NCBI GenBank assembly: GCA_045648425.1
Contig: JAZRNV010000089.1
Location: 17,691 to 81,690 of the forward strand
Source of the DNA: Acutalibacteraceae bacterium
GTDB taxonomy: Bacteria > Bacillota > Clostridia > Oscillospirales > Acutalibacteraceae
Direction: 5' to 3'
DNA: 64,000 nt
Shown: piece after piece, positions 1 to 64,000 of the stretch
How the letters are laid out: each line of letters starts with the position of its first letter
Position numbering within the stretch: position 1 is the stretch's first letter
Position numbers and translations under genes: made by a program
The notes under the pieces: model-generated
What the model was told of the DNA's origin: nothing
Database searches by the model: none
Seen by the model: only the letters and a program-made list of their open reading frames with translations

Positions 1-179
1 AGAGGAAGGGCCGTCTTATCATCTATTTTATAAAGTATAACCTTTTCCGGCTCGGCCTCATATTTGCCCGAGGTAACCTTGTTTGGCGTAGGATGGCCGC
101 CATTGCCCATTTGAGGGGTGCAGGCGGTGAGAACAACACTCATCATCAGCACCAGCGCCAGGGCTGTTATTTTTTTCAT
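1..179 (-). CDS. putative lipoprotein, N-terminal fragment (gene continues past the left edge)
   Basis: Own reverse-strand translation. ATG at 179..177 forms an ATGA overlap with the Nudix stop. It then reads MKKITALALVLMMSVVLTACTPQMGNGG..., a signal peptide plus lipobox Cys. It is absent from the ORF track because no stop lies in the window. Confidence 0.5.
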   Translation of the reverse strand, partial: MKKITALALVLMMSVVLTACTPQMGNGGHPTPNKVTSGKYEAEPEKVILYKIDDKTALP

Positions 180-712
180 TTGCGCAATTCCTCCTTCAGC
201 TTCAAAAGGGCAATCTGAGTTTTAGCATCCCGAATTTGGCCGCTCATAACCATCTCAATTGCCTGAGTCAGAGGCATTTTGACAAGCTCAACAAATTCGC
301 CTTGGTCAAAATCGGTATCACCGTGAGTAAGCTCGGTTGCAATGAAAACATATATTTTTTCGGTGCAATATCCCGGAGTGGGATAAACAACACCCATATC
401 CTGCCAATGGGCTGCAGTAATACCCGTTTCTTCTTTAAGCTCGCGCTTGCCGCAAACGGCAGGGTGCTCACCCTGCTCAATTTTGCCTGCAGGTATCTCA
501 AGTATAACCTCGCCGTAGGGATGGCGGTACTGTCTGACAAGATAAATATTGCCCTGCCCGTCATAAGGAAGAATGCCAACGCCACCGTTATGCTCAACTA
601 TTTCTCTGGTGCTTTGGCTGCCGTCGGGAAGCAGCACATCATCTACGCGCGTGTTTATTATACGGCCTTTGAATTTATACTCGGTAGCCGTGGTCTTTTC
701 AGTCATATCCAT
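176..712 (-). CDS. nudF: ADP-ribose pyrophosphatase-type Nudix hydrolase
   Basis: 178-aa ORF with a complete Nudix box GKIEQGEHPAVCGKRELKEETGI (GX5EX7REUXEEXGU). Size and layout are typical of ADPRase. Confidence 0.8.
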   Translation of the reverse strand: MDMTEKTTATEYKFKGRIINTRVDDVLLPDGSQSTREIVEHNGGVGILPYDGQGNIYLVRQYRHPYGEVILEIPAGKIEQGEHPAVCGKRELKEETGITAAHWQDMGVVYPTPGYCTEKIYVFIATELTHGDTDFDQGEFVELVKMPLTQAIEMVMSGQIRDAKTQIALLKLKEELRK

Positions 713-784
713 ATTTTTATCCTGTTCTGTTTAATTGAATTTGTGCATATATTGGTAACAACTATTTGTTTGGAGTGAAAAATT

Positions 785-1687
785 ATGGGTCACATAGTAA
801 AAGCCGTTGAACACGACTATCATACCTTACGCAAAGAAATTTACGGACTTATCGGAAAATATCCCTTTGTTTCTCTTGCTCGCATCGGGAAAAGCTTTAT
901 GGGCAGAGAAATTCACGCCTTGCAAATCGGCAAATGCAAAAAATATCTGCTTATTGCTGCCGCCTTTCACGGAAAAGAGCGCATTACGTCTGCTGTGGCC
1001 CTGCGCTTTGCAGAGGATGTGTGTAACGGGGTAGCTTTGGGCAATGAGCTTACGGGAATACCCATCAGACGAGCTCTTCACGAGCGCGGATTGATCATAG
1101 TGCCTATGGTAAACCCCGACGGATGCGACATTGCCATACACGGTGAAAAGGCCTGTTACAGCCACGCACCCCGAATAAAAAGATTGTGCGGCGGGCACTT
1201 TGAAGATTGGAACGCCAACGGCAGAGGAGTTGACATCAATCACAACTTCAATGCCGGCTGGCAAGCACTTAAGGCAAACGAGCAAAAGCAGGGCATATTT
1301 GGCCCCTGCCCTGCTCGCTACGGCGGTCCTCGCCCTGAAAGCGAGCCCGAAACAGTAGCGCTAACCACCTTGTGCCGCAGAATGAACATTGACCAGGTAA
1401 TGGCTCTGCACACCCAAGGGGAGGAAATCTTTTGGAGATACGGAGAAAACACGCCCCAAAAAGCTGAGCGTATGGCTAAAATTCTGGCCGCATCCTCGGG
1501 CTACAAATTGGCAGAACCTACGGCTTCAGCCGCTCACGGTGGGTTTAAAGATTGGTTCATCGACAAGTTTGGCAGACCCGGATTTACGGTAGAATTAGGC
1601 AAAGGGGTGAACCCTCTGCCCCCTGAACAACTTGATCAAATATACCCCGCTGCTTTAGAGCTGATGGCATTGATGCTGGTAATGTAA
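785..1687 (+). CDS. M14-family zinc carboxypeptidase, gamma-D-glutamyl-diamino-acid peptidase-like
   Basis: 300-aa ORF with an HxxE zinc motif (FHGKERIT), NPDG and a later His ligand (ALHTQGEE). No signal peptide. Confidence 0.65.
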   Translation: MGHIVKAVEHDYHTLRKEIYGLIGKYPFVSLARIGKSFMGREIHALQIGKCKKYLLIAAAFHGKERITSAVALRFAEDVCNGVALGNELTGIPIRRALHERGLIIVPMVNPDGCDIAIHGEKACYSHAPRIKRLCGGHFEDWNANGRGVDINHNFNAGWQALKANEQKQGIFGPCPARYGGPRPESEPETVALTTLCRRMNIDQVMALHTQGEEIFWRYGENTPQKAERMAKILAASSGYKLAEPTASAAHGGFKDWFIDKFGRPGFTVELGKGVNPLPPEQLDQIYPAALELMALMLVM

Positions 1688-1763
1688 AATACATATTTCA
1701 GTATATCAAACTTTTTATGTATTGTAAAGCAAAAGAGAGGGTTAATTTTATCATAAAAAATTA

Positions 1764-1798
1764 AAATCCGCGATGCTTATTTTTTGCACCGCGGATTT
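1764..1798. terminator. bidirectional stem-loop between convergent genes
   Basis: AAATCCGCG (1764..1772) pairs with CGCGGATTT (1790..1798). The stem can extend inward using G-U pairs. T/A-rich runs lie on both flanks. Confidence 0.55.
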
Positions 1799-1806
1799 GT
1801 TTATTA

Positions 1807-2220
1807 TCAGTCAATAACTTTTTTGATTAAGCCGGTCTCTTCCGGAGAAATCTTTTCGTCACAAGAAAGAAATGCCAGCAAAAGAGTTGCTGTATTAATC
1901 TTGTTTTGACGGGAAAGCTTGTCTGCAAAATCGTTTACGATATCTACCATATCGGGGGTGTAAAGTTGAATGAGCTTGTCGGTGGTTTCACGGTCTATGC
2001 CCATAACCTCACGCAAAAACCTATCCTCAAGAGGAGTAAGCTTGCCATCGGCTCCAACTGCCGAAAGAATGATTGAGCAGAGCATAAAATAGCCGTTGTT
2101 TTCAGGGTCTACACGCTTGCAGTCGGGCATTACTGCCTCAACCGCATTTTTTGCTCTGGCAACAAGCTGATCGAAGTCGAGGTTTACATAATATTGCAAA
2201 AGATCTTCGAAAGTATTCAT
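1807..2220 (-). CDS. small cytoplasmic protein, possibly TerB-like; last gene of the BMP ABC operon
   Basis: 137 aa. The AVGADGKLTPLEDRFL pattern is reminiscent of TerB/DjlA-N type domains. RBS AAAGGAGAG lies in the 20-nt gap after the permease stop. Confidence 0.4.
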   Translation of the reverse strand: MNTFEDLLQYYVNLDFDQLVARAKNAVEAVMPDCKRVDPENNGYFMLCSIILSAVGADGKLTPLEDRFLREVMGIDRETTDKLIQLYTPDMVDIVNDFADKLSRQNKINTATLLLAFLSCDEKISPEETGLIKKVID

Positions 2221-2240
2221 AACATCTCTCCTTTTTCAAA

Positions 2241-3239
2241 TTACCGTTCTTCACGGAAATAAGGCAAGCCGAGACTTTCGGGGGGCTGATGCTCGCGTTT
2301 TTTGCGCATACTGATTGCTATGAGCACAAGCAGCGTTACAACATAGGGCAGCATCTCAACAAGGTTTTTCAGTGCGCGCTGAGTTTCGCCGAAATTCAAA
2401 TACGCGACAATAATGTAAAGTCCTCCGAAAATATAGGAGCCCCAAATGCCCGATTTCGGATTCCACAAAGCAAAGATAACCAGTGCTATGGCAAGCCATC
2501 CTCTGTCACCAAAGCCGCCGTCACTCCAGGTTCCGCAAGCGTAGTCCATAATATAATACAGGCCGCCCAGACCGGCGATGGCACCGCCCACTATGGTTGC
2601 CAGATATTTATAACGGGTTACGTTGATGCCTGCCGCATCGGCTGTTGCGGGGTTTTCACCTACGGCGCGAAGAGAGAGGCCTACTCTTGTGCGTTTTAAG
2701 AACCAAGCAGTTATTATAGCCACAATTATCGCTACATACACCAAAAAGCCGTATGACATAACGAGCTTACCGAAAGCACCGCACTTTTCTGCAAAGGGCA
2801 GAGGTGTTTTCATAAGGTCACTGGTGGCCTTCACCTTCAAAGAGCCGCCTTCGCCGAACAGCTGTGCCAACGAGCCGCCAAAGAAGTTGCCCACACCCAT
2901 ACCAAAGGTGGTGAGTGCAAGACCTGTTACGTTTTGATTGGCACGCAGAGTGATGGTCAAAAAGCTGTATATAAGGGCCATCAAAGCTGAGCCGATAAGA
3001 GAGCAGATAACCGGCACAATAACCGCAACGATGGCGTTAAAGGCATCGCCTGCCAGCTTTTCATAAAAGAAGGCGCCTATAATGCCCGACACGCCGCCCA
3101 TATACATAATGCCGGGAATGCCCAGATTAAGGTTGCCCGATTTTTCGGTTACGATTTCACCCGTTGAGCCAAAAAGCAAGGGCGTGCCTTGAATAATTGC
3201 TTTGGGTATAAAGTCAACAAGCCAAGTAAAAAAAGTCAT
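2241..3239 (-). CDS. ABC transporter permease (BMP/nucleoside-type uptake system, YufQ/NupQ-like)
   Basis: 332-aa polytopic membrane ORF in an operon with a BMP-family binding protein, a double-ATPase and a second permease. Confidence 0.8.
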   Translation of the reverse strand: MTFFTWLVDFIPKAIIQGTPLLFGSTGEIVTEKSGNLNLGIPGIMYMGGVSGIIGAFFYEKLAGDAFNAIVAVIVPVICSLIGSALMALIYSFLTITLRANQNVTGLALTTFGMGVGNFFGGSLAQLFGEGGSLKVKATSDLMKTPLPFAEKCGAFGKLVMSYGFLVYVAIIVAIITAWFLKRTRVGLSLRAVGENPATADAAGINVTRYKYLATIVGGAIAGLGGLYYIMDYACGTWSDGGFGDRGWLAIALVIFALWNPKSGIWGSYIFGGLYIIVAYLNFGETQRALKNLVEMLPYVVTLLVLIAISMRKKREHQPPESLGLPYFREER

Positions 3240-3243
3240 ATTA

Positions 3244-4377
3244 TCACTGCGCCTCCTTCTTTGAGTGGCGGAAGTTTATCTTGTACTGGATAAAGAATTC
3301 ACAGCCGATAATAAAGAACAAGATTATTCCTGTTATAATGTCTGACAAGTTCTCATTAAGAACCTCATATCTTGAGGCGATTGCACTTGAACCGCGCTGC
3401 AGAAATATTATGAGGAAGCTGGTAAGCACCATTACGATGGGATTGAATTTTGCAAGCCACGACACCATCATAGCCGTAAAGCCCTGGCCACCGACAGTAG
3501 TGGTGGTTACGGTGTGGTCAATTCCGCCCACAAGCAGCATACCTGCCAAGCCGCAAAGTCCGCCCGAAACCAGCATGGTGCGTATAATTACCTTTTTAAC
3601 ATTGATGCCTATATAGCGTGCGGTGTTTTGGCTTTCACCAACGACCGAAATCTCATAGCCGTGCTTGCTGTGCTTAAGATAAACATAAAGCAACAGACAA
3701 ACCACAACAACAATCAAAATGTTAAGTATATATTTGTTGCCGAACAAATAGGGCAGCCAGCCCTTTTCGGTGCTGAGGTTGATAACACCGATTTTTGCAG
3801 AGTTTTTCGGGTTTTCCCAAATTATTTCAAAGAACTTGACCAATGAAATTGCAACATAGTTCATCATAAGTGTGAAGAGGGTTTCATTGGTGTTGTAATG
3901 AGCTTTGAATATTGCAGGTATTACACCCCAGATTGCTCCTGCCAAAACCGAGCAAATAAGCAGCACGGGGATATAAGCCCACATGGGAAGAGTGTTGCCG
4001 AAATAAATCATACAAGCAGCGGCTGCAAGACAACCGGCCAGGGTCTGACCTTCTGCGCCGCAGTTCCAGAACTTCATTTTAAACGCAGGGGTTACCGCCA
4101 AGGAAATACAAAGCAAAATTGCCACTCGCTGGAAGGTTACCCACATTTTGCGCTTGGTTTCAAAATTGCCCTTAACCATTTCTACATAAACGTCAATGGG
4201 GTTAAGCCCTGAAAGCAGGGTGATTATTATACCCGACACCACAAGGGCGGCAAATATTGCACCAAATCGGATAAGCCAACTCTTCCACCAGTCCATCGTA
4301 TCGCGCTTAGTGATGTGAATAAGCGGCTCGCGGTGAGTGGTTATTGCCTTTTGAATTTTTTCGGTGTTTTCGCTCAT
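3244..4377 (-). CDS. ABC transporter permease (YufP/NupP-like)
   Basis: 377-aa polytopic membrane ORF. Its start overlaps the ATPase stop by 4 nt (4374..4377). Confidence 0.8.
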   Translation of the reverse strand: MSENTEKIQKAITTHREPLIHITKRDTMDWWKSWLIRFGAIFAALVVSGIIITLLSGLNPIDVYVEMVKGNFETKRKMWVTFQRVAILLCISLAVTPAFKMKFWNCGAEGQTLAGCLAAAACMIYFGNTLPMWAYIPVLLICSVLAGAIWGVIPAIFKAHYNTNETLFTLMMNYVAISLVKFFEIIWENPKNSAKIGVINLSTEKGWLPYLFGNKYILNILIVVVVCLLLYVYLKHSKHGYEISVVGESQNTARYIGINVKKVIIRTMLVSGGLCGLAGMLLVGGIDHTVTTTTVGGQGFTAMMVSWLAKFNPIVMVLTSFLIIFLQRGSSAIASRYEVLNENLSDIITGIILFFIIGCEFFIQYKINFRHSKKEAQ

Positions 4378-5909
4378 TCCTCGTCACCTCCCGTTTTTGT
4401 CATAAGCAGACCAACCTGTTCTTTTGTAGCAGTGCGGCCGTCAACCACACCTGTTACACGGCCTGAGCCGATAACCAGAATTCTGTCACATAAATCCAGC
4501 AGCACGTCAAGATCTTCACCCACGAAGATTACTGCTACACCCTTTTCTTTTTGTTGGTTGAGCAGATTGTAAATTGTGTAGGATGAATTAATATCAAGAC
4601 CTCGCACGGGGTACGCCGCCATAAGCACCGTCGGTGTGGCCGCAATCTCTCGTCCCACCAAAACCTTTTGAACGTTACCGCCCGAAAGACGTCTTACGGG
4701 AGTTGTGGGGCCGGGGGTGACAACCTCAAGGTCACTGATGATGTGTTCTGCCAAATCTTTGGGAGTTTTGCGCTCGAGGAACATAGATTTGCCTCTGCGG
4801 TAGCTGCGAAGCATCATATTGTCTATAATATCCATATTGCCAACGAGGCCCATTCCCAATCGGTCTTCAGGAACGAAGGACAGACGCACGCCCAGCTCCC
4901 GTATTTGCATAGGAGTCTTATCTCGCAGATTGTGAATCTCGTCGGTTTTGGGATCGTGATAAGCAACCTCGCCCGTGGTAAGGTGCTGCAAGCCGGCTAT
5001 TGACTCAAGCAGCTCGCGCTGACCCGAGCCGGCAATACCTGCAATACCCAAAATTTCACCTGAACGGGCTGTAAAGGAAACCCTGTCAAGCACCGTCATA
5101 CCCTGCCTGTCAACACAGCTGATTTCTTTTACAACCAGTCGGTCCTGAGGATTAACGGGCTCGCTACGGTTAATGTTAAGAGATATTTTTTGGCCCACCA
5201 TCATTTCGGTCAGCTGATTTTCATTGGTTGAAGCCGTCTCAACAGTGCCTACATATTCGCCCTTACGAAGCACCGCAACGCGGTCAGACAATGACAGCAC
5301 CTCGTGAAGCTTGTGGGTTATGATAACGATTGCTTTGCCGTCATCCCTCATTCTGCGAAGAACGTTAAAAAGCTTTTCAGTCTCTTGAGGAGTAAGAACA
5401 GCGGTGGGCTCATCCAGAATAAGTATATCGGCGCCGCGATAAAGCACCTTGATTATTTCAACCGTCTGTTTTTCGGAAACAGACATGGTATAAATCTTTT
5501 TCTGAGGGTCAATTTCAAAGCCGTAGCGGCTGCTTATCTCGATTACCTTTTTGTTGGCTTTTTTTATATCAAAGCTGCCCTCGTTTTCAAGGCCGAGCAC
5601 AATATTTTCGGTGGCCGTAAAAACATCAACAAGCTTGAAATGCTGATGAATCATACCGATTTTGTAATCAAAAGCATCTTTTGGAGAAGCTATAATCGCC
5701 TCTTCCCCATTAATAAAAATCTGGCCCTCGTCGGGAAAATAGATGCCCGATATCATATTCATAAGGGTTGTTTTTCCGCTGCCGTTTTCACCAAGGATAG
5801 ACAAAATCTCACCCTTGTTAACGGTCAAGTCAACGTTGTTATTGGCAACAACGCTGCCAAAACGCTTAGTTACACCCCGCAACTCTATTGCCGGAACATC
5901 ATATACCAT
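4374..5909 (-). CDS. ABC transporter ATP-binding protein with two fused ATPase domains (YufO/NupO/RbsA-like)
   Basis: Walker A motifs GENGSGKTT and GIAGSGQRE, plus an LSGGNVQK signature. The ORF track extends to 5948, but the ATG at 5909 (MVYDVPAIELRG) has GGAGGG 6 nt upstream. Confidence 0.85.
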   Translation of the reverse strand: MVYDVPAIELRGVTKRFGSVVANNNVDLTVNKGEILSILGENGSGKTTLMNMISGIYFPDEGQIFINGEEAIIASPKDAFDYKIGMIHQHFKLVDVFTATENIVLGLENEGSFDIKKANKKVIEISSRYGFEIDPQKKIYTMSVSEKQTVEIIKVLYRGADILILDEPTAVLTPQETEKLFNVLRRMRDDGKAIVIITHKLHEVLSLSDRVAVLRKGEYVGTVETASTNENQLTEMMVGQKISLNINRSEPVNPQDRLVVKEISCVDRQGMTVLDRVSFTARSGEILGIAGIAGSGQRELLESIAGLQHLTTGEVAYHDPKTDEIHNLRDKTPMQIRELGVRLSFVPEDRLGMGLVGNMDIIDNMMLRSYRRGKSMFLERKTPKDLAEHIISDLEVVTPGPTTPVRRLSGGNVQKVLVGREIAATPTVLMAAYPVRGLDINSSYTIYNLLNQQKEKGVAVIFVGEDLDVLLDLCDRILVIGSGRVTGVVDGRTATKEQVGLLMTKTGGDEE

Positions 5910-6011
5910 AATGCACCCTCCATCTGTGATGATTTGGCTTTGCCTCAAAAAAGAACCCCATCAAAATCGGACTCTTTTTTGAATCAAAGCCCTATCTTAT
6001 TAACCATTACG

Positions 6012-6039
6012 GGCGAGGCAGAGATAGCCCTGCCTCGCC
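6012..6039 (-). promoter_or_regulatory. GC-rich intercistronic stem-loop after the binding-protein gene
   Basis: GGCGAGGCAG (6012..6021) pairs with CTGCCTCGCC (6030..6039), a perfect 10-bp stem with no U-tract. It lies in the 159-nt gap between the SBP stop and the ATPase start. Confidence 0.6.
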
Positions 6040-6068
6040 TGTGGATTTGAAATTACTATTAAGTAAAA

Positions 6069-7271
6069 TTACTTGGTGGTAACACCGTCGATATCGATAT
6101 CGAAATAAGGAGCAGAACGATATTCAGACTCGAGGAATGCACCGTCCTTAATAACCTCGGTATCAGGAGCGAATGCAGCATCAGAGTCAACGTCTGCCTT
6201 GTAAGAGGTCATCTCTTTGCCGTCTTTAGTCCAGGTGTTGGTAGCAAATACATCAAGCTCGCCGGCAATGATCTTTGCCTTTGCAGTTTCGATAGCTTCC
6301 TTAGTGCCCTCGGCAACAGAGCTGCCGAGCTCGCTGAGTTCAACAGAACCGCTCTCGATGTCGCCTGACCAGTCGGTATCAATGGCCTTGTCTTCAGCTA
6401 CACAGTTGATGATGTACTTGAAGTAAGGAGCCCAGTTGATGCGTGAAGATACAAGGAAGGTGTTGGGGCATGCCTTTGCGGTAGAGCCGTTGTAAGAAAC
6501 ATTGGGAACACCTGCAGCTTCGCAAGCGTTGGGAGCGCCCATAGAGTCAGCGTGCTGGCTGATAAGAACGCAACCGTCGTTGATAAGAGCGTTTGCATAC
6601 TCCATCTCTTTGGTCTCGTCGTACCAAGACTCGGTGTACTTAACGGTGATGGTAGCGGTGGGGCATACGGAACGAGCGCCAAGGTAGAATGAAGTCATAC
6701 CTGACTTAACCTCGGCATAGGGCATAGCACCAACATAGCCGATCTTGGCCTGCTCTGCGGTGATCTTGCCTTCTTCGATCATCTCGTTGAGTTTCATACC
6801 TGCAACGATACCTGCAAGGTAACGACCTTCATAGATAGAAGCAAATGCATTGTGGAAGTTGTCAAGCTTTTCGGTGTGAGCTTTGGTGCCGGTAGCATGG
6901 CAGAACTCAACCTCGGGGAATTCCTTAGCGGCGCGGATCATATGGTCCTCATGGCCGAAGGAGTTGGCAAAAACGATATCGCAACCTGCATCAGCAAGCT
7001 CGGCAGCTGCTTCATAGCAATCTGCACTTTCGGGAACGCCCTTCTTGATCACGTACTGATCTTCGGTAAGGCCAAGTTCCTTAACAACTTCTTTTGCAGC
7101 GTTGATGAAGTTAAGGTCATAGGTAGAGTTTTCATCGTGCAAGCAGATGAAACCGATCTTAACATCAAGGCCGTCGTTTTTGCCGCCTTTGTCTGCGTCT
7201 TTGTCAGCGCCGCAAGCTGCGAAGCTGAGAAGCATAACAAGAGCGAGAAGCAAAGAGATAAGCTTTTTCAT
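6069..7271 (-). CDS. BMP-family ABC substrate-binding lipoprotein (PnrA/Med-like, nucleoside-type)
   Basis: MKKLISLLLALVMLLSFAACG is a signal peptide with a lipobox. RBS GGAGGA precedes the ATG at 7271 (the ORF track starts 5 codons earlier). The sequence is characteristic of the BMP/Med family. Confidence 0.8.
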   Translation of the reverse strand: MKKLISLLLALVMLLSFAACGADKDADKGGKNDGLDVKIGFICLHDENSTYDLNFINAAKEVVKELGLTEDQYVIKKGVPESADCYEAAAELADAGCDIVFANSFGHEDHMIRAAKEFPEVEFCHATGTKAHTEKLDNFHNAFASIYEGRYLAGIVAGMKLNEMIEEGKITAEQAKIGYVGAMPYAEVKSGMTSFYLGARSVCPTATITVKYTESWYDETKEMEYANALINDGCVLISQHADSMGAPNACEAAGVPNVSYNGSTAKACPNTFLVSSRINWAPYFKYIINCVAEDKAIDTDWSGDIESGSVELSELGSSVAEGTKEAIETAKAKIIAGELDVFATNTWTKDGKEMTSYKADVDSDAAFAPDTEVIKDGAFLESEYRSAPYFDIDIDGVTTK

Positions 7272-7383
7272 TGTCTGTTCCTCCAAAAATAAAAAATTGT
7301 ATGTAAAAAAATTACATCCACAAATTTAAATCGCAGTTTTTTTGAAAAACCGCCTCAAAAAACTGCTTTTTTTATCTACCCTA

Positions 7384-7412
7384 AATATATCACTTTATTC
7401 GAGCGGTGTCAA
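7384..7412 (-). promoter_or_regulatory. sigma-A type promoter of the BMP ABC operon
   Basis: Reverse strand reads TTGACA (7412..7407), a 17-nt spacer ending in TG, then TATATT (7389..7384). This lies about 110 nt upstream of the ATG. Confidence 0.6.
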
Positions 7413-7622
7413 CATTTTTCGTCTTTGTTTTTTAGCTTTTTACCTCTCGTGCCGATAGTGTTGACTATCATCGAAAAATGCTGCCGTAGGCGTTTGCATA
7501 GGAGCAGGTGCCTGCAAAAAAATCAGTGACAACTATTCTCACATTGATTTACCCGTAATAAAGCAATAAGCCAAAACTGATTTGCACAAAAAAAGATGAA
7601 TTTTCAGTGGAACAAAAGACGA

Positions 7623-7658
7623 AAAGCCGTGGTAATGCTGACGCATACCACGGCTTTT
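7623..7658 (-). terminator. rho-independent terminator of rsmE-rsmF
   Basis: AAAAGCCGTGGTA pairs with TACCACGGCTTTT around a 10-nt loop. On the minus strand it is followed by TTTTCGTCTTTTGTT. Confidence 0.8.
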
Positions 7659-7709
7659 TTAAGCATGTTATTTCTAAGTGACCGCTCCCTTTGCACGCTG
7701 AGCCGTTTT

Positions 7710-9065
7710 TTATTTTATTCGCAAGCCCTTGGGATAGTGATTTTTGGCAACGCCCGACACAACCTTCACTCCGCCGACAGGGCAACCGTTCAGAGTAACA
7801 ACCGCCCACCCGTTTTGGCAGTCAACCTCTATCTGCTCGCCGCGGAGATATTTTTGAAGCCGCTCATCTTCAAGAGTCAGCTCTATCTTGCGTTTAAAGC
7901 ATCTGCCCATTCCCGAGAAAAATTGGTGATGGGGCTGGATATACCCTTTGCGCACCTCGCCTATTGTAATGCCGCACATAAACGCAGTACCCTTAGAAAC
8001 AGGAAAAGCACTATCAAAATAAACGGGATTACCGTTATAAATTTGCACCGCGTTTTGATTGTAGCATTCAAGAGTATCATCAAGAAAATCGGTGATAATT
8101 CTGTCAATTTTTTGAGTGAAGCAAGGCGTTTTGCAGTTATATCCGACTTCACCCTTGCGATGAAGAAGAGCCATAAACTGACCCTCCCCCTTCCCCTTGT
8201 GGGGATAAAAGCGTCGGGTATAAGAAAGGCAATCGCAATAACAGCCCTCGAAGCTTATACCGTCACTTGTGTGAAGCCGCACCCTTTCGGTGACGGGCAG
8301 CAGTTCAAAATCGGGATGGGTCCGCAAAAAGCTGTCAACCGCCATTTCATTTTCTTCCAAAGAAAAGGTGCAGGTGGCATAGATTATATATCCGCCCTCT
8401 TTTACAAGCAAGGCGGCATTTTCTAAAATTTCACCTTGACGGGCAGCACACATTTTAACATTTTCAGGGCTCCACTCTTCTACGGCCGCTTCTTCCTTGC
8501 GAAACATTCCTTCACCCGAGCAAGGGGCATCCACCATAACCAGGTTAAAGGTGTGAGGGTAAAGCTTGGCAAGACGGGAGGTATCCATACAGGTGGTCAG
8601 AGAGTTTTTAAGTCCCAGCCGTTCTATATTGCCTGTAAGAATTCGGCATCTCGCAGGTATGATTTCGTTTGAAACCAGCACCCCGTCATCCCCCAGCTTG
8701 TTTTTAAGCTGGGTGCTTTTGCCGCTGGGCGCGGCACACATATCAAGCACCCACCAATCGGGCTCAACCTCTATACACTCGGCAGGAGCCATTGCCCCCG
8801 GCTCTTGCACGTATATCATTCCGGCGTGATGAAAGGGGTGGTTGCCGATTTTGTCATATTCAAAATAAAATCCGTTTTCCACATAAGCAATCGGGCGAAG
8901 CTCAAAGGGGCAGATGGATTTAAATTCCTCTACCGAGATTTTATCGGTATTTACCCTGAGGGCTCTTACGGGAGCGCCGCTCATCGCCTGCTCGTAAAGG
9001 GAATACTCCTCACCCAGCAGGGTCTTCATTCTGCTTACATATTCTTTTGGCAGGTTGACCATCAT
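7710..9065 (-). CDS. rsmF: 16S rRNA m5C methyltransferase, RsmB/RsmF (NOL1/NOP2/Sun) family with C-terminal PUA-like domain
   Basis: 451 aa. Motifs DMCAAPSGKS, DAPCSGEGMFRK and YATCTFS. The C-terminal ...GVKVVSGVAKNHYPKGLRI is typical of the RsmF PUA-like domain. Confidence 0.75.
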   Translation of the reverse strand: MMVNLPKEYVSRMKTLLGEEYSLYEQAMSGAPVRALRVNTDKISVEEFKSICPFELRPIAYVENGFYFEYDKIGNHPFHHAGMIYVQEPGAMAPAECIEVEPDWWVLDMCAAPSGKSTQLKNKLGDDGVLVSNEIIPARCRILTGNIERLGLKNSLTTCMDTSRLAKLYPHTFNLVMVDAPCSGEGMFRKEEAAVEEWSPENVKMCAARQGEILENAALLVKEGGYIIYATCTFSLEENEMAVDSFLRTHPDFELLPVTERVRLHTSDGISFEGCYCDCLSYTRRFYPHKGKGEGQFMALLHRKGEVGYNCKTPCFTQKIDRIITDFLDDTLECYNQNAVQIYNGNPVYFDSAFPVSKGTAFMCGITIGEVRKGYIQPHHQFFSGMGRCFKRKIELTLEDERLQKYLRGEQIEVDCQNGWAVVTLNGCPVGGVKVVSGVAKNHYPKGLRIK

Positions 9066-9814
9066 TCACCCTCGCAAACATTCATTTCGATATGGAGCAT
9101 ACACATCGCCAAAGATGCGATTGCCGCCGTTTCGGTGCGTAAAATACGTTGGCCCAGAGAAATCACCTTGCCCCCTGCCTGCACCGCTTTTTCTATCTCT
9201 GCGGGCTCAAAGCCGCCCTCGGTGCCGATAAATATGCCCACCGACATACCCGATTTTATTGAAGCGAGAGCTTTTGAGGTGGCCGCCATTCCCTCTGCGC
9301 ATTCGTAGGGCACCAGCACCAAATCAAGCTCGGAGGCCTGCTTAACCGCATCGGCATAACTTGTGACGGGAAAAACATTCGCCACGCGGCTGCATTTGCT
9401 TTGCTTGGCGGCACTTTCGGCAATGGCCTGCCAGCGGGCCACCTTGCTTTGCTTCTTTTTATCATCAAGCTTAACCACCGAGCGCTTCATCTCAACGGGA
9501 ATCACGCCCGCAGCGCCCAGCTCAACCGCCTTTTGTATTATAAGCTCCATCTTATCACTTTTGGGAAGCCCCTGAAAAAGATAAATATCCACCGGCAGGT
9601 CGGTGCTTTGATAGTTTTGCTCAATTATTTGGGCCACCACACATCCCTCGGCTATGCTTTGCAGGGCGCAAAGATGGCTGACACCGCCGTCGCTGACCAA
9701 AAAGGTGTCGCCCACCCTCATGCGTAAAACGTTTTTTATATGGTTGCAATCTGCTCCGTCTATGTAATAAGCGTCACCTTGACGGCTATCCTCTTTGGCA
9801 AAAAAATTAAACAT
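9062..9814 (-). CDS. rsmE: 16S rRNA (uracil1498-N3)-methyltransferase
   Basis: 250 aa with a PUA-like N-terminus and a SPOUT C-terminus (GTEGGFEPAEIE, LGQRILRTETA). Overlaps rsmF by 4 nt. Confidence 0.8.
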   Translation of the reverse strand: MFNFFAKEDSRQGDAYYIDGADCNHIKNVLRMRVGDTFLVSDGGVSHLCALQSIAEGCVVAQIIEQNYQSTDLPVDIYLFQGLPKSDKMELIIQKAVELGAAGVIPVEMKRSVVKLDDKKKQSKVARWQAIAESAAKQSKCSRVANVFPVTSYADAVKQASELDLVLVPYECAEGMAATSKALASIKSGMSVGIFIGTEGGFEPAEIEKAVQAGGKVISLGQRILRTETAAIASLAMCMLHIEMNVCEGE

Positions 9815-9960
9815 AGGTGCACCCTCTTGAATTTTGTTGAATTTATGAATTAATTATATCAAAACTTTTGCAAATTGACAATGGATTTATTGCATATATT
9901 TTAAGGAGGGCGTGTATATGTCATTTTAAGGAGTTTTTTTATGTTTTTTGCAATTTTTTC

Positions 9961-9989
9961 TTGAAAGATATCACATATGGTGATATAAT
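9961..9989 (+). promoter_or_regulatory. sigma-A type promoter with extended -10 for the zinc-ribbon genes
   Basis: TTGAAA (9961..9966), a 17-nt spacer ending in TGA, then TATAAT (9984..9989). RBS AAAGGAG precedes the ATG at 10009. Confidence 0.65.
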
Positions 9990-10008
9990 TTCATAAAGGA
10001 GTGATGTT

Positions 10009-10533
10009 ATGCGTTATTGTCCTAACTGTCAAACACAATTTGATGACAGTATGGTTTTCTGCTCTAATTGCGGAACTGCCCTTGTGCAGCAAGCTCAACC
10101 CAACTATTATCAACAGCCGCAACCGCAACCCGGGGTCATTTATCCTCAACCGGTGCCCGTCGATCACACAAAGCCCTCAAAGGCAAGAACCATCGTGGGT
10201 ATGATTATGTCTTTATGCGGTCTTGAAGGCGGTGCTGTCTCGTTAATATTGTTTATGTGGCTTGGCTTTTTCGGCGCATTGTTTCAGCTTATAGACGGTT
10301 CTACGGAAGGTCAAATTGTAATGTCGGGCCTTTCTACCTTCTACAGCGTATTCTTCGCCATTTTTTCTCTTCCCTTCAGCATTATAGGTTTGACCATGTC
10401 TAAAAGATCTATAGCTATGGGCAGCCAGTCCAAAATGTGCAAGGTCGGTCGTATTACCGGTATTATCGGCTTAATAATCACCATTGTTCCTGTTGTTATC
10501 AGTTTCTTATCTTTGGTACCTTATATGGCATAA
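10009..10533 (+). CDS. zinc-ribbon membrane protein (N-terminal CxxC-x11-CxxC, Q/P-rich linker, about 3 TM helices)
   Basis: 174 aa. CPNCQTQFDDSMVFCSNCG, then a QQPQPQPG linker, then hydrophobic helices. The membrane part is clearly paralogous to the next gene (IVGMI..., MSK...G...MC..G.I.G.IGLI). Confidence 0.7.
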   Translation: MRYCPNCQTQFDDSMVFCSNCGTALVQQAQPNYYQQPQPQPGVIYPQPVPVDHTKPSKARTIVGMIMSLCGLEGGAVSLILFMWLGFFGALFQLIDGSTEGQIVMSGLSTFYSVFFAIFSLPFSIIGLTMSKRSIAMGSQSKMCKVGRITGIIGLIITIVPVVISFLSLVPYMA

Positions 10534-10573
10534 GGCACCCTAAAAATATCAATTATAAAAAGGAGATATAGTT

Positions 10574-11356
10574 ATGTTTGTTTGTCCTAATTGTAACGCC
10601 ACCTCAGAAACACCCGCAAAGTTTTGCACTGTTTGCGGAACCGCTATGGTAGAGGCAGCTCCTGCTGAGCCCGCCGCTCCCGCTTATGAGGCACCTGCCG
10701 CTCCTGCTTACGAGGCACCTGCTGCTCCTGCTTATGAGGCACCCGCTGCTCCTGCTTACGAGGCACCTGCTGCTCCTGCTTACGAGGCACCTGCCGCTCC
10801 TGCTTATGAGGCACCTGCCGCTCCTGCTTACGAGGCACCTGTTCAGCCCCAGTATCAGCAGCCCGTTTATCAGCAGCCCGTTCAGCCCCAGTATCAGCAA
10901 CCCGTTTATCAGCCCCAGTATCAGCAGCCCGTTTATCAGCAGCCCGCTGAAAACGCAAACAAGCCCTCTCTCGCCAAGAGCATTGTAGGCATGATTCTTG
11001 CCATTGTCGGCGCTTTCTTCTGCTTTTTCACCATTATTTTTGCTCTTGTTTCTTTGGGCTCTGAAGAATATGCTTTTTCAGTTATGTCTATGGTTTACGG
11101 CATAATAGGTTTGCCCCTTTCAATCGTTGGCTTTGCTATGTCTAAAAGCGCAAAAAATGCCGGCGCCACCAATGGTATGTGCTCTGCCGGTAAAATCGTA
11201 GGTCTTATCGGTCTTATAGTTAACGCTGTGGCCATGTTCCTCAGCGTTGTCGGTATCGCCATCGGTCTAGATTATGGCTATTTTGATGACGATTACGATT
11301 ATGATGATTACGACGATTATTACGATTACGACGACGACTACTACGATTATTATTAA
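10574..11356 (+). CDS. zinc-ribbon membrane protein with tandem-repeat linker and Asp/Tyr-only C-terminal tail
   Basis: 260 aa. CPNCNATSETPAKFCTVCG, 7 x (A/E)PAAPAYE, Q/P/Y repeats, about 3 TM helices, then DYGYFDDDYDYDDYDDYYDYDDDYYDYY. RBS AAAGGAG. Confidence 0.75.
   Translation: MFVCPNCNATSETPAKFCTVCGTAMVEAAPAEPAAPAYEAPAAPAYEAPAAPAYEAPAAPAYEAPAAPAYEAPAAPAYEAPAAPAYEAPVQPQYQQPVYQQPVQPQYQQPVYQPQYQQPVYQQPAENANKPSLAKSIVGMILAIVGAFFCFFTIIFALVSLGSEEYAFSVMSMVYGIIGLPLSIVGFAMSKSAKNAGATNGMCSAGKIVGLIGLIVNAVAMFLSVVGIAIGLDYGYFDDDYDYDDYDDYYDYDDDYYDYY
10667..10834 (+). repeat. in-frame 24-bp tandem repeat, 7 units, encoding (A/E)PAAPAYE
   Basis: Read directly: the units GCACCTGCYGCTCCTGCTTAYGAG differ only at third codon positions. 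Confidence 0.95.
10835..10945 (+). repeat. in-frame degenerate repeat encoding (V)QPQYQQPVYQ(QP) units
   Basis: Read directly from the translation APVQPQYQQPVYQQPVQPQYQQPVYQPQYQQPVYQQP. Confidence 0.9.
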
Positions 11357-11373
11357 TTAACTGATTTAATTAA

Positions 11374-11412
11374 ACACCGCGATTTCGCTTTTGCGTTATC
11401 GCGGTGTTTTTT
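11374..11412 (+). terminator. rho-independent terminator after the zinc-ribbon gene pair
   Basis: ACACCGCGAT (11374..11383) pairs with ATCGCGGTGT (11398..11407), followed by TTTTTT. Confidence 0.8.
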
Positions 11413-11494
11413 AGCGCTTATTTGCTTGACTTTTGACGTGTTAAATTTTATAATAATTATGATTATTATAAAAGCAAGTGGGTATTAGTAAAAT

Positions 11495-13414
11495 ATGAAC
11501 TTTGTAAAAATTCTTAATCAAAACCGTGATGCCCTTACGGCCACAAAAAAAGATTTTAAAGCTGTTTTTGAAATTATGTTTTCTCACCGAGATTTGAATG
11601 CTTGTGAAGAAAATGACGGCTTCAGAATTAAAAAGCACACCTATGGCCAGGCATACGATGCAATACTTAAAGCTGCCAACGCCCTCAAAAGCAGAGTCGG
11701 TGTTAAGCATCAGTATATCGCAGTGGAAATTGAAAACTCTTACAATTGGATTATTGCCTTTTGGGCTGCCCTTGTAAGCGGCAACAAGCCCTATCTTGTC
11801 AACACCAGATACCCCGAAAGCTTAACAAACGCCATATTAAAAACGCTCGATATAAAATACTCACTGTGCGTCGGCGGTTCCCGACTTGAGGTTGAAGGCA
11901 TTGACGTCACCGCCCTTTCGTCCCAAACCCCATGCGGACTTGAGGATATGGAGGATGAAATCGCCTTTTCATCCTCTGCAACATCTATGAATGAGGTTGT
12001 CTGCTTTTATTCGGGTTTTCAGGTTGCGGAACAGGTTTTAAACTTCGACTCTATTATCAAAGAGTGCCCTCGAATGGTAAAAACCCATAAGGGTCAAATC
12101 AAGCATCTGGCATTTTTGCCCTTCTATCACGTGTTTGGCCTGTTTGCCGTTTACTTTTGGTTTTCTTTTGTTGGCGCAACAATGGTCTTTTTGCGCGATT
12201 ACTCTGCCGACACAATTCTTAAAACCTGCCGCCGTCATCAGGTAACCCACATCTTTGCCGTGCCAATGCTGTGGCATACGGTAGAGCAAAAGGTGCTCAA
12301 ATCGGTAAATGAGTTGGGTGAAAAGCAGGAAAAGAAATTTATTAAAGGGCTAAAAGCAATGACCCGTTTGCAAAACGCCTTTCCGAACATTGGCCCCGAA
12401 ATTGCTAAAAAGGTGCTGTCTAAGGTTACAAACAAGCTGTTTGGCCCTTCGATTATCTTTTGCATTAACGGCGGCAGCTATCTGAGAAGCAGTGCTGCAG
12501 AACTGCTAAACGGCTTGGGCTACAGCATCCACAACGGATACGGAATGAGCGAAATCGGCATCACTTCGGTTGATTTGCGCGTTAAACCAAAGCATTTAAA
12601 TCAAAACTCCATCGGTCGACCCTTTGATGCAGTAGAATACAAAATCGATGAAAACGGCGTGCTTTTGGTCAAAGGCACCACCCTTTGCACCAAAAAGCTT
12701 GTTAACGGGCAAGAAAGAACTGTTGACGGCTGGTTTAACACCGATGACAACATGACTGAAAAGGACGGGTACTATTTCATTTATGGCCGTCAAAGCGATA
12801 TCGTTATAGGAGACAACGGCGAAAACATCAATCCCGACCGCGTGGAGCAAGTGTTCAGCATTCCTGCCGCCAAAGCCCTGTCGGTATTGGGCCTGCCTAA
12901 AGACAACGGCGAAGAGCTGTCGATGATCGTTCAGATAAGTCCCTATCTTAACAGCGCACAGATAAACGAAATCAAAAAGCAGGTGTATGACATCAACTCC
13001 ACCCTGCCTCACGTGTCTGCTGTAAGAAGGTTTTACTTTACCACCGACCCGATTATGTCGGAAAATGCAATTAAAGTCAGCCGCAAGCAGCTGATGGATT
13101 TTATCAAGCGCGGTGTGGTTAAGCTGACCGATTTTGAACAATCGGCCTCCCCTGTCAGCGGCGACGAAACAGGCAAGCCATTGTCGGCGCTGGAGATTGA
13201 GGTGGCAAAAATCATTGCCGAAAATCTCGGCATTGATGCTGCCGCCGTCACACCCGAGGCACATATCTTTTTTGACCTGGGCGGCTCAAGCATTCAGTAT
13301 TTCTCTATACTGACCGCCATTTCCGAAAAATTCGGAATGGAAGGATACAATCAAGGAGATACCTATTGCTATACCCTTAAGGATATTTGCGAATATATAG
13401 AAAGACGTTTATGA
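11495..13414 (+). CDS. ANL-superfamily (AMP-binding) adenylase fused to a C-terminal carrier (PP-binding) domain; acyl-carrier-protein synthetase-like
   Basis: 639 aa. Motifs NGYGMSE (A5), YGRQSDIVIGDNGENINP (A8) and a late Lys (IKVSRKQL). The C-terminal FFDLGGSSIQYFSIL is a carrier-domain motif. The P-loop-like A3 motif is degenerate (SSSATSMNE). Confidence 0.7.
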   Translation: MNFVKILNQNRDALTATKKDFKAVFEIMFSHRDLNACEENDGFRIKKHTYGQAYDAILKAANALKSRVGVKHQYIAVEIENSYNWIIAFWAALVSGNKPYLVNTRYPESLTNAILKTLDIKYSLCVGGSRLEVEGIDVTALSSQTPCGLEDMEDEIAFSSSATSMNEVVCFYSGFQVAEQVLNFDSIIKECPRMVKTHKGQIKHLAFLPFYHVFGLFAVYFWFSFVGATMVFLRDYSADTILKTCRRHQVTHIFAVPMLWHTVEQKVLKSVNELGEKQEKKFIKGLKAMTRLQNAFPNIGPEIAKKVLSKVTNKLFGPSIIFCINGGSYLRSSAAELLNGLGYSIHNGYGMSEIGITSVDLRVKPKHLNQNSIGRPFDAVEYKIDENGVLLVKGTTLCTKKLVNGQERTVDGWFNTDDNMTEKDGYYFIYGRQSDIVIGDNGENINPDRVEQVFSIPAAKALSVLGLPKDNGEELSMIVQISPYLNSAQINEIKKQVYDINSTLPHVSAVRRFYFTTDPIMSENAIKVSRKQLMDFIKRGVVKLTDFEQSASPVSGDETGKPLSALEIEVAKIIAENLGIDAAAVTPEAHIFFDLGGSSIQYFSILTAISEKFGMEGYNQGDTYCYTLKDICEYIERRL

Positions 13415-13417
13415 TAT

Positions 13418-14059
13418 ATGTTTAAAAACAAGGTTATTGTAAATTTATTTGTGGGGTTCGTAAAACTGACAGGTTTGCCTGCCGCCTGGGTGTTTTTTAA
13501 GCCCAAGGTGTTTTATATGGGCAAACGCACTTCTTTGCCCAAGCCCTGCATTGTTGTTTCAAACCACAAATCCTTAATGGATTTTGTGCTATACCTTTTG
13601 ATATTTCCCTTCAGAACCATACGCTTTCTGATGGCTGAGGTGCTTTTTAACAAAGGCAAGCTGTTTGGCAAGTTTTTGCACGCTATCGGCGGCATAAAGG
13701 TTGACCGTGATGCTCACAGCTTTGACTTTGTGTCTGACGCTTTGCAGGTGCTTGACGAGGGCGGCACGGTAGGCATTTTTCCCGAAGGAAGATTGCCCAT
13801 TGGCGGAAAGCCCTGGCCCTTCACCCCAAGCACCGCCTTCATTGCAATGCATACCGACGCACCTATTGTTCCCGTTTATACCGACGGCAACTATGGTCTT
13901 TTCAAACGCACAAAGGTAATGATTGGCGAAAAAATACACCTTGGTGATTACTGTGACCCCTCTTTGTCACAAGAAGAACAAATCAAGGCATTGACCGAGC
14001 TGCTGGAAAGCAAGGTTTATGCCCTAAAAGACGAATTGACAAAAAGGACAGAAAAATAA
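13418..14059 (+). CDS. PlsC-family (lysophospholipid/glycerol-phosphate) acyltransferase
   Basis: 213 aa. N-terminal hydrophobic segment, HX4D motif NHKSLMD, and FPEGR. Confidence 0.8.
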   Translation: MFKNKVIVNLFVGFVKLTGLPAAWVFFKPKVFYMGKRTSLPKPCIVVSNHKSLMDFVLYLLIFPFRTIRFLMAEVLFNKGKLFGKFLHAIGGIKVDRDAHSFDFVSDALQVLDEGGTVGIFPEGRLPIGGKPWPFTPSTAFIAMHTDAPIVPVYTDGNYGLFKRTKVMIGEKIHLGDYCDPSLSQEEQIKALTELLESKVYALKDELTKRTEK

Positions 14060-14712
14060 TGCCAGACATCAAAAAACAATCGAGTCATAAGCTTTTTAGC
14101 TTTAAAACCATTCCTATGGATATGGCGCGGCTGGTCTGCAGTCCGTTGCCTCTTATATTCCGTCTGCAAAGGGTTGACACCGCAGGCAACAAATACACAA
14201 AAAAGCACAAAGGCGGTTTTATTTTGGCCGCCAACCACACCAGCTTTGCCGACCCCTTCTTGGCAGGAACCGCTATCTGGTACCGCCGCTCCTTCATCCT
14301 GGCAGCCGAGGTTGTAATGAGAAATTGGTGGCGCTCTTTTCTGCTTAAAGGTGTGGGGTGCATAAAAATCGACCGCAACGTGGCAGATATTGAAGCCATC
14401 AAAAAATCGGTGCAGGTGCTCAAGGATGGCTATGTGCTGACCATCTTCCCCCAAGGGGGCATTGATGTTGACGGCAATAATCAGCTGAAATCGGGCGCAG
14501 TGCTGATGGCATTACAGGCAGGCGTGCCTATTTTGCCCATACATATTCACAAGCGGCAAGGCAAGCTTGGCAAACGCAAGGTTGTTTTTGGTGATATGAT
14601 ATATCCCGGCGAAATGTGCACAAAAAAATTTCCGTCCACCAAGGATATTGAGGGCATAACCCAACGCCTGACAGAAGAAATGAACAGATGCAAAGATGCA
14701 ATAAAGGAGTAA
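14059..14712 (+). CDS. second PlsC-family acyltransferase
   Basis: 217 aa. HX4D motif NHTSFAD and FPQGG. Its start shares base 14059 with the previous stop. Confidence 0.8.
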   Translation: MPDIKKQSSHKLFSFKTIPMDMARLVCSPLPLIFRLQRVDTAGNKYTKKHKGGFILAANHTSFADPFLAGTAIWYRRSFILAAEVVMRNWWRSFLLKGVGCIKIDRNVADIEAIKKSVQVLKDGYVLTIFPQGGIDVDGNNQLKSGAVLMALQAGVPILPIHIHKRQGKLGKRKVVFGDMIYPGEMCTKKFPSTKDIEGITQRLTEEMNRCKDAIKE

Positions 14713-14715
14713 ATT

Positions 14716-14952
14716 ATGAGTACTTTCGAAAGATTGGTTGAAGTTTTTAAAGCGGTTTTTGACGGCGAAGTAGATATCAGCAAGCTCACCGTGGATGCCA
14801 ACCTGCGTGAGGATGTAGGTATGAACTCTATCGGTATGCTTTATATGGCCATGGCTCTTGAAGAAGAGTTTGAGGTAAAATTTACCAACGAAGATTTTAT
14901 CTCCATCGCCACCGTAAAGGACGTTATCTCCTGCATTGAAGGCAAGCTGTAA
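14716..14952 (+). CDS. stand-alone acyl/peptidyl carrier protein
   Basis: 78 aa and acidic. EDVGMNSIGMLYMAMALEEEF places a Ser where phosphopantetheine normally attaches. Confidence 0.75.
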   Translation: MSTFERLVEVFKAVFDGEVDISKLTVDANLREDVGMNSIGMLYMAMALEEEFEVKFTNEDFISIATVKDVISCIEGKL

Positions 14953-14954
14953 TT

Positions 14955-15362
14955 ATGGAATGGATTTCAGCCGAGCCCAAATTTGGGGATATTATAAGAA
15001 CTAAGGTCAGCTTTTATTATCACTATGGCATTTTTGCAGACCCCCAAACTGTCATTCAGTTCGGGTTGCCTGACGATGTCAACCGACCTGCCGATCAAAT
15101 TAAGGTGCTTACCAGCGATATTTACGCTTTTTTGATGGGCGGCGAGCTTGAGGTCGGCAAAATGAGTCGCGCCGAGGTTAAAAAAAGCCGCAGCGCCAAA
15201 GAGATAGTAGACATTGCCCTCTCCCGTCTGGGCGAAGGCGGCTATCACATCTTTCATAACAACTGTGAGCATTTTGTTTATGAATGTGCCTTTAATGAGA
15301 AAAAATCTGAATTTGTAAGCTCAGTCAGAGATTCTATCAGAAAGAAACTGGGCAAAAAATAA
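14955..15362 (+). CDS. LRAT/PLAAT (H-RAS-like suppressor, NlpC/P60-related) family thiol acyltransferase/phospholipase-like protein
   Basis: 135 aa. Conserved His box YYHYGIF (His23) and NCEHF box (HNNCEHFVYE, Cys104, codon 15264..15266). Confidence 0.7.
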   Translation: MEWISAEPKFGDIIRTKVSFYYHYGIFADPQTVIQFGLPDDVNRPADQIKVLTSDIYAFLMGGELEVGKMSRAEVKKSRSAKEIVDIALSRLGEGGYHIFHNNCEHFVYECAFNEKKSEFVSSVRDSIRKKLGKK

Positions 15363-15380
15363 AAAAGGAGGTGCCACGGT

Positions 15381-16055
15381 ATGTGGATTGTTTGGACGCT
15401 ACTTGGAATTATTGCCGCTATTGTGGCGCTTATAATCTTTTTGCCCGTCTATATCATCATCAAAACCGATGAGGACGGACAGCTTGTTATTTTATATAAA
15501 ATTCTTTTCAAAACCTTTGGCGAGCATCCTGACCCTAATAATCCCCTTTTGAAGGCCATCAAAAAATCGGTGGGCCTGACGATTTTTGATAAAAAGCAAA
15601 AAACTACCGAAGGCGGAGCATCCTCAGAGAGCGACCTTCCCGGCTTTATTTTTACCGTTAAGGATATGTTCCGCGTTTTAGGCACCTTGCTTTTAGAGGT
15701 TAAAAATTTGCTGAAGCACTGCACCGTTAAAAAACTGCACATCACCGCCGTTTGTGCAGGTGAGGATGCAGCAGAGGCCGCTATCAACTACGGTCAGCTT
15801 TGCACGATTATATACCCATTCATCGGACTGGTGCATTCGGCCATGAAGGTAAAAAGAAAAGCGAAAAATCTTGATATACGCTGTGATTACAACGCAACCG
15901 AAGAAATTTTTCGCTTTAATTCTCTTATTTCTGTAAGATTGGGCACAGTGCTTGTTGCCTTCTTTAAGGTATCTTACAAGGAAGCAATGCACAATGTAGA
16001 GGTTTTGAAAGAGCAGGATCGTTTGAGAGAAGCGCAAAATCAAAACAAAAAGTAA
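15381..16055 (+). CDS. membrane-anchored protein of unknown function (possibly DUF2953-like)
   Basis: 224 aa with one N-terminal TM helix (MWIVWTLLGIIAAIVALIIFLPVYII). RBS AAAGGAGG. The family call is from memory and weak. Confidence 0.35.
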   Translation: MWIVWTLLGIIAAIVALIIFLPVYIIIKTDEDGQLVILYKILFKTFGEHPDPNNPLLKAIKKSVGLTIFDKKQKTTEGGASSESDLPGFIFTVKDMFRVLGTLLLEVKNLLKHCTVKKLHITAVCAGEDAAEAAINYGQLCTIIYPFIGLVHSAMKVKRKAKNLDIRCDYNATEEIFRFNSLISVRLGTVLVAFFKVSYKEAMHNVEVLKEQDRLREAQNQNKK

Positions 16056-17030
16056 TCAATTCTCAAAAAATTCAAATATGGCCTTCAGGCATTCCTCTAT
16101 CACTTGGCTTTCCCCCGAAAAGAGGTTGTGCCCTGCTTCTACGATTTTTACTCTGCAATCGGGGCAACCCTTGGCAAAGGGAATGTGATAAGAGGTTTTA
16201 ACAACAGTATCATCGGTTGCTGTTATAAGCAGCATGGGTATTGTAAGCGCCTTTAAGAAAGAACGTTTCATCATTTTTGGACGCATTTTGAGAGTCTCAT
16301 AAACCCATCCGTTGGATAATGGCGTGGTTTGATACATCGGCTCCTTACGCCGCCAATCCATATTATAATCAAAACGCTTGCGGCTGTTGTGCTCTTTTTC
16401 CTTAAACTCGGGGTTAGGATCAAACTCCTTGGCGTATCTGTAACGGGCTTTGTAGCCCTGAAAAAATCCGCACACACCTGTGCCGTTTCGTGCAAGCCAA
16501 GGTGGAACCCCATTAAGCTCCGGCTCGATGAGAGGAGACGAAAGCACGGCCTTTTTGATTTTGTGCTTGTAGCTTTTAAGATAAAGCGCAGTAACCGCGC
16601 CACCCATTGAGTGAGAAAAAATATAAAGGGGCTTTTGAGTAACCTTTTGCACCACCCCGGTAATAAAGGCATTAAGGTCGTCGGCATAATCTTTAAATCT
16701 GTCCACGTGAAGCAGAGTTATATCCTCTGCCATTCGGCAGGAAAGTCCGTGGCTGCGTTGGTCATAAACAAACACATCGTAGCCAAAGTTTAAAAAGTAA
16801 TATACCGTTTCGTTGAATTTTTTTGTAAACTCACTTAAACCGTGAACAATAATAATAGCGCCCTTGCTCGATGGTTGGGTAAAATACTCGTAATAAAACT
16901 TTTTACCGTCAAAGGTCTCAAAGAAGCCGTTAGTCATACACTGCGCGATGGTCTCCTCAGCCATTGGCATTTTGACTGCAAAATCTTCTTCACTAAAAAC
17001 GTCAAGCGTGTGGGTGGGGTTAAAGTTCAT
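16056..17030 (-). CDS. alpha/beta hydrolase, lysophospholipase/monoacylglycerol-lipase-like
   Basis: HGLSEF oxyanion region and GXSXG elbow SHSMGG. The ORF track extends to 17090, but the ATG at 17030 (MNFNPTHTL) has an AGAGG RBS. Its stop abuts the stop of the convergent gene with zero spacer. Confidence 0.7.
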   Translation of the reverse strand: MNFNPTHTLDVFSEEDFAVKMPMAEETIAQCMTNGFFETFDGKKFYYEYFTQPSSKGAIIIVHGLSEFTKKFNETVYYFLNFGYDVFVYDQRSHGLSCRMAEDITLLHVDRFKDYADDLNAFITGVVQKVTQKPLYIFSHSMGGAVTALYLKSYKHKIKKAVLSSPLIEPELNGVPPWLARNGTGVCGFFQGYKARYRYAKEFDPNPEFKEKEHNSRKRFDYNMDWRRKEPMYQTTPLSNGWVYETLKMRPKMMKRSFLKALTIPMLLITATDDTVVKTSYHIPFAKGCPDCRVKIVEAGHNLFSGESQVIEECLKAIFEFFEN

Positions 17031-17080
17031 TTTTAATACCTCTGCCTTCAGACTAAAATTTAATTCAGGTGGTGATAATA

Positions 17081-18028
17081 ATGTTATCAAACAAAAAAGC
17101 TACGCTAAAAAAGGTTTTGATAATTATTATCGCCCTGGTGTTAATATTCACTGCTGTTTCTATGGCGGCCACAAAATTTATCTATGACGGCATATTTGCA
17201 CGCTATGATAAAGCTCTGCAAGTGCCGGATGAATTGGGGCAAATGGTTGACAGCAGACAAAAAATCAGTTATAATTCCGGAGATAACCTTTTAACCGGTT
17301 ATCTTTATATTTGTGACGGCCCCAATAAAAAAGACGGGCTTGTTGTGCTGGCTCCCGGCTTCAGAGCGGGTGCCGACAGCTATCTCTGCCAGATCGACAG
17401 CTTGCTTAATTACGGTTGGTCGGTGTTTGCCTTTGACCCTACGGGCAGCTTCGGCTCAGAGGGTGAATCCTGCATCGGGTTTTCTCAAGAACTGCTGGAC
17501 CTCGAAGCCACCCTTGACCATATCGAGCAAAAGGGACGTTACGGTTTTGAGCATCTGGCTATATTAGGTCACAGTCGCGGCGGTTATGCGGCCTGCTGCG
17601 CCTTAAGAAGCAAGCACAATATATCTGCAGTTGTTTCGGTAAGCGGTATAAACAGCGCCATGGACGGCATTATTGAGCCGTCAGCCGATAAGGTAGGCGC
17701 CCTGGCCTACGGTAACTACGGCTTTTTATGGCTTTACCAGGCAGTGCTGTTTGGCACCGACACGGTCAACGTCAAGGCCTGCGAAGAGATTAACAAATCG
17801 GATACTCCCGTGCTGATTGTTCACGGCAGTAACGACCAACAGGTTTCGCGCGACAAGCACTCGGTTATAGCTCACAAGGAATGCATAACAGCACCTGATA
17901 CCGAGTATTATATTTGCTCCAAATCGGGGCAAAACGGTCACACCAGCTTGCTTTTTGACGGTGAGGAAGGTGCCAACGAGCAGCTGATGAAACGTATAAA
18001 CGAATTTTTTGAATGTAAAATGAACTAA
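17081..18028 (+). CDS. membrane-anchored alpha/beta hydrolase
   Basis: N-terminal TM (KKVLIIIIALVLIFTAVSMAA), GXSXG elbow GHSRGG, HGSNDQ and a late GH. The ATG at 17081 is preceded by AGGTGG (the ORF track starts at GTG 17069). Confidence 0.7.
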   Translation: MLSNKKATLKKVLIIIIALVLIFTAVSMAATKFIYDGIFARYDKALQVPDELGQMVDSRQKISYNSGDNLLTGYLYICDGPNKKDGLVVLAPGFRAGADSYLCQIDSLLNYGWSVFAFDPTGSFGSEGESCIGFSQELLDLEATLDHIEQKGRYGFEHLAILGHSRGGYAACCALRSKHNISAVVSVSGINSAMDGIIEPSADKVGALAYGNYGFLWLYQAVLFGTDTVNVKACEEINKSDTPVLIVHGSNDQQVSRDKHSVIAHKECITAPDTEYYICSKSGQNGHTSLLFDGEEGANEQLMKRINEFFECKMN

Positions 18029-18046
18029 AACAATTTGGGGGTAAAA

Positions 18047-19069
18047 ATGAAGGTTGTTTTAATTCCTGCCTATGAACCGGACTGTGAACTCATTAAGCTT
18101 ACACAACAGCTAAAGGCAGAGGGCTTTTCTGTTTTGACAGTTGATGACGGAAGCGGCGAAAAATACCGTCACATATTCGACAGCGTAAAAGAGTACGCCA
18201 CCGTTATAGCCCTTGATAAAAACAGTGGCAAGGGTGCTGCTTTAAAATTCGGTATGCGATACATCCGCTCAAATATGCCTGATTGCGAAGCGTTTATCAC
18301 CTGCGATGCCGACGGTCAGCACAAGGTTGAGGATGTTGTAAGAGTAGCCAATATGCTTGACGAAAAGAACTCTTTTGTGCTTACCGTAAGGCGCAGAAAA
18401 AAAGGCATTCCTCTGCGTTCAAAGGTGGGCAACGATCTGTCTCGTTTCGTTTATGCCCTGCTGGCCGACAAGTATCTTTCAGATAATCAGTCGGGCTTGC
18501 GCGGTTTTAACATAAAGCACATCGACTGGCTTATAGAGGTTGAAAAAGACAACTATGACTATGAGATGAACGTGCTGTTTTATGCCGCAAAAAAGAGCAT
18601 TAAAATATCAACACTGATGATTGAATCAATCTACATAAACAACAACGCATCATCACATTTTAACCCCATTGGAGATACAATCAAAATTTATAAGGGGCTC
18701 TTTACCCGTGCCTTCGGTAAATTTATAGCTTTTGCAGTGTGTGAAATTTTGGTGCTGATTGCATCCATCATTTTCGGTTATGAGCATTTGAGTTACACCT
18801 TGCCCGTTATCGGTGCTGTTGGATACGCCTTGACCATTTTGCTTAATATGTTCATTTTCTTCAGAAAAACCGAAATATATGAGTACAGAAGCACCCTTAT
18901 TTATACGGTAATTTATTATTTCTTTTACACCTTAAGCTGCACCACAATAGGACTTGCTTTTCCGCAAATTCCTTTGTTTGCCGCCTTTAACTTTGTTTAT
19001 CTGGTGTTTATTCCCATAAGATTCTTTTTTCACAAGTTTATTGCGATGGCAACAACGCCAAAAGAATAA
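18047..19069 (+). CDS. GT2-family glycosyltransferase with C-terminal multi-TM domain (polyprenyl-phosphate sugar transferase-like)
   Basis: MKVVLIPAYEPD, DDGSG and CDADGQH (DXD-type) motifs. About 4 hydrophobic helices in the last 130 aa. The ATG at 18047 follows GGGGG (the ORF track starts at TTG 18035). Confidence 0.7.
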   Translation: MKVVLIPAYEPDCELIKLTQQLKAEGFSVLTVDDGSGEKYRHIFDSVKEYATVIALDKNSGKGAALKFGMRYIRSNMPDCEAFITCDADGQHKVEDVVRVANMLDEKNSFVLTVRRRKKGIPLRSKVGNDLSRFVYALLADKYLSDNQSGLRGFNIKHIDWLIEVEKDNYDYEMNVLFYAAKKSIKISTLMIESIYINNNASSHFNPIGDTIKIYKGLFTRAFGKFIAFAVCEILVLIASIIFGYEHLSYTLPVIGAVGYALTILLNMFIFFRKTEIYEYRSTLIYTVIYYFFYTLSCTTIGLAFPQIPLFAAFNFVYLVFIPIRFFFHKFIAMATTPKE

Positions 19070-19081
19070 TTTTTTGTTATT

Positions 19082-19125
19082 TAAAAGACAAACATTCGTT
19101 TAAGAATGTTTGTCTTTTGTTTTTT
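19082..19125. terminator. bidirectional rho-independent terminator between GT2 and plsX
   Basis: AAAAGACAAACATTC pairs with GAATGTTTGTCTTTT, then TGTTTTTTG. An A-run on the other side serves the minus strand. Confidence 0.8.
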
Positions 19126-19141
19126 GTCATTTAAGTTTCGA

Positions 19142-20122
19142 TCAGCTCAAGGCATCCTTCATAAATGAAATAAAATTGCCATCCTCCAATCGGAGTATCT
19201 GATCAATGCAGGCGTGTGCCGTATCACGATTGGCAGAGCCGTGCATCTTAACCACTGTTTTTTGAGGGCCAAGGAAGGTAGCTCCGCCCTGTGAATTAAA
19301 GTCGAACACCTTAAAAAGACGCTTTTTGAGCTCTTCCAGCTGTGGGCAGGGCGATTCCGCCGCCACGGCATCGGCCAACGCAATAGCCGCCTTGCCTGCT
19401 GCCTCGGTATTTTTAAGCAAAATGTTGCCTGCAAAGCCATCAGCAACAATAACATCCGCCTGACCCATCACCAGGTCATAGCCCTCTACATTACCGATAA
19501 AGTTAAGGGGAAGCTCTTTTATAAGAGAAAACGCCTCTTTTGTTAGGGCATTGCCCTTGTGATCCTCTCGTCCAACGGAAAGCAAGCCGATTCGGGGGGA
19601 TTCAATTCTACACATACTTTTCGAGAAAGCATTGCCCATCTTGGCATAGCGCACTAGATCGGCAGCAGAGCAATCCATATTGCCGCCGCAATCGACCAAA
19701 CAAACCAGATTGTCAGTCATACAGGGTAGCGCTGAGGATAATGCGGGATACTTTAGGCCTTGAAGCAAGCCCAATCGGCATATTGAGCCCACAAGCAGAG
19801 CACCTGTATTGCCTGCCGAAAGCATTGCAACCGCTTGGTCGTTTTGCTTTAGAAAATCATATGCCATAACCATTGAGCAATCATCATGGCCACCGAAAAC
19901 GCAGGTGGGTGGATCGTCATTGGTTATGAATTTATCGGTATGGATTATGCTGTAACGGCTATCGGGAATGTTTTGGGAGTCAAGCAATGCCTTCACGGCC
20001 AACTCGTCACCGACAAAGACAACGTCAAAATCATCCCGTGTCTTTAAGGCGTCGCACACACCCAACACAACCGGCTCAATGCCATTGTCGGCGCCGTACA
20101 CATCCACAACGATTTTTCGCAT
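19142..20122 (-). CDS. plsX: phosphate acyltransferase PlsX
   Basis: 326 aa. The N-terminal IVVDVYGADNG matches the PlsX AVDAMGGD-type motif, and the length is typical. It follows fakA by 10 nt. Confidence 0.85.
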   Translation of the reverse strand: MRKIVVDVYGADNGIEPVVLGVCDALKTRDDFDVVFVGDELAVKALLDSQNIPDSRYSIIHTDKFITNDDPPTCVFGGHDDCSMVMAYDFLKQNDQAVAMLSAGNTGALLVGSICRLGLLQGLKYPALSSALPCMTDNLVCLVDCGGNMDCSAADLVRYAKMGNAFSKSMCRIESPRIGLLSVGREDHKGNALTKEAFSLIKELPLNFIGNVEGYDLVMGQADVIVADGFAGNILLKNTEAAGKAAIALADAVAAESPCPQLEELKKRLFKVFDFNSQGGATFLGPQKTVVKMHGSANRDTAHACIDQILRLEDGNFISFMKDALS

Positions 20123-20132
20123 AAAAAGCTCC

Positions 20133-21779
20133 TTATTCTAACGAAATAATAAAACTGTAAACATCCTGCTTGCCGTTTACAAAGCCAATGTCACACATGG
20201 GATAATTCTCTGTCAGGCGAGCTCTGAACTCGTCCACCTCGGCATCGGTAACATCTTGACCATAGAAAACGGTAAACACCTCTTTGTCTTCAATGCCGTC
20301 AATGGCTGCAATAAGGTGCATGGCAACAGAAACCTTGTTATCACCGCAAGCAAGAATGGTCTTGTCTCCAAGGCCGATATAATTATCCTTTTGAATTTTG
20401 ATGCCGTTCATCTCGGTATCTCTCGTGGCGGTAGTAACAGATGCAGTGGTAACGTTAGCAAGGCCGCAGGTCATTTCTTCAATAACCTCTTCAACGGTAT
20501 CGCACCACAAATTCATCATAGACAGAGCGGAATAACCCTCTACAACCGATTTTGTAGGAATAACGCGCACGTCCGAATCGGTATAAAGCTCGGCTGCCTG
20601 ACGGGCAGTGAGCACAACGTTTGAGTTGTTAGGCAAAACAATTATATGCTCAGCATCATATTTTGCAAAGGCGTCAAGAAAGGCGTCAACGGGCGGGTTG
20701 TTGGTTTGACCGCCATTAATGACGATATTTGCGCCGATGCTTTCAAAATACTCAATAATGCCATCGCCCGATGCAACTGCAATAATGGCATATTTCAAAT
20801 GCTCTTTTTCGGGTTTGGCTGCTGCACTTTGCTCAATTTCGCTGTGCTGAACCGACATATTTTCAATTTTTAAGGTAACAAACTCACCGAATTGACGGCC
20901 GTATTCCAGCACTTTTTCGGGAGTAAAGGTGTGAATATGTATTTTAACAATATCACCGTTGCACACGGCCACCAATGAATCACCCATATTTTTCAAGGGC
21001 TCAATAAACTGCTCTTTATCAAAATTGGGTATGTCGGTTTTATAATTCATAAGTTGCAATATGAATTCGGTGCAATAGCCATATTCAAGCTGACTGTCGG
21101 GGCCAAATGAGGATGCCCCTGATGACATATTCGGCTCAAGAAAATCAGGTATATCATCAATAGTCTCGCCGCAAAGATAGGCATACATTCCTTCAAAAAT
21201 GCAAACCATACCTGCACCGCCGCTGTCAACAACATTGGCTTCTTTAAGCACAGGCAGCATTTCGGGAGTTTTTGCCAAAGTGGTCTTCATTTGATGAATA
21301 AGAGCCGCCAAACAATCCTCAAAGCAATCAAACCTGCCTGCATTGCCCTCGAGGAACTCTGCACCCTCTCGAATAACGGTGAGCATTGTTCCCTCGGTGG
21401 GGGTGATTATAGCTTTGTAGGCCGCATCGGTAGCACAGCGGAAGGCGTGTGCCAAATCGTCAACCGATGCCAAACGCACGTCTGAAAAGCCCTGAGCAAT
21501 TCCATATATAAATTGCGACAGAATAACACCCGAATTTCCTCTGGCCGACAACAAGACGGCGTGAGACAGCTCTTGCATATATCTGCCGAGGTCTTCACAT
21601 TCGCCGCTTACGCTACGCAGGCCACCGCCAAAGGTTTTGGCCATATTGGTGCCTGTATCACCGTCGGGCACAGGAAAAACGTTAAGGTCATTTACAGTAT
21701 TAACATTCTTTTTCAGATTGCGGTATCCGCTTTCAAACAAAGCACTCAGCAGAATGCCGTCCAGCTGTTTAGTCTGCAT
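20133..21779 (-). CDS. fakA: fatty acid kinase catalytic subunit FakA (DAK2 domain protein, YloV family)
   Basis: 548 aa. N-terminal Dak2 motifs (PDGDTGTNM, RGNSGVI), a central HIHT domain and a DegV-like C-terminal domain. Sits directly downstream of two DegV genes. Confidence 0.85.
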   Translation of the reverse strand: MQTKQLDGILLSALFESGYRNLKKNVNTVNDLNVFPVPDGDTGTNMAKTFGGGLRSVSGECEDLGRYMQELSHAVLLSARGNSGVILSQFIYGIAQGFSDVRLASVDDLAHAFRCATDAAYKAIITPTEGTMLTVIREGAEFLEGNAGRFDCFEDCLAALIHQMKTTLAKTPEMLPVLKEANVVDSGGAGMVCIFEGMYAYLCGETIDDIPDFLEPNMSSGASSFGPDSQLEYGYCTEFILQLMNYKTDIPNFDKEQFIEPLKNMGDSLVAVCNGDIVKIHIHTFTPEKVLEYGRQFGEFVTLKIENMSVQHSEIEQSAAAKPEKEHLKYAIIAVASGDGIIEYFESIGANIVINGGQTNNPPVDAFLDAFAKYDAEHIIVLPNNSNVVLTARQAAELYTDSDVRVIPTKSVVEGYSALSMMNLWCDTVEEVIEEMTCGLANVTTASVTTATRDTEMNGIKIQKDNYIGLGDKTILACGDNKVSVAMHLIAAIDGIEDKEVFTVFYGQDVTDAEVDEFRARLTENYPMCDIGFVNGKQDVYSFIISLE

Positions 21780-21784
21780 TTAAA

Positions 21785-22672
21785 TTACTCTCTTCCCTCA
21801 ATGGTTACTTCTTTGCCGACAACATAGGCAACTACAGTACCGGGGCCAACGGATGCACCAACAATGGGGCCGATAACACCGGTAATAACCTTTTTAAAAT
21901 CAGCAAGCTTAAGTATTTCATCGCGAAGTGCTTCAATCTCTTCAACACAATCGGCATGAGACAGATAAAGTGTATCGTAATTGCCGTTTGCTGCATCAAT
22001 AACCGACTGCGCAATATCCTTGCGTGCGTTTGCAGCGCCCTTTACCTTTTTATATGCATAGTTTTGTCCCTTTATATCAGAAATGATAATGGGCTTTACA
22101 CCGAAAAGGTTGCCAAAGAAGGCCTTGGATGCCTTAACACGGCCTGCGCGGCGCAAATATTCAAGAGAGCCAACAGTGCCAAACTGATGCACCGTAAGAC
22201 GCATAGATTCGAGCTTTGCTGCAGTTTCTGCTGCAGAAAGTCCCTCATCGCGACAAGCGGCAGCTGTGATTATAAGATGGGCCTGTCCCAAAGAGCTGAT
22301 AAGTGAGTCAACGCAATAGACGTTTGCGTCGGGGCACTCTTCTTTAATCTGCTCTGCTACCCTGCGTGCAATATTAACAGAGCCGGACAAAGCAGAAGAA
22401 CAAGAGACATAAAGGATGTCAATTCCCTGCTCTGCAAGGGGCTTGAACTTTTCATAATATGCGTTCTGGGGCACCTGGGTGGTGGTTACACGCTTGCCGG
22501 CACGCATAAGGTCATAAAAGTCTTTGTATGAGTGGCTTGCCCAGTCTAAGGATGCGACATATTCCTCATCATCAACAACATAGTTCATAGGAACATAGTC
22601 AATATCGTACTGTTCACGAAGCTCTGCAATCATATCGCAGGTTGAATCACCGAAAATTACGAACTTACTCAT
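21785..22672 (-). CDS. fakB: DegV-family fatty-acid-binding protein (FakB)
   Basis: 295 aa. The N-terminus MSKFVIFGDSTCD and overall pattern are typical of DegV. Overlaps the upstream DegV gene by 4 nt. Confidence 0.8.
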   Translation of the reverse strand: MSKFVIFGDSTCDMIAELREQYDIDYVPMNYVVDDEEYVASLDWASHSYKDFYDLMRAGKRVTTTQVPQNAYYEKFKPLAEQGIDILYVSCSSALSGSVNIARRVAEQIKEECPDANVYCVDSLISSLGQAHLIITAAACRDEGLSAAETAAKLESMRLTVHQFGTVGSLEYLRRAGRVKASKAFFGNLFGVKPIIISDIKGQNYAYKKVKGAANARKDIAQSVIDAANGNYDTLYLSHADCVEEIEALRDEILKLADFKKVITGVIGPIVGASVGPGTVVAYVVGKEVTIEGRE

Positions 22673-23625
22673 TTTATATCCCCTTTATTTTTGAATTTTT
22701 GAGCAATCTCTGCCATAATTTCTTTTTCTTTTTCGCAGTTTTCACTTATCTCGGTACCTTGATAGAAGGCGGCACACAAGCCGGGGCCAACGGTAGCGCC
22801 ACAAGCCATACCAACGTCGTTTATAATAACCTCTTTGGGTGAAAACTCTTTTCTGATTCTTTCGGCCAAAAGCTCTGCCTGCTGCAAGCGGTTAGAATGA
22901 GCAACAAACATTATCTGGTCCTGTGGATTTATAACGGTTGCCTTCATGTATTCAATTACCGCATCAAAGGCGGCCTTTTTGCCCTTAAAACGGCAAAGAA
23001 CCTCGGCCATACCCTTACGGTTGAAATCGGCCATGGGGTTAACGCCCACCAAAGTGCCGAAAAAGGCCTTGAAATTGCTTATTCTGCCTGTTTTAACAAG
23101 AAAGAACAAATCATCCATAGGGCCAATCTGGTGAACCTTGTGCTTGTTTTCTTCAAGATACTGCACCGTTTCTTCCAGGGTTGCGCCCTCTTGCTGCTTT
23201 TGAGCAGCCATTACAACAAATATGGACAGCGCCGTTGAATAGCGCAAAGAATCTACAATCACGATTTTACGGTCGGGATATTTTGGTTCAAGCGTCTTTT
23301 TAACCAGCTCGCACTCTTGATAAGTGCCCGACAAAGCCGATGAAAGAGTGATGGCAATAATATCCTTGCCCTGTTTGAGATATTTTTCAAACAGCTCCAT
23401 TACCTCGCCCGCTTTGGGACTGGCTGTTTTGTAAAGAGTGGTTTTATCGGTCATTGACTCATAAAAGGTTTTGGGGTCATGATCTCCCCAATCCAGGTCA
23501 ACGTATTCAGAGTGACCGTCGGGAAAATATATAATGCCCTTCATATAATCCGGAATGCCGAATCTGTCTCTCAAATCTTTTCTGAGGTCACAAGCGGTAT
23601 CCGGAATTATAACATAATCAGCCAT
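22669..23625 (-). CDS. fakB: DegV-family fatty-acid-binding protein (second FakB)
   Basis: The ATG at 23625 (MADYVIIPDTACDL) has GGAGG 5 nt upstream. The TTG start in the ORF track (23637) would consume that RBS. Confidence 0.8.
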   Translation of the reverse strand: MADYVIIPDTACDLRKDLRDRFGIPDYMKGIIYFPDGHSEYVDLDWGDHDPKTFYESMTDKTTLYKTASPKAGEVMELFEKYLKQGKDIIAITLSSALSGTYQECELVKKTLEPKYPDRKIVIVDSLRYSTALSIFVVMAAQKQQEGATLEETVQYLEENKHKVHQIGPMDDLFFLVKTGRISNFKAFFGTLVGVNPMADFNRKGMAEVLCRFKGKKAAFDAVIEYMKATVINPQDQIMFVAHSNRLQQAELLAERIRKEFSPKEVIINDVGMACGATVGPGLCAAFYQGTEISENCEKEKEIMAEIAQKFKNKGDIK

Positions 23626-23787
23626 AAAATCCTCCAAAATATTTTCTCACAACTGTAATAATACCACATTGTTTCTTGTTTTTCAATAAAATTTTACTTT
23701 TTCCAACAATTTATAATGAAATTTGTATAATACTATGTTATAATGTTTTTTAATGTATTACCAAAAAAACAATAGAGGAGTTTTTAA

Positions 23788-24744
23788 ATGGTATTTATTA
23801 TTATCGGAATAGTGTTGGCAGTTGCCATCCTGGGCGGATTGGGTGCTATGCTTGCGGTTACATACCCCATATCCAAACGCGTCTATTTCGACAACCTTGT
23901 TCGCACCAATCCTGAAAAATGGGGCAGAGTGTGCTCTGCACCAGACAATGAGGAACAGTTGGCTATGTGGAACAGCGGTGTTGAATGGGCTGAACAAAAC
24001 CGTCAGTTTGTTAAAGAGGTTAAAATTCAAAACGACGGTTTTGACCTTTACGGCGAATACTTTGATTTTGGCGGCAAAAGCTGCGTTATCATTTTGCCCG
24101 GTCGCTGTGAAAGTCTTGTATATTCATACTACTTTGCGCCCCCCTATCAGCGTGCCGGCTTTAATGTGCTGGTTATAGACACCCGTTGTCACGGCAAAAG
24201 CGGCGGCATCCATAATTCAATCGGCGTTAAAGAAAGCCGCGATGTTATTGCCTGGGTAAAGTTTGCGGAAGAGACCTTTGGCATCAAAAGCTTTTACATT
24301 CACGGCATTTGTATCGGCACCTCGTCGGGACTTTTCGCTATGACAAGCAAAGACTGCCCCGACACCGTAAAGGGCCTTGTAACAGAGGGCTGCTATGTTT
24401 CTTTCAGAGAAACCTTCAGAACACATATGATTGCCGACAAGCGTCCCCTCTTCCCCGTTCTTGACCTGGTTATGCTGCAAATTAAAAAGCATACCGGCAC
24501 CAATGTTTATGCTCAAAAGCCCATTCGTGCCATCAAAAAAATCAAAAACAAGAGAATGCTGTTTTTGTTTGGCGAAAAGGATATTTATTCCCTTCCCAAA
24601 AAGAGCCAACAGCTTTTTGATGCCTGCGCTTGTGAGGACAAAAAGCTGGTTTGGTTTGACAAGGGCGGCCATTCGCACCTCAGAATTAACAACACCGAAA
24701 AATATGATGATACGATTGTTGAGTTTTTGAAATATGAGCAATAA
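23788..24744 (+). CDS. membrane-anchored alpha/beta-fold hydrolase with Cys in the nucleophile elbow
   Basis: 318 aa. N-terminal TM helix. The elbow reads HGICIG (Cys175, codon 24310..24312) where GXSXG is expected. Candidate Asp (GEKD) and His (GGHSH) follow. Confidence 0.6.
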   Translation: MVFIIIGIVLAVAILGGLGAMLAVTYPISKRVYFDNLVRTNPEKWGRVCSAPDNEEQLAMWNSGVEWAEQNRQFVKEVKIQNDGFDLYGEYFDFGGKSCVIILPGRCESLVYSYYFAPPYQRAGFNVLVIDTRCHGKSGGIHNSIGVKESRDVIAWVKFAEETFGIKSFYIHGICIGTSSGLFAMTSKDCPDTVKGLVTEGCYVSFRETFRTHMIADKRPLFPVLDLVMLQIKKHTGTNVYAQKPIRAIKKIKNKRMLFLFGEKDIYSLPKKSQQLFDACACEDKKLVWFDKGGHSHLRINNTEKYDDTIVEFLKYEQ

Positions 24745-25609
24745 AAAATATGCGGTTTTCACTATAGATGTGGAAACCTTTACCGACACCGAATGCGTAA
24801 GCGCATCCAATGCCGATATTCATATGGATATGCTTGACGGCTTTGATGAATATATAAAAATACTGGATCGTCACGGTATCAAAAGCACCCTTTTTACCGT
24901 GGGTCGTTTGGCACCTAAAATTCAAGACCGTCTTAAAAAATATATGAGTTCAGGTCACGAGCTGGCTTTGCACAGCTATAATCACATCGCCCCTATGGAG
25001 CTGCCTTTAGAGAGCTTTAAAGAGCAGACAGCAAAGGCAAAAAATCTGCTTGACGAGATGTTTGAAACCAACATCAAGGGTTTCAGAGCGCCTTGCTTCA
25101 GTATTGATAAAAGTCGCCTCAATGTTTTGCAGCAGTTGGGCTTTTCCTACGATTCAAGCCATCTTGACTATCCGATTGCCAACCACGTTGTTGATTTGGA
25201 TTTAAGCGATTTTCATCAGATGCGTGACGGTGTTTTTAAAAGAGATAATTTTTATGAATTCAGCTTGTCGAGGCACCGCTTTTTTGGTCACCGTTTTCCC
25301 GTATCGGGCGGCGGATACGTTCGTCTGAGCAACTGGGGCTTCATTAAAAACCTTATTCGGCAGTATATTAACCATAACGATTATTATGTTTTTTATCTGC
25401 ACCCCTTTGAATTAACCAAAGAGAAAATACCTTCTATAAAAAACCTTAAAATGCACGACCGCTATTATTTAAACACCGGTCTTCGCACATACGGACAAAA
25501 GGTAGAGCGCATAATAAAAATGCTGAAAAAACGCGACTATGAGTTTGTTACCTTTGAAGAACTGGTTGATATTATGAACAAGGAAGCTGAGCAGTCCCCT
25601 GCCCCATAA
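24734..25609 (+). CDS. polysaccharide deacetylase (CE4) family protein, DUF3473-type
   Basis: 291 aa. VFTIDVE, HSYNH and a C-terminal extension as in DUF3473-type deacetylases. Overlaps the previous gene by 11 nt. Confidence 0.65.
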   Translation: MSNKKYAVFTIDVETFTDTECVSASNADIHMDMLDGFDEYIKILDRHGIKSTLFTVGRLAPKIQDRLKKYMSSGHELALHSYNHIAPMELPLESFKEQTAKAKNLLDEMFETNIKGFRAPCFSIDKSRLNVLQQLGFSYDSSHLDYPIANHVVDLDLSDFHQMRDGVFKRDNFYEFSLSRHRFFGHRFPVSGGGYVRLSNWGFIKNLIRQYINHNDYYVFYLHPFELTKEKIPSIKNLKMHDRYYLNTGLRTYGQKVERIIKMLKKRDYEFVTFEELVDIMNKEAEQSPAP

Positions 25610-25645
25610 GCTTTAGATATATTTTAACAACAGAGAGGAATAACT

Positions 25646-26026
25646 ATGAAAATAGCACTTATCGCTCACGATAAAAAGAAGGATGAAATTATAGAGCTTG
25701 CCAAAAGCTATAAAGAGGTGCTGGCAGGTCACGAGCTTTTTGCCACGGGCACCACGGGCACTCTTATTATGGGTGAAACGGGGTTGCCTATCTTTCGTAT
25801 GAAAAGCGGCCCCTTAGGCGGTGATCAGCAAATCGGTGCTATGCTGGCCGACGGCAATCTTGATTTGGTGATTTTTTTGCGCGATCCTCTTACCGCACAG
25901 CCCCACGAGCCCGATGTTTCAGCCCTTTTACGCCTTTGCGACGTGCAAAAAATCCCCCTGGCTACCAATGCAACCAGCGCACAAATTATGTTGGAAGCCC
26001 TTAAGGGAAAAATTTATTTTGAGTAA
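25646..26026 (+). CDS. mgsA: methylglyoxal synthase
   Basis: 126 aa. [16 protein letters not shown] and the PHEPD region are typical of MgsA. Confidence 0.85.
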
Positions 26027-26037
26027 GGAGCTGCCCT

Positions 26038-26286
26038 ATGGAATTCAGATATGACCTACAGCTTTTGATTGAGGGCCAAGGCCTTGACGAAGACATTATA
26101 AACGACTATTTTATCGAGAATTTTAAAGGTGATTGCCTTTTGACCGTCGGTGATGAAGAATTAATAAAGATTCATTTTCATACCAACGAGCCCTGGGATG
26201 TGCTTAAATATTGCGCCTCTTTGGGTGAGATTTTTGACATCGTAGTTGAAGATATGGACCGACAGTCTCGAGGACTGAAGGGCTAA
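26038..26286 (+). CDS. stand-alone homolog of the central domain of FakA/YloV
   Basis: 82 aa. By eye, FIENFKGDCLLTVGDEELIKIHFHTNEPWDVLKYCASLGEIFDIVVEDM aligns to FakA in this window, FIEPLKNMGDSLVAVCNGDIVKIHIHTFTPEKVLEYGRQFGEFVTLKIENM. Confidence 0.65.
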   Translation: MEFRYDLQLLIEGQGLDEDIINDYFIENFKGDCLLTVGDEELIKIHFHTNEPWDVLKYCASLGEIFDIVVEDMDRQSRGLKG

Positions 26287-26346
26287 TTGTTCAAAAATGC
26301 CTTGGTGCTGCAGCATCAGGGCATTATTATGTTAGGAGGTGACGCC

Positions 26347-27141
26347 TTGAAAGAGTGGATCTTTCGATGCCCCATATGCAAAAAGTCGCTGACGGGCGAT
26401 AAGGTGGCAAAATGCCCCTGCGGCCATTGCTTTGACGTTGCCAAGCAGGGACACATAAATCTGCTTATGTCTAACGCCAGTGGCAAACGCCACGGTGATG
26501 ACAGTGCTATGGTGCAGGCAAGAAGCGCCTTTTTAGACAAGGGCTATTACGCTCCCTTAAGAGATAAAATCAAAGAAATTTTGGGAGAGGGCTTAACCCT
26601 GCTTGATTCGGGCTGTGGTGAGGGATACTATTCCTCTGCGTTGGCCGTGGGCAACCGTCTGTGCGGTATTGATATATCAAAGGATGCCGTCAAAGTCGCC
26701 GCAAGAAGAGTGTCCTCGGGAGACTTCGCCGTGGCAAGCGTAGGCGACATTCCCCTTGCCGACGGGTCGGTGGATGGAGTGGTGTGCATCTTTGCCCCCG
26801 AAAGCGATGAGTTTGCCCGTGTGCTTAAACCCACAGGGCGGTTGATTACCGTTGTGCCTATGGAAAAGCACCTTATTGAACTGAAAAAAGCGGTATATTC
26901 AAAGCCCTATCTGAATCCGCCCGTTTGTGCAGAAAAAGAGGGTTACACCTTAAAATCGGGGCACGAGCTTAAATATACCATTGAAATTGACTGCAACGAG
27001 GATATTTTGGCGCTGTTTAAAATGACCCCCTACTATTACAAAACGGGCAAAGAGGACCAACAAAAGCTGTCGGGACTTGACCGCTTGACCGTAAGCGTTG
27101 AGTTTTACATAGGAGAATATGAAAAAATCCACCGAGAATAA
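26347..27141 (+). CDS. rlmA: 23S rRNA (guanine-N1)-methyltransferase RlmA family
   Basis: Zn-ribbon CPICKKSL...CPCGHCFDVAKQGHINLL and SAM motif LDSGCGEGYY. I prefer the TTG at 26347, preceded by AGGAGGTG (the ORF track begins at TTG 26287). Confidence 0.75.
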   Translation: MKEWIFRCPICKKSLTGDKVAKCPCGHCFDVAKQGHINLLMSNASGKRHGDDSAMVQARSAFLDKGYYAPLRDKIKEILGEGLTLLDSGCGEGYYSSALAVGNRLCGIDISKDAVKVAARRVSSGDFAVASVGDIPLADGSVDGVVCIFAPESDEFARVLKPTGRLITVVPMEKHLIELKKAVYSKPYLNPPVCAEKEGYTLKSGHELKYTIEIDCNEDILALFKMTPYYYKTGKEDQQKLSGLDRLTVSVEFYIGEYEKIHRE

Positions 27142-27156
27142 TCGGTGGATTTTTTG
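27127..27156. terminator. bidirectional terminator between rlmA and the ZIP transporter gene
   Basis: ATCCACCGA pairs with TCGGTGGAT and is flanked by an A6 run and a T6 run. Overlaps the rlmA stop codon. Confidence 0.75.
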
Positions 27157-27906
27157 TTACATATACACGTCGAAAACCAGCATCAGGCAAAATCCGATAA
27201 GCAGGGCGTAGGTTGCTCCGCGCTGACTGCCGTGAGAATGGGTTTCGGGTATCATTTCATCACTGATTACGTAAAGCATTGTGCCGCCTGCAAAAGCAAG
27301 GGCAAAGGGTAAAATGGCGGTTGAAATGCTTACTGCCAAATATCCGACAAAGGTGCCCACGACCTCAATAAGCCCGGTAAAGAGAGCGCATATTACCGTG
27401 CGTCTGGGTGATACGCCTGCCGCTAACATAGGACCGATTATAACCATACCCTCGGGTATGTTTTGCAGGGCGATTCCTCCTGCAATAAGCAAGGCCTGAC
27501 TTGTATCACCTGAGCCGAAGCCCACACCTGCCGCCAAGCCCTCAGGCAAATTGTGAATGGCAATAGCCATAACAAAAAGCAGCACCTTGTTAAGCTTTTC
27601 GTTAGCGGGGTGACCTTCCCCTGCTCCCACAAACTGATGCAGATGAGGCACCAGCTTATCAATCAGGTTAAGGCACAAAGCACCGGCAAATATACCTGCA
27701 ACCGTCATTACAAGGCCCCACTTGCCGCCGTAATCCAAGGCGGGCAAAATCAGGCCAAGCACTGCCGCAGCAAGCATTACCCCGGCCGCAAAGGACAAAA
27801 TGATATCGCTGAATCTGTGAGATAGCTTTTTAAATATAAAGCCAATAAGGGAGCCGATAACCGTGGCCCCACCTACGCCTAACGCCGTAAGAACTACTAT
27901 ATACAA
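27157..27906 (-). CDS. zupT: ZIP-family divalent metal (zinc) transporter
   Basis: 249 aa and polytopic, with the HNLPEGLA signature. TTG start preceded by AGGTGA, 10 nt after the phosphatase stop. Confidence 0.75.
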   Translation of the reverse strand: MYIVVLTALGVGGATVIGSLIGFIFKKLSHRFSDIILSFAAGVMLAAAVLGLILPALDYGGKWGLVMTVAGIFAGALCLNLIDKLVPHLHQFVGAGEGHPANEKLNKVLLFVMAIAIHNLPEGLAAGVGFGSGDTSQALLIAGGIALQNIPEGMVIIGPMLAAGVSPRRTVICALFTGLIEVVGTFVGYLAVSISTAILPFALAFAGGTMLYVISDEMIPETHSHGSQRGATYALLIGFCLMLVFDVYM

Positions 27907-27916
27907 AAAATCACCT

Positions 27917-28396
27917 TTATTTCAGTAAGCCGTTTTCGGCTAAATATTGCATTAGGGCCTGACAACCCTTGTAAATATCGCTGTATGTGCGGTCAAAATG
28001 CCCGTTGTACCAAGGGTCAGCCACATTTCCGCCCTCGGAGGTAAAATCCAACAGCTTTTTAACCTTGCCGTGTGGGTCTTCACCGATTATTCTGAAAATG
28101 TTGCGTATGTTGTTATCATCCATAGCAACCAAAAGATCATAACTGTCATAATCGGATTTTTTAAGCTGCACCGCCCTTTTATCCCCTACGTCAATTCCGT
28201 GCAAGGCAAGCTCGCGACGGGCAGGAGGATAAACAGGATTGCCAACCGAGCCCCAAATTTCTTCGGTGCTGGTGGCACATGAGGCAATGTGTATTTTATC
28301 CGACAGAGACTGCCGATAAACCATATCCTTCATTATAAATTCTGCCATAGGACTGCGGCAAATATTGCCGTGGCAGACGAACATTATCTTTACCAT
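27917..28396 (-). CDS. low-molecular-weight protein-tyrosine phosphatase
   Basis: MVKIMFVCHGNICRSPMAE (CX5RS P-loop) and a downstream DP (NVADPWY). The ATG at 28396 is preceded by GAGGG (the ORF track extends to 28456). Confidence 0.8.
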   Translation of the reverse strand: MVKIMFVCHGNICRSPMAEFIMKDMVYRQSLSDKIHIASCATSTEEIWGSVGNPVYPPARRELALHGIDVGDKRAVQLKKSDYDSYDLLVAMDDNNIRNIFRIIGEDPHGKVKKLLDFTSEGGNVADPWYNGHFDRTYSDIYKGCQALMQYLAENGLLK

Positions 28397-28460
28397 TATA
28401 TTCCCTCGGTTGTTTTTTGATAAAATAAAAATATCATATATAAATGCTTTTGTCAAATTT

Positions 28461-28490
28461 AAAAGACTCCCTGTAAAAGGGAGTCTTTTT
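28461..28490 (-). terminator. rho-independent terminator after the ABC exporter pair
   Basis: AGACTCCC pairs with GGGAGTCT around a 7-nt loop, flanked by AAAA and TTTTT. Confidence 0.75.
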
Positions 28491-28539
28491 ATATTATTTG
28501 GGATTTTCGCAGCGATAAAACAAATTTACGGGAAAAACC

Positions 28540-30477
28540 CTATTCTAACTCAAAGGCGCCGGTATACAACTGATAATAAGTGCCTTTTTGGGCAATCAAA
28601 TCGTTGTGAGTGCCACGCTCAATTATTCTGCCGTGGTCAAGCACCATTATAACGTCAGAATTCATAATGGTAGAAAGACGGTGAGCAATGACAAATACGG
28701 TGCGTCCCTCCATAAGCTTATCCATACCACGCTGAACGATGGCTTCGGTGCGGGTATCGATAGAGGAGGTGGCCTCATCCAAGATCATTACGGGAGGATC
28801 GGCGACGGCAGCTCTGGCGATGGCAATAAGCTGGCGCTGACCCTGAGACAGATTGGCACCGTTATTGTTTAGCATCGTATCGTAGCCCTGAGGCAAACGG
28901 GTAATGAAATCGTGAGCACCTGCAAGCATTGCGGCTTGGCGGCATTCTTCATCGGTAGCATCCAACCGACCGTAGCGGATATTATCCATAACCGTACCTG
29001 TAAACAGGTTGGTTTCTTGCAGAACTATACCCAAAGAACGGCGCAAATCGGATTTTTTGATTTTGTTGATATTGATGCCGTCATATCTGATTTTGCCGTC
29101 GGCAATATCGTAAAAGCGGTTTATAAGGTTGGTTATGGTTGTTTTGCCTGCACCCGTTGCACCAACAAAGGCCACCTTTTGACCCGGCTGTGCATATACG
29201 GTTATATCGTGCAAAACATCCTTGCCCTCTTCATAGCCGAAATCAACCTTAGTAAGGGTAACATCTCCCTTAAGAAGAGTATAGGTCAAGGTGCCGTCAC
29301 TGTGAGGATGCTTCCACGCCCAATGACCCGTGCGCATTTCTGTTTCGGTAAGATTGCCTTCTGCATCAACCTCTACATTAACCAGGGTTACGTAGCCGTC
29401 ATCCGTCTCGGGCTTTTGATCCATCAATGAAAAGACTCTGTTTGCACCTGCCATAGCCATTACCACAGCATTTATCTGCTGTGACAGCTGGTTGATGTTG
29501 CCCGTAAACTGCTTGGTCATATTAAGGAAGGGCACCACAACACTGATGGAAAAGGCCATCCGTGACAAGCTGATGTTTTTAACCTCAAGGGTCAAAAACA
29601 GACCTGCTGCAACACCCACAAGAACATAGAGCACATTGCCGATATTCATTATGATGGGGCCAAGCATATTGGCATAGGCATTGGCTCGGCGACTATCCTC
29701 AAAAAGAGAATCATTGATGCGGTCGAACTCTTCCTTGCCTGCCTCTTCGTGGCAAAAGACCTTGACCACCTTTTGGCCGTTCATCATCTCTTGAATAAAG
29801 CCCTCAGTAGCGCCCACTGCCTTTTGTTGACGCATAAAGTATTTGGCTGAGCCGCCACCCACGACTTTTGATACAAAAAGCATTGCAAACACACCTGCTA
29901 CCACAATAAGGGTCATCCAGATGCTGAAATACATCATCAGTGCGAAAACCACAAGCACTATTGCTGCCGACTGCAGCAAGGCAGGAAGCGCCTGGGATAC
30001 CAGCTGACGAAGGGTATCGATATCATTGGTGTAATGGCTCATTATATCGCCATGCTTATTGGTATCAAAATAGCGAATGGGCAAATTTTGCATTCCGTTA
30101 AACATCTGCTTACGCATTTTGTTAAGGAAGCCCTGCGTCATATAGGCCATAAGCTGAGTATGTGTAACGGTTGCGGCCAAGCTGATGATATAAAGCACGG
30201 CAAGTATTATGATGGTAGGAATTACCTCCAAAACAGCCGACTGCCAGTTGCCCGACTCATACCATTTTTCGATTATTGCGATTACGTTTTGTATAAACAG
30301 TGACGGGATGGCCGATACACCTGCAGAAAAGAGGATGCACACTGCTGTAACAGGTGCTAAAACGGGATAGCTTTTGAATAAGAGCTTAACTACTCGCGCA
30401 AGACATTTAATGTCAAGCTTTTTGCCCATTGGCTTACCCATCGGCTTACCCATCGGCTTACTCATTGGCTTATTCAT
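28540..30477 (-). CDS. ABC exporter, fused permease/ATPase (heterodimer partner B)
   Basis: Six-TM domain plus GATGAGKTT and LSQGQRQLIAIARA. The start ATG at 30477 (MNKPMSKPMGKPMGKPMGKK) overlaps the upstream stop by 8 nt. The ORF track's 5' extension to 30588 is out of context. Confidence 0.85.
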   Translation of the reverse strand: MNKPMSKPMGKPMGKPMGKKLDIKCLARVVKLLFKSYPVLAPVTAVCILFSAGVSAIPSLFIQNVIAIIEKWYESGNWQSAVLEVIPTIIILAVLYIISLAATVTHTQLMAYMTQGFLNKMRKQMFNGMQNLPIRYFDTNKHGDIMSHYTNDIDTLRQLVSQALPALLQSAAIVLVVFALMMYFSIWMTLIVVAGVFAMLFVSKVVGGGSAKYFMRQQKAVGATEGFIQEMMNGQKVVKVFCHEEAGKEEFDRINDSLFEDSRRANAYANMLGPIIMNIGNVLYVLVGVAAGLFLTLEVKNISLSRMAFSISVVVPFLNMTKQFTGNINQLSQQINAVVMAMAGANRVFSLMDQKPETDDGYVTLVNVEVDAEGNLTETEMRTGHWAWKHPHSDGTLTYTLLKGDVTLTKVDFGYEEGKDVLHDITVYAQPGQKVAFVGATGAGKTTITNLINRFYDIADGKIRYDGININKIKKSDLRRSLGIVLQETNLFTGTVMDNIRYGRLDATDEECRQAAMLAGAHDFITRLPQGYDTMLNNNGANLSQGQRQLIAIARAAVADPPVMILDEATSSIDTRTEAIVQRGMDKLMEGRTVFVIAHRLSTIMNSDVIMVLDHGRIIERGTHNDLIAQKGTYYQLYTGAFELE

Positions 30478-32212
30478 CGCTATCACCTCCTTGGTTTTGC
30501 TGCTCATATACCTCGCGGTATATCTCGCTTTGCTCAAGAAGCTGAGAATGGTTGCCCACGGCAGTAATTTTGCCGTTATCCATAACAATAATCATATCGG
30601 CATCCTTAACCGATGCTATGCGCTGAGCAATAATAATCTTGGTGGTTTCAGGTATGAAGCACTTGAAGCCCTCGCGAATAAGAGCATCCGTCTTGGTGTC
30701 AACCGCGCTGGTGGAGTCATCCAAAATAAGAATTTTGGGCTTTTTAAGCAATGCGCGAGCAATACACAAGCGCTGCTTTTGACCACCCGATACATTTGTT
30801 CCGCCCTGCTCGATTTTCGTATCGTATCCGTCAGGGAAGGATTGCACGAAATCATCTGCCTGTGCAAGACGGCAGGCCTCTATCATTTCTTCATCGGTAG
30901 CGTTGGGGTCGCCCCAGCGCAAATTGTCTTTTATGGTGCCCGAAAAAAGCAGATTTTTTTGCAAAACCATAGCAACACTGTCTCGCAAGGTTTCAAGGTC
31001 ATACTCTTTAACATTGCGACCGCCCACCTTAACGGCGCCGTCGGTAACATCGTAAAGACGGGAAATAAGCTGAACGAGGGTGGTTTTGCCCGAACCGGTA
31101 CCACCGATTATGCCCACCGTCATACCCGACGAAATGTGGATGTTTACACCCTCCAAAGCGTTGCGCTGAGCGGCGGCTGAATATTTAAAGTTAACCGATT
31201 CAAAATCGACAGAGCCGTCGGCAACCTCCATAATCGGATTTTCGGGGTTGCGAAGAGCCGGCTCTTCGCTTAACACCTCGTAAATACGCTTAAAGGATTC
31301 GGCTGATATGGTAATGATAACATAAATCATTGAAAGCATCATAAGTGACATAAGCACCTGTATGCCATAGGTGAGCATAGCCGAAATCTGGCCTACATCA
31401 ATGAGGGTGCCCTTGCTTTCAATAACCATCTTTGAGCCGACGAAAAGGATGAACACCATATTAAAATAAATGCAAAACTGCATTAAAGGTGAGTTGAGAG
31501 CCACAATACGCTCGGCCTTAGTAAAATCACCGCATATATCATCGGCGGCCTTGCCGAACTTTTGCTTTTCGTAATCTTCACGGGAAAAGCCCTTAACCAC
31601 GCGCATTCCGCGCACATTCTCTTCGATAGATTCGTTGAGACGGTCGTATTTTTTAAAGACGCGGCGGAAGGCAGGCATTGCCTTGCGGCTGACGGCATAA
31701 AGGCCCAGAGCCAGCACGGGAATGACCACAACAAATGCCGTTGCCAGGAAGCCGCCCATAATATAAGCCATAACCACCGAGAATATAAGCATAAGGGGTG
31801 AACGGATGGCGGTGCGGATTATCATCATATAAGACATCTGCACATTGGAAATATCGGTAGTCATTCGGGTAACCAGCGAAGAGGTTGAAAACTTGTCTAT
31901 ATTTTCAAAGGTGTAGGTCTGAACCTTATAATAAAGGTCTTTACGCAAATTTTTGGCAAATCCGCAGGATGCCTTGGCGCAGGTGTAACCTGCTACACCT
32001 CCGCAGCAGAGAGATATTATCGCCAACAATATCAGCAACAGACCGGTGTTGATAATCTCACTAACCTCTGCACCGGCTTTTATGCGGTTAACAAGATCGG
32101 CCGTGATGAAGGGAATAGCTGTTTCAATAATTGCCTCAAGCACAATAAGAATCAAGGTGATTATTGTCGGTCTTTTGTATTCCCGTATACAGCAGGCAAG
32201 ACGTTTTATCAT
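30470..32212 (-). CDS. ABC exporter, fused permease/ATPase (heterodimer partner A)
   Basis: 580 aa. TM domain plus GGTGSGKTT and VSGGQKQRLCIARA. Confidence 0.85.
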   Translation of the reverse strand: MIKRLACCIREYKRPTIITLILIVLEAIIETAIPFITADLVNRIKAGAEVSEIINTGLLLILLAIISLCCGGVAGYTCAKASCGFAKNLRKDLYYKVQTYTFENIDKFSTSSLVTRMTTDISNVQMSYMMIIRTAIRSPLMLIFSVVMAYIMGGFLATAFVVVIPVLALGLYAVSRKAMPAFRRVFKKYDRLNESIEENVRGMRVVKGFSREDYEKQKFGKAADDICGDFTKAERIVALNSPLMQFCIYFNMVFILFVGSKMVIESKGTLIDVGQISAMLTYGIQVLMSLMMLSMIYVIITISAESFKRIYEVLSEEPALRNPENPIMEVADGSVDFESVNFKYSAAAQRNALEGVNIHISSGMTVGIIGGTGSGKTTLVQLISRLYDVTDGAVKVGGRNVKEYDLETLRDSVAMVLQKNLLFSGTIKDNLRWGDPNATDEEMIEACRLAQADDFVQSFPDGYDTKIEQGGTNVSGGQKQRLCIARALLKKPKILILDDSTSAVDTKTDALIREGFKCFIPETTKIIIAQRIASVKDADMIIVMDNGKITAVGNHSQLLEQSEIYREVYEQQNQGGDSDE

Positions 32213-32250
32213 TTTGTGGTCATCATCCTTTTAAATGGTTTTTTACATTC

Positions 32251-32279
32251 GCATTATATAATTATAACCATTTTTTGAT
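32251..32279 (-). promoter_or_regulatory. sigma-A type promoter of the ABC exporter operon
   Basis: Reverse strand reads TTGAAC (32279..32274), a 17-nt spacer, then TATAAT (32256..32251). Confidence 0.6.
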
Positions 32280-32313
32280 TTAAGTTCAAGAGCGTTTTTT
32301 GTAAAAATTCTTT

Positions 32314-32360
32314 TAATACAATAAAACTAAAAGTCACGATAACGCCGGGCGCATCGTGAC
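32314..32360 (-). terminator. rho-independent terminator after the CysK-like gene
   Basis: An 18-bp stem, AAAACTAAAAGTCACGAT pairing with ATCGTGACTTTTAGTTTT, followed by a T-rich tail. Confidence 0.85.
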
Positions 32361-32368
32361 TTTTAGTT

Positions 32369-33298
32369 TTATTCAAATAAGGGTGTTGAAAAATAGCGTT
32401 CAGCTGTATCAGGCAGCACGGTAACAACCGTTTTACCCTTGCCAAGCATCTTTGCCAGCTTGATTGCAGCGGCCACATTTGTGCCGCTGGATATGCCACA
32501 CATAATGCCCTCTTTTGAGGCCAGCTCCTTAGCTGTTTTTATGGCCTCGTCATCTTTAATGATGCAAATATCACTGATTATGCCTTGATTAAGGATGGGA
32601 GGAATTAATCCGTCGCCGATACCCATTTGAATATGGGTGCCGATAGAGCCGCCCGAAAGTATTGCAGCGTGCTCGGGCTCAACTGCCCAAATCACCATAT
32701 CGGGGTTTTGTGATTTAAGCACCTCACCGATACCGGTAATGGTGCCGCCCGTGCCTATACCTGAGCAAAAGCCGTGAATGGGGCCTTCAACCGCATCAAT
32801 AATCTCTTTGGCGGTTTGCTGACGCTGAATATCGGGATTGGCAGGATTCTCAAACTGTTGAGGCACAAAAACATTCTTATCTTCTGCCTTCATTTTGAGG
32901 GCGAGAGCAACACACTCTTCAATACAGTCGCCGATATTGCCGTCATCATGAACAAGCATTACGCTTGCACCGTAATGTTCAACCAGCTTTCTGCGCTCTT
33001 CACTGACGGAATCGGGCATAATTATGCAGGTTTTATAGCCCCTTACAGCGCCCACAAGAGCAAGACCTATGCCCTGGTTGCCGCTGGTGGGCTCAACAAT
33101 AACAGTGTCTTTGTTGATAAGCCCCTTTTGCTCGGCATCAAGAATCATATTAAAGGCCGTTCGGGTTTTTATTGAGCCGCCCACGTTGAGGCCTTCAAAC
33201 TTTACAAGTATTTGAGCCCCATCGGGATCAGCAATTCTATTAAGGCGGATTATGGGAGTGTTACCCATCGCCTCAAGTATATTGTTACAAATCATCAT
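32369..33298 (-). CDS. PLP-dependent cysteine synthase (CysK/CysM/SbnA) family enzyme
   Basis: 309 aa. PLP-Lys motif GGSIKTR, TSGNQG loop, GIGTGGTITG and QQFENPANP. Several motifs deviate from canonical CysK (SVKDR, TSGNTG). Confidence 0.7.
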   Translation of the reverse strand: MMICNNILEAMGNTPIIRLNRIADPDGAQILVKFEGLNVGGSIKTRTAFNMILDAEQKGLINKDTVIVEPTSGNQGIGLALVGAVRGYKTCIIMPDSVSEERRKLVEHYGASVMLVHDDGNIGDCIEECVALALKMKAEDKNVFVPQQFENPANPDIQRQQTAKEIIDAVEGPIHGFCSGIGTGGTITGIGEVLKSQNPDMVIWAVEPEHAAILSGGSIGTHIQMGIGDGLIPPILNQGIISDICIIKDDEAIKTAKELASKEGIMCGISSGTNVAAAIKLAKMLGKGKTVVTVLPDTAERYFSTPLFE

Positions 33299-33327
33299 TT
33301 ACCTCCAAAAGGTCAGTAACGCAATAC

Positions 33328-33356
33328 ATTATATGCTTTTTGGCGACTTTTGTCAA
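33328..33356 (-). promoter_or_regulatory. consensus sigma-A promoter for the CysK-like gene, overlapping the znuB stop
   Basis: Reverse strand reads TTGACA (33356..33351), an exact 17-nt spacer, then TATAAT (33333..33328). GGAGG RBS lies before the ATG at 33298. Confidence 0.7.
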
Positions 33357-34198
33357 CAACCGCGGCGAATTTTGCCTGCCAAAGTGCACAGCAAAAAGGC
33401 AACGCAGTTGGCGGCTACAATGGTTGCACCCACAGGAGCATCCAACAGCACTGACAAGCCAAAGCCCACCGAGGCACAGGTAACCGAAATTATTGCCGTT
33501 GCCAGAGTGACCGAGCGGAAACTGCGGAAAATACGCATAGCCGATATGGCAGGAAAAATCACCAAGGCAGATATAAGCAAGGAGCCCACCAAATTCATAG
33601 CCAAAACTATTACCACAGCTATAATTACTGCAATAAGAGTGTTGTAAACCGAGGTTTTAAGTCCGCCTGCGCGGGCGAAATCTTCATCAAAGGTAACGGC
33701 AAAAAGTCGGTTGTAGAAAAGCAAAAAGGTTATAAGCACCGCCACCGACAGCACCGCACAAATAAGCACCTGCGTCTCATCAAGAGAAAGCACAGAGGCC
33801 GAACCGAAGAGAGTGGTGCAAACATCACCCGAAAGATTGGCAGCGCCCGAAAACATATTAAGCAGCAAATAGCCAAAGGCCAACGCGCCAACAGACATCA
33901 TAGCGATAGCGGCATCGCCCTTTATTTTGGCGTTTTGGCCCACACGAAGCAAAAGCACCGCGCATATAACCGTAATGGGTAACACCACAATCATATTTTG
34001 GGTAACGTTAAGCACCGATGCAATGGCCAACGCACCGAACGCAACGTGAGACAGTCCGTCACCGATAAAGGACATTCTTTTAAGCACAAGAGTTACGCCA
34101 AAAAGGGATGCACACAAAGAGGTAAGAATGGCCACAATCAAGGCATAGCGTACAAAAGGATAGCTGAAGGCCTCTGCAAAAAGCTCAAAGGAATTCAT
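33353..34198 (-). CDS. znuB: metal (zinc) ABC transporter permease, ABC-3 family
   Basis: 281 aa and polytopic. In an operon with a ZnuC-like ATPase, a His-rich ZnuA-like SBP and a Fur-family regulator. Confidence 0.75.
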   Translation of the reverse strand: MNSFELFAEAFSYPFVRYALIVAILTSLCASLFGVTLVLKRMSFIGDGLSHVAFGALAIASVLNVTQNMIVVLPITVICAVLLLRVGQNAKIKGDAAIAMMSVGALAFGYLLLNMFSGAANLSGDVCTTLFGSASVLSLDETQVLICAVLSVAVLITFLLFYNRLFAVTFDEDFARAGGLKTSVYNTLIAVIIAVVIVLAMNLVGSLLISALVIFPAISAMRIFRSFRSVTLATAIISVTCASVGFGLSVLLDAPVGATIVAANCVAFLLCTLAGKIRRGC

Positions 34199-34905
34199 CG
34201 GTTACCCCTCCCCTCTGCTGACAGGCGCTTATAGTCATCACTTTTTAAGTAGTCTTCTTTGCTGTAAAAAACGGGAGTTGCACCGATATGTAATATTTTA
34301 TCAGCATATTTTACCGTCGCCTCAACATCGTGAGAAATCATTATAACCGCAATTTTATCTTCCTTGTTAAGCTTGGCAATCAGCTCATACAATCGGCCTG
34401 CAATATGATTATCAAGATTGGCCGCCGGCTCATCCAACAGCAAAAGCTTGCCCGTTGCACAAAGCGCCCGAGCCAACAATACCCTTTGCTGCTGCCCTCC
34501 CGAAAGGCGACTGTAGCTGCGATTGGCGACACCCTCAAGCTCTAACCGCTTAATGGCCTTTTCTGCCGAAAGGCGCTGATGCTTGCTGTAAAATGGGCGC
34601 AGGCCCAAGCCGCTGACGCATCCCGACAGCACCACCTCTTTAACAGATGCAGGAAAATCGCGTTGTGCCGCCGTCTGCTGAGGCAGATATCCGATTTGGT
34701 TTTGTTTTAATCCATCGTCCAGAGTGATTTCGCCCGAATAGGTTTTATGTAAACCAAGCAAAGCCCTCATCAAGGTGGTTTTGCCCGAGCCGTTTTCACC
34801 TACTACACAAATATATTCACCCTGATTGACGGCGAAGTTTATATTTTCTGCCACGCTTACGTTTTCATAGGCAAGGCATACTTCCTTACAGGTTATAAGT
34901 GCCAC
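34195..34905 (-). CDS. znuC: metal (zinc) ABC transporter ATP-binding protein
   Basis: GENGSGKTT, LSGGQQQRVLLARAL and LLLDEP. Overlaps znuB by 4 nt. Confidence 0.8.
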   Translation of the reverse strand: MALITCKEVCLAYENVSVAENINFAVNQGEYICVVGENGSGKTTLMRALLGLHKTYSGEITLDDGLKQNQIGYLPQQTAAQRDFPASVKEVVLSGCVSGLGLRPFYSKHQRLSAEKAIKRLELEGVANRSYSRLSGGQQQRVLLARALCATGKLLLLDEPAANLDNHIAGRLYELIAKLNKEDKIAVIMISHDVEATVKYADKILHIGATPVFYSKEDYLKSDDYKRLSAEGRGNR

Positions 34906-34916
34906 TTTTATCCCCC

Positions 34917-35861
34917 TCAGCCAAGCGCTGTTTTTAATGTTTTCAGGTTTGATTGCATTACTGCCAAATAGCTTTTGCCGTCGGATATATCTTTGGCTGA
35001 TACCGACTGCATTGAGTCAAGAGACAGTATCTGTTGATTTTGATGCTTAGTGTTGTAAATGACCGTCTTTGCCAAGGATCGATCACTGCCCTCTATTATA
35101 AGCAGAGTTTTAATATGGTTATCATCTATCCACTTTGAAAGAGAAATTATCTGCTCAAAATCGGCATCGGTCTCGGTTGAGCAGCCGGGAAAGGCCGCCT
35201 GCCATTTGATGCCGTAGTCATTCATAAGATAAACAAAAGGAAAGCGGTCTGCAAAAACCACGCTCTTGATTTTTGCGCTTTCGGTTACGGTACGATAGCT
35301 TTCATCAAGCTCAACGAGCTTGGCAACGTAGCTTTCATAATTTTGGTCATACTGCTGTTGATTTTCTTTATCCACTATCACAAGCAAATTGTGCAAATGC
35401 TCGCACACCTTAACGGCATTTTTAACCGAAAGCCACACATGCTCGTCATATTCACTGTGAGGGTGGTCTTCTCCCTCGTGATGATGATGGTCGTCGGTTA
35501 AAAGGATAAGCCCATCCTTCAAAACATCCATCAATTTTACCTTTTTGCCTGCAAAATCAGAGCTTTTTATGGCTTTATCCATCCATTGGTCGGATGAGCC
35601 GCCGTTATAAACAACAACATCCGCCTTGCTCAAGGACAAAACATCGCTGACGGTGGGCTGGTAGGAGTGCATATCGGTGCCTCGGTCAGCAATTACCGAG
35701 ACCTGTGTATCGGTGTCGGCCACAAGATTTTTAACCCAATCATACTCGGCAAAAGAAGCGCAAACTATATTAAGTCGCTCATCCTCTGTTTTTTGACCGT
35801 TACATCCGCAAAAGGTCAAAGTAACAGCGAGCAAAACTATTAAACTTAAAATTCGTTTCAT
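34917..35861 (-). CDS. znuA: zinc ABC transporter substrate-binding lipoprotein with His-rich loop
   Basis: MKRILSLIVLLAVTLTFCGCNG lipobox. The His/acidic loop DDHHHHEGEDHPHSEYDEH is typical of ZnuA/AdcA. The ATG at 35861 is chosen over the ORF track's 35927, which would overlap zur. Confidence 0.8.
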   Translation of the reverse strand: MKRILSLIVLLAVTLTFCGCNGQKTEDERLNIVCASFAEYDWVKNLVADTDTQVSVIADRGTDMHSYQPTVSDVLSLSKADVVVYNGGSSDQWMDKAIKSSDFAGKKVKLMDVLKDGLILLTDDHHHHEGEDHPHSEYDEHVWLSVKNAVKVCEHLHNLLVIVDKENQQQYDQNYESYVAKLVELDESYRTVTESAKIKSVVFADRFPFVYLMNDYGIKWQAAFPGCSTETDADFEQIISLSKWIDDNHIKTLLIIEGSDRSLAKTVIYNTKHQNQQILSLDSMQSVSAKDISDGKSYLAVMQSNLKTLKTALG

Positions 35862-35871
35862 ATATACTCCG

Positions 35872-36261
35872 TCAGTTACATCCGCCGCAAAGGCCGTACA
35901 ACACCGTGCGTCTGCTGTCAATTTCAAAGTTACTGCTTTGCAAAGCGGCCTTTAAAGCGCCCTCTGCCCTTTTGTTTTGCATATGAAAAATCTTTCCGCA
36001 ACGGGTGCATTGCATATGAATATGGTCACAGCAGGCCTTGGCCGCAACATATTGATAGGTCAGGCGCCCCTCTTCATCGGCTGAGCGGATGAGTCGCCCG
36101 TCTTGCACCATACGGTCAAGGTTTCGATAAACAGCACTTTTTGATATGTCGCCCACCGACTGTAAATCGGTAGCAATCTGCTCAGCGGTCAGATGACGGT
36201 CGCGGTGGGATTCAAAATAGTCGGTAAGCATCTTTCGCTTTGCGGTCACATACTCTTTCAC
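35872..36261 (-). CDS. zur: Fur-family transcriptional regulator, probable Zur
   Basis: 129 aa. Winged-helix N-terminus, HIHMQCTRCG and a C-terminal CGGC. GTG start with an AGAGGTG RBS. First gene of the znu operon. Confidence 0.75.
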   Translation of the reverse strand: MKEYVTAKRKMLTDYFESHRDRHLTAEQIATDLQSVGDISKSAVYRNLDRMVQDGRLIRSADEEGRLTYQYVAAKACCDHIHMQCTRCGKIFHMQNKRAEGALKAALQSSNFEIDSRRTVLYGLCGGCN

Positions 36262-36278
36262 GGAAATTCACCTCTTAC

Positions 36279-36301
36279 AATTTGCGAATGAGTCGCAAAT
36301 T
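36279..36301 (-). promoter_or_regulatory. candidate Zur operator (perfect 9-5-9 inverted repeat)
   Basis: Reverse strand reads AATTTGCGA-CTCAT-TCGCAAATT. It lies immediately downstream of the -10 box, overlapping the expected transcription start. Confidence 0.6.
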
Positions 36302-36330
36302 ATTATAAATCCATTTCTACAATTTGTCAA
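36302..36330 (-). promoter_or_regulatory. consensus sigma-A promoter of zur-znuACB
   Basis: Reverse strand reads TTGACA (36330..36325), a 17-nt spacer, then TATAAT (36307..36302). Confidence 0.7.
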
Positions 36331-36365
36331 CAAAAAATCAGCAGAAGTTTTAACCTCTGCTGATT
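36331..36365 (-). terminator. rho-independent terminator of proCBA
   Basis: AATCAGCAGA pairs with TCTGCTGATT around a 10-nt loop, followed by TTTTTT on the minus strand. Confidence 0.8.
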
Positions 36366-36368
36366 TTC

Positions 36369-37628
36369 TTATCTTATTTGGCCATCGCCTTTTATTATGT
36401 ATTTGTAGGTACACAGCTCACCCAAGCCCATAGGGCCTCTTGCGTGCAGGCGCTGTGTAGATATGCCCATTTCGCATCCAAGCCCAAACTCGCCACCATC
36501 GGTAAAACGCGTAGACACGTTAACATATACCGATGAGCTGTCAACCATTCGGGTAAAGAGCTTGGCGGCATCCTCATTTTGGGTAACAATGGCCTCGCTG
36601 TGGCCGGTAGAGTGGGCGGCTATATGACCTGCCGCATCCTCAACCCCATCAACAACCTTGACGGCAAGAATGTAATCCAAAAACTCGGTGTCAAAGTCGG
36701 TCGCTGAAGCAGGTGTGCCATCAATATACTCGGCGGCTTGACTGTCTAAACGCAATTCGACGGGAGTGAGGCCCTGCGCTGCTCGGTCATCCACCAGCAT
36801 TTTTTGCATAAGGGGTAAAAATTCGGAGGCAATATCCTTGTGAACAAGACAAACCTCAGCCGCATTGCATACTGAGGGACGGCTTGTTTTTGCATTGTTT
36901 ATAATGCTGAGCGCCTTTTGAAGGTCAGCGGCGCGGTCAATATAAACGTGGCAAATGCCTGTTCCCGTTTGAATGCAGGGCACCTTGGCATTTTCGGTGC
37001 AAGCCCTTATGAGCCCTGCCCCACCACGGGGTATAAGCAAATCAACATAGCCCACGGCGGTCATCAAACGGTTGGCGCCCTCCCGAGAGGTATCATCCAG
37101 CAGATTAATAACATCCTCGTGAATGTCTGCGGCCTCAAGGCCCTTTTTAAGCCATTTAACAATGGCGCTGCAGGAGCGGTGAGAATCACTGCCGCAACGC
37201 AGCACGCAAACACTGCCGCTCATTAAAGCAAGGGCGGCGGCGTCTGAGGTAACGTTTGGACGACTTTCATAAATAATAGCAATAACTCCCATAGGTACTG
37301 CTGTTTTTTCGATAATCATTCCGTTGGGGCGTGCTACCTTATCAAGCACCCTGCCAACGGGATCGGGCAAAGCTGCAACCTGGCGAATGCCCTCTGCCAT
37401 TGCTGCAATTCTTTTTTCATCCAGCTTAAGGCGGTCAAGCATTACATCGCTGATTTTGCCCTTGGCGGCCGCCATATCGGCATCGTTTGCCTCGAGAATA
37501 TCAGCGGTGCCTTTTATAAGATGTAAGGCCATCTGCTCAAGGGCCGCCTGCTTTTGCTCGGTTGACAGCAGCGCAGGAATGCTTTTAACTCCTTTGGCCG
37601 CAGACAGTATGCTGTCGGTTGTTCTCAT
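36369..37628 (-). CDS. proA: gamma-glutamyl phosphate reductase
   Basis: 419 aa. Aldehyde-dehydrogenase fold with the catalytic Cys context [12 protein letters not shown]. Confidence 0.9.
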
Positions 37629-37630
37629 AG

Positions 37631-38395
37631 TCAGTTGCCCCCCGTAAAGCGTGTGCCCACCAATTTTCCATCAATAATATCATACAAATCGTCGGGTCTG
37701 GCGCCGTTGGTGATAACCATATCAACGCCTTCGCCGGTAACGATAGAGGCAGCTCGCAGTTTGGTAGTCATTCCACCCGTGCCCATTTTGCCCGAATGAC
37801 CTGCCAAAGAATAAATCTCATCATCAACCTTTTCGACAATAGAAATGAGCTTGGCGTTGGCATCGGTGTGGGGATCAGCGGTATAAAGTCCGTCAATATC
37901 GCTGAGCAACACAAGCAAGTCTGCTTTGGCGCAAACGGTTACAATGGCCGCCAGCGTATCGTTATCACCCACTGCAATTTCTTGAGTAGCAATGGTGTCA
38001 TTCTCGTTAATAATGGGCAAAACACCCAGTTCAAGCAAACGGTAAATTGTGTTTTCAAAATTTTGCTTGCGGTCGCTGTGGTCAAGGTCATCACCCGTTA
38101 GCAAAATCTGTGCCACCACGTGGTTATATTCGGTAAAAAGCTTGTCATAGGTGTACATCAGTTCGCATTGGCCGACTGCCGCAGCTGCTTGCTTTGTAGG
38201 CATATCGGTGGGTCGGTCTTGGATAGGCAGCTTGCCTATACCCATACCGATTGCGCCCGATGAAACCAATATTATTTCGTGACCTGCGTTTTTAAGGTCG
38301 CTGAGCACCTTGCACAGCATTTCAACCTGACGGATGTTTAAGCATCCCGTTGAGTGAGCCAAAGTGGAGGTGCCTACTTTTACTACTACTCTCAT
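37631..38395 (-). CDS. proB: glutamate 5-kinase (short form without PUA domain)
   Basis: 254 aa. [10 protein letters not shown]-terminus and amino-acid-kinase fold. The ORF ends before any PUA domain. Confidence 0.9.
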
Positions 38396-38399
38396 ATTA

Positions 38400-39203
38400 T
38401 CACTTTCCCAATTCTTTCGTTCGGTTATAGGATGCGGTTACTGCATTGCCCACCAACCGGTAAAGCCCTTGATTTTCAAAGACGCGCACGCCTTCAATAG
38501 TACTGCCACCCGGAGAACACACCGCATCTTTCAATTTTTGGGGCTGCTCGCCGCTTTGAATAGCAAGGCGTGCCGCGCCTGCAACGGTATGCTCAGCATA
38601 CATAAGTGCCTTTTCTTTTGGCAAACCGCAGCTCTCTGCAGCCAATGCCAGCGCTTCGATAAACTGATAGACAAAGGCGGGGCCACAACCCGACAAAGCA
38701 CTGCCGGCATCAATCAATTCTTCGGGCAACGGGTCAAGCATACCTGCGCCCTGCATAAGACGGCAAAACTCTATTGTCTGAACTTCGGTAGTTTCCCTTG
38801 TGCAATAAAGTATTACTCCCCCGCCTACCGATGCAGGAGTGTTTGGCATAATGCGTATGGTTGGCACCTTGCCGCCTATATACTTGTGTATGGCGGCAAT
38901 TTCTACACCTGCAGCCATAGAAACAATAACAAATGGGGTTTTTCTTGACAAAAGCACCGGAGCCATTTCAGCCAAAACGGCAGCAATAATCTGTGGCTTG
39001 ACAGCCATAAATATAAACTCGGCCTCGGCCGCGCATTCAAGATTTGTGTAGGTTTTGCCGCCCAAAGCATCTGCCAGGGCTTGTGCTTTTGAAAGGTCGG
39101 CATCGGCAAACATAAGAAGGCAACCGCTTTGTGCCGCTGACTTTGCCAAAGCGCCGCCCATGTTACCGCAGCCGATAAAGGCCACCTTTGTGTTAATGCC
39201 CAT
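38400..39203 (-). CDS. proC: pyrroline-5-carboxylate reductase
   Basis: VAFIGCGNMGGAL Rossmann motif and a C-terminal PGGSTIEG region. The ATG at 39203 is preceded by AAAGGTGG (the ORF track starts at GTG 39215). Confidence 0.9.
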   Translation of the reverse strand: MGINTKVAFIGCGNMGGALAKSAAQSGCLLMFADADLSKAQALADALGGKTYTNLECAAEAEFIFMAVKPQIIAAVLAEMAPVLLSRKTPFVIVSMAAGVEIAAIHKYIGGKVPTIRIMPNTPASVGGGVILYCTRETTEVQTIEFCRLMQGAGMLDPLPEELIDAGSALSGCGPAFVYQFIEALALAAESCGLPKEKALMYAEHTVAGAARLAIQSGEQPQKLKDAVCSPGGSTIEGVRVFENQGLYRLVGNAVTASYNRTKELGK

Positions 39204-39236
39204 AACTCTTGCCACCTTTAAAAATAGTTATAAACT

Positions 39237-39265
39237 ATAATAACACTCTGCTTATATTATGTCAA
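39237..39265 (-). promoter_or_regulatory. sigma-A type promoter of proCBA
   Basis: Reverse strand reads TTGACA (39265..39260), a 17-nt spacer ending in TGT, then TATTAT (39242..39237). The leader is only about 27 nt, so there is no T-box. Confidence 0.6.
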
Positions 39266-39273
39266 GCGAGGGC

Positions 39274-39305
39274 AAAAAAACGACCTGCAGATAAACTGCA
39301 GGTCG
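39274..39305 (-). terminator. rho-independent terminator ending the large glycan-ABC operon
   Basis: CGACCTGCAG pairs with CTGCAGGTCG around a 5-nt loop, followed by TTTTTTT on the minus strand. Confidence 0.85.
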
Positions 39306-39314
39306 TAAAGCTTA

Positions 39315-40259
39315 TTAACCAACGATACCGGTACGCTCAACCGACTGAACAAAATAGCGCTGAAGAATGATATACATAATCAGCATAGGAAGCACAAACA
39401 ACAATGCGCCTGCCATAATCTTTGGTGTCAAGTTGAAGTAGTTGTTACCGGCTCCCAAGTCGCCACGCAGGTTGGACAACGCCTTAGCCAAGGTTCGTTT
39501 GCGTGAAATGAACTGGCTGGTGTAGAAGGTGTCATTCCAATACCACACGATGGAGAAGAGGAAAACAGTCAGGTAGGAACCCGATGCATTGGGAACCATA
39601 ATTCGATAGAAGGTCTTGAAAAATCCTGCGCCGTCAACCATTGCCGCCTCTTCGATTTCAACAGGAATGTTGCGGAAGAACTGGCGGAAAATGTAAACAT
39701 AAAGTCCGCTTCTGAGGCCGGTTGCGGTAAGTGCAGGCAGCCAGAACACAAGCCAGCTGTCTATGAGGTTTACGCTCCAGAACTCGGGCATACTCTTGCC
39801 GGCAAGCATCTCAATCAGAGGTGCAATTATCGGTATAGAGAACTCTTTGTACTGGAAGTACAGAGGAATGGTAATGGTTGCGCTGGGTACGATCAGGGTA
39901 AGCATTACCAATACAAACCACAGTCCGCTTGAACGGAATTTAAAGCGAGCAAATCCATAGCCAACCATTGAGCAAGAGATAAGCTGAAGCACGGTGCTGA
40001 CCAAGCTCATAACCAGAGTGGTTACGAATGCGTCGCCATATCGCATGGTTGTGAACGCTGTTTTAAACTGCTCAATGGTGAAGGCCTTAGGTATCCATAT
40101 AACTGAAGGGTCCATAACCTGGCTGTTAGGACGAACAGCCATAGATATCATATAAAGGATAGGATAAACGAGGATGTAAGAAAGGCCAATCAGCATTACA
40201 AATCTTACAAGCTTCCAAATCAGTGAACCAACTTCGGTAGCAATAATCTTTTTGTTCAT
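39315..40259 (-). CDS. carbohydrate ABC transporter permease (CUT1, MalG-like), pair B
   Basis: 314 aa with 6 TM helices. EAA loop EAAMVDGAGFFKTFYRIMVP. Confidence 0.85.
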   Translation of the reverse strand: MNKKIIATEVGSLIWKLVRFVMLIGLSYILVYPILYMISMAVRPNSQVMDPSVIWIPKAFTIEQFKTAFTTMRYGDAFVTTLVMSLVSTVLQLISCSMVGYGFARFKFRSSGLWFVLVMLTLIVPSATITIPLYFQYKEFSIPIIAPLIEMLAGKSMPEFWSVNLIDSWLVFWLPALTATGLRSGLYVYIFRQFFRNIPVEIEEAAMVDGAGFFKTFYRIMVPNASGSYLTVFLFSIVWYWNDTFYTSQFISRKRTLAKALSNLRGDLGAGNNYFNLTPKIMAGALLFVLPMLIMYIILQRYFVQSVERTGIVG

Positions 40260-40277
40260 TGTAACGTGACTCCTTTC

Positions 40278-41189
40278 TTACTTATTTGTCTGGTAGAACA
40301 CCAATCGGTTACCTACCAAGAACACAATGCCGACAATAACAAGCAGAACAATAAAGAACAACCATGCCATCAAGCTAGCCATTGAATAATTCAAGCTTTG
40401 GAAAGCGATAGAGTTGATATAAGACATAACCTCATTGTCTTTGCCTGTAATCGAGTCGATTATTGTGTAGATAACGTTAACCAAAATGATGGGTGATACG
40501 TTGGGGAATGTAACCTTCCAGAAAATTTCCCAACCGGTTGCACCCTCAATCTTGGCAGCTTCATAAAGCTGGGGTGATACGCCCTGCAACGCTGCAAGGA
40601 AGAGCAGTATTTGTACACCACATTTCCACAGCGTATCAAATATCTGGTTAACAATGGTGATGAAGCCCTCAATAAAGCTTTCGGGCAAATTCATTCCCTC
40701 AAGAATTTCGACCATACCTGCCGCCTGGAAAACGGTAGATGATGATTCACTTTCCATATTGCCGTAGAAGGTGTCACCCTTAATGATAGAGATAACAACA
40801 CCGGAGGTAACAACAACTGGCATAAAGAAGACTGCTCGAGCTATCAAACGGCCGCGGAACTCCTGATTAAGGATGATGGCCAAAAACAGCGAGAAAATTA
40901 CAACCACAGGTACGGTGTAAAGCATGCTGAGCAAGGTGTTACCAAGTTTTACCCAGAAGTCTGATTCGGCGCCAAACATATGCTCATAGTTGTCGAATCC
41001 TACAGGTTCAAGACTTATACCGCCGCCCTTTGCCGGCTGCATATTCTGAAAGGTATAATACAAAGATGTTGCAAGGGGTTGCAGATAGAAGCAACAGAAA
41101 CCGATTATGAAGGGAAGAACAAAGGCGAAACCGGCTCTGGCTCTGCGCTGTTGTTCGGTAAGAATTTTCTTACTTTTCTTAGCACCCAT
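40278..41189 (-). CDS. carbohydrate ABC transporter permease (CUT1, MalF/UgpA-like), pair B
   Basis: 303 aa. EAA loop EAAKIEGATGWEIFWKVTFP. Its ATG shares base 41189 with the upstream stop. Confidence 0.85.
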   Translation of the reverse strand: MGAKKSKKILTEQQRRARAGFAFVLPFIIGFCCFYLQPLATSLYYTFQNMQPAKGGGISLEPVGFDNYEHMFGAESDFWVKLGNTLLSMLYTVPVVVIFSLFLAIILNQEFRGRLIARAVFFMPVVVTSGVVISIIKGDTFYGNMESESSSTVFQAAGMVEILEGMNLPESFIEGFITIVNQIFDTLWKCGVQILLFLAALQGVSPQLYEAAKIEGATGWEIFWKVTFPNVSPIILVNVIYTIIDSITGKDNEVMSYINSIAFQSLNYSMASLMAWLFFIVLLVIVGIVFLVGNRLVFYQTNK

Positions 41190-43546
41190 TATTCAACCCC
41201 TCCTTCCGTAGTCTGCGATTGCACTGATGTTTTTTCAGCATATTCGGATGCAGTCATAACAAGATATCCGCCTGCTGAAACTGTTGCATCACCCAATGCG
41301 TAATCCTTGTCACCGTAGTTAACAAGCACTACTCTTTCGCCACCGTAAACGGTTGCACGAACATCAGTGGTGATTATGTCGTGATCGGTTATCTGCTTAT
41401 CGCAGTAGCCGTTAAGAACGCCTGCCAAAACCTTATAGTCTTTGGCGGCTACGTCTGCCCAAGTCTTGTACTGGCTGGTGTAGATCAAATTGTGACGGGT
41501 GTTAAGGAACACTGCACTTTCTGAATCGGTCAGTACATAGTAGGGTGCGGCACCGGTCTCAAGCTGACGGAGCAGCTGAATCTTGGTGTCGAAGGTAAGG
41601 TTATGAGCGGTCTCGGTATAGGTTATAAGACCGTGCAATGCCAACTGTGCAAAAGGTACATCGGTAAAGGTCATCTCATATCCGTTGCAATACATGGGCA
41701 AGCCTGCAACAACATCTGCGCTGACATAGCTGAATGCATTACCAACGTTAACCATCACCTTGCCGTCTTTGCCGAGGTTAGTCTTGATATTGGCAAGAGC
41801 ATCTCCCATCAAATCACTGGTCTGCTGAGCATCAGTGAAGCTGTCGTGAGAGTTGTTAAAGTCAGAATAGTTGTTTTCTGCAAGCGAACCGGCAGAAATG
41901 CCCTTAATAGCTTTAAGCTCATCATAATCAGCAAAGAATTTATCTACCTGAGTTTTGAAAAGCGAGGGCTTGCACAAATAATAGGTGTATGTGCTGGGCA
42001 TACCGGTGCTGCGCAGATAAATGGCCTGCTCAGAATGGTTATTAAGAATGTTGCGGATTGAGAATTTATTGGGCTTGCCCTTATACATCTTAACTACCTC
42101 AAGCTCGAGGTAGGTAGTGCCGCCCTGACTCTCAATATATTTATTGAGCTCTAACAGGTCATCCTTCTTGCCGAGCAAGGGTTCGTGCTTGGCATTGGAA
42201 ACTAAGCCGCCGTCAGCGCCGCCCTTTGTCCAACCGATATAACGCAGGTTGATGTTTTTAATATCTTTCTTATTAAGATATTCAACCATCGCTTTTGCCT
42301 GGCTGAAGGTGGTAGAGGTTTTTGTAACATCGGTTACAAAGCCCATAACCGATTCGGTCTTTTTGAAGGCACCCATTGTTTCAAGATAGAAGGGCAAATC
42401 TTCAGAAACCTCTGAGCCAACGCCCTGCTCAATAAGGTACTCGCGGTATGTCTGAGCCATTCCTACGTAATCGGCTTTTTCGCCATGGGTTGAGTAGAAA
42501 CGAACAGTTGCATTATCCAGATCGGTATGCTCAAGAGTTACCTGATCATAGTCCTTAATATTCCAGGCGTTTTTGGTGGTGAACACGTCGGTCTTGTTGT
42601 AAATAAACTCAACGTAAGCAGTGGTAAAGGGGAAGCTCTCACGGGCGCTTACCGCTTTAATCATTGCGCTTGCTTCACCGCGCTCGATTACACCCAGCCA
42701 TGCTCTGTCCCCTGCTTTAGTTCCTACCACAGGAAGAACGGTGCTCTCACTGCGTCCAAGCTTAAGGGTGGTGTTGAGCGCACTGTCACGGCCGTATACA
42801 TAGGCGCTGTAATACTTAACGCCGCCATCAAGTGCCGTAAAGCTGTTATCCATCAAAGCGCCGCTGCCGTCGGGAATAAGAACATAGCCATCTTCACCGT
42901 AAAGAGCACAACCGTAATAAGGCATAACAGAGATGCTGAGTATGCTGCTTTCGCTGTTTTTGTCAACCTTGATTTTGTTCATCTCAACGCTGACGTCAAA
43001 GTGGTTGTCCTTAAGGGTGTAGGTTAAGGGAAGAGTAAATCCTTTGCCTTCTTTGGCACCGGGGAACTCATAGGTAATACGAACACCGTTGTCGATTTTG
43101 TCGACCTTATAATTGCCTTCAACAACAGCAGTGGCAGAAAGACACTTTTGTGCTACCTTGCTCTTGTCTTGATAATTGATAATTGCCGACGACATAATTT
43201 CGGTGCGAAGCATTTCGTTTTCAATTGAAGTTGCCTTTGCAGGCACAGAATAGGTTACAGTGCCGGATTCAACATCCTTGACTGCAAAAACGATGTGCTT
43301 CTTTGCTTTTTCAAGCATATAAAGCTCGGTAGTTTTGTTGCCGGCTATCTTTTTGAATTCGTCGAGTCCCTCGTAAAGAGGCGCTACATCTGTCTTTATT
43401 GCACCGTCGCTGTCGCTGCCGATTGTTCCGGTATCAACAGGGGGAGTTTCTTCGTTGTCGGCAAAAACCGCAACGGAGCCCGATGCAATTACCATTGCAA
43501 GGATGGACAGTGCTGTAACGAACAAAAGTAATAATTTCTTTTTCAT
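41189..43546 (-). CDS. 785-aa secreted protein of unknown function (I recall DUF5696-type proteins in this context; unverified)
   Basis: Signal peptide MKKKLLLLFVTALSILAMVIASGSVAVFA. No motif I can assign. Segments such as GYVLIPDGSGALMD and NINLRYIGWTKGG hint at a glycan-processing fold. Confidence 0.4.
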   Translation of the reverse strand: MKKKLLLLFVTALSILAMVIASGSVAVFADNEETPPVDTGTIGSDSDGAIKTDVAPLYEGLDEFKKIAGNKTTELYMLEKAKKHIVFAVKDVESGTVTYSVPAKATSIENEMLRTEIMSSAIINYQDKSKVAQKCLSATAVVEGNYKVDKIDNGVRITYEFPGAKEGKGFTLPLTYTLKDNHFDVSVEMNKIKVDKNSESSILSISVMPYYGCALYGEDGYVLIPDGSGALMDNSFTALDGGVKYYSAYVYGRDSALNTTLKLGRSESTVLPVVGTKAGDRAWLGVIERGEASAMIKAVSARESFPFTTAYVEFIYNKTDVFTTKNAWNIKDYDQVTLEHTDLDNATVRFYSTHGEKADYVGMAQTYREYLIEQGVGSEVSEDLPFYLETMGAFKKTESVMGFVTDVTKTSTTFSQAKAMVEYLNKKDIKNINLRYIGWTKGGADGGLVSNAKHEPLLGKKDDLLELNKYIESQGGTTYLELEVVKMYKGKPNKFSIRNILNNHSEQAIYLRSTGMPSTYTYYLCKPSLFKTQVDKFFADYDELKAIKGISAGSLAENNYSDFNNSHDSFTDAQQTSDLMGDALANIKTNLGKDGKVMVNVGNAFSYVSADVVAGLPMYCNGYEMTFTDVPFAQLALHGLITYTETAHNLTFDTKIQLLRQLETGAAPYYVLTDSESAVFLNTRHNLIYTSQYKTWADVAAKDYKVLAGVLNGYCDKQITDHDIITTDVRATVYGGERVVLVNYGDKDYALGDATVSAGGYLVMTASEYAEKTSVQSQTTEGGVE

Positions 43547-43564
43547 TTTACATCACTCCATCCT

Positions 43565-44272
43565 TTAATAAGTAAATCTAAACACGAGTTCTTGATAAAT
43601 TGTAGTTGCAAAGTTGTAAATTTCCAAGAACAAGCTAAACATAAGAATCATCAAAAGCAACAGAACCAACACACCGAAAATGGTAAGAATCATTGAGAAA
43701 ATGCTCTTTCCGAAGGAGTACTGGTGCACTGTGGTGTTGGCTATAAATAGCAACAGCACCATCCAACCGAACACGATGGTTTCGGCGATGCCAATAAAGG
43801 CGCCTTCTTCGATTGTTGTTACCTTTGAGATAATTGCCAAGGGCACAATGGTCATTATCTGGGGCATAACTGAATAGCAGCTGCAAATCCAGATTTCTTT
43901 GAACCAACCCTCACCATCCATAAGGGTGCATATAGCCCAGTTGGATATGCTCCACAAAACGATGATGGCACCTGTGCTCATAAACAGGTTGAAAAGCTTA
44001 AGGTCTTCAACTCGGTTTTCGTTAAACTGGAAGCCGGTTTCCAAAAATGAAAACACTGCACTGAATGTCCACAGAATAAGAATGATAACCGACAGCAAAA
44101 CCGAGCCGCGCTTTTCATACTTGATTTCTGTGAAGGCCTGAACAGGATGGGTAAGCACTCTGAAAGGCCATATAATTTTTTGCCAATCCCAATTTTTGGG
44201 GTTCAGCTTTTGGGGGCTGAACTTGAAAGAAGCTTTTTTGGAATATTTGATTATATTTGCAATAGATCCCAT
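43565..44272 (-). CDS. Yip1-domain-like polytopic membrane protein
   Basis: 235 aa. A cytoplasmic N-terminus is followed by 5 hydrophobic helices. Strong RBS AAGGAGGGG. Confidence 0.55.
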   Translation of the reverse strand: MGSIANIIKYSKKASFKFSPQKLNPKNWDWQKIIWPFRVLTHPVQAFTEIKYEKRGSVLLSVIILILWTFSAVFSFLETGFQFNENRVEDLKLFNLFMSTGAIIVLWSISNWAICTLMDGEGWFKEIWICSCYSVMPQIMTIVPLAIISKVTTIEEGAFIGIAETIVFGWMVLLLFIANTTVHQYSFGKSIFSMILTIFGVLVLLLLMILMFSLFLEIYNFATTIYQELVFRFTY

Positions 44273-44286
44273 TATTCAACCCCTCC

Positions 44287-45930
44287 TTAACTAAATTTAA
44301 TGCGTTTTTTCTTGCGCTTAATGCCAAGACACTTCTGAATAAATCTGAAGATAAGCACAAAGACTACGCAAGCCACTACTACGGTAGGAACAAGCCACAT
44401 ATAGTTTTTACGCAAATATTCTTTGCGGTACTCTTGCAATGCAAGTGAATATGAGGTTCTGTCTTGACCTTGCTTGAGCCAGTAAAGTGACTCTTCATAC
44501 TTCTTTTGCTCGCGAAGAGATTTACCGATTGCTGCATATCCACGAGCAAAGTTTGCATCATACTTAAGAACGTTGCGCCAATATGGCTCGCCTTTCACAT
44601 AAAGTCCGTCGGTATAGAACTTGTTTGCCTCAAGCAACATGGACATATATTCGGTGGGACGGTATGTAACAATAGTACCGCGAGCTGCGTCCAGAACAAG
44701 ATAGCGGTCATTCAAGCGATCAATGGCGGTTGCAGAAGCAATGGTGCCTTCCGACGAGTTACCTGTTGCTTTAAAACCGAATGCGGTAAGGAGCATGCAG
44801 GATTGGTCGTAAAGGTAAATTCTGCTTCTTTCAACGTCCATACAAGCGATGATTCCGTTTTCATCTACCACAACGTCTTCAAGTCGTGTATCGGAAGTCA
44901 CGCGGTTACCGCCTGTAACATAGGAGCCGGCTTCTCGGTCACCAAAAACAACATCTACCAAAGCATTAACATCGGCGTTAAGGGTGTTGGTGCCGGATGC
45001 GTTAAGTTTTCTGACGCGAAGCTCTTTTTCAACGGTAGAGGTAGCTGTGGTTGTGTAGATAAAGCCCTCTTCATCTATATACATATTAGACATTTCGGTA
45101 GGAACTGCCTTTATACGGCCTTCGGTTGCTTTACGTGAGAAAATCTTTTTAATGGTTTGCTCAATAAGCAATCTCCAGGTAAGAACAACCTTGTTTGCAC
45201 CGTAGAAGGTGTCAAACTGTGCGCTGTCGTACTTGTAAACAATGATACCGTCCAGCACACCGTATGCCTGCAGGTAAAGGTAGTTGGAATCGTCAACTAC
45301 TACGCTGAGGGGCTGGAAGTCTTTGATGTTGGTTACAGAGCTTTCGGGACGAACATACTTACGAATAATATTGCCGTCCATATCAGCGCAAATGACATAT
45401 CCGTCTTTGCGCTCAGCTCCGTCTTTATCCTTTACGGTGATGTTGCAGCAAACGAACATCTCATCCTTGTCGGTGTCTTTGTTGTGACGAACAAACAGAC
45501 CCTGAGGTGAAGGGATAGGTTGCTTGGTGCCATCCTCTGCAGTGAAGGTGGTGTACTCGCGCAAGAACTTGTACTCAGTATCAAGCACGATAATTCGTCC
45601 ATATTCGGTGCTGTCAGAAGCATCCTTTTCGCCTTCGGCATCTAAGGTCTCAATATTTACACCTGAACTGTCGGTTATCCAAATTTCTTTGTTGTCAAAC
45701 ACGAACATATCTTGAGGAGTAGACAGGTTTTCAGCCAAGCCCATATCCTCATAATCTATTGTTCCGGCGGGCAAATAGCCAACGGGAGCAGCGGTGCTGA
45801 CTCCGTATGGGTCATAGTTGTATCCCTCATAAGGAGGTGATGACAATGCCGATACCGGAAGAACCATAACTGTTGCCATAATGGCAAGAACCATTATCAC
45901 GGCAACTGCATTAGCTGCAATTCTTCTCAT
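44287..45930 (-). CDS. extracytoplasmic beta-propeller-like (NHL/YVTN-type) protein with TPR-like segment and C-terminal TM anchor
   Basis: 547 aa. N-terminal signal/TM segment (AVAVIMVLAIMATVMVLPVSALS) and a repetitive beta-rich middle. The C-terminal YAAIGKSLREQKKYEESLYWLKQG is TPR-like. This is followed by TM LVPTVVVACVVFVLIF and a KRKKKR tail. Confidence 0.45.
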   Translation of the reverse strand: MRRIAANAVAVIMVLAIMATVMVLPVSALSSPPYEGYNYDPYGVSTAAPVGYLPAGTIDYEDMGLAENLSTPQDMFVFDNKEIWITDSSGVNIETLDAEGEKDASDSTEYGRIIVLDTEYKFLREYTTFTAEDGTKQPIPSPQGLFVRHNKDTDKDEMFVCCNITVKDKDGAERKDGYVICADMDGNIIRKYVRPESSVTNIKDFQPLSVVVDDSNYLYLQAYGVLDGIIVYKYDSAQFDTFYGANKVVLTWRLLIEQTIKKIFSRKATEGRIKAVPTEMSNMYIDEEGFIYTTTATSTVEKELRVRKLNASGTNTLNADVNALVDVVFGDREAGSYVTGGNRVTSDTRLEDVVVDENGIIACMDVERSRIYLYDQSCMLLTAFGFKATGNSSEGTIASATAIDRLNDRYLVLDAARGTIVTYRPTEYMSMLLEANKFYTDGLYVKGEPYWRNVLKYDANFARGYAAIGKSLREQKKYEESLYWLKQGQDRTSYSLALQEYRKEYLRKNYMWLVPTVVVACVVFVLIFRFIQKCLGIKRKKKRIKFS

Positions 45931-45984
45931 TATTATCCTCCGTTCAAACCGCCTTGGCGGTGTTAGTTTTTTTGTTGATGTATA

Positions 45985-46899
45985 TTACTTCAGACCCGAT
46001 GTTGACATCGTCTCCATAATTGAGCTTTGGCTGAAGATAAACAATCCTATCGGAGGAAGCATCATAACCAATGCAACGGCTGCGGCAGCACCCTGACGGG
46101 CAACACCGCCGGCGGTAATTTGGCTGAGAGCAGTGGGCAGCATCTTCATCGGCTCGTCATAAATATATACCGAACCGGTTGCGTGCCACATGCTTTGGAA
46201 GGAGAATATTGCCAAGGTCAACCATGCAGGTTTTACGTTTGGCATTGCTATCTTCCAGAAAATGTACCACTCGCCTGCACCGTCAATTCGAGCAGCTTCA
46301 AGAACAGCGTCGGGAATGTTTGATTCCATAAACTGTCTCATAAGGAAAACGCCCATTGTGCCTGCAAGTGAAGGCAACAGCAATGACCAGTAGGTGTTGA
46401 TCATATTCAGATTGGCTATAATCAAATATTGCTGGATGCCCAAAACCTCGGCACGGAACATCATAGCCCAAACTACGATATTATAAAGGAAGGATTTGCC
46501 TTTAAAGCGGTGCTTTGCAAGGGGGAATGCTGTCAATGCGCCAATCAAAATGCCAAGCACTGTACCGCCAACAGCAATAAGCACGCTGTTAAAGAGATAT
46601 CGTGAGAAGGGCACCTGTGATGACGAAATGAGTCGCATCATGGTTGAAAAGTTGTCAAACGTGGGGTTAACAACATAAAAACGAGGGGGGAAGATGAACA
46701 ATTCGTTCAATGGCTTAAATGCACTGATTGCCGCATAGTAAAGGGGCAATACCATGAATGCACCAAAGAGGAAAAGGAAGAGGAACATAAAGAAGTTACC
46801 TGCACGAGAGCGGTTAACCTTTTTCTTGTTGCCGCCCTTTTGACGCAAGAACTTTTTGCTGTAGGTTGCGTCCGGGTTAAGTTGTTTGTTTTTTCTCAC
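45985..46899 (-). CDS. carbohydrate ABC transporter permease (MalG-like), pair A
   Basis: 304 aa. EAA loop EAARIDGAGEWYIFWKIAMP. GTG start preceded by AAGGAGGA. Confidence 0.85.
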   Translation of the reverse strand: MRKNKQLNPDATYSKKFLRQKGGNKKKVNRSRAGNFFMFLFLFLFGAFMVLPLYYAAISAFKPLNELFIFPPRFYVVNPTFDNFSTMMRLISSSQVPFSRYLFNSVLIAVGGTVLGILIGALTAFPLAKHRFKGKSFLYNIVVWAMMFRAEVLGIQQYLIIANLNMINTYWSLLLPSLAGTMGVFLMRQFMESNIPDAVLEAARIDGAGEWYIFWKIAMPNVKPAWLTLAIFSFQSMWHATGSVYIYDEPMKMLPTALSQITAGGVARQGAAAAVALVMMLPPIGLFIFSQSSIMETMSTSGLK

Positions 46900-46917
46900 A
46901 GTCTTTTCCTCCTTTCT

Positions 46918-47817
46918 TTAATCTTGACTCCAGCGAGACAATACCTTGTTGACCAACCACCAGTAGATAAGCATCATTGCAAACAGAACGATTGATACTG
47001 CACTTGCGTAGCCCATTTCAAAACGTACAAAAGCGTAGTCGTCCATATGCAAAACAATGGTGTGGGTTGAGTAGTCGGTTGAGGGGTTGCCGGTCAAAGC
47101 TGCGTTAACAGCACCGCAAGCGAAAGAGCTTGAAATGGTGAACACCGCACCCAAAAGCAACTGGGGCTTCATCTGGGGAAGGGTTACATAGAAAAGCTCT
47201 TGCCAACGGTTTCTGATACCGTCAATGGCACCCGCCTCGGCAAGCTCGGTATTAAGACCTTGCAAGCCGGCTATAAAGGTAAGGAAGCTGGTACCTGCAC
47301 TCATCCACAAAATAACCACGATAACAATGGTCATTGTGTAGTTGGTGTCGGTCAAAAATTGTATCGGACTGTCTATAAATCCGTTATCGATAAGCACTGA
47401 GTTAACCAAGCCGTAGGAGTCACCGCTGAATATGTACTGCCAAATGAAGTAAACGTTACCGGCAAGGGTAGGTGCGTAAAAGCAAAGGGTAAGGAATGAA
47501 CGCAATCCCCTGCCAAGCTCGTTGATACACCAAGCAAATACGAAGCTGAGCAAATAACCGACAGGGCCGGTAATAACTGCAATTATCAATGTGTTCTTGA
47601 GTGATGTCATAAATACGTCATCATCAAGGAAAAGGCGAACGTAGTTTTCAAACCAGTTGATTTTAGGCATATTAAGCATATCAAAGCTGGTAAAGCTGAG
47701 CAAAATAGCCGCAACAACGGGGATGAACATAAAGGTTACGAAGAGAATAAGCCAGGGAGCCATCATTTGATAGCTAACGAAGGAGGACTGGCCTAATCTT
47801 ACTTTTTTCTTTCTCAT
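46918..47817 (-). CDS. carbohydrate ABC transporter permease (MalF-like), pair A
   Basis: 299 aa. EAA loop EAGAIDGIRNRWQELFYVTLP. ATGA overlap with the upstream giant SBP gene. Confidence 0.85.
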   Translation of the reverse strand: MRKKKVRLGQSSFVSYQMMAPWLILFVTFMFIPVVAAILLSFTSFDMLNMPKINWFENYVRLFLDDDVFMTSLKNTLIIAVITGPVGYLLSFVFAWCINELGRGLRSFLTLCFYAPTLAGNVYFIWQYIFSGDSYGLVNSVLIDNGFIDSPIQFLTDTNYTMTIVIVVILWMSAGTSFLTFIAGLQGLNTELAEAGAIDGIRNRWQELFYVTLPQMKPQLLLGAVFTISSSFACGAVNAALTGNPSTDYSTHTIVLHMDDYAFVRFEMGYASAVSIVLFAMMLIYWWLVNKVLSRWSQD

Positions 47818-50789
47818 TTATGACCCTCCTTCTTGGCTTGCTTTTGAATTTCTTCTACATTGTATTCTACACGCTTACGCTGAATCTCTTTATCCATTTC
47901 GGTGCTGTAACGAAGCATTGCCTCACGGGGATTCTCATTCTTGTAAACAACAGCGCGGTATGCGTTGTTAATCATACGTGTAATATAGTAGTCACCGGGA
48001 ATCTTTGCATAGTCGGTTACATCTTCCCAAGCGCTTTGAATAACCTTTTGCTCTTCTGTTGACCATGAAAGGCGAGCAAATGCCTTTTGGTTAGCAGTAG
48101 TGTAGCGACCACCGATACCCAAACGAGCTTCGATCTTGTTGCCAAAGACTGCCTGAGCATCTGCAGATACCCACCAAGCCATAAACTGATAAACCTGCTC
48201 TTTGTTGTCGCAGCCCTTGATCATTACACTTACAAGGCCTTCGCAGGGCTGTGCACGATTGATGGTGCCGTCCTCACCGGGAATGCCGGGGATGGGATGC
48301 ATCTCCCACAAGCCCTTGATTTCGGGAGCACCAACTGCAAGGTTATTATAGAAGGTATAGTTGGTTACAATGATGGGATACTCGCCTGAGCGGAAACGGT
48401 TAAGAGCATCGTATGACAAAGGCATACTGTATTTGGTGTTAAACTCGGTCCACTGACGGAATGCATCAATGGCTTCAACGGTATTGAAGTTAACTGCAGA
48501 ATAGTCATCTACGAAATATGTACCGCCACGCTGGAAGAGCATAGTTGAGAACATATCTGCGGTAGTAGGAATACCAACGTTCATATTCTGACGCTGAATA
48601 ACGGTTATACAATTGTAAAGGTCTTGCCAGGTCTGGGGTGCTTCAAGGCCTAAGCTGTCAAGCACGTCGGTACGAACAAACATCATGTTAAAGGTTTGTG
48701 TTTCGGGCAAACCGTAGGTTTTACCGTCCTGATACTTAAGTGCAATGAAGGACGAGTCGAAGAACTGCTCCTTAAGCTTATCGAAGGAGTATTCACCGTA
48801 TTTTTCACCGGTAAACTGTTCCATATCCTCCAATGCGCCACGCATTGAATAGTTAACAGGGGTTGCGCTGCCAACCATGATTGCACAGTCAGGGCCGGTG
48901 CCTGCAAGGATTGCCTTGGTAAGTGAACCGCCAACGTCAACCAAGCTAAGGTTTACGGGGATTTTGGTTTCCTTAACAAACTGGTCGTCAATCATAGTCT
49001 TTAAGATGTTCATCTGGTCACGGCCGGATGACATCCAAACCTCGATAGGTTCACAGACATAACCTTCTGTGTTGTCTTCACTATATACATTGCCGAATGC
49101 ATTATAGTCGGTTACAAATGATGCAAAGAAGCTCTTGACTGAGAAAGCAAAAGAAACACCAGGGCCAACGTTGGGCTTGGGAAGCTCTTTCTCGCCGCCA
49201 ACATAGATGCGGTCAAGAATGATCGACTGCTCACTCATTGAACGAAGCATATCTGAAATTGAAGAAATGTTTGACTTGTATGCGCCGAGAGCAGAGGTAA
49301 TCTTAACGGGGTCTTCATCGAACTTGTCAAGCTGCTTGACCATAATGTCGATAAAGGCAGTAACACCGCCGTCAATATTGCCGTTATACTTTGCTACACC
49401 GTCATTGATGTCTACAAGACTGTTGCGAACGGCCTTGAAGCGCTTCATAAGGTTGGGGATGGCCTTGTCGATATCATAGTCGCGGTTAGCATCGGGAGAG
49501 GTGCCGGTAATCTTGATGATTTCAAGATAGATGGCATTCATCTCGGTGATGGTTTCGTTAAGCAACTGAAGGGAGTCGGAAACAGGGCCAAGGGTGTTGG
49601 TGAGGGTGATGGTGTTATCGCCCTTCTCCAAATAAATATAATAAGGAGTACCGTCCTTCTGAGAGGCAGTATAGTTATCCCACTTGGTGTTTGAGTTGAA
49701 GGGTACGCAATCAAACTCCTCATAGGGTATCTCACCGTTAACAGAAATGCTGCGGTATACCTTAAAGCCGCGAACATAATCTTGACGGTATTTAAATGAA
49801 AGGGAGTAAAGACCTGACTTAGGAACGTTTACATTCCAGCTGATCCACTGACCGGTTGAATCCCAAAGCTCACCGCCGATAGTGTTAAGGCGAGTCTGTG
49901 AGGGATGAGAAGGATAGGTGGAAGCAGATGAATAGTCAGAAGCCATGGTCAAGCTCTGCTCTGAACGCTCGTATGAGTTTTCAGCTTCAAGAATGATGGG
50001 AGCTCCCTTATAGATCTCGTAGCCCTTGTCCTTATACTGGCTGAGCACTTCCTTGTAAGAGTCATAGCTAACAGGTGCAACAAGCTCAAGCTTGCTAAAT
50101 GCAATCTGCTCGCGCTGAACTTCAAAACGGATGGTATGGGTGCCCTTGGTAAGGCAAACCTCGAGATCATCGTCGGTCATATAGTCATTGTCGTGAAGGA
50201 TGTAATCCTGCCAGCTCTCAATAACGATGGCGTCAGGGGCAAGCTCATTACCTATAGCATCTGCCTCATGGCCGTACTCATTGAGCTTATCACCCTTCTC
50301 CGGCTTTTTGTCGCGCCATACGCGAGAAAGAGACACGGTTGTTGCCTCGGTATAGGGAACCACACCGTCAACGTAGAGTCTGAACTCACCGTCGATAGTG
50401 CGCTCACCCGGCAGGCAATAACGGGTGTTGATTACATAAATCGCATCTTCATCAACAGTAACGGTATATTCTACATACTCGCCCTTGTCGATTACGATGC
50501 CTTGCTCACCCTTAATGTCTTTAATCTCTACACCCTCACCCTTTGCAGAAGGATTAAGAGCATCGATAATGACACTTTGAGTGGCATCCTTTACCTTTGC
50601 AGTCTCTGCTTTAAAATCTTTAAAAGAAAGACCGCTGGAACTGAGAGCCGATATCGAGTTGTTGTCGGCATCGGTCATGTCTTCCGTCTGGGTTGAATCT
50701 GCTGGTGCTGCCAATGCTGTTAAGGTAGGCACTGCAGCCAACAGCATTATCATCGCCAGAAGCAACGCAAACACACGTTTGTTAAACAT
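47814..50789 (-). CDS. 991-aa extracellular solute-binding protein with about 500-aa N-terminal extension (probable carbohydrate-binding beta-sandwich modules)
   Basis: Signal peptide MFNKRVFALLLAMIMLLAAVPTLTALA. Two similar segments (…GEFRLYVDGVVPY… and …FKVYRSISVNGEIPY…) are followed by a family-1 SBP-like C-terminal half. First gene of the operon with two permease pairs. Confidence 0.65.
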   Translation of the reverse strand: MFNKRVFALLLAMIMLLAAVPTLTALAAPADSTQTEDMTDADNNSISALSSSGLSFKDFKAETAKVKDATQSVIIDALNPSAKGEGVEIKDIKGEQGIVIDKGEYVEYTVTVDEDAIYVINTRYCLPGERTIDGEFRLYVDGVVPYTEATTVSLSRVWRDKKPEKGDKLNEYGHEADAIGNELAPDAIVIESWQDYILHDNDYMTDDDLEVCLTKGTHTIRFEVQREQIAFSKLELVAPVSYDSYKEVLSQYKDKGYEIYKGAPIILEAENSYERSEQSLTMASDYSSASTYPSHPSQTRLNTIGGELWDSTGQWISWNVNVPKSGLYSLSFKYRQDYVRGFKVYRSISVNGEIPYEEFDCVPFNSNTKWDNYTASQKDGTPYYIYLEKGDNTITLTNTLGPVSDSLQLLNETITEMNAIYLEIIKITGTSPDANRDYDIDKAIPNLMKRFKAVRNSLVDINDGVAKYNGNIDGGVTAFIDIMVKQLDKFDEDPVKITSALGAYKSNISSISDMLRSMSEQSIILDRIYVGGEKELPKPNVGPGVSFAFSVKSFFASFVTDYNAFGNVYSEDNTEGYVCEPIEVWMSSGRDQMNILKTMIDDQFVKETKIPVNLSLVDVGGSLTKAILAGTGPDCAIMVGSATPVNYSMRGALEDMEQFTGEKYGEYSFDKLKEQFFDSSFIALKYQDGKTYGLPETQTFNMMFVRTDVLDSLGLEAPQTWQDLYNCITVIQRQNMNVGIPTTADMFSTMLFQRGGTYFVDDYSAVNFNTVEAIDAFRQWTEFNTKYSMPLSYDALNRFRSGEYPIIVTNYTFYNNLAVGAPEIKGLWEMHPIPGIPGEDGTINRAQPCEGLVSVMIKGCDNKEQVYQFMAWWVSADAQAVFGNKIEARLGIGGRYTTANQKAFARLSWSTEEQKVIQSAWEDVTDYAKIPGDYYITRMINNAYRAVVYKNENPREAMLRYSTEMDKEIQRKRVEYNVEEIQKQAKKEGHK

Positions 50790-50854
50790 TCGGCATTTTC
50801 CCTTCGTTTGAATTTTTGGCGGTAGGCGCCGCCTTTATGTCGGAGAGGCGAGCC

Positions 50855-50912
50855 CATCCAAACGCAGAAAGCTCCGAGGCCGGAGGGCTCCGGCGGTTTC
50901 TGCCTTTGGATG
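50855..50912 (-). promoter_or_regulatory. long GC-rich hairpin in the 5' leader of the giant-SBP operon
   Basis: CATCCAAA+GCAGAAA pairs with TTTCTGC+TTTGGATG (15 bp with one C-C mismatch). The stem encloses GCCGGA-GGGC-TCCGGC, and an alternative CTCCG/CGGAG pairing is possible. It sits between a TA-rich promoter-like stretch and the RBS. Confidence 0.55.
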
Positions 50913-50966
50913 ATTTTTCTTACTATTATATATATAGCAAGTCGCGCATCCGTTTTAAACACATTC

Positions 50967-50994
50967 ATCCACGGGGATAAAAATCCCCGTGGAT
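50967..50994 (-). terminator. stem-loop terminator after the tandem SBP genes
   Basis: ATCCACGGGGA pairs with TCCCCGTGGAT around a 6-nt loop. The U-tail is weak. Confidence 0.55.
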
Positions 50995-51016
50995 TATGTA
51001 TTTCTAACTAATTCTA

Positions 51017-52414
51017 TTAATTAGTAGCTGAATCGTTCTCAAGCATTACCTGGTTTGCGAACAATGAATAATATGTTTCAATATGTTCGGTAACAGAAGT
51101 GTTTGTTTTCTTAAGATTTGTCCAGAAATCCCACTGTGAGTGCCACAAAGTACCTACACCCTGGTAAACCGGAACAACCATCTGACGTGCACAGTCATCA
51201 ATCATAAGTAATTGATCTTCGGTAAACTTACCCTTATAACCGGCAAACTTGTCGGTGGGGTTAGGAGTCTTTTGTGAGAATGCCTTGTATGCAATCAAAT
51301 AGTTGATACAACCCTGAGCATTTTTGCTGGAAGAAGTAACAGTCCAAGAATAGCTCTTACCTGAACGAATGTTTTCTTTGTTGGTACGCTCATCAAGGGG
51401 GAAGGGTACCATTGACCATTTGAAGGTAATCTTATCTTGATCGTTCTGGCCAAATACATAGTCGTAAAGGTTCTGAGGCATATATGCAAGCATACCGATC
51501 TTGCCTCTTGCCCAGGTGCCCTGGTCAGTTGCATTGCTTGCGCCCTTGAGCTTGCCGTGGATGGTGTGAACATTTTCAAAGCCCTGCATTGCTTCGGTAG
51601 ACTTCATGGTTACTTCAAGCTTACCGTCATCCTTAAGGGTGATAATGCGGCCGCCTGCTGCGGTAACGATGAAGTTTGCATCCCAGCCGGCATAGCCGAA
51701 GATGTCGTTTACATCATCGCCATCGCTGTCGCGGGTAATTTCTTGAACACACTTTTCAAAGTTAACCCAGTTCCAGGTACCTTCTGCATAATACTCAGAA
51801 GGTGACTTAACCTGATACTGATCGAACAAATCTTCGTTAACAAAGATCATATCGGCTTCTGCCATGTTCTTTGCGAAGGTGTACAACTCGCCCTTATAGG
51901 TGTAAGTGTCGGCAACCTGGTCAAGGCCGTCAACGAGAAGGGGATGGTCAAAACCGACAACGCCGTCCTTCTTCATCTCGTTAACAGAGAAAATCATACC
52001 TCTGTTAGCGAGCTTGGGCCAGTTCTTTTCAAAGGCATAGATAAGGTCGGGAGCGTCGCCGCTGGCGAACTCAACAACATACTTATCTTCCCAATTTTCC
52101 CAGGGGATGTCTACTCTTTCGATGGTACCGTTGTAAACCTCTTCGTAGTACTGGTAGAACTCCTTCCACCATTTACCTGATTCGCTTTTTGCATTTGCAT
52201 CACCGGCAAGATGGCAACTGTAAACTCTGATAGTACCGGAGTTGCTCAGAGCTGCAAGCACCTCTTCGCTAACGTTGCCTACACCACCGGGGATTTCATC
52301 GCTGTACTTGCCACCGTTTTCGGTTGCAGTCTCACCGGTATTACAGCCAACAGCCATCATACCGAGAGCACAAACCAAAACGAAAACGAGTACTAAGCTA
52401 AATACTTTTTTCAT
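51017..52414 (-). CDS. ABC sugar-binding lipoprotein, tandem paralog 1
   Basis: MKKVFSLVLVFVLVCALGMMAVGC lipobox and RBS AAGGAGG. Shares a 45-aa identical block, YTFAKNMAEADMIFVNEDLFDQYQVKSPSEYYAEGTWNWVNFEKC, with paralog 2. Confidence 0.8.
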   Translation of the reverse strand: MKKVFSLVLVFVLVCALGMMAVGCNTGETATENGGKYSDEIPGGVGNVSEEVLAALSNSGTIRVYSCHLAGDANAKSESGKWWKEFYQYYEEVYNGTIERVDIPWENWEDKYVVEFASGDAPDLIYAFEKNWPKLANRGMIFSVNEMKKDGVVGFDHPLLVDGLDQVADTYTYKGELYTFAKNMAEADMIFVNEDLFDQYQVKSPSEYYAEGTWNWVNFEKCVQEITRDSDGDDVNDIFGYAGWDANFIVTAAGGRIITLKDDGKLEVTMKSTEAMQGFENVHTIHGKLKGASNATDQGTWARGKIGMLAYMPQNLYDYVFGQNDQDKITFKWSMVPFPLDERTNKENIRSGKSYSWTVTSSSKNAQGCINYLIAYKAFSQKTPNPTDKFAGYKGKFTEDQLLMIDDCARQMVVPVYQGVGTLWHSQWDFWTNLKKTNTSVTEHIETYYSLFANQVMLENDSATN

Positions 52415-52444
52415 TCTGAAAACCTCCTTGTGTTTTTTCTATGA

Positions 52445-53833
52445 TTAATTGGTAGCAGCATCATTCTCAAGAATGACCTGGTTCTCAAACATAGACCTAT
52501 ATGTTTCAACATGCTCTTTTACGGTGGTGTTTGACTTTTTAAGATTAGTCCAGAAATCCCACTGTTCGTGCCACAAAGTACCTACACCCTGATAAATGGG
52601 CATTACAGCATTGCGTGAGCAGTCTTCAATCATCAGAAGTTGCTCATCGGTAAAGCGACCCTTATAGCCGGCAAATCTATTGCTGGGCTCGGGGATGTTT
52701 TTGTTGTAAGCTTTATAAGCAATCAAGTAGTTGATGCAGCCCTGAATGTTTTCGCTGGAAGAAGATACAACCCAGCCACGGCTCTTACCGGAGCGGATGC
52801 CTTCCTTATTGGTTCTGTCATCGAGGGGGAAGGGAATCATAGACCATTTAAAGGTGTATTTGTCTTCGCCGCCCATACCAAACAATTGGTTGTACTCGTT
52901 TTGAGGCATCCAAGCAATCATACCTATGGTGCCTTTGCCAAAGTTGTTGGCGTTGCCGCCGATCTTATATTTGCCGTAAACGTTATGTACATTTTCGAAG
53001 CCCTGCATTGCTTCAACACTGTCCATAGTAACTTCAAGTTCACCGTTGTCTTTAAGAGTGATGATGTGGCCGCCTGCTGCGTTAACTATGAAATTAGCAT
53101 CCCAGCCGTAGTAGCCGTAAACGTCATTTACATCGTCACCGTTGGTGTCACGGGTAAGCTCAATGCAGCACTTTTCAAAGTTAACCCAGTTCCAGGTGCC
53201 CTCTGCATAATACTCGGAGGGAGACTTAACCTGATACTGATCGAACAGATCTTCGTTAACAAAGATCATATCGGCTTCTGCCATATTCTTTGCAAAAGTG
53301 TAGCACTCGCCCTTGTAGGTGTAAATGTAGTCTACCTGGTCAAGGCCTTCAACAAGATAAGGGTGGTCAAAACCTACAACGCCCTTTTTCTTCATCTCGT
53401 TAACAGAGAAAATCATACCTCTGTTTGCAAGCTTGGGCCAGTTCTTTTCAAAGGCATAGACAAGGTCGGGAGCATCGCCGCTGGCAAAGTCAACAATATA
53501 TTTATCTTCCCAATTTTCCCAAGGAAGATCTACTCTGTCAATTTCGCCATTGTAAACCTCGCGGTAATACTCATAAAACTCTTTCCACCATTCACCGCTT
53601 TCATCCTTTGCTGCGGCATCACCGGCAAGGTGGCAGCTGTAAACTCTGATTTTACCTGAGTCGCTCAGAGCTGCAAGCACCTCCTCGCTAACGTTGCCAA
53701 CGCCGCCGGGGATAGCATCGCTATATTTGCCGCCTTCATCGGTTGCGGCGCCGCCGTTGTTGCATCCGGTTGCCATTACGCCCAATGCGCAAACTAACAT
53801 GACAACCAAAAGCAAGCTAAATAGTTTTTTCAT
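52445..53833 (-). CDS. ABC sugar-binding lipoprotein, tandem paralog 2
   Basis: MKKLFSLLLVVMLVCALGVMATGC lipobox. The ATG at 53833 is preceded by AAGGAGG (the ORF track extends to 53878). Confidence 0.8.
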   Translation of the reverse strand: MKKLFSLLLVVMLVCALGVMATGCNNGGAATDEGGKYSDAIPGGVGNVSEEVLAALSDSGKIRVYSCHLAGDAAAKDESGEWWKEFYEYYREVYNGEIDRVDLPWENWEDKYIVDFASGDAPDLVYAFEKNWPKLANRGMIFSVNEMKKKGVVGFDHPYLVEGLDQVDYIYTYKGECYTFAKNMAEADMIFVNEDLFDQYQVKSPSEYYAEGTWNWVNFEKCCIELTRDTNGDDVNDVYGYYGWDANFIVNAAGGHIITLKDNGELEVTMDSVEAMQGFENVHNVYGKYKIGGNANNFGKGTIGMIAWMPQNEYNQLFGMGGEDKYTFKWSMIPFPLDDRTNKEGIRSGKSRGWVVSSSSENIQGCINYLIAYKAYNKNIPEPSNRFAGYKGRFTDEQLLMIEDCSRNAVMPIYQGVGTLWHEQWDFWTNLKKSNTTVKEHVETYRSMFENQVILENDAATN

Positions 53834-53881
53834 AATGAAACCTCCTTGTGTATTTAAATATGCTAAACGTGAAACCACGAT

Positions 53882-55180
53882 TTAACTTTTAAGCTGTTTT
53901 TCTGTGTTTGATTTTACGTCAGACATTATATCTTTAAAGGGAACGCTTGAATTTTTCAAAGCCCCCCATACCTCCCACTGATATGTACCGAGGGAGCCCA
54001 CACCGTTGTAGATTGGAATGCTTATATCCTGAACGCAGTCGGAAATCATCTGAAGCTGATCGACAGAAAATACGTTGCTGTAATTCATAAGGTTAGCAGA
54101 TGGACCGGTTACCTCATATGCGTTAAGAGCCACCACGTAGCTTACACAGCCCTGCAGGTTAACCGTTGAACGAGGTATTGCCCAACCGTAGCATTTGCCG
54201 GGGCGCGTAGTGCTGTTAACATCATCCAAGGGGAAAGGAACCACCGACCACTCAAAATCCAATCGGTCACTTGTAAGATTGTAAATTTCGTTTTGGGGTG
54301 TACAGCCAACCATTGCGACCTTGCCTTTAAGCCAGCTTGAATATTTATCGGTAACGCAGCCGGATAAATAAAGCTCGCGGTAGTTTTTAAAGCCCTTTTC
54401 GGTTTTTGAATCGCTTATGTAAGAAACAAACTTGCCCGAGCTGTCAGCATCTATCCATCTGCCCCCTGCCGACACTATAAAGCAGTTGGGGTCCCATCCG
54501 TAATAGCCAAAGATGTCGTTTTTTCCGTCACCGTCGGAGTCTTCATAAACAGATTTGACACATTTTTCAAAAGCTTTGTAATCCCACCGCCCCTCTTTGT
54601 AATATTCAGAGGGAGATTTAACACCGAAGCTTTTAAACAGATTTTCATTAACGAATATCATATCTGCCTCAGCGTAAGCACAGGCGAAGGAGTAGCTTTT
54701 ATCTCCAAGGGTGTATAGGTTGGATGCCAGCTCTTGCTTGAGAAAAAGAGAGGGATGATTTATACCCTCTATTCCCTTTTGGGACAATTCCTCAACCGAA
54801 ACCAGCAGATCGCGATTTATAAGCTCAACGTAGTTTTTTTCAAAAAGGTTTATGAGGTCGGGAGCCGTGCCTGAGGCCAAATCGGTATTGAACCGCTCTT
54901 CCCAGCCCTCCCACTCGACATTTACTGACGACACCGTGCCGCCGTAGTTTTTGAGGTAGTAATCTAAAAAATCGTTATACCAATCTTCGTCATAAGTCGG
55001 CATTCCCACCGTGCCGCCGTCAAAGCGGTACACGGTGATGTTGCCTGCATCGTACAGGTTGCTGAGCTGTGATTGATCATCCGTTTCACGGACCGATTCA
55101 CCACAGCCGGCAAGCACCGACAAAGCGGCTGTCAGCAACAAACATACGGTTGCTTTAATCAGCACTGTGGCAGTCTTCAT
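53882..55180 (-). CDS. ABC sugar-binding lipoprotein, tandem paralog 3 (most divergent)
   Basis: MKTATVLIKATVCLLLTAALSVLAGC lipobox. The ATG at 55180 lies 2 nt after the stop of paralog 4. Shares EADMIFVNENLF, KSPSEYY and VPFPLDD blocks with the other paralogs. Confidence 0.75.
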   Translation of the reverse strand: MKTATVLIKATVCLLLTAALSVLAGCGESVRETDDQSQLSNLYDAGNITVYRFDGGTVGMPTYDEDWYNDFLDYYLKNYGGTVSSVNVEWEGWEERFNTDLASGTAPDLINLFEKNYVELINRDLLVSVEELSQKGIEGINHPSLFLKQELASNLYTLGDKSYSFACAYAEADMIFVNENLFKSFGVKSPSEYYKEGRWDYKAFEKCVKSVYEDSDGDGKNDIFGYYGWDPNCFIVSAGGRWIDADSSGKFVSYISDSKTEKGFKNYRELYLSGCVTDKYSSWLKGKVAMVGCTPQNEIYNLTSDRLDFEWSVVPFPLDDVNSTTRPGKCYGWAIPRSTVNLQGCVSYVVALNAYEVTGPSANLMNYSNVFSVDQLQMISDCVQDISIPIYNGVGSLGTYQWEVWGALKNSSVPFKDIMSDVKSNTEKQLKS

Positions 55181-55182
55181 TA

Positions 55183-56523
55183 TCAGGTTGCGCTTTCCAT
55201 TTCCAGCTCGCACTGTGATTTAAACATGGGACGGTAGGTTGCAAGCACCTCGCTGACGTTGCCCTTGCCCTTCGAAATAGCAGTCCAGAAATCCCACTGA
55301 CTTGACCACAAGGTGCCAACGCCCATAAAGAAAGCGTTTTCGGTAAAGTTGTCATAGTCTGCCATCATAGCATTTTGCTCTTCGTTGAAGATCGACAGGA
55401 ATTCGTCATCATACTTGCCCGCTACCATCTTGTCAAAGGTGCGGGTAGCAATTATGTAGTTGAGAGCGCCCTGAGGATTTTTGGAAGAACTTGAAATGGC
55501 ATTGCCGTTGATATCGCCTGGCATTGCGTTGCCTTTGTTATCAGCGCCGTAGGGGAAAGGAACAATATCCCACTCAAGGGTTATTTCTTCTCTACCGATG
55601 GGCTTGGATATGTTGGTCTTAAGTGCGGCATACATTCCGATTTTGCCTTTTGCGAAAGAGCCGGTTGAAGCTACGCACTTGTCAACGCTGGCAAGACGAT
55701 GAATGTTGGTGAGGGCGTTTTGAACATTAAGTGTATCGAAGCAGTCGTAAATCTTGCCCTTTTCATCCATTCTTACAAGCTGACCGCCGTTTGCAACAAC
55801 GAACCAGCTGAAGTCCCATCCTTCATAGCCGAAAACATCGATTATATCGTCACCGTCGCTGTCTCTGGTGAGCTCTTTGCAGCACTTTTCAAAGGTTGCG
55901 TAGTTCCAGGTGCCTTCGTTGTAATAATCGACGGGAGACTTAACGTTGTATTGCTTAAACAAGTTGGTGTTAACACAGCAATAAACGGCGCTTTTGAAGC
56001 TTACGCCGATGGCATAGTTCTCACCCTTGTAGGAATAGTTCTTTTCGCAAAGCTCAATATCATCATCAAAGGTGGGGTGGTCAAGACCGATAACGCCCTT
56101 TTCTTTGAGCTCTTTGACTGAGTAAATCATTCCGCGATTGGCGGCCTTGGGCCACAGTTTATAAAAAACTGTTGTTACATCGGGAGCATCATCGGCGGCA
56201 AAGTCGGTTATGTAGACATTTTCCCAACCTTCCCACACAATATCTTTCTTTTCGAGGGTTCCGTTGTAGACGTTTTTGAAGTATTCGTCTCTTTCTTTGA
56301 TATATTCGTCACCGACATAGGGATTCTCATAAATCTTAACTGTTCCGGAATCTGAGAGAGCTGCCAAAACTTCTTCACTGACGTTGGCAACGCCACCGGG
56401 AACAAGATCATTTGGTAAGTTGGTAGCATCATCGCTTTGGGAACTGCCTTTGCATCCGGTTGCAACGACTGCAAGAGAGCAAACAAGCAACACAACAACA
56501 AAAAGAGCAAAAATACGTTTCAC
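55183..56523 (-). CDS. ABC sugar-binding lipoprotein, tandem paralog 4
   Basis: GTG at 56523 (VKRIFALFVVVLLVCSLAVVATGC) is preceded by AGAAGGA. The ORF track's extension to 56625 lacks an RBS. Confidence 0.75.
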   Translation of the reverse strand: MKRIFALFVVVLLVCSLAVVATGCKGSSQSDDATNLPNDLVPGGVANVSEEVLAALSDSGTVKIYENPYVGDEYIKERDEYFKNVYNGTLEKKDIVWEGWENVYITDFAADDAPDVTTVFYKLWPKAANRGMIYSVKELKEKGVIGLDHPTFDDDIELCEKNYSYKGENYAIGVSFKSAVYCCVNTNLFKQYNVKSPVDYYNEGTWNYATFEKCCKELTRDSDGDDIIDVFGYEGWDFSWFVVANGGQLVRMDEKGKIYDCFDTLNVQNALTNIHRLASVDKCVASTGSFAKGKIGMYAALKTNISKPIGREEITLEWDIVPFPYGADNKGNAMPGDINGNAISSSSKNPQGALNYIIATRTFDKMVAGKYDDEFLSIFNEEQNAMMADYDNFTENAFFMGVGTLWSSQWDFWTAISKGKGNVSEVLATYRPMFKSQCELEMESAT

Positions 56524-56868
56524 TGTTCGTCCTTCTTTCTGTTTGGAATTGAAAGTTGATATATATATAATATATATCCTCGCTTGGAAAATAGCCAATA
56601 AGCATATTAGACCACAATTAACCAATCCTATTTTAACACATATTTTTTAAATATAAACAAGGTTTACAAACATTTAACATTTTTCGTCACATTGCATATC
56701 ATTTCGCCCTTATTTATGGACAAAAAGCACAACAAAATTGGTAATATTTGTGACAACTATTCCCTGTTGCCTTTATTTTGCAATTATCGGTATCAATTTC
56801 ACCATAAAAATTGGTAAAAATTAACACGCTGTTATATCTATATGAGCAACAGTTATAAAACTTGTCCT

Positions 56869-56905
56869 AAAAAAAACACCCCGAAGCAAATATCGCTTCG
56901 GGGTG
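56869..56905 (-). terminator. rho-independent terminator after Asp-box paralog 1
   Basis: CACCCCGAAGC pairs with GCTTCGGGGTG, followed by TTTTTTT on the minus strand. Confidence 0.85.
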
Positions 56906-56917
56906 AACCCTATTTAA

Positions 56918-59008
56918 TTATTTTTGGGGCAGGGCCATTTTATATACACCGCGGCAGGCACCCGAAGCGAACAGCTCTCGGGTAAGGGGATTAATATCAA
57001 AATGGCTGATATCTCTTGCTGCTTGAGCACCACGGCTGCCGTCACCCACATTGCGGGCGCAGTTAAGCCAGGTCTTGCCGCCATCGGTAGTGCGGAGCAC
57101 GCCCGTTGCACTTGCATATACACCTCTGCCATTGCAAACGAAGATGCAATTTGTGTTTTCGGGGTCAACGGCAATATCGCGAATATCCATCGTGTCCCCT
57201 GTTAGGTCTCTTGCTTCGGCAAAGCTGTAAATAAGGGTTGCCTCGCCATCCTTAATTGAGACGGCGTAAACCTCATTCTTGTGAGCAAGAACCAGCAGAC
57301 ATTTGCCGTCAAAATCATATCGCATTTGTCTTACGCCGTTAGGTACGGAACCAACCTCGACCCAAGTAATGCCGTAGTCATCGGTACGTACAATCTTGCC
57401 GTCGCCGTTTACGCCAAAAAGCGCGCCTTCTTCACTGTGGCAGTATACGCCGTTGCATCCTTCCATTTCAGTCCAGCTAACACCCTTATCGACAGAGCGG
57501 TACTGTCCTGCAAAAACAATGTCATTTTTGCCGTATGCACCGTAGATGTTGGGGATTTTAACTACCAAATCGGTAATTTCAACAGTTTTGCCGCCATCGG
57601 TAGTGTGAGCTATTATTCTGTCACCGTGCCAGCTGCTGGTTTTAAGAGCTATTATATGATTTTCGTCAACAACATAGCCACCGTATGAATAACCGCCCCA
57701 AGGATTGCCCGACCAGTTAATATAGGTCCAGGTTTTGCCTGCATCGAGAGAGAAGCCGCCGTTATAATCCTGATTACCCAGAGCCATAAAGTTAGGATTG
57801 TTAACGTTATGGCTGATAGATGTGGTGCAAGAGCCGTTATAGCCATTGCCGCCCCAAACGAATTTTTCGGCAGCATTTTCGGAGCGCATAATCATATCGC
57901 CACCGGTTGAAATGCACAAATTCTCATCAGCACAGTTCCATGCAAAGACGGTCTGGCGCACGTTGTAAGGAATGAAGGAGTTTGACGCGTCAATCTCGCT
58001 CTCCTTCCAGGTTTGGCCGCCGTCGTGAGAATAGTATATAACGCTGGTATAACCAAGGCCTGCCAGAAGGTGGTCATCCTGCACGACCATATTGTTGGGG
58101 TTTACAGGGCTGACTCTGACTCTTGCAGGGTAGATGGTTGGGAAGCCCGCAGTATCAACCTTTTTGAAGTTGTCACCGTTATCTTCAGAAATGAACATAC
58201 CCTCAACCGCGCTGACATAAACATTATCTTTGCGTGTAGTGATAACATCCATACCGTGTGCTGTTGCTTCAAGAACCTTTTCAAAGGTTTGGCCGCCGTC
58301 CTTTGAGCGATAAACGCCCAGCTTGTGAGCGATGTAAACCCAGCCCTTTGAAGGACTTACATAAATTTCACCGCCGCCGGTATATTCTTCAGTGTTGACA
58401 ACGCTCCATGTTTCGCCGCCGTCGGTTGACTTAAGCAAAGCGGGATCTCTGTTTTCACCGCGGTTGTAATTTCTGGTATCACGTGACCAGTAAACGGTTG
58501 TGCAATAGCCCAGATTATCGTCAAAGCTGGTTTCGTCAAAGGCAATCTGATGACGGGTGTCGCGGTATGCACACAGCTTTGCATAATCGTTTTGGGTTTT
58601 GTTGTAGGTGAACATACCCTCCCAGGTATCACCCTTATCCTTAGAAAGATATATACCGTTTACGCCGTAATGGATTGAGTTTGCACCGATAAGCAAAACG
58701 CGATTGGCATTTTTGGGGTCGATAGACATACCGCATCCGCCTGATGAATAAAGGCCGATGGTGGTAAGCTCCCAATTTTTGCCGCCGTCAGTAGTGCGGT
58801 ATACACCGCCAACATCGGTGCCCATAAAGGCAAGGTCGGGATCGGTTGCTGAGGTGGTGATATAGATAGGCCACTGACAGCCCTCACCGCCTGTGTAGCC
58901 CTGAGCCAGAAGCTCTGCAGTTACCAGAGGCACTGCCTGCCAGGGTGTATCAACAGTTGGGTGCTTTTCGTTTGATGTAAAAGCACCTTCAAGATTAAAT
59001 CCGTACAT
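56918..59008 (-). CDS. Asp-box (BNR) repeat double beta-propeller protein, GH74-like, no signal peptide (paralog 1)
   Basis: 696 aa with about 11 SxDxGxTW-type boxes (TTDGGKNW, SKDKGDTW, STDGGETW, SHDGGQTW, SLDAGKTW...). GTDVGGVYR and QDYNGG motifs occur, one in each half. The N-terminus is not hydrophobic. Confidence 0.6.
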   Translation of the reverse strand: MYGFNLEGAFTSNEKHPTVDTPWQAVPLVTAELLAQGYTGGEGCQWPIYITTSATDPDLAFMGTDVGGVYRTTDGGKNWELTTIGLYSSGGCGMSIDPKNANRVLLIGANSIHYGVNGIYLSKDKGDTWEGMFTYNKTQNDYAKLCAYRDTRHQIAFDETSFDDNLGYCTTVYWSRDTRNYNRGENRDPALLKSTDGGETWSVVNTEEYTGGGEIYVSPSKGWVYIAHKLGVYRSKDGGQTFEKVLEATAHGMDVITTRKDNVYVSAVEGMFISEDNGDNFKKVDTAGFPTIYPARVRVSPVNPNNMVVQDDHLLAGLGYTSVIYYSHDGGQTWKESEIDASNSFIPYNVRQTVFAWNCADENLCISTGGDMIMRSENAAEKFVWGGNGYNGSCTTSISHNVNNPNFMALGNQDYNGGFSLDAGKTWTYINWSGNPWGGYSYGGYVVDENHIIALKTSSWHGDRIIAHTTDGGKTVEITDLVVKIPNIYGAYGKNDIVFAGQYRSVDKGVSWTEMEGCNGVYCHSEEGALFGVNGDGKIVRTDDYGITWVEVGSVPNGVRQMRYDFDGKCLLVLAHKNEVYAVSIKDGEATLIYSFAEARDLTGDTMDIRDIAVDPENTNCIFVCNGRGVYASATGVLRTTDGGKTWLNCARNVGDGSRGAQAARDISHFDINPLTRELFASGACRGVYKMALPQK

Positions 59009-59184
59009 TTTTACCCACTCCTCATAAAAAGCTGCGTTGTCGTTAAGCAGTGAACATATGCAAGCGCTTGACCGCGTTTTTTCTGCCGCTCACCATAGGT
59101 AATACTGCCGGTTTTAATCGGCAATATAGCCAATATTTCAGCCAGAGCGCCGGTGCAAACAACTTACTTGAATAATAAACTAAC

Positions 59185-59216
59185 GCCACCCTTTTGTCAA
59201 CAATAAAAAGGGTGGC
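59185..59216 (-). terminator. stem-loop terminator after Asp-box paralog 2
   Basis: GCCACCCTTTT pairs with AAAAGGGTGGC around a 10-nt loop, with a U-rich but interrupted tail. Confidence 0.55.
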
Positions 59217-59232
59217 ATTTTTCACAAATTTG

Positions 59233-61320
59233 CTATGCTTTTTTTGGAACGGGAGGATGGGCTATCTTCCACACTCCGCGGCATCCGCCTGAGGTGAAAA
59301 GCTCACGTGTATTGGGGTTAACGCGTGCTGCACCTGTCATCACTCCGCCGTTAAGTCCTTTGCGTCCGTCGCCCACCTTGCGATTAAGGCAGGTGAAGCT
59401 TTCGCCGTCATCAAGAGAGCGCATTACGCTGTCAATGGTGTATTCGTGGCAGGTGCAGGTAACATAGACTATCTGCGGGCACACCGGGTCAACGCACACC
59501 GCCCTTGCCTCAACCGAGCCGTACTCGCTTCGCTTAAAGCCGGGATGACTGACATTCTTTCCGCGGTAGTAGTGACCGTTCGCCAATACAACATGAATGG
59601 TTTTATCCTGATGATTGTAGGCGATATCCCAAATTTTGTGGGTAAAAGCATAAACGGTGCGCCAGGTCAGTCCTTTATCATCGGATATAACAAGATTTTG
59701 CCCGTCAGCGCCGAAAAGCTGCGCTGTATTGGGGTCAAAGGTATAGACACCCATACAGTTTTCCATCTGAGTAAAGGTGTAGCCGCGGTCAGCGGTGCGC
59801 AGGCCGCCCAAAAAAGCAACATTCGGGTCACCGGGCACTCCGCAAGCCACCTGGTTGCCCCAAACCTCAACGCCTGCATCCTCTACGGTTTTGCCTCCGT
59901 CGTGGGTAACGCGTATCACTCCGCCCCCTGCCCAGCTTTGAGCTACACCTGCTGCTCCGTTTTGCTCGTCAAACATATAAGAGCAATAGGTATGACCGCC
60001 CCAGGGCTTGCCTGACCAGTTTACATAATTCCACGTTTTTCCGTTGTCAAAGGTTATTCCTCCATTAAAATCCTGGCTGGATAAGGCCATTATGTTGGGA
60101 TAGTTGGCGTTCCAATTATATTTACCGCCAACGCAAATTCCGTTAAAGCCCGTAAGTGAGTAGACGAAGTGCTCACCCCCGTCAACAGACCGCCAGGAGC
60201 TTGCACCGAACACCTCGCCTTTGGTGTGGGTAAACCAAAAGAGTGCGCCGTCCCAGCTGTTGGCAGGCACCCAGAGCCCTTTAGGGTCGCGGCTGCCCTT
60301 GCCCCAGGTTTTGCCTCCGTCACGGGTGAAAAAGACGGTATGAGCCCAGCAATGCTCAGGGTCAGCAGAGTGGTTGTCAAGAAGTATCATATTGTTGGTG
60401 TCAACGGGACTTACTCGCAGCCGCTCAGGGCAAAAGGTGGGAAAATTCTCCCCCTTTACACATCGCCAGGTGTCACCTGCGTTCTCTGAAATATATATGC
60501 CATTGCGAGTTGAAACATAGATATTGTCGGGCCGCGTGCGTATTAAATCCATTGACAGGGGCTCAACATCAAGCACCTTTTCAAAGTGCTCTCCCCTATC
60601 CTTTGACCGATAAACACCCGGTTCTTTCATATCGTGATTTACCGAAACAAACACCCAACCGTTTTTGGCACTCACTCCCAGGTCACCGCCGCCAAAGCCC
60701 AGGGTGTCGGGAATTTCGTGCCAGTGCTCTCCCCCGTCATCCGAGCGGTAGATGGCAGGGTAGCTTGTTTCAACATTGCCGCGATAGGTCTTGCCTGCGT
60801 AGGAATGCTTGTAAGAATATTCGCGAGACCAATATGCCACTGCACTGCCGCCGATTTTTTCATCGTAGGTGGTAGTGTCAAAAGCAGTCTGATTGCGGCG
60901 GTCGTTATGGATGCCAACCTGGCCGTGACCCGTATCCTCAACAGTGTAAACGTAGCGCCAGGTTTCTCCCTTATCGGTAGACAGGTGGATTCCGTTGCCA
61001 TAGTGACGCCAAGTGTTTGCACCGATAAACAAAACGCGGTTAATATTATTGGCATCAATGGCAAAGCCCACCGCACCGCAGGACACCATACCAAGCGTGC
61101 ACATATGCCAATGTCTGCCTCCGTCAAGGGTGCGGTAAAGGCCTGCGCAATCAGTGCCGAAAAAACCCAACTGACTATCAACGGGGTCAAAAATCAGATA
61201 AGGCGTTGACTGACAGCTTTCGCCCCCTTCAAAGCCCATATCAAGAATTTCTTGACTTACCATGGGCACGTGCTGCCACACATCGGTATCAAAGAGTAAT
61301 TTTTCGCTCATTACCATCAT
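59233..61320 (-). CDS. Asp-box repeat double beta-propeller protein, GH74-like, no signal peptide (paralog 2)
   Basis: 695 aa and collinear with paralog 1 (GTDCAGLYRTLDGGRHW, SQDFNGGITFDNGKTW, C-terminal GGCRGVWKIA). Confidence 0.6.
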   Translation of the reverse strand: MMVMSEKLLFDTDVWQHVPMVSQEILDMGFEGGESCQSTPYLIFDPVDSQLGFFGTDCAGLYRTLDGGRHWHMCTLGMVSCGAVGFAIDANNINRVLFIGANTWRHYGNGIHLSTDKGETWRYVYTVEDTGHGQVGIHNDRRNQTAFDTTTYDEKIGGSAVAYWSREYSYKHSYAGKTYRGNVETSYPAIYRSDDGGEHWHEIPDTLGFGGGDLGVSAKNGWVFVSVNHDMKEPGVYRSKDRGEHFEKVLDVEPLSMDLIRTRPDNIYVSTRNGIYISENAGDTWRCVKGENFPTFCPERLRVSPVDTNNMILLDNHSADPEHCWAHTVFFTRDGGKTWGKGSRDPKGLWVPANSWDGALFWFTHTKGEVFGASSWRSVDGGEHFVYSLTGFNGICVGGKYNWNANYPNIMALSSQDFNGGITFDNGKTWNYVNWSGKPWGGHTYCSYMFDEQNGAAGVAQSWAGGGVIRVTHDGGKTVEDAGVEVWGNQVACGVPGDPNVAFLGGLRTADRGYTFTQMENCMGVYTFDPNTAQLFGADGQNLVISDDKGLTWRTVYAFTHKIWDIAYNHQDKTIHVVLANGHYYRGKNVSHPGFKRSEYGSVEARAVCVDPVCPQIVYVTCTCHEYTIDSVMRSLDDGESFTCLNRKVGDGRKGLNGGVMTGAARVNPNTRELFTSGGCRGVWKIAHPPVPKKA

Positions 61321-61379
61321 CCCATCCCTTGATTGGATTCTGCTTGCTTAAAATGATACTGTATTTACCTGTTATGATA

Positions 61380-63569
61380 TTACGACTTGTTTTTAGTGTC
61401 GGAGGGAGCCGCCTTTATCTTCCACATTCCGCGGCAACCGCTGACAACAAATACCTCTCGAGTCAGCTGATTAAACTCGATACCACTTGCGTGACGTCCG
61501 CCGTCAGGGCCCTCTCTGCCGTCACCGTATTCACGGTTAAGACAGGTCCAGGTTTTGCCACCGTCAAGCGAACGGAAAACCGCACTGTAGTTAAAGGCGT
61601 CTGCCTGCCATCCCCTTGAAAGATAAAGAATGTTGCCGTTTTCGGGGTCGGTCACCACTCCTGTAGCACGATTCAGCTCACCGTTAACCTGAGACAGACG
61701 CTTGTCGGTGCCCAGCACGCCCTTGTGCAATCCGGCATTTGAGGTAACAAAAACAGTCTGTGTTTTTGCATCGTAGGCGATGTCAGTTACCTCATATTCA
61801 CCCACAATGGCCTTAACCCAGGTAGCGCCGTTATCGTCTGAATATACCACGTTGTAGCCGTTGCTGCCGATGAGTCGACCTGTTGACTTATCACCGGTAA
61901 ACACTCCCGTGCAGCCCTCCATAACCGACCAATTTTTGCCTCGGTCGGTAGTGCGGTATTCTCCAAAAAAGGCAATGTCATCATTGCCAAAGGCGCTGTG
62001 ACCTACCTTGGAGCCCTTTACCTCAAGACGTGTGCGAACAACGTTTTTGCCGCCGTCATAAGAGCAAGCCAGATAACGGGTAGCAGTCCATCCGTCGGCA
62101 TAAGAGGCCACCAAAGTTTTTTCATCAAGGCAATAAGAGCCGTATGTGAAGCCGCCCCAACCATTGCCACTCCAGTTTACATAATTCCAAGTGTAGCCGG
62201 AGTCGGTAGAGTATCCGCCGTTAAAGTCTTGACTGCCGATTGCCATAAGAGCGTTGTTGTTGGTGTTGACGCTGATTTTACCGCTGCCCACGGCAATTCC
62301 GGTAAAGCCGGTGCGTGAATAGTCAAAGGTTTTGCCCCCATCCACCGAAAGATAGGGGCCGTTAGTCATAATAACATTGGCCTTGGTGGGATGCCAGGTG
62401 CAAATTGCCTTCCAGGAGTTTTTGGGCATAATATCCCCAACCGAGTTGTCACGGCTGCTCTCGCCCCAAGTGACACCGCCATCATTGGAATATAGAAGCT
62501 TATACTTAAAATGCTCGTCACTTATTACCACGTTAACAGCGATGTTCTTTTCATTGGCAGGGCTTACGGACAGGGTCAGCATCTCTTCAACCGCACCCAG
62601 TCCGTGACTGCTTATTTTTTTCCAGCTTTTACCGCCGTCAGCGCTTTCGTATATATCGCTGAGGTCGCACATCCATACCTTGGAGGCCTTGTTTTGATGG
62701 GAATAGACGCATCTGACATTGCCATCAAAGGTTTTTTCCCAGCTTTTACCGCCGTCACTTGAAATAAAGATGCCCTTATCACTGCCGGCAATAACATTAC
62801 CCGTCTTGTTATCAACGGTGATTTCGCCGCCTGCTATATCTTCTGTGCCTGCAAGCTCTTTCCACGTTTTGCCGCCATCCTCACTTTTGTAAACAGCAGG
62901 ATGATTATACTCACTTGCTTTGTCACTTTTCTTATGATCCTCACGAGACCAGTACACAACGGCACTGCCCTTTATTTTTTCACTGTAGCTGCTTTTATCA
63001 AAGGCAAGTTGACGGCGATAGTCATTTTGAATGCCTATGCATCCCTCAAAATCGGTTTTGGCTTTAAAGACATATTGCCACAGCTCGCCGCAGTTTTCAG
63101 AAAGGTAAATGCCGTTGGCAACGTGGTACCCCGAGTTGCCGCCCACAGCAATTACACGGTTTTTATTATTGGGGTCAATAAGTATGCTGTTGGCACCGCA
63201 GGCCTCAAAGCCGAAGGTGCAAGGAGTCCATGTTTTTCCGCTGTCAGTGCTTTTGTAAATGGCGGCAACGTCTGTGCCAAAAAACATAGTGGTGCCGTCT
63301 ATGGGATCATAAACGATGGAAGGCATGGCTTGACATCCCTCGCCCCCTGCGAAGCCAAGGTCTCGCAGTTGCTTTGAGATAAAAGGCACTGCCTGCCACA
63401 CATCGGTATCTAAAAGGGTGCCCTTCTCAGCTGCAACAGGATTATCAGCAGCTGATGATGAGGGCGCTTTTCCGCTTTGAGAGGCAGAATCACCGCCACA
63501 ACCCACAAATGAAAAAAGCACACCCAAGCAAAGTATCAAAGATAAAATCTTGACATTATTGTTTTTCAT
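61380..63569 (-). CDS. Asp-box repeat double beta-propeller lipoprotein, GH74-like, surface-exposed (paralog 3)
   Basis: 729 aa. MKNNNVKILSLILCLGVLFSFVGC lipobox plus a Ser/Ala-rich linker, then the same architecture (GTDVAAIYKSTDSGKTW, SQDFNGGYSTDSGYTW, SGCRGMWKIK). Confidence 0.6.
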   Translation of the reverse strand: MKNNNVKILSLILCLGVLFSFVGCGGDSASQSGKAPSSSAADNPVAAEKGTLLDTDVWQAVPFISKQLRDLGFAGGEGCQAMPSIVYDPIDGTTMFFGTDVAAIYKSTDSGKTWTPCTFGFEACGANSILIDPNNKNRVIAVGGNSGYHVANGIYLSENCGELWQYVFKAKTDFEGCIGIQNDYRRQLAFDKSSYSEKIKGSAVVYWSREDHKKSDKASEYNHPAVYKSEDGGKTWKELAGTEDIAGGEITVDNKTGNVIAGSDKGIFISSDGGKSWEKTFDGNVRCVYSHQNKASKVWMCDLSDIYESADGGKSWKKISSHGLGAVEEMLTLSVSPANEKNIAVNVVISDEHFKYKLLYSNDGGVTWGESSRDNSVGDIMPKNSWKAICTWHPTKANVIMTNGPYLSVDGGKTFDYSRTGFTGIAVGSGKISVNTNNNALMAIGSQDFNGGYSTDSGYTWNYVNWSGNGWGGFTYGSYCLDEKTLVASYADGWTATRYLACSYDGGKNVVRTRLEVKGSKVGHSAFGNDDIAFFGEYRTTDRGKNWSVMEGCTGVFTGDKSTGRLIGSNGYNVVYSDDNGATWVKAIVGEYEVTDIAYDAKTQTVFVTSNAGLHKGVLGTDKRLSQVNGELNRATGVVTDPENGNILYLSRGWQADAFNYSAVFRSLDGGKTWTCLNREYGDGREGPDGGRHASGIEFNQLTREVFVVSGCRGMWKIKAAPSDTKNKS

Positions 63570-63585
63570 TCTTTTTCTCCTTTAC

Positions 63586-63630
63586 AAAAACAGCAATGGT
63601 TGAGTTTATAATAAAACAACCATTGCTGTT
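63586..63630 (-). terminator. terminator-like hairpin between Asp-box paralogs 4 and 3
   Basis: CAGCAATGGTTG pairs with CAACCATTGCTG, then TTTTT on the minus strand. It ends only about 20 nt before the ATG of paralog 3 and directly abuts its RBS AAAGGAG. Confidence 0.55.
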
Positions 63631-63694
63631 GGGTAAATAGATTAAACGATAATGAATTTGTATATTTTGATATCGCTATTTGTTTATTTCAGTA

Positions 63695-64000
63695 TCATTT
63701 TTCGAACTTTTGACCTTTTGATGCATCACAGGCCTTCATCTTCCATATACCTCGACAGGCGGCCGTAACTATGATTTCTCGGGTTGATTGGATAAAGCTG
63801 ATTGAGGTAGCGTTGCGTCCGCCGTCGGGACAGTTGTCACGACCGTCACCTACTGTGCGGCAAAGGTTGGTCCAGGTTTTACCGCCATCAAGTGAACGGC
63901 AGACCGAAGCAACGTTGTAGTTGGTGTAGGTACTGTAGGAAACATAGATAATATTGGGGTTTTCGGGGTCAACACAAACGCCGCCTGCCGAAACACCGTA
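63695..64000 (-). CDS. Asp-box repeat protein, C-terminal fragment (paralog 4; gene continues past the right edge)
   Basis: Own reverse-strand translation ends ...ACRGIWKMKACDASKGQKFEK with TGA at 63697..63695. It carries the conserved C-terminal CRG(V/I/M)(Y/W)K(I/M) motif and a DGGKTW box upstream. It is absent from the ORF track because no start lies in the window. Confidence 0.6.
   Translation of the reverse strand, partial: YGVSAGGVCVDPENPNIIYVSYSTYTNYNVASVCRSLDGGKTWTNLCRTVGDGRDNCPDGGRNATSISFIQSTREIIVTAACRGIWKMKACDASKGQKFEK

Follow-up and report, generated by a model that had tools for sequence, protein, structure and literature searches.

The Escherichia coli Aas protein is a 2-acyl-GPE acyltransferase/acyl-ACP synthetase, and the MFS transporter encoded in the same operon, LplT, is a lysophospholipid flippase; the LplT-Aas system has been reported from Gram-negative bacteria only (PMC11416262). 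Free fatty acids are also attached to ACP for phospholipid synthesis by AasS of Vibrio and by the FakAB-PlsX system of Gram-positive bacteria (PMC12086093, PMC10146087), and Enterococcus faecalis has an atypical auxiliary ACP for exogenous fatty acids, AcpB, that is co-transcribed with plsX (PMC6509188). The best-characterised bacterial LRAT-like acyltransferase is Staphylococcus aureus LnsA, an LRAT-like NlpC/P60 protein with a Cys/His dyad, which takes the sn-1 acyl chain of PG and together with LnsB N-acylates lipoproteins (PMC13559823). The locus described here, in a 64-kb stretch of Acutalibacteraceae DNA (the window), brings related parts together in one cassette.

Layout of the gene cluster

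The cassette and its surroundings consist of the following features:
10009-10533 and 10574-11356, plus strand: two small Zn-ribbon membrane proteins (Pfam Zn_Ribbon_1/Zn_ribbon_3; C-terminal TM helices)
11372-11415, plus strand: intrinsic terminator of the upstream operon (arms 11372-11388 and 11393-11409, loop of 4 nt, T6)
11426-11454, plus strand: predicted promoter, TTGACT-17-TATAAT (11/12 against the consensus)
11446-11473, plus strand: perfect 12+12-nt palindrome overlapping the -10 box
11495-13414, plus strand: adenylase-carrier (A-T) fusion, 639 aa (Pfam AMP-binding 1.5e-31, PP-binding 6e-7)
13418-14059, plus strand: PlsC-family acyltransferase 1 (PlsC1), 213 aa (PF01553, 6.8e-21)
14059-14712, plus strand: PlsC-family acyltransferase 2 (PlsC2), 217 aa (PF01553, 5.4e-19)
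14716-14952, plus strand: free ACP-like carrier, 78 aa (PP-binding, 1.5e-10)
14955-15362, plus strand: LRAT/PLAAT-fold Cys-His enzyme, 135 aa (PF04970, 8e-17)
15381-16055, plus strand: gene 6, N-terminally anchored membrane protein (weak Pfam match to DUF2953, 4.3e-5)
16056-17030, minus strand (ORF 16056-17090): PldB/lysophospholipase-L2-like alpha/beta hydrolase (Hydrolase_4, 6e-39)
17081-18028, plus strand: second, membrane-anchored alpha/beta hydrolase (Pfam Hydrolase_4, Abhydrolase_1; N-terminal TM helix)
18047-19069, plus strand: GT2 glycosyltransferase (PF00535; C-terminal TM helices)
19082-19119, both strands: bidirectional terminator between GT2 and plsX, 16-bp stem
19142-23637, minus strand: degV-degV-fakA-plsX operon (Pfam FA_synthesis, Dak2/FakA-like, DegV twice)
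23788-24744, plus strand: third membrane-anchored alpha/beta hydrolase (Pfam Hydrolase_4; N-terminal TM helix), at the edge of the lipid-gene island

The six closely packed same-strand genes described in an earlier, sequence-only reading are present at 11495-16055, all on the plus strand, with a strong terminator and a promoter on the upstream side and a convergent gene downstream, and profile-HMM searches against Pfam upheld every one of its domain calls. The intergenic spacings are, in order, 3, -1, 3, 2 and 18 nt, the two PlsC ORFs overlapping by 1 nt. The upstream terminator is likewise real, with a strong fold and a T-run; its 17-nt arms are 88% complementary and folding gives -25.3 kcal/mol (z = -5.9). 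It ends the operon of the Zn-ribbon pair, a recurrent neighbour of the cassette, since Zn-ribbon genes (some also with DUF4190) flank it in loci L003, L005, L006/7, L031, L035, L041 and L089. The cassette itself appears to have its own promoter, and the palindrome is a possible operator; the segment 11426-11473 is identical in L001 despite diverged flanks.

Gene 6, with a TM helix at residues 9-27 and a strong GGAGG ribosome-binding site, would be co-transcribed with the preceding five genes in the window, yet it falls outside the conserved core: no more than 6 of 27 lineages have it, and in L006-L011 a minus-strand phosphopantetheinyl transferase (PPTase) gene stands between LRAT and gene 6. 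Two alpha/beta hydrolases had been said to follow; both are hydrolases, but the first lies on the minus strand, which had been overlooked. This PldB-like gene is convergent with gene 6, their stop codons abutting with no terminator between them, and divergent from the second hydrolase gene; its product matches the NCBIfam lysophospholipase L2 model at 3e-35, under the cut-off, and has no predicted TM helix. The second hydrolase carries a GHSRG nucleophile elbow. Its cluster occurs in 26 of 51 cassette loci by all-vs-all clustering, in which linked families can merge, and in 8 of 19 lineages by a stricter best-match count. GT2 resembles polyprenyl-phosphate glycosyltransferases (best NCBIfam match PpgS, under the cut-off) and adjoins the cassette in 5 of 19 lineages. 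The true starts of the minus-strand hydrolase, the second hydrolase and GT2 are likely 17030, 17081 and 18047, respectively.

The conserved core and its fatty-acid context

Comparative genomics redraws the unit that had been proposed, the six genes with the hydrolases and GT2, as a conserved core of five genes: the A-T fusion, the two PlsC acyltransferases, the free carrier and the LRAT-fold enzyme. Gene order within the core is unchanged in about 50 independent loci, even where LRAT identity has fallen to 36%, so the arrangement is far beyond chance. When loci were dereplicated at 85% LRAT identity and only contigs reaching far enough were counted, the partner genes accompanied LRAT in 37/38 (ACP), 24/24 (PlsC) and 17/17 (A-T) cases, the co-conservation by which the earlier reading had asked to be judged. 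No cassette accompanies LRAT homologues at 35% identity or less. Gene 6, the PldB-like gene, the second hydrolase and GT2 are lineage-specific and occur together only in the window's lineage; in relatives an opposite-strand PPTase gene parts the core from them, and in L003 the core lies amid unrelated genes and they are entirely missing. The hosts are gut and rumen Clostridia (Oscillospirales/Clostridia), and all cassette-carrying genomes are uncultured MAGs or metagenome contigs. No publication describing the cassette and no matching characterised pathway was found, in agreement with the earlier view; a defence-system search gave no match to it.

Relatives have a fuller order, A-T, (MFS_2), PlsC, PlsC, A2, ACP, LRAT-PPTase and hydrolase, in which A2, a second adenylase preceding the ACP, is of the canonical ligase type and its P-loop is intact. 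Of the 120 best homologue clusters of that form, 119 have LRAT and an Sfp-type PPTase joined in one protein, and lengths of 250-380 aa, matching the expected fusion size, dominate the top 150 representatives; in most window-type loci a stand-alone PPTase adjoins LRAT. The parts most telling on mechanism, out of sight of the earlier reading, are this second adenylase, the fusion of LRAT to PPTase and the MFS_2 transporter. PPTase, second adenylase and MFS_2 transporter are all absent from the window's 64 kb, and its cassette is a reduced version.

The degV-degV-fakA-plsX operon encodes the fatty acid kinase system and the acyl-phosphate:ACP transacylase. Pfam confirms it, and it runs convergent to the cluster, as had been noted (fakB-fakB-fakA-plsX), meeting GT2 across the strong 19082-19119 hairpin, for which folding of the two strands gives -20.0 and -18.3 kcal/mol (z = -6.6 and -6.9). 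In 11 of 19 lineages the cassette has FakA/DegV as a neighbour, and in 6 of 19 it has PlsX. Three architectures are seen: i) the convergent one of the window; ii) degV, (MFS_2) and fakA downstream of the cassette on the same strand (type-ii loci); and iii) a continuation of the fakA-plsX operon in L049 and L051, where fakA, plsX, A-T, PlsC-PlsC, ACP and LRAT form one tightly packed same-strand string. They strengthen the suggested link to exogenous fatty acids. No fab genes occur among the 45 window ORFs scanned, a set that leaves out about 15 ORFs from 41 kb onward. Because it adjoins genes for the uptake of outside fatty acids, the cassette is probably an undescribed Gram-positive route of membrane-lipid remodelling.

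Enzymes and carriers of the core

The A-T fusion joins an ANL-superfamily adenylating domain to a PCP-like carrier (FFDLGGSS), and its full-length homologues fall into more than 100 clusters at 56-82% identity. E353, D418, R432 and K527 are invariant in the family; the A domain keeps the A5/A7/A8/A10 residues and the T domain keeps DLGGxS. The P-loop is divergent (FSSSATSMNEVV) and has lost GxPKG, so its ability to adenylate cannot be taken for granted; in relatives, activation proper might fall to the canonical A2 instead. Of 81 NCBIfam families matched by the A domain, the best 25 are led by MenE and generic acyl-CoA ligases and include no Aas models.

Both PlsC proteins have TmPlsC (5kym) as their sole PDB sequence match. 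Conservation in PlsC1 is at least 95% for the His and Asp of the HX4D motif (NHxxxxD) and for FP in FPEG, and at least 80% for the E; PlsC2 conserves NH and DP of the HX4D motif, and its third motif reads FPQG in the window. NCBIfam matches of both are limited to the generic PlsC domain model and Aas-type models, which, with the in-operon MFS transporter of relatives, makes the suggested analogy to a "split Aas" reasonable. The pair is a single fused protein of about 420 aa in L005, L039, L045, L049 and L051.

The free carrier reaches none of the NCBIfam AcpP cut-offs (48.9 bits against 71), and at least 95% of 38 sequences retain its Ser38. In 37 of 38 lineages its gene directly precedes that of LRAT, and the two often overlap. 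The LRAT family has invariant H23, Q35 and C104 (NCEHF). Its predicted structure (AF2 pLDDT 89.4) has PLAAT3, HRASLS2 and PLAAT4 as top Foldseek matches in the PDB, with target-normalised TM-scores of 0.7-0.8. Neither a TM helix nor a signal peptide is predicted, which suggests a cytoplasmic enzyme, and the C-terminus forms a basic amphipathic helix.

Possible functions and known systems

The reading we favour, at roughly even confidence, is a split and elaborated Aas/LplT-like system in which free fatty acids would be activated onto carriers that belong to the cassette, (lyso)glycerolipids would be re-acylated and LRAT would work on the carrier thioester. What is established is the identity of the domains, the conserved catalytic residues, the strict gene order, the fusions and the genomic linkage to fakA/degV/plsX, a PPTase and an MFS_2 transporter; the specificity for fatty acids, the acceptor lipids, the direction in which LRAT works and the product are inferred. 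The conserved motifs of the A, T, PlsC and ACP parts, and the invariant LRAT residues with the PLAAT-like fold, speak for catalytic competence. Using ATP, the adenylating domain of A-T would activate a long-chain free fatty acid, whether exogenous or recycled, and then load the acyl group as a thioester on the phosphopantetheine of the carrier fused to it. The two PlsC paralogues would use carrier-bound acyl groups to esterify two different hydroxyls of an acceptor, either a glycerolipid or a lysoglycerolipid, on the cytoplasmic side of the membrane, an Aas-like re-acylation or remodelling beside FakAB-PlsX. The free carrier would serve as a second acyl shuttle, loaded by the dedicated second adenylase in most relatives and, in the window, either in trans by the A-T enzyme or from acyl-phosphate by PlsX. 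LRAT (Cys104/His23/Gln35) would handle this carrier through an acyl-S-Cys intermediate, with one of two outcomes: a lipid acceptor would receive one more acyl chain, or phospholipid and carrier would exchange acyl chains. The glycolipid product once suggested found no specific support.

Tentatively, the cassette may instead synthesise a new lipid rather than repair ordinary phospholipid, with PlsC1, PlsC2 and LRAT each adding one carrier-delivered chain to give a distinct multi-acylated product such as N-acyl-PE, acyl-PG or an acylated glycolipid. Private carriers under the AcpP cut-offs, the Sfp-type PPTase and the two adenylase/carrier pairs of relatives are typical marks of a specialised pathway; N-acylation of PE is a known activity of PLAAT enzymes, and GT2 and hydrolase genes adjoin the cassette in some lineages. 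However, the core lacks tailoring genes (head-group, amino-acid or sugar-activating), GT2 is confined to the five lineages given above, and the tight, repeated linkage to housekeeping fakA/degV/plsX suits bulk-lipid metabolism better.

It is unlikely that LRAT is a carrier-maintenance Cys-His thioesterase, clearing wrong or stalled acyl groups from phosphopantetheine arms as a functional analogue of the type II thioesterases of NRPS/PKS systems. Its fusion to the carrier-priming PPTase, the frequent translational overlap of its gene with that of the ACP and the missing membrane anchor are in keeping with such a role, as is hydrolysis, a native activity of PLAAT enzymes; but the amphipathic helix and PLAAT fold fit chemistry at a lipid interface, type II thioesterases normally belong to the alpha/beta hydrolases, and conservation as strict as that of the acyltransferases suggests core catalysis over proofreading. 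Quite improbable is a main de novo phosphatidic-acid route of fatty-acid-scavenging Clostridia, fed by exogenous fatty acids that are ATP-activated on private carriers, with the PlsC paralogues as glycerol-3-phosphate and lysophosphatidate acyltransferases. Two sequential PF01553 enzymes, fused in some loci, the extended fakA-plsX operon of L049/L051, and a window with plsX inside the fak operon and no fab genes among the ORFs scanned would fit it, but it leaves the private PPTase and LRAT unexplained, and L049 has a further PlsC-family gene 5 kb away, so that its cassette PlsCs are not unique. Chance adjacency or a non-lipid NRPS-like small-molecule cassette can hardly be credited: the A-T didomain does carry a PCP-type motif and an A domain equally like MenE/aryl-CoA ligases and fatty-acid ligases, but order is kept in about 50 loci, PlsC and LRAT are lipid-acting families, condensation, thioesterase and reductase domains are absent, and the fak/plsX context is consistent.

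As a split Aas, the cassette would share with the E. coli enzyme ANL-type fatty-acid activation, a carrier thioester intermediate and PlsC-family re-acylation of lysophospholipids. The likeness to LplT-Aas draws on parts of the relatives, not of the window: their operons hold an MFS gene, but of the MFS_2/GPH type and not the LplT type. In Aas the transferase is fused to the synthetase and the housekeeping ACP is borrowed, whereas in the cassette the synthetase is fused to its own carrier, the transferase is duplicated, and a second carrier and an LRAT enzyme are added, joined in relatives by the second adenylase and PPTase. AcpB is a precedent for an atypical extra carrier, here linked to fakA/degV/plsX; AasS and AcpB, however, supply the cell's general pool of ACP and its housekeeping PlsC, while the cassette has its own carrier and private acyltransferases, and we know of no LRAT or PPTase partner of AasS or Fak. 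Myxococcus ElbD unites a fatty-acid ligase, an ACP and an AGPAT/PlsC-type acyltransferase in one ether-lipid pathway, but as a single multidomain protein with a reductase and no LRAT, whereas the cassette has LRAT and no reductase. LnsA has a cleaved signal peptide for secretion and acts extracellularly, together with a membrane protein of the CPBP type, unlike the cassette LRAT, which has no signal peptide or TM helix and is encoded among cytoplasmic carrier machinery; a PDB sequence search with the latter did not match LnsA. The mammalian PLAAT/HRASLS and LRAT proteins (PF04970), acyl-enzyme phospholipases A and O- and N-acyltransferases, have the same permuted papain-like fold and His...NCEHF Cys site, but the cassette enzyme lacks their C-terminal membrane anchor and has an invariant Gln as third active-site residue in place of His35 of PLAAT3. 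To our knowledge a carrier thioester is not an established donor or acceptor in this family, and it is this role that co-conservation with the ACP and frequent fusion to PPTase imply for the LRAT of the cassette.

The window locus and its surroundings

Six plus-strand open reading frames are found where the sequence-only reading had placed them, at 11495-13414, 13418-14059, 14059-14712, 14716-14952, 14955-15362 and 15381-16055, with spacings of 3, -1, 3, 2 and 18 nt. The domain calls were borne out by Pfam: an AMP-binding adenylase fused to a PP-binding carrier (A-T), two PF01553 acyltransferases (PlsC1 and PlsC2), a free PP-binding carrier (ACP) and an LRAT protein (PF04970, 8e-17). These five genes (11495-15362) are referred to as the cassette or core. 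The sixth gene product shows a weak Pfam match to DUF2953 and a single N-terminal TM helix. The upstream terminator of the earlier reading is an intrinsic one (11372-11409 plus a T-run; -25.3 kcal/mol, z = -5.9), and a search for internal terminators in the six-gene run gave just weak 5-6-bp stems at a frequency near shuffle expectation. The signals and the convergent gene that frame the run are as follows.

Features around the cassette in the window
11426-11454, plus strand: near-consensus promoter, TTGACT-17-TATAAT, after the terminator
11446-11473: perfect 12+12 nt palindrome, TTTTATAATAAT-TATG-ATTATTATAAAA, overlapping the -10 box of the cassette promoter
16056-17090, minus strand: PldB/lysophospholipase-L2-like hydrolase, convergent with gene 6
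19082-19119: strong bidirectional hairpin between the GT2 gene and degV-degV-fakA-plsX

The palindrome, which may be a repressor operator, is identical in the metagenome locus L001 despite diverged flanking intergenic sequence; in locus L006 the equivalent position is occupied by a different AT-rich palindrome. Among 16 loci examined, own promoters are common upstream of the cassette; no palindrome is common to them, and the more distant loci share no motif.

Both alpha/beta hydrolases reported downstream are present, but the first of them (16056-17090) is encoded by the minus strand. At 16053-16058 its stop codon (TGA) abuts that of gene 6 (TAA, plus strand); no terminator lies between, so transcription from either side should enter the other gene antisense. 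The GT2 that follows the hydrolases carries C-terminal TM helices, and Pfam confirmed the degV-degV-fakA-plsX genes, which run convergent to the cluster as described. GC content is uniform throughout the region. The remaining window, scanned to ~41 kb, is ordinary chromosome encoding transporters, rRNA methyltransferases, zinc uptake and proline synthesis.

Just past the degV genes, a third membrane-anchored alpha/beta hydrolase (23788-24744, plus strand) has the nucleophile elbow G-I-C-I-G, with Cys replacing the usual Ser. The 3' end of its gene is overlapped by 11 nt by that of a polysaccharide deacetylase with DUF3473 (24734-25609, plus strand), which resembles the XrtA-system deacetylase with a score under that model's cut-off. 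Upstream of the cassette, a Zn-ribbon membrane protein (10574-11356, plus strand) contains seven exact-period 24-nt repeats (10673-10841) encoding PAAPAYEA x7, followed by Q/P/Y-rich repeats (10841-10946) and an extreme Asp/Tyr C-terminal tail (11295-11352). A second small Zn-ribbon membrane protein gene is at 10009-10533 (plus strand). Such proteins, some also with DUF4190, are encoded beside the cassette in L003, L005, L006/7, L031, L035, L041 and L089. Their recurrence across several architectures gives the impression, unquantified, of exceeding expectation for a small non-core family.

A five-gene unit and its architectures in relatives

Full-length homologues of the A-T fusion form more than 100 clusters at 56-82% identity; those with a named source come from Oscillospiraceae or Clostridia MAGs and bear no annotation beyond "AMP-binding protein". 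When reference genomes were scanned with the A-T protein, the sole close relative was an Acutalibacteraceae MAG (82% identity), accompanied by an unrelated Vibrio ligase. Cultured hosts were sought by cluster look-up, which gave MAG-level names alone; all cassette hosts are uncultured. A metagenome scan by LRAT alignment yielded 80 loci (63% to 25% identity), in which ORFs were scored against the window proteins; dereplication at 85% LRAT identity left 42 lineages. All LRAT homologues of at least 36% identity carry the cassette, with ACP directly upstream of, and often overlapping, LRAT, and with two PlsC genes and the A-T fusion farther upstream where the contig reaches. The grouping proposed from the window is thus retained in relatives: in dereplicated lineages with a long enough contig, ACP is present in 37/38, PlsC in 24/24 and A-T in 17/17. 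Metagenome homologues of 35% identity or less have no ACP, PlsC or A-T.

The hydrolases and GT2 had also been counted as part of the unit. They belong instead to a lineage-specific neighbourhood of lipid genes. Gene 6, the PldB-like gene, the second hydrolase and the GT2 join the core solely in the window's own lineage, where a Zn-ribbon gene and an opposite-strand phosphopantetheinyl transferase (PPTase) gene usually separate them from LRAT; the functional unit is therefore five genes. In L003 the five core genes stand amid wholly unrelated flanks. A link to sporulation, raised by a GerA neighbour and the DUF2953/YtfI-like gene 6, was rejected: GerA occurs in just 2/25 lineages and DUF2953 in 6/27, which puts both outside the core. 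In lineages with enough flank, FakA/DegV adjoin the cassette in 11/19, PlsX in 6/19 and an MFS_2/GPH-type transporter in 8/19, the last being within the operon in L020, L088 and L089. Three architectures are distinguished.

Cassette architectures
Type i, as in the window: A-T, PlsC1, PlsC2, ACP, LRAT, then in most loci a stand-alone Sfp-type PPTase
Type ii: A-T, (MFS_2), PlsC, PlsC, A2, ACP, LRAT-PPTase, (hydrolase)
Type iii: both PlsCs in one ~420-aa protein

Among type i loci, the stand-alone PPTase is missing from the window, L001 and L005, and neither a PPTase nor an MFS_2 gene was found anywhere in the 64-kb window. Type ii contains a second adenylase, A2, a canonical stand-alone ligase of ~500 aa, and a long LRAT form fused to an Sfp-type PPTase (PF04970 + PF01648). 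Among the best 120 homologue clusters, 119 carry this fusion, the most distant at 37% identity. An exhaustive LRAT profile search returned 3443 LRAT-like representatives at E <= 1e-3 and 89 at E <= 1e-30, and proteins as long as the fusion should be make up most of the top 150. One member of the representative library, P0397 (1125 aa), has nine separate LRAT-like stretches, an unusual tandem array of the catalytic domain.

Type ii loci commonly run on into degV, MFS_2 and fakA. In the type iii loci L049 and L051, fakA, plsX, A-T, PlsC-PlsC, ACP and LRAT follow one another in that order, tightly packed on the same strand. In the type ii loci L028-L042 a ~625-aa GPH/MFS_2 transporter gene lies between degV (fakB) and fakA, for example at 10843-14226 in L030 and 10524-14500 in L041; the C-terminal ~200 residues of the protein have no Pfam match. 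A transporter gene so placed hints at a dedicated importer for lipids or fatty acids within a fatty-acid-kinase operon. The MFS_2 family is the GPH family and includes the eukaryotic lysolipid carrier Mfsd2a. When the transporter was compared with PDB sequences to see whether it is Mfsd2a- or LplT-like, no match emerged, and its family matches are weak GPH ones only.

Catalytic features of the component proteins

In the A-T adenylation domain the A5 catalytic Glu (GYGMSE), A7 Asp, A8 Arg and A10 Lys are invariant, even when compared with A2. The A3 P-loop is degenerate and has lost GxPKG: it reads FSSSATSMNEVV (SSSATSMNEVV) in the window and [ST]S[GA]T[ST] across the family, versus TGGTTGxxKG in A2. 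Pfam recognizes this domain in two fragments (110 bits), versus 194 bits for A2, relative to which it has a ~45-residue insertion that may resemble the one in ACSL-type long-chain ligases. Among family models and PDB entries, the domain comes closest to MenE, 4-chlorobenzoate ligase and generic fatty-acid ligases, and the A-T C-terminus matches ACPs. The T domain has a PCP-like motif, DLGGxS (DLGG[STA]S), with the phosphopantetheine-attachment serine present. In the free carrier, Ser38 is kept in at least 95% of 38 sequences; its best score against NCBIfam AcpP is 48.9 bits (cut-off 71), and all 15 matched models are under their cut-offs.

Both PlsCs (PF01553) conserve the His and Asp of HX4D at 95% or more, and the third motif is FPEG in PlsC1 and FPQG in the window PlsC2. 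Against TIGR00530, the housekeeping PlsC model, they score 58.0 and 63.7 bits (cut-off 102.95), and in the cassette-versus-housekeeping comparison a third PlsC gene in L049 scored no better than they did. The sole PDB match of both is the Thermotoga PlsC (TmPlsC, 5kym; 1.7e-10 and 2.9e-8). Beyond the generic PlsC model, they match only Aas-type models in NCBIfam.

Score, dyad and fold all place the LRAT protein firmly in PF04970. Its Pfam score is 62.1 bits (gathering score 24.3), and His23 and Cys104 (NCEHF), which form the permuted His...Cys dyad, are invariant, as is Gln35 where PLAAT3 has His35. Its structure model, which is confident (pLDDT 89.4), gave the top Foldseek matches 4fa0, 7zom, 4dpz and 7zot, all with a probability of 1.0; the proteins it matches best in structure are human PLAAT3/AdPLA, HRASLS2 and PLAAT4. 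A signal peptide, TM helix and hydrophobic C-terminal anchor were sought in the protein and none was found; it has only a basic C-terminal helix.

Proposed function and relation to known systems

The best-supported reading of the cassette, drawn from its sequences, is a putative carrier-thioester-based acylation system, because fusions join A with T, PlsC with PlsC and LRAT with PPTase, and because the order of sub-modules sets A-T beside the PlsCs and A2-ACP beside LRAT. A fatty acid, the presumed substrate, would be adenylated and then loaded onto private carriers. The PlsC paralogues would esterify two positions on an acceptor, probably a glycerolipid or lysolipid. LRAT would exchange an acyl group with the free carrier via a Cys104 thioester, the direction of the exchange being presumptive. 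Because the window has no A2, its ACP would have to receive acyl groups either from A-T acting in trans or from PlsX using acyl-phosphate. Repeated linkage to fakA/degV/plsX, membrane-anchored esterases and MFS_2 points to a role in salvaging fatty acids or lysolipids from outside the cell.

A bolder form of the carrier-thioester reading is put forward tentatively, as the less probable outcome. The LRAT-fold protein could be the first LRAT/PLAAT member with acyl-S-ACP, not a phospholipid ester, as acyl donor or acceptor; with two PlsCs and two adenylase/carrier lanes, the cassette could be a self-contained machine of gut and rumen Clostridia that turns imported lysolipid and fatty acid into a position-specific, possibly tri-acylated membrane lipid undescribed in bacteria. 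The private carriers and PPTase would suit a specialised lipid with several acyl chains, built by three acyl transfers (N-acyl-PE, acyl-PG or an acylated glycolipid), but the gene context is housekeeping and tailoring genes are absent, and this too is rather unlikely. It is doubtful that LRAT is an editing thioesterase servicing the carriers, as its fusion to PPTase might indicate, given the strict conservation of LRAT and its PLAAT-like interfacial features. A role of the cassette as the principal route to phosphatidic acid in fatty-acid auxotrophs is very unlikely. Chance adjacency or a non-lipid product was rejected on the conserved gene order in relatives, and phage defence was also rejected, with zero PADLOC matches for the six proteins and no recurrence of the phage/restriction-modification genes found by L005 and L088.

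Oscillospirales, anaerobes that abound in gut and rumen, have a lipid metabolism that is, to our knowledge, almost unstudied, and Gram-positives are thought to depend on FakAB-PlsX. If the carrier-thioester reading is true, an ATP- and carrier-dependent cassette wired to fak/plsX would provide a second membrane-building route from host or dietary lipids, with bearing on colonisation, membrane adaptation to bile and fatty acids, and bypass of fatty-acid-synthesis inhibitors. The widespread LRAT-PPTase fusion offers a concrete, testable hypothesis for the role of a bacterial cytoplasmic LRAT-fold enzyme. In mammals the LRAT/PLAAT family takes part in NAPE and retinyl-ester synthesis, and the hypothesis could widen its known chemistry. 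As a lead, the cassette is solid and open to test, with a clearly defined set of parts; its chemistry is a proposal read from the genes.

Neither the cassette nor the LRAT-PPTase fusion is described in any paper found. Of the systems to which it can be compared, LnsA is secreted and has a CPBP partner, LnsB (PMC13559823), whereas the cassette LRAT has no signal peptide or TM helix, and no CPBP-family Pfam match was called in the conserved cassette neighbourhood. An LnsA-like extracellular lipoprotein N-acylation was rejected because the LRAT protein has no signal peptide and is encoded among cytoplasmic carrier genes. The cassette may resemble functionally Enterococcus AcpB, an auxiliary ACP working with PlsX (PMC6509188). 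Aas-LplT, reported from Gram-negative bacteria only, re-acylates flipped lysophospholipids via enzyme-made acyl-ACP (PMC11416262). The cassette is probably similar in function, yet falls outside the family: the transferase and synthetase, one polypeptide in Aas, are separate genes; the cassette PlsCs score 32-53 bits against Aas-type NCBIfam models with cut-offs of 886-1349; the A domain is not Aas-like, with no Aas model among the 25 best of the 81 families listed; and, compared with LplT, the relatives' transporter is of a different MFS family and the window has no MFS gene. Within the LRAT/PLAAT family, the cassette LRAT is set apart by its third residue, its missing anchor and its apparent carrier-protein partner.

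Follow-up and report, generated by a model that had tools for sequence, protein, structure and literature searches.

What does a bacterium do with a 25-kb locus that encodes five solute-binding proteins (SBPs), four permeases and an array of β-propellers, and that holds neither an ABC ATPase nor a sugar regulator? We examined this question for the right-hand part of the window, the window being the whole 64-kb stretch of DNA that was analyzed. Gram-positive gut and soil bacteria are major degraders of fiber, and, to our knowledge, little is known of how they organize glycan capture at their surface, save for cellulosomes and simple SBP/permease operons.

Every long ORF between positions 39315 and 64000 lies on the minus strand. 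The original prediction had the strand right and counted 17 genes; there are 16, of which 15 are complete and one (63695-64000) is truncated by the window edge. It also described terminators that divide the genes into propeller paralogs 4-3-2 (with an internal hairpin), propeller paralog 1, four SBPs and one long operon, and hairpins or terminators were located at these borders:

39274..39306 (-): strong intrinsic terminator at the end of the cassette operon, after the last permease (B2)
50967..50994 (-): terminator-like hairpin downstream of the SBP block
56877..56905 (-): strong intrinsic terminator downstream of propeller paralog 1, a 13-bp stem followed by T8
about 59185..59215 (-): hairpin downstream of propeller paralog 2
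63589..63630 (-): T-tailed hairpin separating propeller paralogs 4 and 3

Read from the sequence, the leftmost of these is ACGACCTGCAG-TTTAT-CTGCAGGTCGT followed by T7, and the rightmost is AACAGCAATGGTTG...CAACCATTGCTGTT followed by TTTT. The stem at 50967..50994 shows compensatory changes in the relatives L001 and L002, and a TTGACA-17-TATTAT promoter for propeller paralog 1 overlaps the hairpin at 59185-59215. The left boundary of the locus is real, as proC, proB and proA come next after the last permease and proC has its own promoter-like site.

The transport genes are as follows:

39315..40259 (-): permease B2, MalG/UgpE-like (BPD_transp_1, 9e-14; EAA loop IEEAAMVDGAG)
40278..41189 (-): permease B1, MalF/UgpA-like (BPD_transp_1, 1e-8; EAA loop YEAAKIEGATG)
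45985..46899 (-): permease A2, MalG/UgpE-like (BPD_transp_1, 1.7e-8; EAA loop LEAARIDGAG)
46918..47817 (-): permease A1, MalF/UgpA-like (BPD_transp_1, 7e-12)
47814..50789 (-): giant SBP, 991 aa (SBP_bac_1, 2e-22; CBM_35, weak, 6e-5)
51017..52414 (-): lipoprotein SBP paralog 4 (SBP_bac_1, 1e-12; lipobox AVGC)
52445..53878 (-): lipoprotein SBP paralog 3, likely start 53833 (SBP_bac_1, 4e-13; signal MKKLFSLLLVV...ATGC)
53882..55213 (-): lipoprotein SBP paralog 2, likely start 55180 (SBP_bac_1, 2.5e-8; lipobox LAGC)
55183..56625 (-): lipoprotein SBP paralog 1, likely GTG start 56523 (lipobox ATGC)

The count of five binding proteins and four permeases is borne out by Pfam and by identity. The four BPD_transp_1 proteins form two MalF-like/MalG-like pairs, A and B (B1 and A1 are 27% identical), and EAA loops were read directly from the sequences of all four. 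Matches to SBP_bac_1 or SBP_bac_8 were obtained for four of the five SBPs; the exception, paralog 1, for which a ribosome-binding site and GTG start were read from the sequence, is 42% identical to both SBP3 and SBP4. These two share 77% identity, the upper end of a range that begins at 31% among the four paralogs, and the PDB neighbors of the locus SBPs are sugar SBPs. An N-terminal region of about 560 residues, bearing CBM35/CBM6-like modules, precedes the CUT1 SBP domain of the giant SBP; the nearest PDB entry to this domain is an oligosaccharide SBP, Lin1841 (5ysb, 2e-13), and residues 311-372 are nearest to a CBM35 (2w47, 3e-4). CBM35, CBM6 or Golvesin_C was matched in 9 of 10 homologues and CBM35 in 7 of 10, all of these matches being sub-threshold. 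The protein has a Sec-type signal and no lipobox, as is also the case for 51 of 58 homologues in respect of the lipobox.

Pfam assignments, pairing and EAA loops all support the earlier proposal that the locus takes up glycans by CUT1-type transport, using several SBPs and two pairs of permeases. Its SBP_bac_1 proteins, MalF/MalG-like pairs and EAA loops, in an operon without an ATPase gene, resemble those of CUT1 (MalEFGK2-type) importers that share an MsmK/MsmX ATPase. It differs from them in that two permease pairs stand in a single operon, one pair goes with a 991-aa non-lipoprotein SBP bearing CBM35-like modules, and three conserved genes, encoding NHL/TPR, Yip1 and DUF5696 proteins, are placed between the pairs.

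No MalK/MsmK-type ATPase is encoded in the locus or anywhere in the 64-kb window, and none of the 80 related loci that we examined has an ATPase gene inside the corresponding gene set. The window does encode other ABC ATPases, in a PnrA-type system (4374-5948), as ZnuC (34195-34905) and in two exporter-type half-transporters (28540-32212); we rejected each as a partner of the sugar locus, because all are from other transporter classes. Supply of the ATPase in trans is known among CUT1 importers, so its absence is compatible with membership of that family. A shared MsmK/MsmX-type ATPase is consistent with our data, since all four permeases carry EAA loops and the 80 loci show no ATPase of their own.

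The window likewise holds no sugar regulator for the locus, the only regulator nearby being a Fur family protein beside znuABC, and on both of these absences the original prediction was right. A search for an operator shared by the four upstream regions yielded no more than one 10-mer and a stretch rich in A/T, an outcome that chance could produce. One element upstream of the giant-SBP gene may stand in for the absent regulator:

50790..50915 (-): conserved structured 5' leader, directly adjoining the giant-SBP start codon

This leader is 96-97% identical to its counterparts in L001 and L009, the coding DNA there being 77-79% identical, and it contains a 23-bp hairpin (MFE -50 kcal/mol, z = -3). 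A covariance model built on it matches only before the giant-SBP gene, in five related loci. No Rfam family matches the leader or any other part of the window.

Comparison with other genomes revealed that the core of the locus is a widespread conserved cassette, not a one-off arrangement. The cassette consists of the giant SBP, permease pair A, the NHL/TPR protein, the Yip1 protein, DUF5696 and permease pair B, together with a small lipoprotein SBP, of which the window locus has four paralogs. It was found in at least 579 GTDB species, in hosts from Oscillospirales, Lachnospiraceae, Christensenellales, Paenibacillus, Cohnella and Gracilibacillus. We examined 80 loci from among these, and almost all share a near-constant gene order, with permease B2 kept as the last gene across the 80, and the eight genes of the long operon, already proposed as one unit, form a single syntenic block in relatives. 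A short variant is reduced to an SBP, NHL-Yip1, DUF5696 and pair B. Acutalibacteraceae-like gut bacteria have added the arrays of SBPs and propellers, which are specific to this lineage, and the association of propellers, SBPs and cassette was found again in relatives at 57-77% identity. No component reaches any NCBIfam family cut-off. A match to a previously characterized utilization locus, which the original prediction had named as contrary evidence, was sought in the literature on DUF5696, Yip1 with transporters or GHs, GH74 in Oscillospiraceae, GH129 and CBM-fused SBPs in Paenibacillus, and none was found. The cassette is undescribed, and our literature searches returned no paper on it.

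Between the permease pairs are three genes for proteins other than SBPs and permeases:

41189..43546 (-): secreted DUF5696 protein, 785 aa, candidate glycosidase (PF18952, 1e-139)
43565..44272 (-): Yip1-family polytopic membrane protein (PF04893, 4e-13, residues 37-207)
44287..45930 (-): NHL-propeller/TPR ectodomain protein, 547 aa

The first of these had been left as an anonymous secreted protein, and no classical GH family besides the GH74-like propellers had been recognized at the locus; both statements need revision. The AF2 model of the DUF5696 protein (pLDDT 90.6) predicts an N-terminal β-sandwich, a central (β/α)8 barrel and a C-terminal β-sandwich. By Foldseek its best matches are GH129 structures (5opq, 3e-30; NagBb, TM 0.73), with GH101 next, the TM scores lying between 0.68 and 0.73 over the three-domain fold. 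NagBb is a GH129 α-N-acetylgalactosaminidase and ZgGH129 a 3,6-anhydro-D-galactosidase. A DUF5696 profile also matched GH129 chains (ZgGH129, 1.6e-12; NagBb, 1.7e-10) over the N-terminal domain and the first part of the barrel. These matches to GH129 and GH101 give the locus a second candidate glycosidase. The likeness is nevertheless remote: identity is ~12%, the catalytic half gave no match to GH129 in profile alignment, and a single-sequence search of the PDB gave none at all, so that a profile was required. Conserved acidic residues are D226, D254, D562 and E663. Of these, D562 is a near-invariant Asp (at least 90% conserved) located where barrel strand 4 is predicted to end, and it falls within a few positions, by offset, of the ZgGH129 D486N site if the chain index equals native numbering. 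No conserved acid/base residue was identified where one would be expected; the conserved residue there is N603. The most conserved motif of DUF5696, PDGSGA in the N-terminal domain, is absent from GH129, Pfam keeps DUF5696 as a separate family, and, unlike GH129 and GH101, DUF5696 is invariably embedded in an ABC-transporter cassette.

The other two proteins may constitute a membrane scaffold, to judge by gene fusion, synteny and topology. The NHL/TPR protein has a signal or anchor at its N terminus and a transmembrane helix at its C terminus (segments at residues 1 and 508). It has no significant Pfam match here, NHL being faint, and its homologues have significant NHL matches as well as SGL, Phytase-like and TPR matches. 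A crude hydropathy scan gave six hydrophobic segments for the Yip1 protein, a member of a family with about five transmembrane helices. A single polypeptide combines the two at about one third to one half of homologous loci. A Yip1-family protein encoded with, and presumably assisting, an ABC transporter is also seen in the YknWXYZ system of Bacillus subtilis, in which the Yip1 protein YknW supports an ABC transporter, and YknXYZ is of the MacAB exporter type and has an ATPase of its own. The partner here is instead an SBP-dependent importer, and the Yip1 protein goes together with an NHL/TPR ectodomain, by linkage or by fusion.

The precedent of YknW fits a different view of the cassette, as a generic high-capacity oligosaccharide importer in which DUF5696 and NHL/TPR-Yip1 are non-catalytic, serving as chaperones or structural components (a lid, a dock or an assembly factor for a double translocator), and the substrate is set wholly by variable neighboring GHs and SBP paralogs. 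The genes around the cassette bear on this. AraC and LacI/GntR regulators as well as two-component systems are among the regulatory neighbors, and enzymes include GH32, GH43, GH38, GH95, GH106, GH53, GH26, GH35 and GH78. These GH families vary widely from species to species, while the cassette stays constant, which implies either that the specificity of DUF5696 varies or that DUF5696 is not the substrate-defining enzyme. That DUF5696 has a single well-conserved barrel Asp, and that its top-conserved motif is not common to GH129, would also suit a non-catalytic role. However, the modeled protein retains the GH129/GH101 fold with high confidence in all three domains, its near-invariant Asp would, by offset, fall at about the position expected of the nucleophile in GH129-type barrels, and the adjoining GH genes may be parts of neighboring loci in carbohydrate-rich genomes. 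We regard a purely generic importer as credible and, on this evidence, unlikely.

The right-hand end of the locus encodes the propellers:

56918..59008 (-): double propeller paralog 1, without signal peptide (BNR and Sortilin-Vps10 matches)
59233..61320 (-): double propeller paralog 2, without signal peptide (Pfam BNR/Sortilin-Vps10)
61380..63569 (-): double propeller paralog 3, lipoprotein, lipobox FVGC (Pfam BNR/Sortilin-Vps10)
63695..64000 (-): propeller paralog 4, C-terminal 101 residues, the rest lying beyond the window edge

The four are 35-56% identical in pairs, with paralogs 4 and 3 at 56%. Their predicted likeness to GH74 holds by profile (best PDB match GH74, 4e-36) and by fold, as the top 25 Foldseek matches of the paralog 1 model (AF2 pLDDT 93.4) are all GH74, with TM 0.61-0.68 and 14-17% identity. 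From this fold match, two seven-bladed propellers forming a cleft are predicted. As in GH74 xyloglucanases such as Clostridium thermocellum Xgh74A (2cn2), the model has two tandem Asp-box propellers in ~700 residues. The catalytic Asp pair of Xgh74A is D70/D480. In the profile alignment, the invariant Asp of GTDVGG (D65) falls on D70. A candidate counterpart of D480 is the invariant D414 (SQDYNGG); alignment of the C-terminal half did not map this second Asp, because the Asp-box repeats mis-register. Relatives of the propellers carry dockerins, CBM6, discoidin domains or T9SS tails.

This likeness raises the possibility of a xyloglucan utilization locus, in which the propellers would be xyloglucanases and the SBPs and permeases would import xyloglucan oligosaccharides, as in Ruminiclostridium cellulolyticum, whose xyloglucan system comprises an extracellular GH74, an ABC importer and cytosolic exo-glycosidases. 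GH74 structures as best matches, a conserved first catalytic Asp, and relatives that, going by record titles, are largely from gut or rumen metagenomes all agree with it. Yet the propellers are remote from any GH74 (~15%), and a single-sequence phmmer search of the PDB gave no GH74, only Ycf48. The usual partners, namely a GH31 α-xylosidase, a GH2, GH35 or GH42 β-galactosidase, GH95 and GH3, are missing from the window. Known GH74 enzymes are secreted, whereas two of the copies here, and about a quarter of relatives (31 of 119), are without a signal peptide. Moreover, the genes form tandem arrays, with at least four at the window locus and seven in the syntenic relative L004, and seven diverged paralogs suggest several specificities. 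The original suggestion of xyloglucan finds no support beyond the remote GH74 likeness, and we consider such a locus distinctly improbable.

A role in turning over or remodeling the cell's own exopolysaccharide or surface glycan, in place of nutrient acquisition, is very improbable: the spread of the cassette over habitats as different as soil (Paenibacillus) and the gut (Clostridia), its membrane-embedded accessory proteins, and the cell-envelope genes (LytR_cpsA_psr, polysaccharide deacetylase) on some flanks would suit it, but permeases of the SBP-dependent CUT1 kind import their substrates, the giant SBP bears CBM modules, and the commonest genes upstream are AraC, two-component and LacI-type sugar regulators, those downstream being mostly exo-glycosidases for dietary glycans.

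On balance, we think it probable, by a small measure, that this locus of an Acutalibacteraceae-like gut Firmicute serves glycan import, with a conserved cassette as its base and with candidate GH129-like and GH74-like enzymes. The original prediction is in this way partly confirmed in its observations and partly supported in its interpretation, having erred on the number of genes and on the existence of another GH-like protein. Our leading guess for the substrate is a plant or other dietary β-glycan with side chains. In the mechanism that we envisage, whose individual steps are each less certain than the overall reading, surface-anchored propellers and the DUF5696 enzyme would cleave an extracellular polymer, kept at the membrane by the CBM-bearing giant SBP. 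The paralogous lipoprotein SBPs would collect differing oligosaccharide products and pass them to the two permease pairs, with the NHL/TPR-Yip1 scaffold keeping the non-lipidated giant SBP and DUF5696 beside the translocators. ATP would be hydrolyzed by the shared MsmK/MsmX-type ATPase encoded elsewhere, and the signal-less propellers would complete degradation in the cytoplasm. Expression of the cassette operon would be controlled via the leader before the giant-SBP gene, not by a local regulator.

A bolder hypothesis, which we put forward tentatively as possible rather than probable, is that a permease pair and its SBP work with NHL/TPR-Yip1 and DUF5696, and usually with a giant CBM-bearing SBP and a second pair, as an undescribed class of Gram-positive surface machine. 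In such a machine polysaccharide capture, ABC import and cleavage by glycosidases of a new family related to GH129 would be physically coupled. It would be a Firmicute counterpart of the Bacteroidetes Sus system, present in hundreds to thousands of species. In this lineage a new leader RNA would regulate it in cis, and a new enzyme family related to GH74, partly cytoplasmic, would feed it. The cassette links two translocators and a Yip1/NHL membrane module to a large family resembling GH129 (DUF5696 comprises 4,288 clusters at 50% identity), and once its substrate and architecture are assigned, thousands of genes would gain an annotation. One or two glycoside hydrolase families would probably be gained as well, from DUF5696 and from the propellers that diverge from GH74, and there would be a testable model of coupled degradation and import in Firmicutes. 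The conserved leader offers a direct way to the inducing signal.

The L004 locus also bears on the propellers at the window edge. Paralog 4 is orthologous to a 722-aa lipoprotein of L004, and the DNA to the right of position 64000 probably holds three more propellers and then an MFS gene, because that is the content of L004. The L004 ortholog of paralog 1 has an additional lipoprotein N-terminus of 122 aa. Paralog 1 here may have lost its lipoprotein N-terminus only recently, which makes a cytoplasmic role for this copy uncertain.

ORF listing and translation of the locus revealed 15 complete minus-strand genes between 39315 and 63569, with a 16th truncated by the window edge (63695-64000), rather than the 17 genes of the original prediction. 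The features are listed here in 3'-to-5' order along the transcription units, with domains assigned by Pfam.

39274-39306: strong terminator
39315-40259, minus strand: permease B2 (Pfam)
40278-41189, minus strand: permease B1 (Pfam)
41189-43546, minus strand: DUF5696 protein (Pfam, E 1e-139)
43565-44272, minus strand: Yip1 protein (Pfam)
44287-45930, minus strand: 547-aa NHL/TPR protein (no significant Pfam match)
45985-46899, minus strand: permease A2 (Pfam)
46918-47817, minus strand: permease A1 (Pfam)
47814-50789, minus strand: giant solute-binding protein (SBP), 991 aa (SBP_bac_1, weak CBM35 match)
50967-50994: terminator hairpin 3' of the last SBP gene
51017-56625, minus strand: four SBPs (Pfam)
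56877-56905: strong terminator
56918-59008, minus strand: propeller paralog 1 (BNR/Sortilin-Vps10)
~59172-59215: hairpin overlapping a near-consensus promoter
59233-61320, minus strand: propeller paralog 2 (BNR/Sortilin-Vps10)
61380-63569, minus strand: propeller paralog 3 (BNR/Sortilin-Vps10)
63589-63630: T-tailed hairpin
63695-64000, minus strand: propeller paralog 4, partial (BNR/Sortilin-Vps10)

The terminators and hairpins at 39274-39306, 50967-50994, 56877-56905, ~59172-59215 and 63589-63630 bear out the division of the locus into blocks that had been read from the sequence. In line with the absence of an ATPase and a regulator in that reading, neither an MsmK-type ATPase nor a sugar regulator was found in the rest of the window. 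Overall, that first observation was essentially correct and its interpretation partly right. The left boundary of the locus is real, based on the proC, proB and proA genes, Fur-family gene and znuABC that lie to its left. BLASTP among the locus proteins gave mutual identities of 31-77% for the SBP paralogs and 35-56% for the propeller paralogs, and paired permease A1 with B1 (MalF/UgpA-like) and A2 with B2 (MalG/UgpE-like); an EAA loop could be read in all four permeases. Compensatory changes preserve the stem of the 50967-50994 hairpin: the window has CCACGGGGAT, and the homologous loci L001 and L002 have CCACGAGAGG and CCACGGGAAG, respectively.

The operon from the giant SBP to permease pair B is a widespread, undescribed cassette. 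Contigs that carry DUF5696 homologues have the same gene string in close relatives and, further afield, in Gracilibacillus sp. D59 and Paenibacillus sp. BC26. A DUF5696 profile scan of one genome per GTDB species gave at least 579 confirmed loci, the closest among the matches listed being Acutalibacteraceae MAGs at 72% identity, which locates the organism of the window taxonomically. ORFs were called in the best 80 of these loci and searched with the proteins of the window. Where the contig was long enough, the order was almost constant: giant SBP, MalF-like, MalG-like, NHL/TPR, Yip1, DUF5696, MalF-like, MalG-like, with a small SBP immediately before or after the string. The exceptions were a short variant and a few loci in which ORFs were split or missed. 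An ATPase gene was absent from every cassette copy in the 80 loci. In full-text literature searches, no paper mentioned DUF5696 by name or reported a cassette of this kind.

The short variant (L012, L022, L046, L062 and L086) keeps an SBP, NHL-Yip1, DUF5696 and pair B, and lacks the giant SBP and pair A; L037, which retains a 192-aa giant-SBP-like fragment, is probably another example. This variant indicates that the minimal core is a single permease pair and its SBP together with DUF5696 and NHL/TPR-Yip1. In these six loci, DUF5696 (925-990 aa) and the NHL-Yip1 fusion (707-792 aa) were also longer.

The 785-aa secreted protein that the original prediction had left anonymous is the DUF5696 protein, by fold and profile a GH129-like candidate enzyme. 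The family comprises 4,288 clusters at 50% identity (E <= 1e-30). An AlphaFold2 model built from 80 sequences (pLDDT 90.6, pTM 0.89) has two beta-sandwiches, one at each terminus, with a region of alternating beta and alpha elements between them. Foldseek against the PDB ranked GH129 first (ZgGH129 5opq/8rzk, E 3e-30; NagBb 5wzn, TM 0.73), followed by GH101 endo-alpha-N-acetylgalactosaminidases and then GH36 and GH31. By sequence alone, the DUF5696 profile also matched chains of GH129 (E 1.6e-12 and 1.7e-10), in an alignment that breaks off roughly one third into the barrel; a separate profile search with the remaining barrel half matched nothing. The conserved acidic residues are D226, D254, D562 and E663. 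D226 belongs to the PDGSGA hallmark, a motif absent from ZgGH129. D562 comes after a strand predicted in the barrel and, by simple offset from the aligned part, lies within a few positions of the residue that is mutated in the ZgGH129 D486N complex if the chain index equals native numbering; the two may be equivalent. The position expected for the acid/base residue showed no conserved carboxylate. Overall, we treat DUF5696 as a distinct family related to GH129 that is probably a glycosidase.

The closest match to the C-terminal domain of the giant SBP was Lin1841, a sophoro-oligosaccharide SBP (2e-13), and residues 311-372 matched a CBM35 structure (3e-4). Nine of ten homologues had CBM35, CBM6 or Golvesin_C matches, all below threshold, at two N-terminal positions (CBM35 in seven). 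The giant SBP has a Sec-type signal and no lipobox, as do 51 of 58 homologues, and DUF5696 follows the same pattern (62 of 79 lack a lipobox); the small SBPs are mostly lipoproteins. The NHL/TPR protein, whose homologues match NHL, SGL, Phytase-like and TPR models, has a hydrophobic segment at its N-terminus and, near its C-terminus, a TM helix with a basic tail behind it. It forms a single polypeptide of ~655-811 aa with Yip1 in about one third to one half of the 80 loci, as verified by Pfam in L006 (NHL, SGL and Yip1). This fusion, together with the synteny and topology, suggests that NHL/TPR-Yip1 may serve as a scaffold in the membrane for those extracellular parts that are not lipidated.

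The propellers had been called GH74-like, and profile and fold matches support this, but the likeness is remote and some of the proteins are probably cytoplasmic. A single-sequence PDB search found Ycf48 only; a 75-sequence profile placed GH74 structures first (Xgh74A, 4e-36). The invariant Asp of GTDVGG aligned with catalytic D70, a column in which the D70A mutant chain has Ala. The 25 best structural matches to a paralog 1 model (pLDDT 93.4) were GH74 enzymes (TM 0.61-0.68, identity 14-17%). The other catalytic residue may correspond to a second invariant Asp, D414 (SQDYNGG); because the Asp-box repeats mis-register, the alignment did not map it. The family has more than 5,000 matches, including members with dockerins, CBM6, discoidin domains or T9SS tails, attachments typical of carbohydrate-active enzymes. 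Signal peptides are missing from paralogs 1 and 2, and paralog 3 is a lipoprotein; a crude classification of 119 relatives by their N-termini gave 71 lipoprotein-like and 31 signal-less proteins.

The propeller-SBP-cassette arrangement, also seen in L009 and L090, is absent from the other cassette loci, so the arrays of SBPs and propellers were added to the cassette in a specific lineage. In L004 (GCA_017407645.1), a syntenic relative, an MFS gene is followed by seven tandem propellers and then SBP genes, and paralogs 4, 3, 2 and 1 correspond to the last four of these propellers. At its N-terminus, the L004 ortholog of paralog 1 has 122 additional residues with a lipoprotein signal, which are missing from the copy in the window. 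Comparison of window positions 56918-59232 with L004:14293-16834 showed the hairpin and promoter region in place of this extension, with the signal-less protein starting at the same Met. In another contig, L091 (GCA_965349565.1), a tandem array of six or more GH74-like propellers is followed by a 485-aa protein without a Pfam match and then by unrelated hydrogenase genes, so such arrays are not confined to loci with the DUF5696 cassette.

In other species, the genes on either side of the cassette were carbohydrate-related, which supports a role in glycan use, and heterogeneous, which argues against one universal substrate; DUF5696 may or may not set specificity. Upstream neighbors included AraC (11/59), histidine kinase/response regulator pairs, LacI/GntR and, once each, GH35 and GH78; downstream were GH32 (6/67), GH43, GH38, GH95, GH106, GH53 and GH26. 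In a Paenibacillus clade (L027, L053, L075) a GH38 alpha-mannosidase lies directly 3' of the cassette, and other clades have GH32, GH95, GH106 or large proteins without a Pfam domain (L038, L064, L081).

No regulator gene adjoins the cassette in the lineage of the window, and the upstream genes of L090 are unrelated. A 126-nt leader (50790-50915, minus strand) directly abuts the giant-SBP start codon and is 96-97% identical to L001 and L009, where flanking coding DNA is 77-79% identical; its last ~45 nt are identical also in L002. Its predicted fold has a 23-bp hairpin and a second hairpin (MFE -50 kcal/mol, z = -3). The leader had no match in Rfam, and its covariance model matched only this position, in five related loci including the more distant L090, which keeps the outer stem sequence and differs in the apical part. 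No compensatory pairs were seen, so the structure stands as a prediction. We consider this conserved leader a candidate cis-regulatory element that may stand in for the missing regulator.

A mechanism that we propose, consistent with all of these results and hypothetical at every functional step, is that the CBM-bearing SBP would capture a polymer, which surface propellers and DUF5696 would cleave; the products would enter via the two translocators, for which an ATPase encoded in trans would supply the energy, and signal-less propellers would finish degradation in the cytoplasm.

Elsewhere in the window, ORFs of 260 and 224 aa (10574-11356 and 15381-16055) had no Pfam match at E <= 1e-5. At 11495-14712 and 17069-19069, an AMP-binding/PP-binding protein gene is followed by two acyltransferase genes, with an alpha/beta hydrolase and a GT2 glycosyltransferase nearby; these may be a cluster for modifying lipids or glycolipids, with no link to the cassette.

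Follow-up and report, generated by a model that had tools for sequence, protein, structure and literature searches.

Operon layout

The window (the whole 64,000-nt stretch of DNA that was analysed) carries an operon in which three genes, here called the trio, lie between two pairs of BPD_transp_1 permease genes, pair A and pair B (Table 1). All of the operon genes are on the minus strand. The coordinates that the initial annotation had given for the trio and for both permease pairs proved exact, and the exact sequences of the trio and of a giant binding protein (SBP) were found as called genes in a public NCBI assembly (4/4 looked up). The earlier observation of the trio in the operon was thereby confirmed as real.

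The intergenic gaps of the trio measure 54, 14 and 18 nt, a GGAGG-type RBS stands ahead of each gene in the trio region, the stop codon of the third trio gene and the ATG of permB1 have one base in common, and the stop codon of the giant SBP gene overlaps the permA1 start by 4 nt. A terminator scan of 39315..50789 found no good terminator inside. The proposal that the trio is transcriptionally and translationally coupled to the permeases was thus borne out by the short gaps, the RBSs, the one-base overlap and the uninterrupted transcription unit. A near-consensus proC promoter (39265..39237) lies just beyond the operon terminator, and the stem-loop that separates the giant SBP gene from the last small SBP gene is perhaps not a full terminator but an element of mRNA processing or stability. 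The four small SBP genes are in the same transcription unit as permease pair B.

Table 1. Features of the operon and its surroundings, in order of position in the window
Feature	Position	Strand	Basis and remarks
Strong intrinsic terminator, operon end	39280..39306	-	11-bp stem, 7 GC pairs, then TTTTTTT; begins 9 nt past the permB2 stop
Permease B2, MalG-like, last operon gene	39315..40259	-	BPD_transp_1; EAA loop at residue 204
Permease B1, MalF-like	40278..41189	-	BPD_transp_1; EAA loop at residue 210; start overlaps DUF5696 stop
DUF5696 protein, 785 aa	41189..43546	-	Pfam PF18952, AlphaFold, Foldseek, profile comparison
Yip1-family 5-TM membrane protein, 235 aa	43565..44272	-	Pfam Yip1, hydropathy, fusions
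NHL-TPR extracytoplasmic scaffold protein (predicted), 547 aa	44287..45930	-	AlphaFold, Foldseek, hydropathy, domains of distant homologues
Permease A2, MalG-like CUT1	45985..46899	-	BPD_transp_1; EAA loop at residue 201
Permease A1, MalF-like CUT1	46918..47817	-	BPD_transp_1; EAA loop at residue 194
Giant secreted SBP, 991 aa	47814..50789	-	Pfam SBP_bac_1, weak CBM_35
Perfect 12-bp stem-loop between last small SBP gene and giant SBP gene	50967..50994	-	Scan; 7 GC pairs, no clean T run after
Four tandem paralogous lipoprotein SBPs, ~440-480 aa	51017..56625	-	SBP_bac_1 in 3/4; lipoboxes in 4/4
Terminator upstream of small-SBP array	56905..56877	-	Terminator scan

The giant SBP is predicted to consist of an N-terminal signal/anchor without a lipobox (its single hydrophobic segment), two CBM35/CBM6-like β-sandwich modules, a helical region and a C-terminal SBP_bac_1 domain (residues 591-880, E=1.8e-22). 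Its homologues match SBP_bac_1 in 22/22 cases, with matches to CBM_35, CBM_6 and Golvesin_C also occurring, and 55/61 of them have no lipobox. The small SBPs carry the lipoboxes AVGC, ATGC, LAGC and ATGC, as read from their translations. Small SBPs adjoin related cassettes in at least 54/84 loci and are the sole SBPs in the half-cassettes described below; the four in the window are likely the cognate SBPs of pair B. No ABC ATPase gene was found inside the cassette in any of 164 loci scanned (0 of 164), nor was one of MsmK size found within 10 kb, and the only nearby ABC ATPase in the window is part of a Zn transporter. Firmicute CUT1 systems are typically without a local ATPase and use a common MsmK/MsmX protein, and the ATPase is expected to be supplied in trans here.

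The three proteins encoded between the permease pairs

The first trio gene was said to encode a propeller-like protein with a TPR-like segment and a C-terminal TM anchor, and AlphaFold and Foldseek agree on this description. The protein is predicted to have an N-terminal signal/anchor helix, a six-bladed NHL propeller (approximately residues 35-425), TPR-like helical repeats (427-508) and a TM helix (510-534) followed by a basic cytoplasmic tail; its hydropathy profile contains two TM segments. The best PDB matches of the AlphaFold model (pLDDT 86.3) in Foldseek were the NHL domains of TRIM71, TRIM2 and Brat (E ~1e-12, TM 0.70). We rejected the propeller as a lyase or lactonase, the best structural matches being nonenzymatic NHL domains and enzymes appearing only at E values of 1e-7 or weaker. 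A Pfam scan of the window protein gave no match at E≤0.01 and none to TPR either. However, its homologues carry PF01436 (NHL), and distant homologues that are fused to Yip1 match Pfam NHL together with TPR_2, TPR_11 and TPR_16; in the window protein, the TPR-like region appears as paired helices in the AlphaFold model.

The second protein matches Pfam Yip1 (PF04893) over residues 37-207 (E=4e-13, 50 bits against a cutoff of 28.6) and has five hydrophobic segments, as expected for the Yip1-like 5-TM protein that had been proposed; its cluster at ≥90% identity holds 25 sequences. Of the profiles that the initial annotation had named, Yip1 and DUF5696 therefore match the window proteins, and NHL and TPR match homologues only. 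NHL-TPR and Yip1 are fused as a single protein in 34/70 loci. This fusion in distant homologues provides a Rosetta-stone link between the two proteins, and their predicted topologies are compatible with it. We take the Yip1 protein to be the membrane half of an NHL-TPR-Yip1 unit.

The third protein had been described as lacking any assignable motif, but in fact it matches Pfam DUF5696 (PF18952) over its full length (E=1.3e-139, 467 bits against a cutoff of 25.6; residues 146-761 aligned to positions 2-612 of the 612 in the HMM). By its sequence it is a secreted protein without a lipobox, and the AlphaFold model (pLDDT 89.3, pTM 0.89) shows a signal/anchor helix, an N-terminal β-sandwich, a GH13-like (β/α)8 barrel and a C-terminal β-sandwich, a fold that resembles those of GH129 and GH101. 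Foldseek matched it to GH129-like DagB (5opq, 4e-31) and NagBb (5wzn, 4e-25) and then to GH101, GH36, GH31 and GH13, the top structures being 5opq, 8rzk, 5wzn, 2zxq and 5a55; the target TM scores against the GH129 structures were 0.69-0.73, at an identity of 12%. NagBb (PDB 5WZN) is an α-N-acetylgalactosaminidase, DagB (ZGAL_3152; PDB 5OPQ) is a 3,6-anhydro-D-galactosidase and the GH101 enzymes are endo-α-GalNAc-ases.

Profile comparison linked the DUF5696 family to GH129 sequences (E=1e-11), the match covering the N-domain and the barrel's first half, and precomputed PF18952 matches are recorded for GH129 fragments. In the catalytic half of the barrel, no sequence similarity of the profile to GH129 was detectable, and a phmmer search of the protein against the PDB found nothing. 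When 47 family members were scanned with Pfam, 0/47 matched GH101 or GHL models at E≤1, and only DUF5696 was recovered, plus two weak GH97 matches. Over the catalytic domain, neither the GH101 and GHL1-3 models nor GH129 proteins placed the family within CAZy GH129/GH101 at the sequence level. Nor do the results put the protein in a known GH, PL or CE family with a simple role and dispensable partner genes. On the strength of profile and predicted fold, the DUF5696 protein is a remote homologue of GH129/GH101.

The search with NagBb returned only gene fragments, one of which (P0203) extended to the nucleophile; hhalign aligned this fragment to the DUF5696 family only as far as residue 526. Catalytic residues were mapped onto DUF5696 by hhalign-anchored spacing and secondary structure rather than by superposition. 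Mapped in this way, the NagBb nucleophile D435, which lies at the end of barrel strand 4 and corresponds to DagB D486, falls on G553/S554 of the window protein, position 554 being Asp in 27% of 381 DUF5696 members, and the acid/base E478, located after strand 5, falls on N600, a position with D/E in 44% of them. The aligned part places Y510 opposite the NagBb stacking residue Trp398. Conserved among the 381 sequences are D226, Y251, D254, D562, N649 and E663, with D226, D254, D562 and E663 conserved at 86-94%; D562 is the nearest conserved acid to the nucleophile position and the best-conserved acid of the barrel (86%). Invariance is greatest at G, P, Y and A residues and in the N-domain PDGSGA motif (225-230); this motif and YGxD (251-254), both invariant in the family, are absent from GH129. 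One family member bears CBM_4_9.

The conserved polar residues sit just past barrel strands and in an N-domain element equivalent to the carrier of Asp202 in DagB, where the N-domain supplies this essential residue (PMC5698469). Furthermore, the equivalent of NagBb E478 is not conserved in DagB, an active GH129-like enzyme (PMC5698469). Given that DagB has its acid/base elsewhere than NagBb and draws an essential Asp from its N-domain, noncanonical catalysis is normal in this fold group. Because the family does not conserve the canonical catalytic positions of GH129, enzymatic activity of the DUF5696 protein is plausible but unproven; the predicted fold suggests that the protein is probably a glycan-processing subunit. 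That no function had been assigned agrees with the literature: searches for DUF5696 or PF18952 found no paper mentioning either, a search for “YIP1 family protein” with “carbohydrate ABC transporter permease” found none, and a combined Yip1/NHL/SBP/GH search gave unrelated papers only.

Recurrence and variation of the cassette

Similar NHL/Yip1/DUF5696 trios had been said to recur in Firmicute sugar-ABC loci, and their co-occurrence with CUT1 permeases was strong when counted. The gene context was read from loci of homologues rather than of the exact window protein. NHL and Yip1 were directly upstream of DUF5696 in 70/70 loci with enough flank, two permeases were downstream of it in 63/64, and a CBM-bearing giant SBP of ~1000 aa and pair A were upstream of the trio in 56/62. 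In a reciprocal test starting at the giant SBP, the trio was present in 39/39 metagenome loci. The same cassette surrounds DUF5696 members of 22-24% identity and occurs in Paenibacillus and in Oscillospiraceae, so that the trio keeps its company with ABC permeases in distant genomes. Recurrence of the arrangement in ~120 independent loci is far beyond chance. Species-representative genomes yielded at least 579 loci, and the DUF5696 profile is matched at E≤1e-30 by ~4,300 clusters (50% identity). Several genomes hold multiple cassettes (locus pairs L009/L043, L017/L048, L019/L034 and L054/L077), and the hosts are saccharolytic Firmicutes of gut, digester and soil. Taken together, these comparisons indicate that the trio is a constant component of an eight-gene sugar-uptake cassette present in hundreds of Firmicutes associated with plant fibre and the gut.

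Best cross-locus matches fell to the same position in 67/67 cases for A1, 67/67 for A2, 80/80 for B1 and 79/80 for B2, and mean identity across 99 distant loci was 51% for A1 (49% for A2). To judge from these matches, the four permease positions represent four ancient orthogroups. In most loci the DUF5696-to-B1 junction is a 4- or 1-nt overlap, which suggests stoichiometric coproduction. Six half-cassettes are without pair A and the giant SBP but keep the B-type permeases, the trio and a small SBP. The description of the trio as inserted between two permease pairs therefore holds here and in full cassettes, whereas the half-cassettes tie the trio to pair B only. A recent insertion or mobile element was rejected because GC content is uniform and synteny is conserved down to 22% identity.

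The neighbours of the cassettes are overwhelmingly CAZymes for plant or host glycans (GH10, PL1, GH95, GH38, GH16, GH18, GH5 and esterases), which differ among loci, and in one cassette a GH5/F5_F8 gene is inserted between A2 and the fused NHL~Yip1 gene. In the window, the housekeeping genes proCBA and znuABC lie downstream of the cassette. Three BNR proteins encoded upstream were considered as canonical GH74 xyloglucanases and rejected, no solved homologue being found at E≤1e-5 save for a short Ycf48 stretch; such an identity, had it held, would have named the substrate.

A model for the trio and its relation to known systems

We propose, with a probability of about one half, that the trio forms the invariant accessory core of a glycan-uptake cassette widespread in Firmicutes and acts as a processing module docked on a CUT1 importer. 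The cassette would run from the small lipoprotein SBP(s) through the CBM-bearing giant SBP, pair A, NHL-TPR, Yip1 and DUF5696 to pair B, with no ATPase in cis. NHL-TPR and Yip1, a single polypeptide in half of the genomes, would form one membrane-embedded scaffold holding the secreted, lipobox-less DUF5696 protein at the cell surface beside the B-type CUT1 permease dimer. There DUF5696, as a divergent relative of the retaining GH129/GH101 glycosidases, would bind captured oligo- or polysaccharide and probably trim it, and the small SBPs would deliver the products to pair B. Pair A would be served by the giant SBP and its two CBM-like modules, and both pairs would be energised in trans by a common MsmK-type ATPase. 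The initial annotation had suggested either surface glycan capture and processing or an accessory module that gates the transporter; the GH129/GH101-like predicted fold and the NHL-TPR-Yip1 fusions back a role of this general kind, and we infer that processing is better supported than gating. Counting against our proposal, the mapped nucleophile and acid/base positions are poorly conserved, D562 reaches only 86%, and the best structural matches of the NHL propeller are not enzymes; moreover, pair A and the giant SBP are highly conserved despite the variable CAZymes, which is awkward for a purely substrate-specific importer.

That conservation would suit a cassette for recycling or sensing some conserved polymer, either self-made or environmental (a cell-envelope or biofilm polysaccharide, for instance), with the giant SBP and pair A recognising one common ligand: at 34% and ~50% identity, they are more conserved than expected for substrate-diversified importers with differing neighbours, and the window has housekeeping genes downstream. 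We nevertheless consider this very unlikely, given the plant- and host-glycan CAZymes around the cassettes, the saccharolytic habits of the hosts and the PUL-like presence of multiple copies per genome. Multiple copies, together with flanking CAZymes that vary as in PULs and components that are all of types common in glycan loci, could describe an ordinary Gram-positive polysaccharide-utilisation operon, in which DUF5696 is a new secreted glycosidase, NHL-TPR-Yip1 acts independently (for example, as a sensor or chaperone) and the importers are separate, joined by coregulation only. But coregulation alone seldom preserves exact gene order, stop-start overlaps and four permease orthogroups, and here they persist between Bacilli and Clostridia at 27-50% identity, almost without exception among ~120 loci. 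In addition, DUF5696 and the giant SBP have no anchors of their own, arguing for retention by partners, and we regard the ordinary operon as quite unlikely.

It is also doubtful, though well worth weighing, that DUF5696 is a noncatalytic “pseudo-glycosidase,” a surface receptor, adaptor or gate held by NHL-TPR-Yip1 that has lost hydrolysis but retains a GH129-like cleft for binding glycan, and that passes long glycans to the SBPs or directly to pair B. The canonical nucleophile and acid/base positions are not conserved, invariance is highest at G, P, Y and A and in PDGSGA rather than at barrel carboxylates, translational coupling to the permease points to a subunit made in stoichiometric amounts and not to an enzyme secreted freely, and bona fide GHs are encoded beside the cassettes and, in one locus, inside. 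However, D226, D254, D562 and E663 are strongly conserved, DagB likewise departs from NagBb in its acid/base and takes an essential Asp from its N-domain, and we know of no precedent for a GH-fold protein in place of an SBP. A further form of the docked-module proposal, which we think unlikely, makes NHL-TPR-Yip1 and DUF5696 stoichiometric extracytoplasmic subunits of the B-type permease dimer, an “enzyme-coupled ABC importer” that would be the Gram-positive counterpart of the Bacteroidota utilisome, with the GH129-like subunit cleaving or threading glycan and handing the product to the translocation pathway.

Firmicutes rank among the main degraders of plant biomass and dietary fibre, and far less is understood of how Gram-positive bacteria link the capture and cleavage of glycans at their surface to ABC import than of the Sus-like systems of Bacteroidota. 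The cassette is large, rigidly conserved, multicopy and widespread, and we found no publication on it; the trio is a strong candidate for the link between glycan processing and import in these bacteria. A transporter-docked processing module would mean a new ABC importer architecture, probably a new glycoside hydrolase family related to GH129/GH101, and a simple marker in genomes for predicting where gut and soil Firmicutes carry glycan-utilisation loci. If the enzyme-coupled importer were true, the eight-gene cassette would be a hallmark of Firmicute glycan-utilisation loci, as susC/susD are in their own setting. Even the conservative reading of a new GH family plus a scaffold would supply a role for thousands of genes annotated as “DUF” or “YIP1 family.”

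Each part of the cassette has a counterpart in known systems. The N-terminal β-sandwich, (β/α)8 barrel and C-terminal β-sandwich predicted for DUF5696 form the three-domain layout common to GH129-like enzymes (PMC5698469), but DUF5696, unlike GH129 and GH101, is always encoded with NHL-Yip1 and a permease pair. With CUT1 importers of the MalEFGK/MsmEFGK type the cassette has in common its SBP_bac_1 SBPs, MalF- and MalG-like BPD_transp_1 permeases with EAA loops, CAZyme neighbours and the lack of an ATPase within the cassette. Unlike them, it retains within one operon two complete permease pairs that diverged anciently and whose order is fixed, has a ~1000-aa SBP with two CBM-like modules and no lipobox, and places three obligatory extra genes between the pairs. 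Firmicutes also offer a precedent for a polytopic membrane protein of the Yip1 family that is encoded with an ABC transporter and functionally tied to it: Bacillus YknWXYZ, in which YknW is an accessory or assembly factor (PMC4887032), a likeness seen in the shared Pfam domain. However, YknYZ is a MacB-type exporter with a membrane-fusion protein, whereas the partners in the cassette are type I importer permeases, and in the cassette an extracellular NHL propeller with TPR-like repeats is added to the Yip1 protein, either by fusion or as the product of the gene next to it; the cassette has no MacB-type permease, ATPase or membrane-fusion protein of the YknWXYZ kind, and the Yip1 domain alone is common to both. 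Finally, the SusCD utilisomes of Bacteroidota, in which enzymes and glycan-binding surface proteins gather on the transporter and whose proteins, membrane and energy source are unrelated to those of the cassette, may offer a functional analogy: both would have a conserved transporter-centred core, variable CAZymes and multiple copies, and in both, binding modules (here the CBM-bearing SBP) and a GH-fold protein would adjoin the transporter, as known in the cassette from its genes.

Organization of the locus

The initial annotation had placed three genes between two permease pairs, and the ORFs called here match its coordinates exactly, for the trio as well as for both pairs. The three encode an NHL-TPR protein, a Yip1 protein, and a DUF5696 protein, with permeases A1 and A2 (pair A) upstream and B1 and B2 (pair B) downstream. 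Its further claims, of spacings of 14 to 54 nt with strong ribosome-binding sites and of a base shared by the last trio gene and the next permease gene, were also borne out: the intergenic gaps at the trio measure 54, 14, and 18 nt, a GGAGG-type site precedes every gene of the trio region, and the DUF5696 stop codon ends in the same A that opens the B1 ATG. A public assembly contains, as called genes, the exact sequences of the three trio proteins and of the giant solute-binding protein (SBP), and the GC content of the region is uniform.

Features of the locus (window coordinates)
Feature	Position	Strand	Basis or remarks
Three tandem ~700-aa BNR/Asp-box + Sortilin-Vps10 proteins	56918..63569	-	Model matches; without signal peptide
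Strong terminator upstream of the small SBP genes	56905..56877	-	Terminator scan
Four tandem paralogous small SBP genes, ~440-480 aa	51017..56625	-	Lipoboxes AVGC, ATGC, LAGC, ATGC
Giant SBP, 991 aa	47814..50789	-	
Permease A1	46918..47817	-	BPD_transp_1
Permease A2	45985..46899	-	BPD_transp_1
NHL-TPR protein, 547 aa	44287..45930	-	ORF call
Yip1 protein, 235 aa	43565..44272	-	ORF call
DUF5696 protein, 785 aa	41189..43546	-	ORF call
Permease B1	40278..41189	-	BPD_transp_1
Permease B2	39315..40259	-	BPD_transp_1
Intrinsic terminator after permease B2	39306..39280	-	11-bp GC-rich hairpin + T7 tail

A sequence scan found no credible terminator between 50789 and 39315, and since terminators bound both ends, a single transcription unit most likely extends from about 56.7 kb down to 39.3 kb. 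A stem-loop (50967..50994), a perfect 12-bp palindrome without a T-run, lies within the 227 nt that separate the giant SBP gene from the last small SBP gene; it may be an mRNA stability or processing element and so determine how much SBP is made relative to permease. Three small SBP ORFs (52445..53878, 53882..55213, and 55183..56625) probably begin farther downstream than listed, as their signal peptides start at an internal Met; the last of these, the fourth small SBP, has no Pfam match even at an E value of ≤0.1, though it is clearly paralogous.

Housekeeping genes lie immediately past the cassette terminator (32369..39215, minus strand): proC, proB, and proA-like genes, which have a near-consensus promoter of their own (39265..39237), followed by a ZnuABC-type zinc importer and a gene for a PALP (pyridoxal phosphate-dependent) enzyme, with no MsmK-type ATPase or regulator gene adjoining the cassette on that side. 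On the upstream side, we ruled out that the BNR/Sortilin proteins are canonical GH74 xyloglucanases: there is no close solved GH74 structure, and no solved homologue at all at an E value of ≤1e-5 save for a short Ycf48 stretch.

Conservation of the cassette and its transport components

A search for the motif [FLV][VIL]PDGSGA[LIV][IM] in one genome of each GTDB species returned at least 579 loci with DUF5696 relatives, the nearest being from Acutalibacteraceae metagenome-assembled genomes (72% identity), which makes this family the probable source of the window. The best 80 of these loci are without exception from Bacillota: Acutalibacteraceae, Oscillospiraceae, Ruminococcaceae, Lachnospiraceae, Christensenellales, Mahella, Paenibacillus, Cohnella, and Gracilibacillus. 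A DUF5696 profile search of 1.84 billion representatives gave 7,685 clusters (50% identity) at E ≤ 1e-3 and 4,274 at E ≤ 1e-30.

For synteny, ORFs were called at each locus and searched with HMMs made from the window proteins; the statistics cover the best-scoring 80 loci per scan and a few look-ups of distant members. NHL and Yip1 genes lay immediately 5' of the DUF5696 gene at all 70 loci with sufficient flank, two permease genes lay 3' of it at 63 of 64, and an SBP of 940 to 1060 aa with two permeases lay upstream at 56 of 62. Around DUF5696 members of only 22 to 24% identity, the cassette was of the same kind, and examples from Paenibacillus and Oscillospiraceae have DUF5696 within the same cassette. 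Reciprocally, starting from the giant SBP on metagenome contigs with at least 7 kb downstream of it, the trio and pair B followed in the same order at 39 of 39 loci. Mean identities across 99 distant loci were 51% for A1, 49% for A2, 38% for B1/B2, 34% for the giant SBP, 32.5% for Yip1, and 27% for the NHL and DUF5696 proteins. Several genomes carry two or more cassettes; two loci come from each of several metagenome-assembled genomes (L009/L043, L017/L048, L019/L034, and L054/L077), and cassettes appear to stand in tandem at L142, with a fused NHL-Yip1 at 3168, 5' of the giant SBP, and at L151, where DUF5696 occurs a second time at 11848, a pattern that suggests paralogous expansion like that of PULs.

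By sequence comparison, A1, A2, B1, and B2 are four ancient orthogroups: the best cross-locus match of a permease kept its positional label in 293 of 294 cases. EAA loops are found in all four window permeases, and no cassette scanned contained an ABC ATPase gene. The giant SBP stop codon overlaps the A1 start, and the overlap of the DUF5696 stop with the B1 start is 4 or 1 nt at most loci. Six loci carry a half cassette, consisting of a small SBP, a Laminin_G_3 protein, a fused NHL-Yip1 protein, a longer DUF5696, B1, and B2, and all six lack the giant SBP and pair A. Thus, the trio belongs with pair B and the giant SBP belongs with pair A. In two half cassettes, L019 (5333..6634) and L043 (5389..6693), the Laminin_G_3 (concanavalin-like lectin) protein of ~434 aa is encoded between the small SBP and the NHL-Yip1 fusion, and the DUF5696 proteins are ~150 aa longer at the N terminus; this arrangement may be a functional replacement for the giant SBP's CBM modules. 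The giant SBP itself comprises two CBM35/CBM6-like modules, a helical region, and an SBP_bac_1 domain. Across cassette loci, a lipobox is almost never present in the giant SBP, DUF5696, or NHL protein, and normal-sized lipoprotein SBPs lie beside the cassette at 54 or more of 84 loci.

Insertions also occur. At 13 loci, B1 and B2 are set apart by 2.6 to 3.9 kb of extra genes, which at L003 (13434..15924) amount to two ORFs (326 and 481 aa) without a significant Pfam match. At L087, a GH5 (cellulase-family) gene that also encodes an F5/8 type C domain (14509..16497) sits inside the cassette, in the gap between A2 and the NHL-Yip1 fusion. The CAZymes adjoining cassettes are diverse (GH18, DUF4838, GH10, PL1, GH95, GH38, and GH16).

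The trio proteins

The NHL-TPR protein has no Pfam match; AlphaFold modeled it with confidence (pLDDT, 86) as an N-terminal helix followed by a six-bladed propeller (about residues 35 to 425), paired TPR-like helices (427 to 508), a transmembrane helix (510 to 534), and a basic tail. The closest PDB structures are the NHL domains of TRIM71, TRIM2, and Brat (E value of about 1e-12; TM score, 0.70). Residues 248 to 280, approximately, are conserved in sequence (consensus ANKVVLT..WKKIFSREA..VPTE) and form in the model an isolated helix external to the propeller (pLDDT, <60), which may serve to dock a partner protein. The Yip1 protein matches PF04893 (E = 4e-13) and has five hydrophobic segments. 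At 34 of 70 loci, it forms one polypeptide of ~700 aa with the NHL-TPR protein, and the predicted topology is compatible with such a fusion, because the propeller would lie outside, the transmembrane helix would run inward, and the basic tail and the Yip1 N terminus would both lie inside. There is a precedent in Bacillus, where the Yip1-family protein YknW modulates the assembly of an ABC transporter (PMC4887032). The window Yip1 protein falls in a cluster of 25 sequences of at least 90% identity, on whose contigs DUF5696 is only 70 to 77% identical to that of the window; the membrane component is therefore much more constrained than its extracellular partners.

The DUF5696 protein is a full-length member of its Pfam family (E = 1.3e-139). 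In its model (pLDDT, 89.3; pTM, 0.89), a signal/anchor helix precedes an N-terminal beta-sandwich, which is followed by a (beta/alpha)8 barrel and then a C-terminal beta-sandwich. Foldseek ranked the GH129-like 3,6-anhydro-D-galactosidase DagB first (5opq; E = 4e-31) and the GH129 alpha-GalNAc-ase NagBb second (5wzn; 4e-25), followed by GH101, GH36, GH31, and GH13. In the N-domain and the barrel's first half, a 65-member DUF5696 profile matched GH129 sequences (E values, 1e-11 and 2e-10), and GH129 gene fragments in a large protein collection bear precomputed PF18952 matches. We concluded that DUF5696 is a remote homologue of GH129/GH101.

An hhalign comparison of the family with one GH129 fragment extends to residue 526 and aligns the stacking platform of NagBb, Trp398 (PMC8106489), with window Y510; positions beyond 526 were mapped by counting from this anchor, with helix and strand lengths matching. 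So counted, the NagBb nucleophile D435 falls on G553/S554 (27% of family members have Asp at position 554) and the acid/base E478 falls on N600 (D/E in 44%). By this mapping, the canonical GH129 pair is not conserved in DUF5696, and the window protein has neither residue. This absence is not decisive. In the active GH129-like enzyme DagB, the Asp equivalent to D435 is the only one of the pair to be conserved, and Asp202, which the second monomer supplies from an N-domain helix, is essential (PMC5698469). Among polar residues, conservation across 381 nonidentical DUF5696 members is highest for D226 (94%) in the PDGSGA motif of an N-domain hairpin, Y251 (99%) and D254 (89%) in the N-domain YGxD motif, D562 (86%) in the loop after barrel strand 4, and N603 (82%), N649 (97%), and E663 (89%) in the barrel. 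The HMM alignment places the invariant Y251 on DagB Y205, so that the YGxD254 motif and DagB Asp202 share one N-domain element. It is plausible, at somewhat better than even odds, that DUF5696 has a noncanonical active site.

A model for the cassette and its relation to known systems

Gene order, coupling, fusion, folds, homology, orthogroups, and distribution were established by the analysis; a complex, catalysis, SBP-permease pairing, and the substrate are inferred, and we give the mechanism as a whole a probability of about one-half. The NHL-TPR and Yip1 proteins would form a membrane scaffold that keeps secreted DUF5696 beside the B-type permease dimer. Surface-captured glycan would be bound, and probably trimmed, by DUF5696, and the products would pass to the small SBPs for import via pair B; pair A would be fed by the CBM-bearing giant SBP.

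Of the alternatives, one in which DUF5696 acts as a noncatalytic receptor or gate is possible, at about half the weight of this mechanism. An ordinary coregulated glycan locus, its proteins forming no complex, seems to us rather unlikely. A role outside nutrient uptake is very improbable.

Our literature search found no paper on DUF5696, PF18952, or this combination of genes. Rigidly conserved, very widely spread, and unstudied, the module is of interest for the question of how import and glycan processing are coupled in Gram-positive bacteria, on which it has a direct bearing.

In comparison with known systems, DUF5696 is alike in fold to GH129/GH101, but membership was not reached at any sequence threshold and the residues at the mapped catalytic positions differ. 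With YknWXYZ, the Yip1 domain is the sole link. A CUT1 sugar importer locus is what the cassette resembles in its working and in each defining component except an ATPase gene in cis; as in CUT1 systems generally, a shared MsmK-type ATPase is expected to provide energy in trans.
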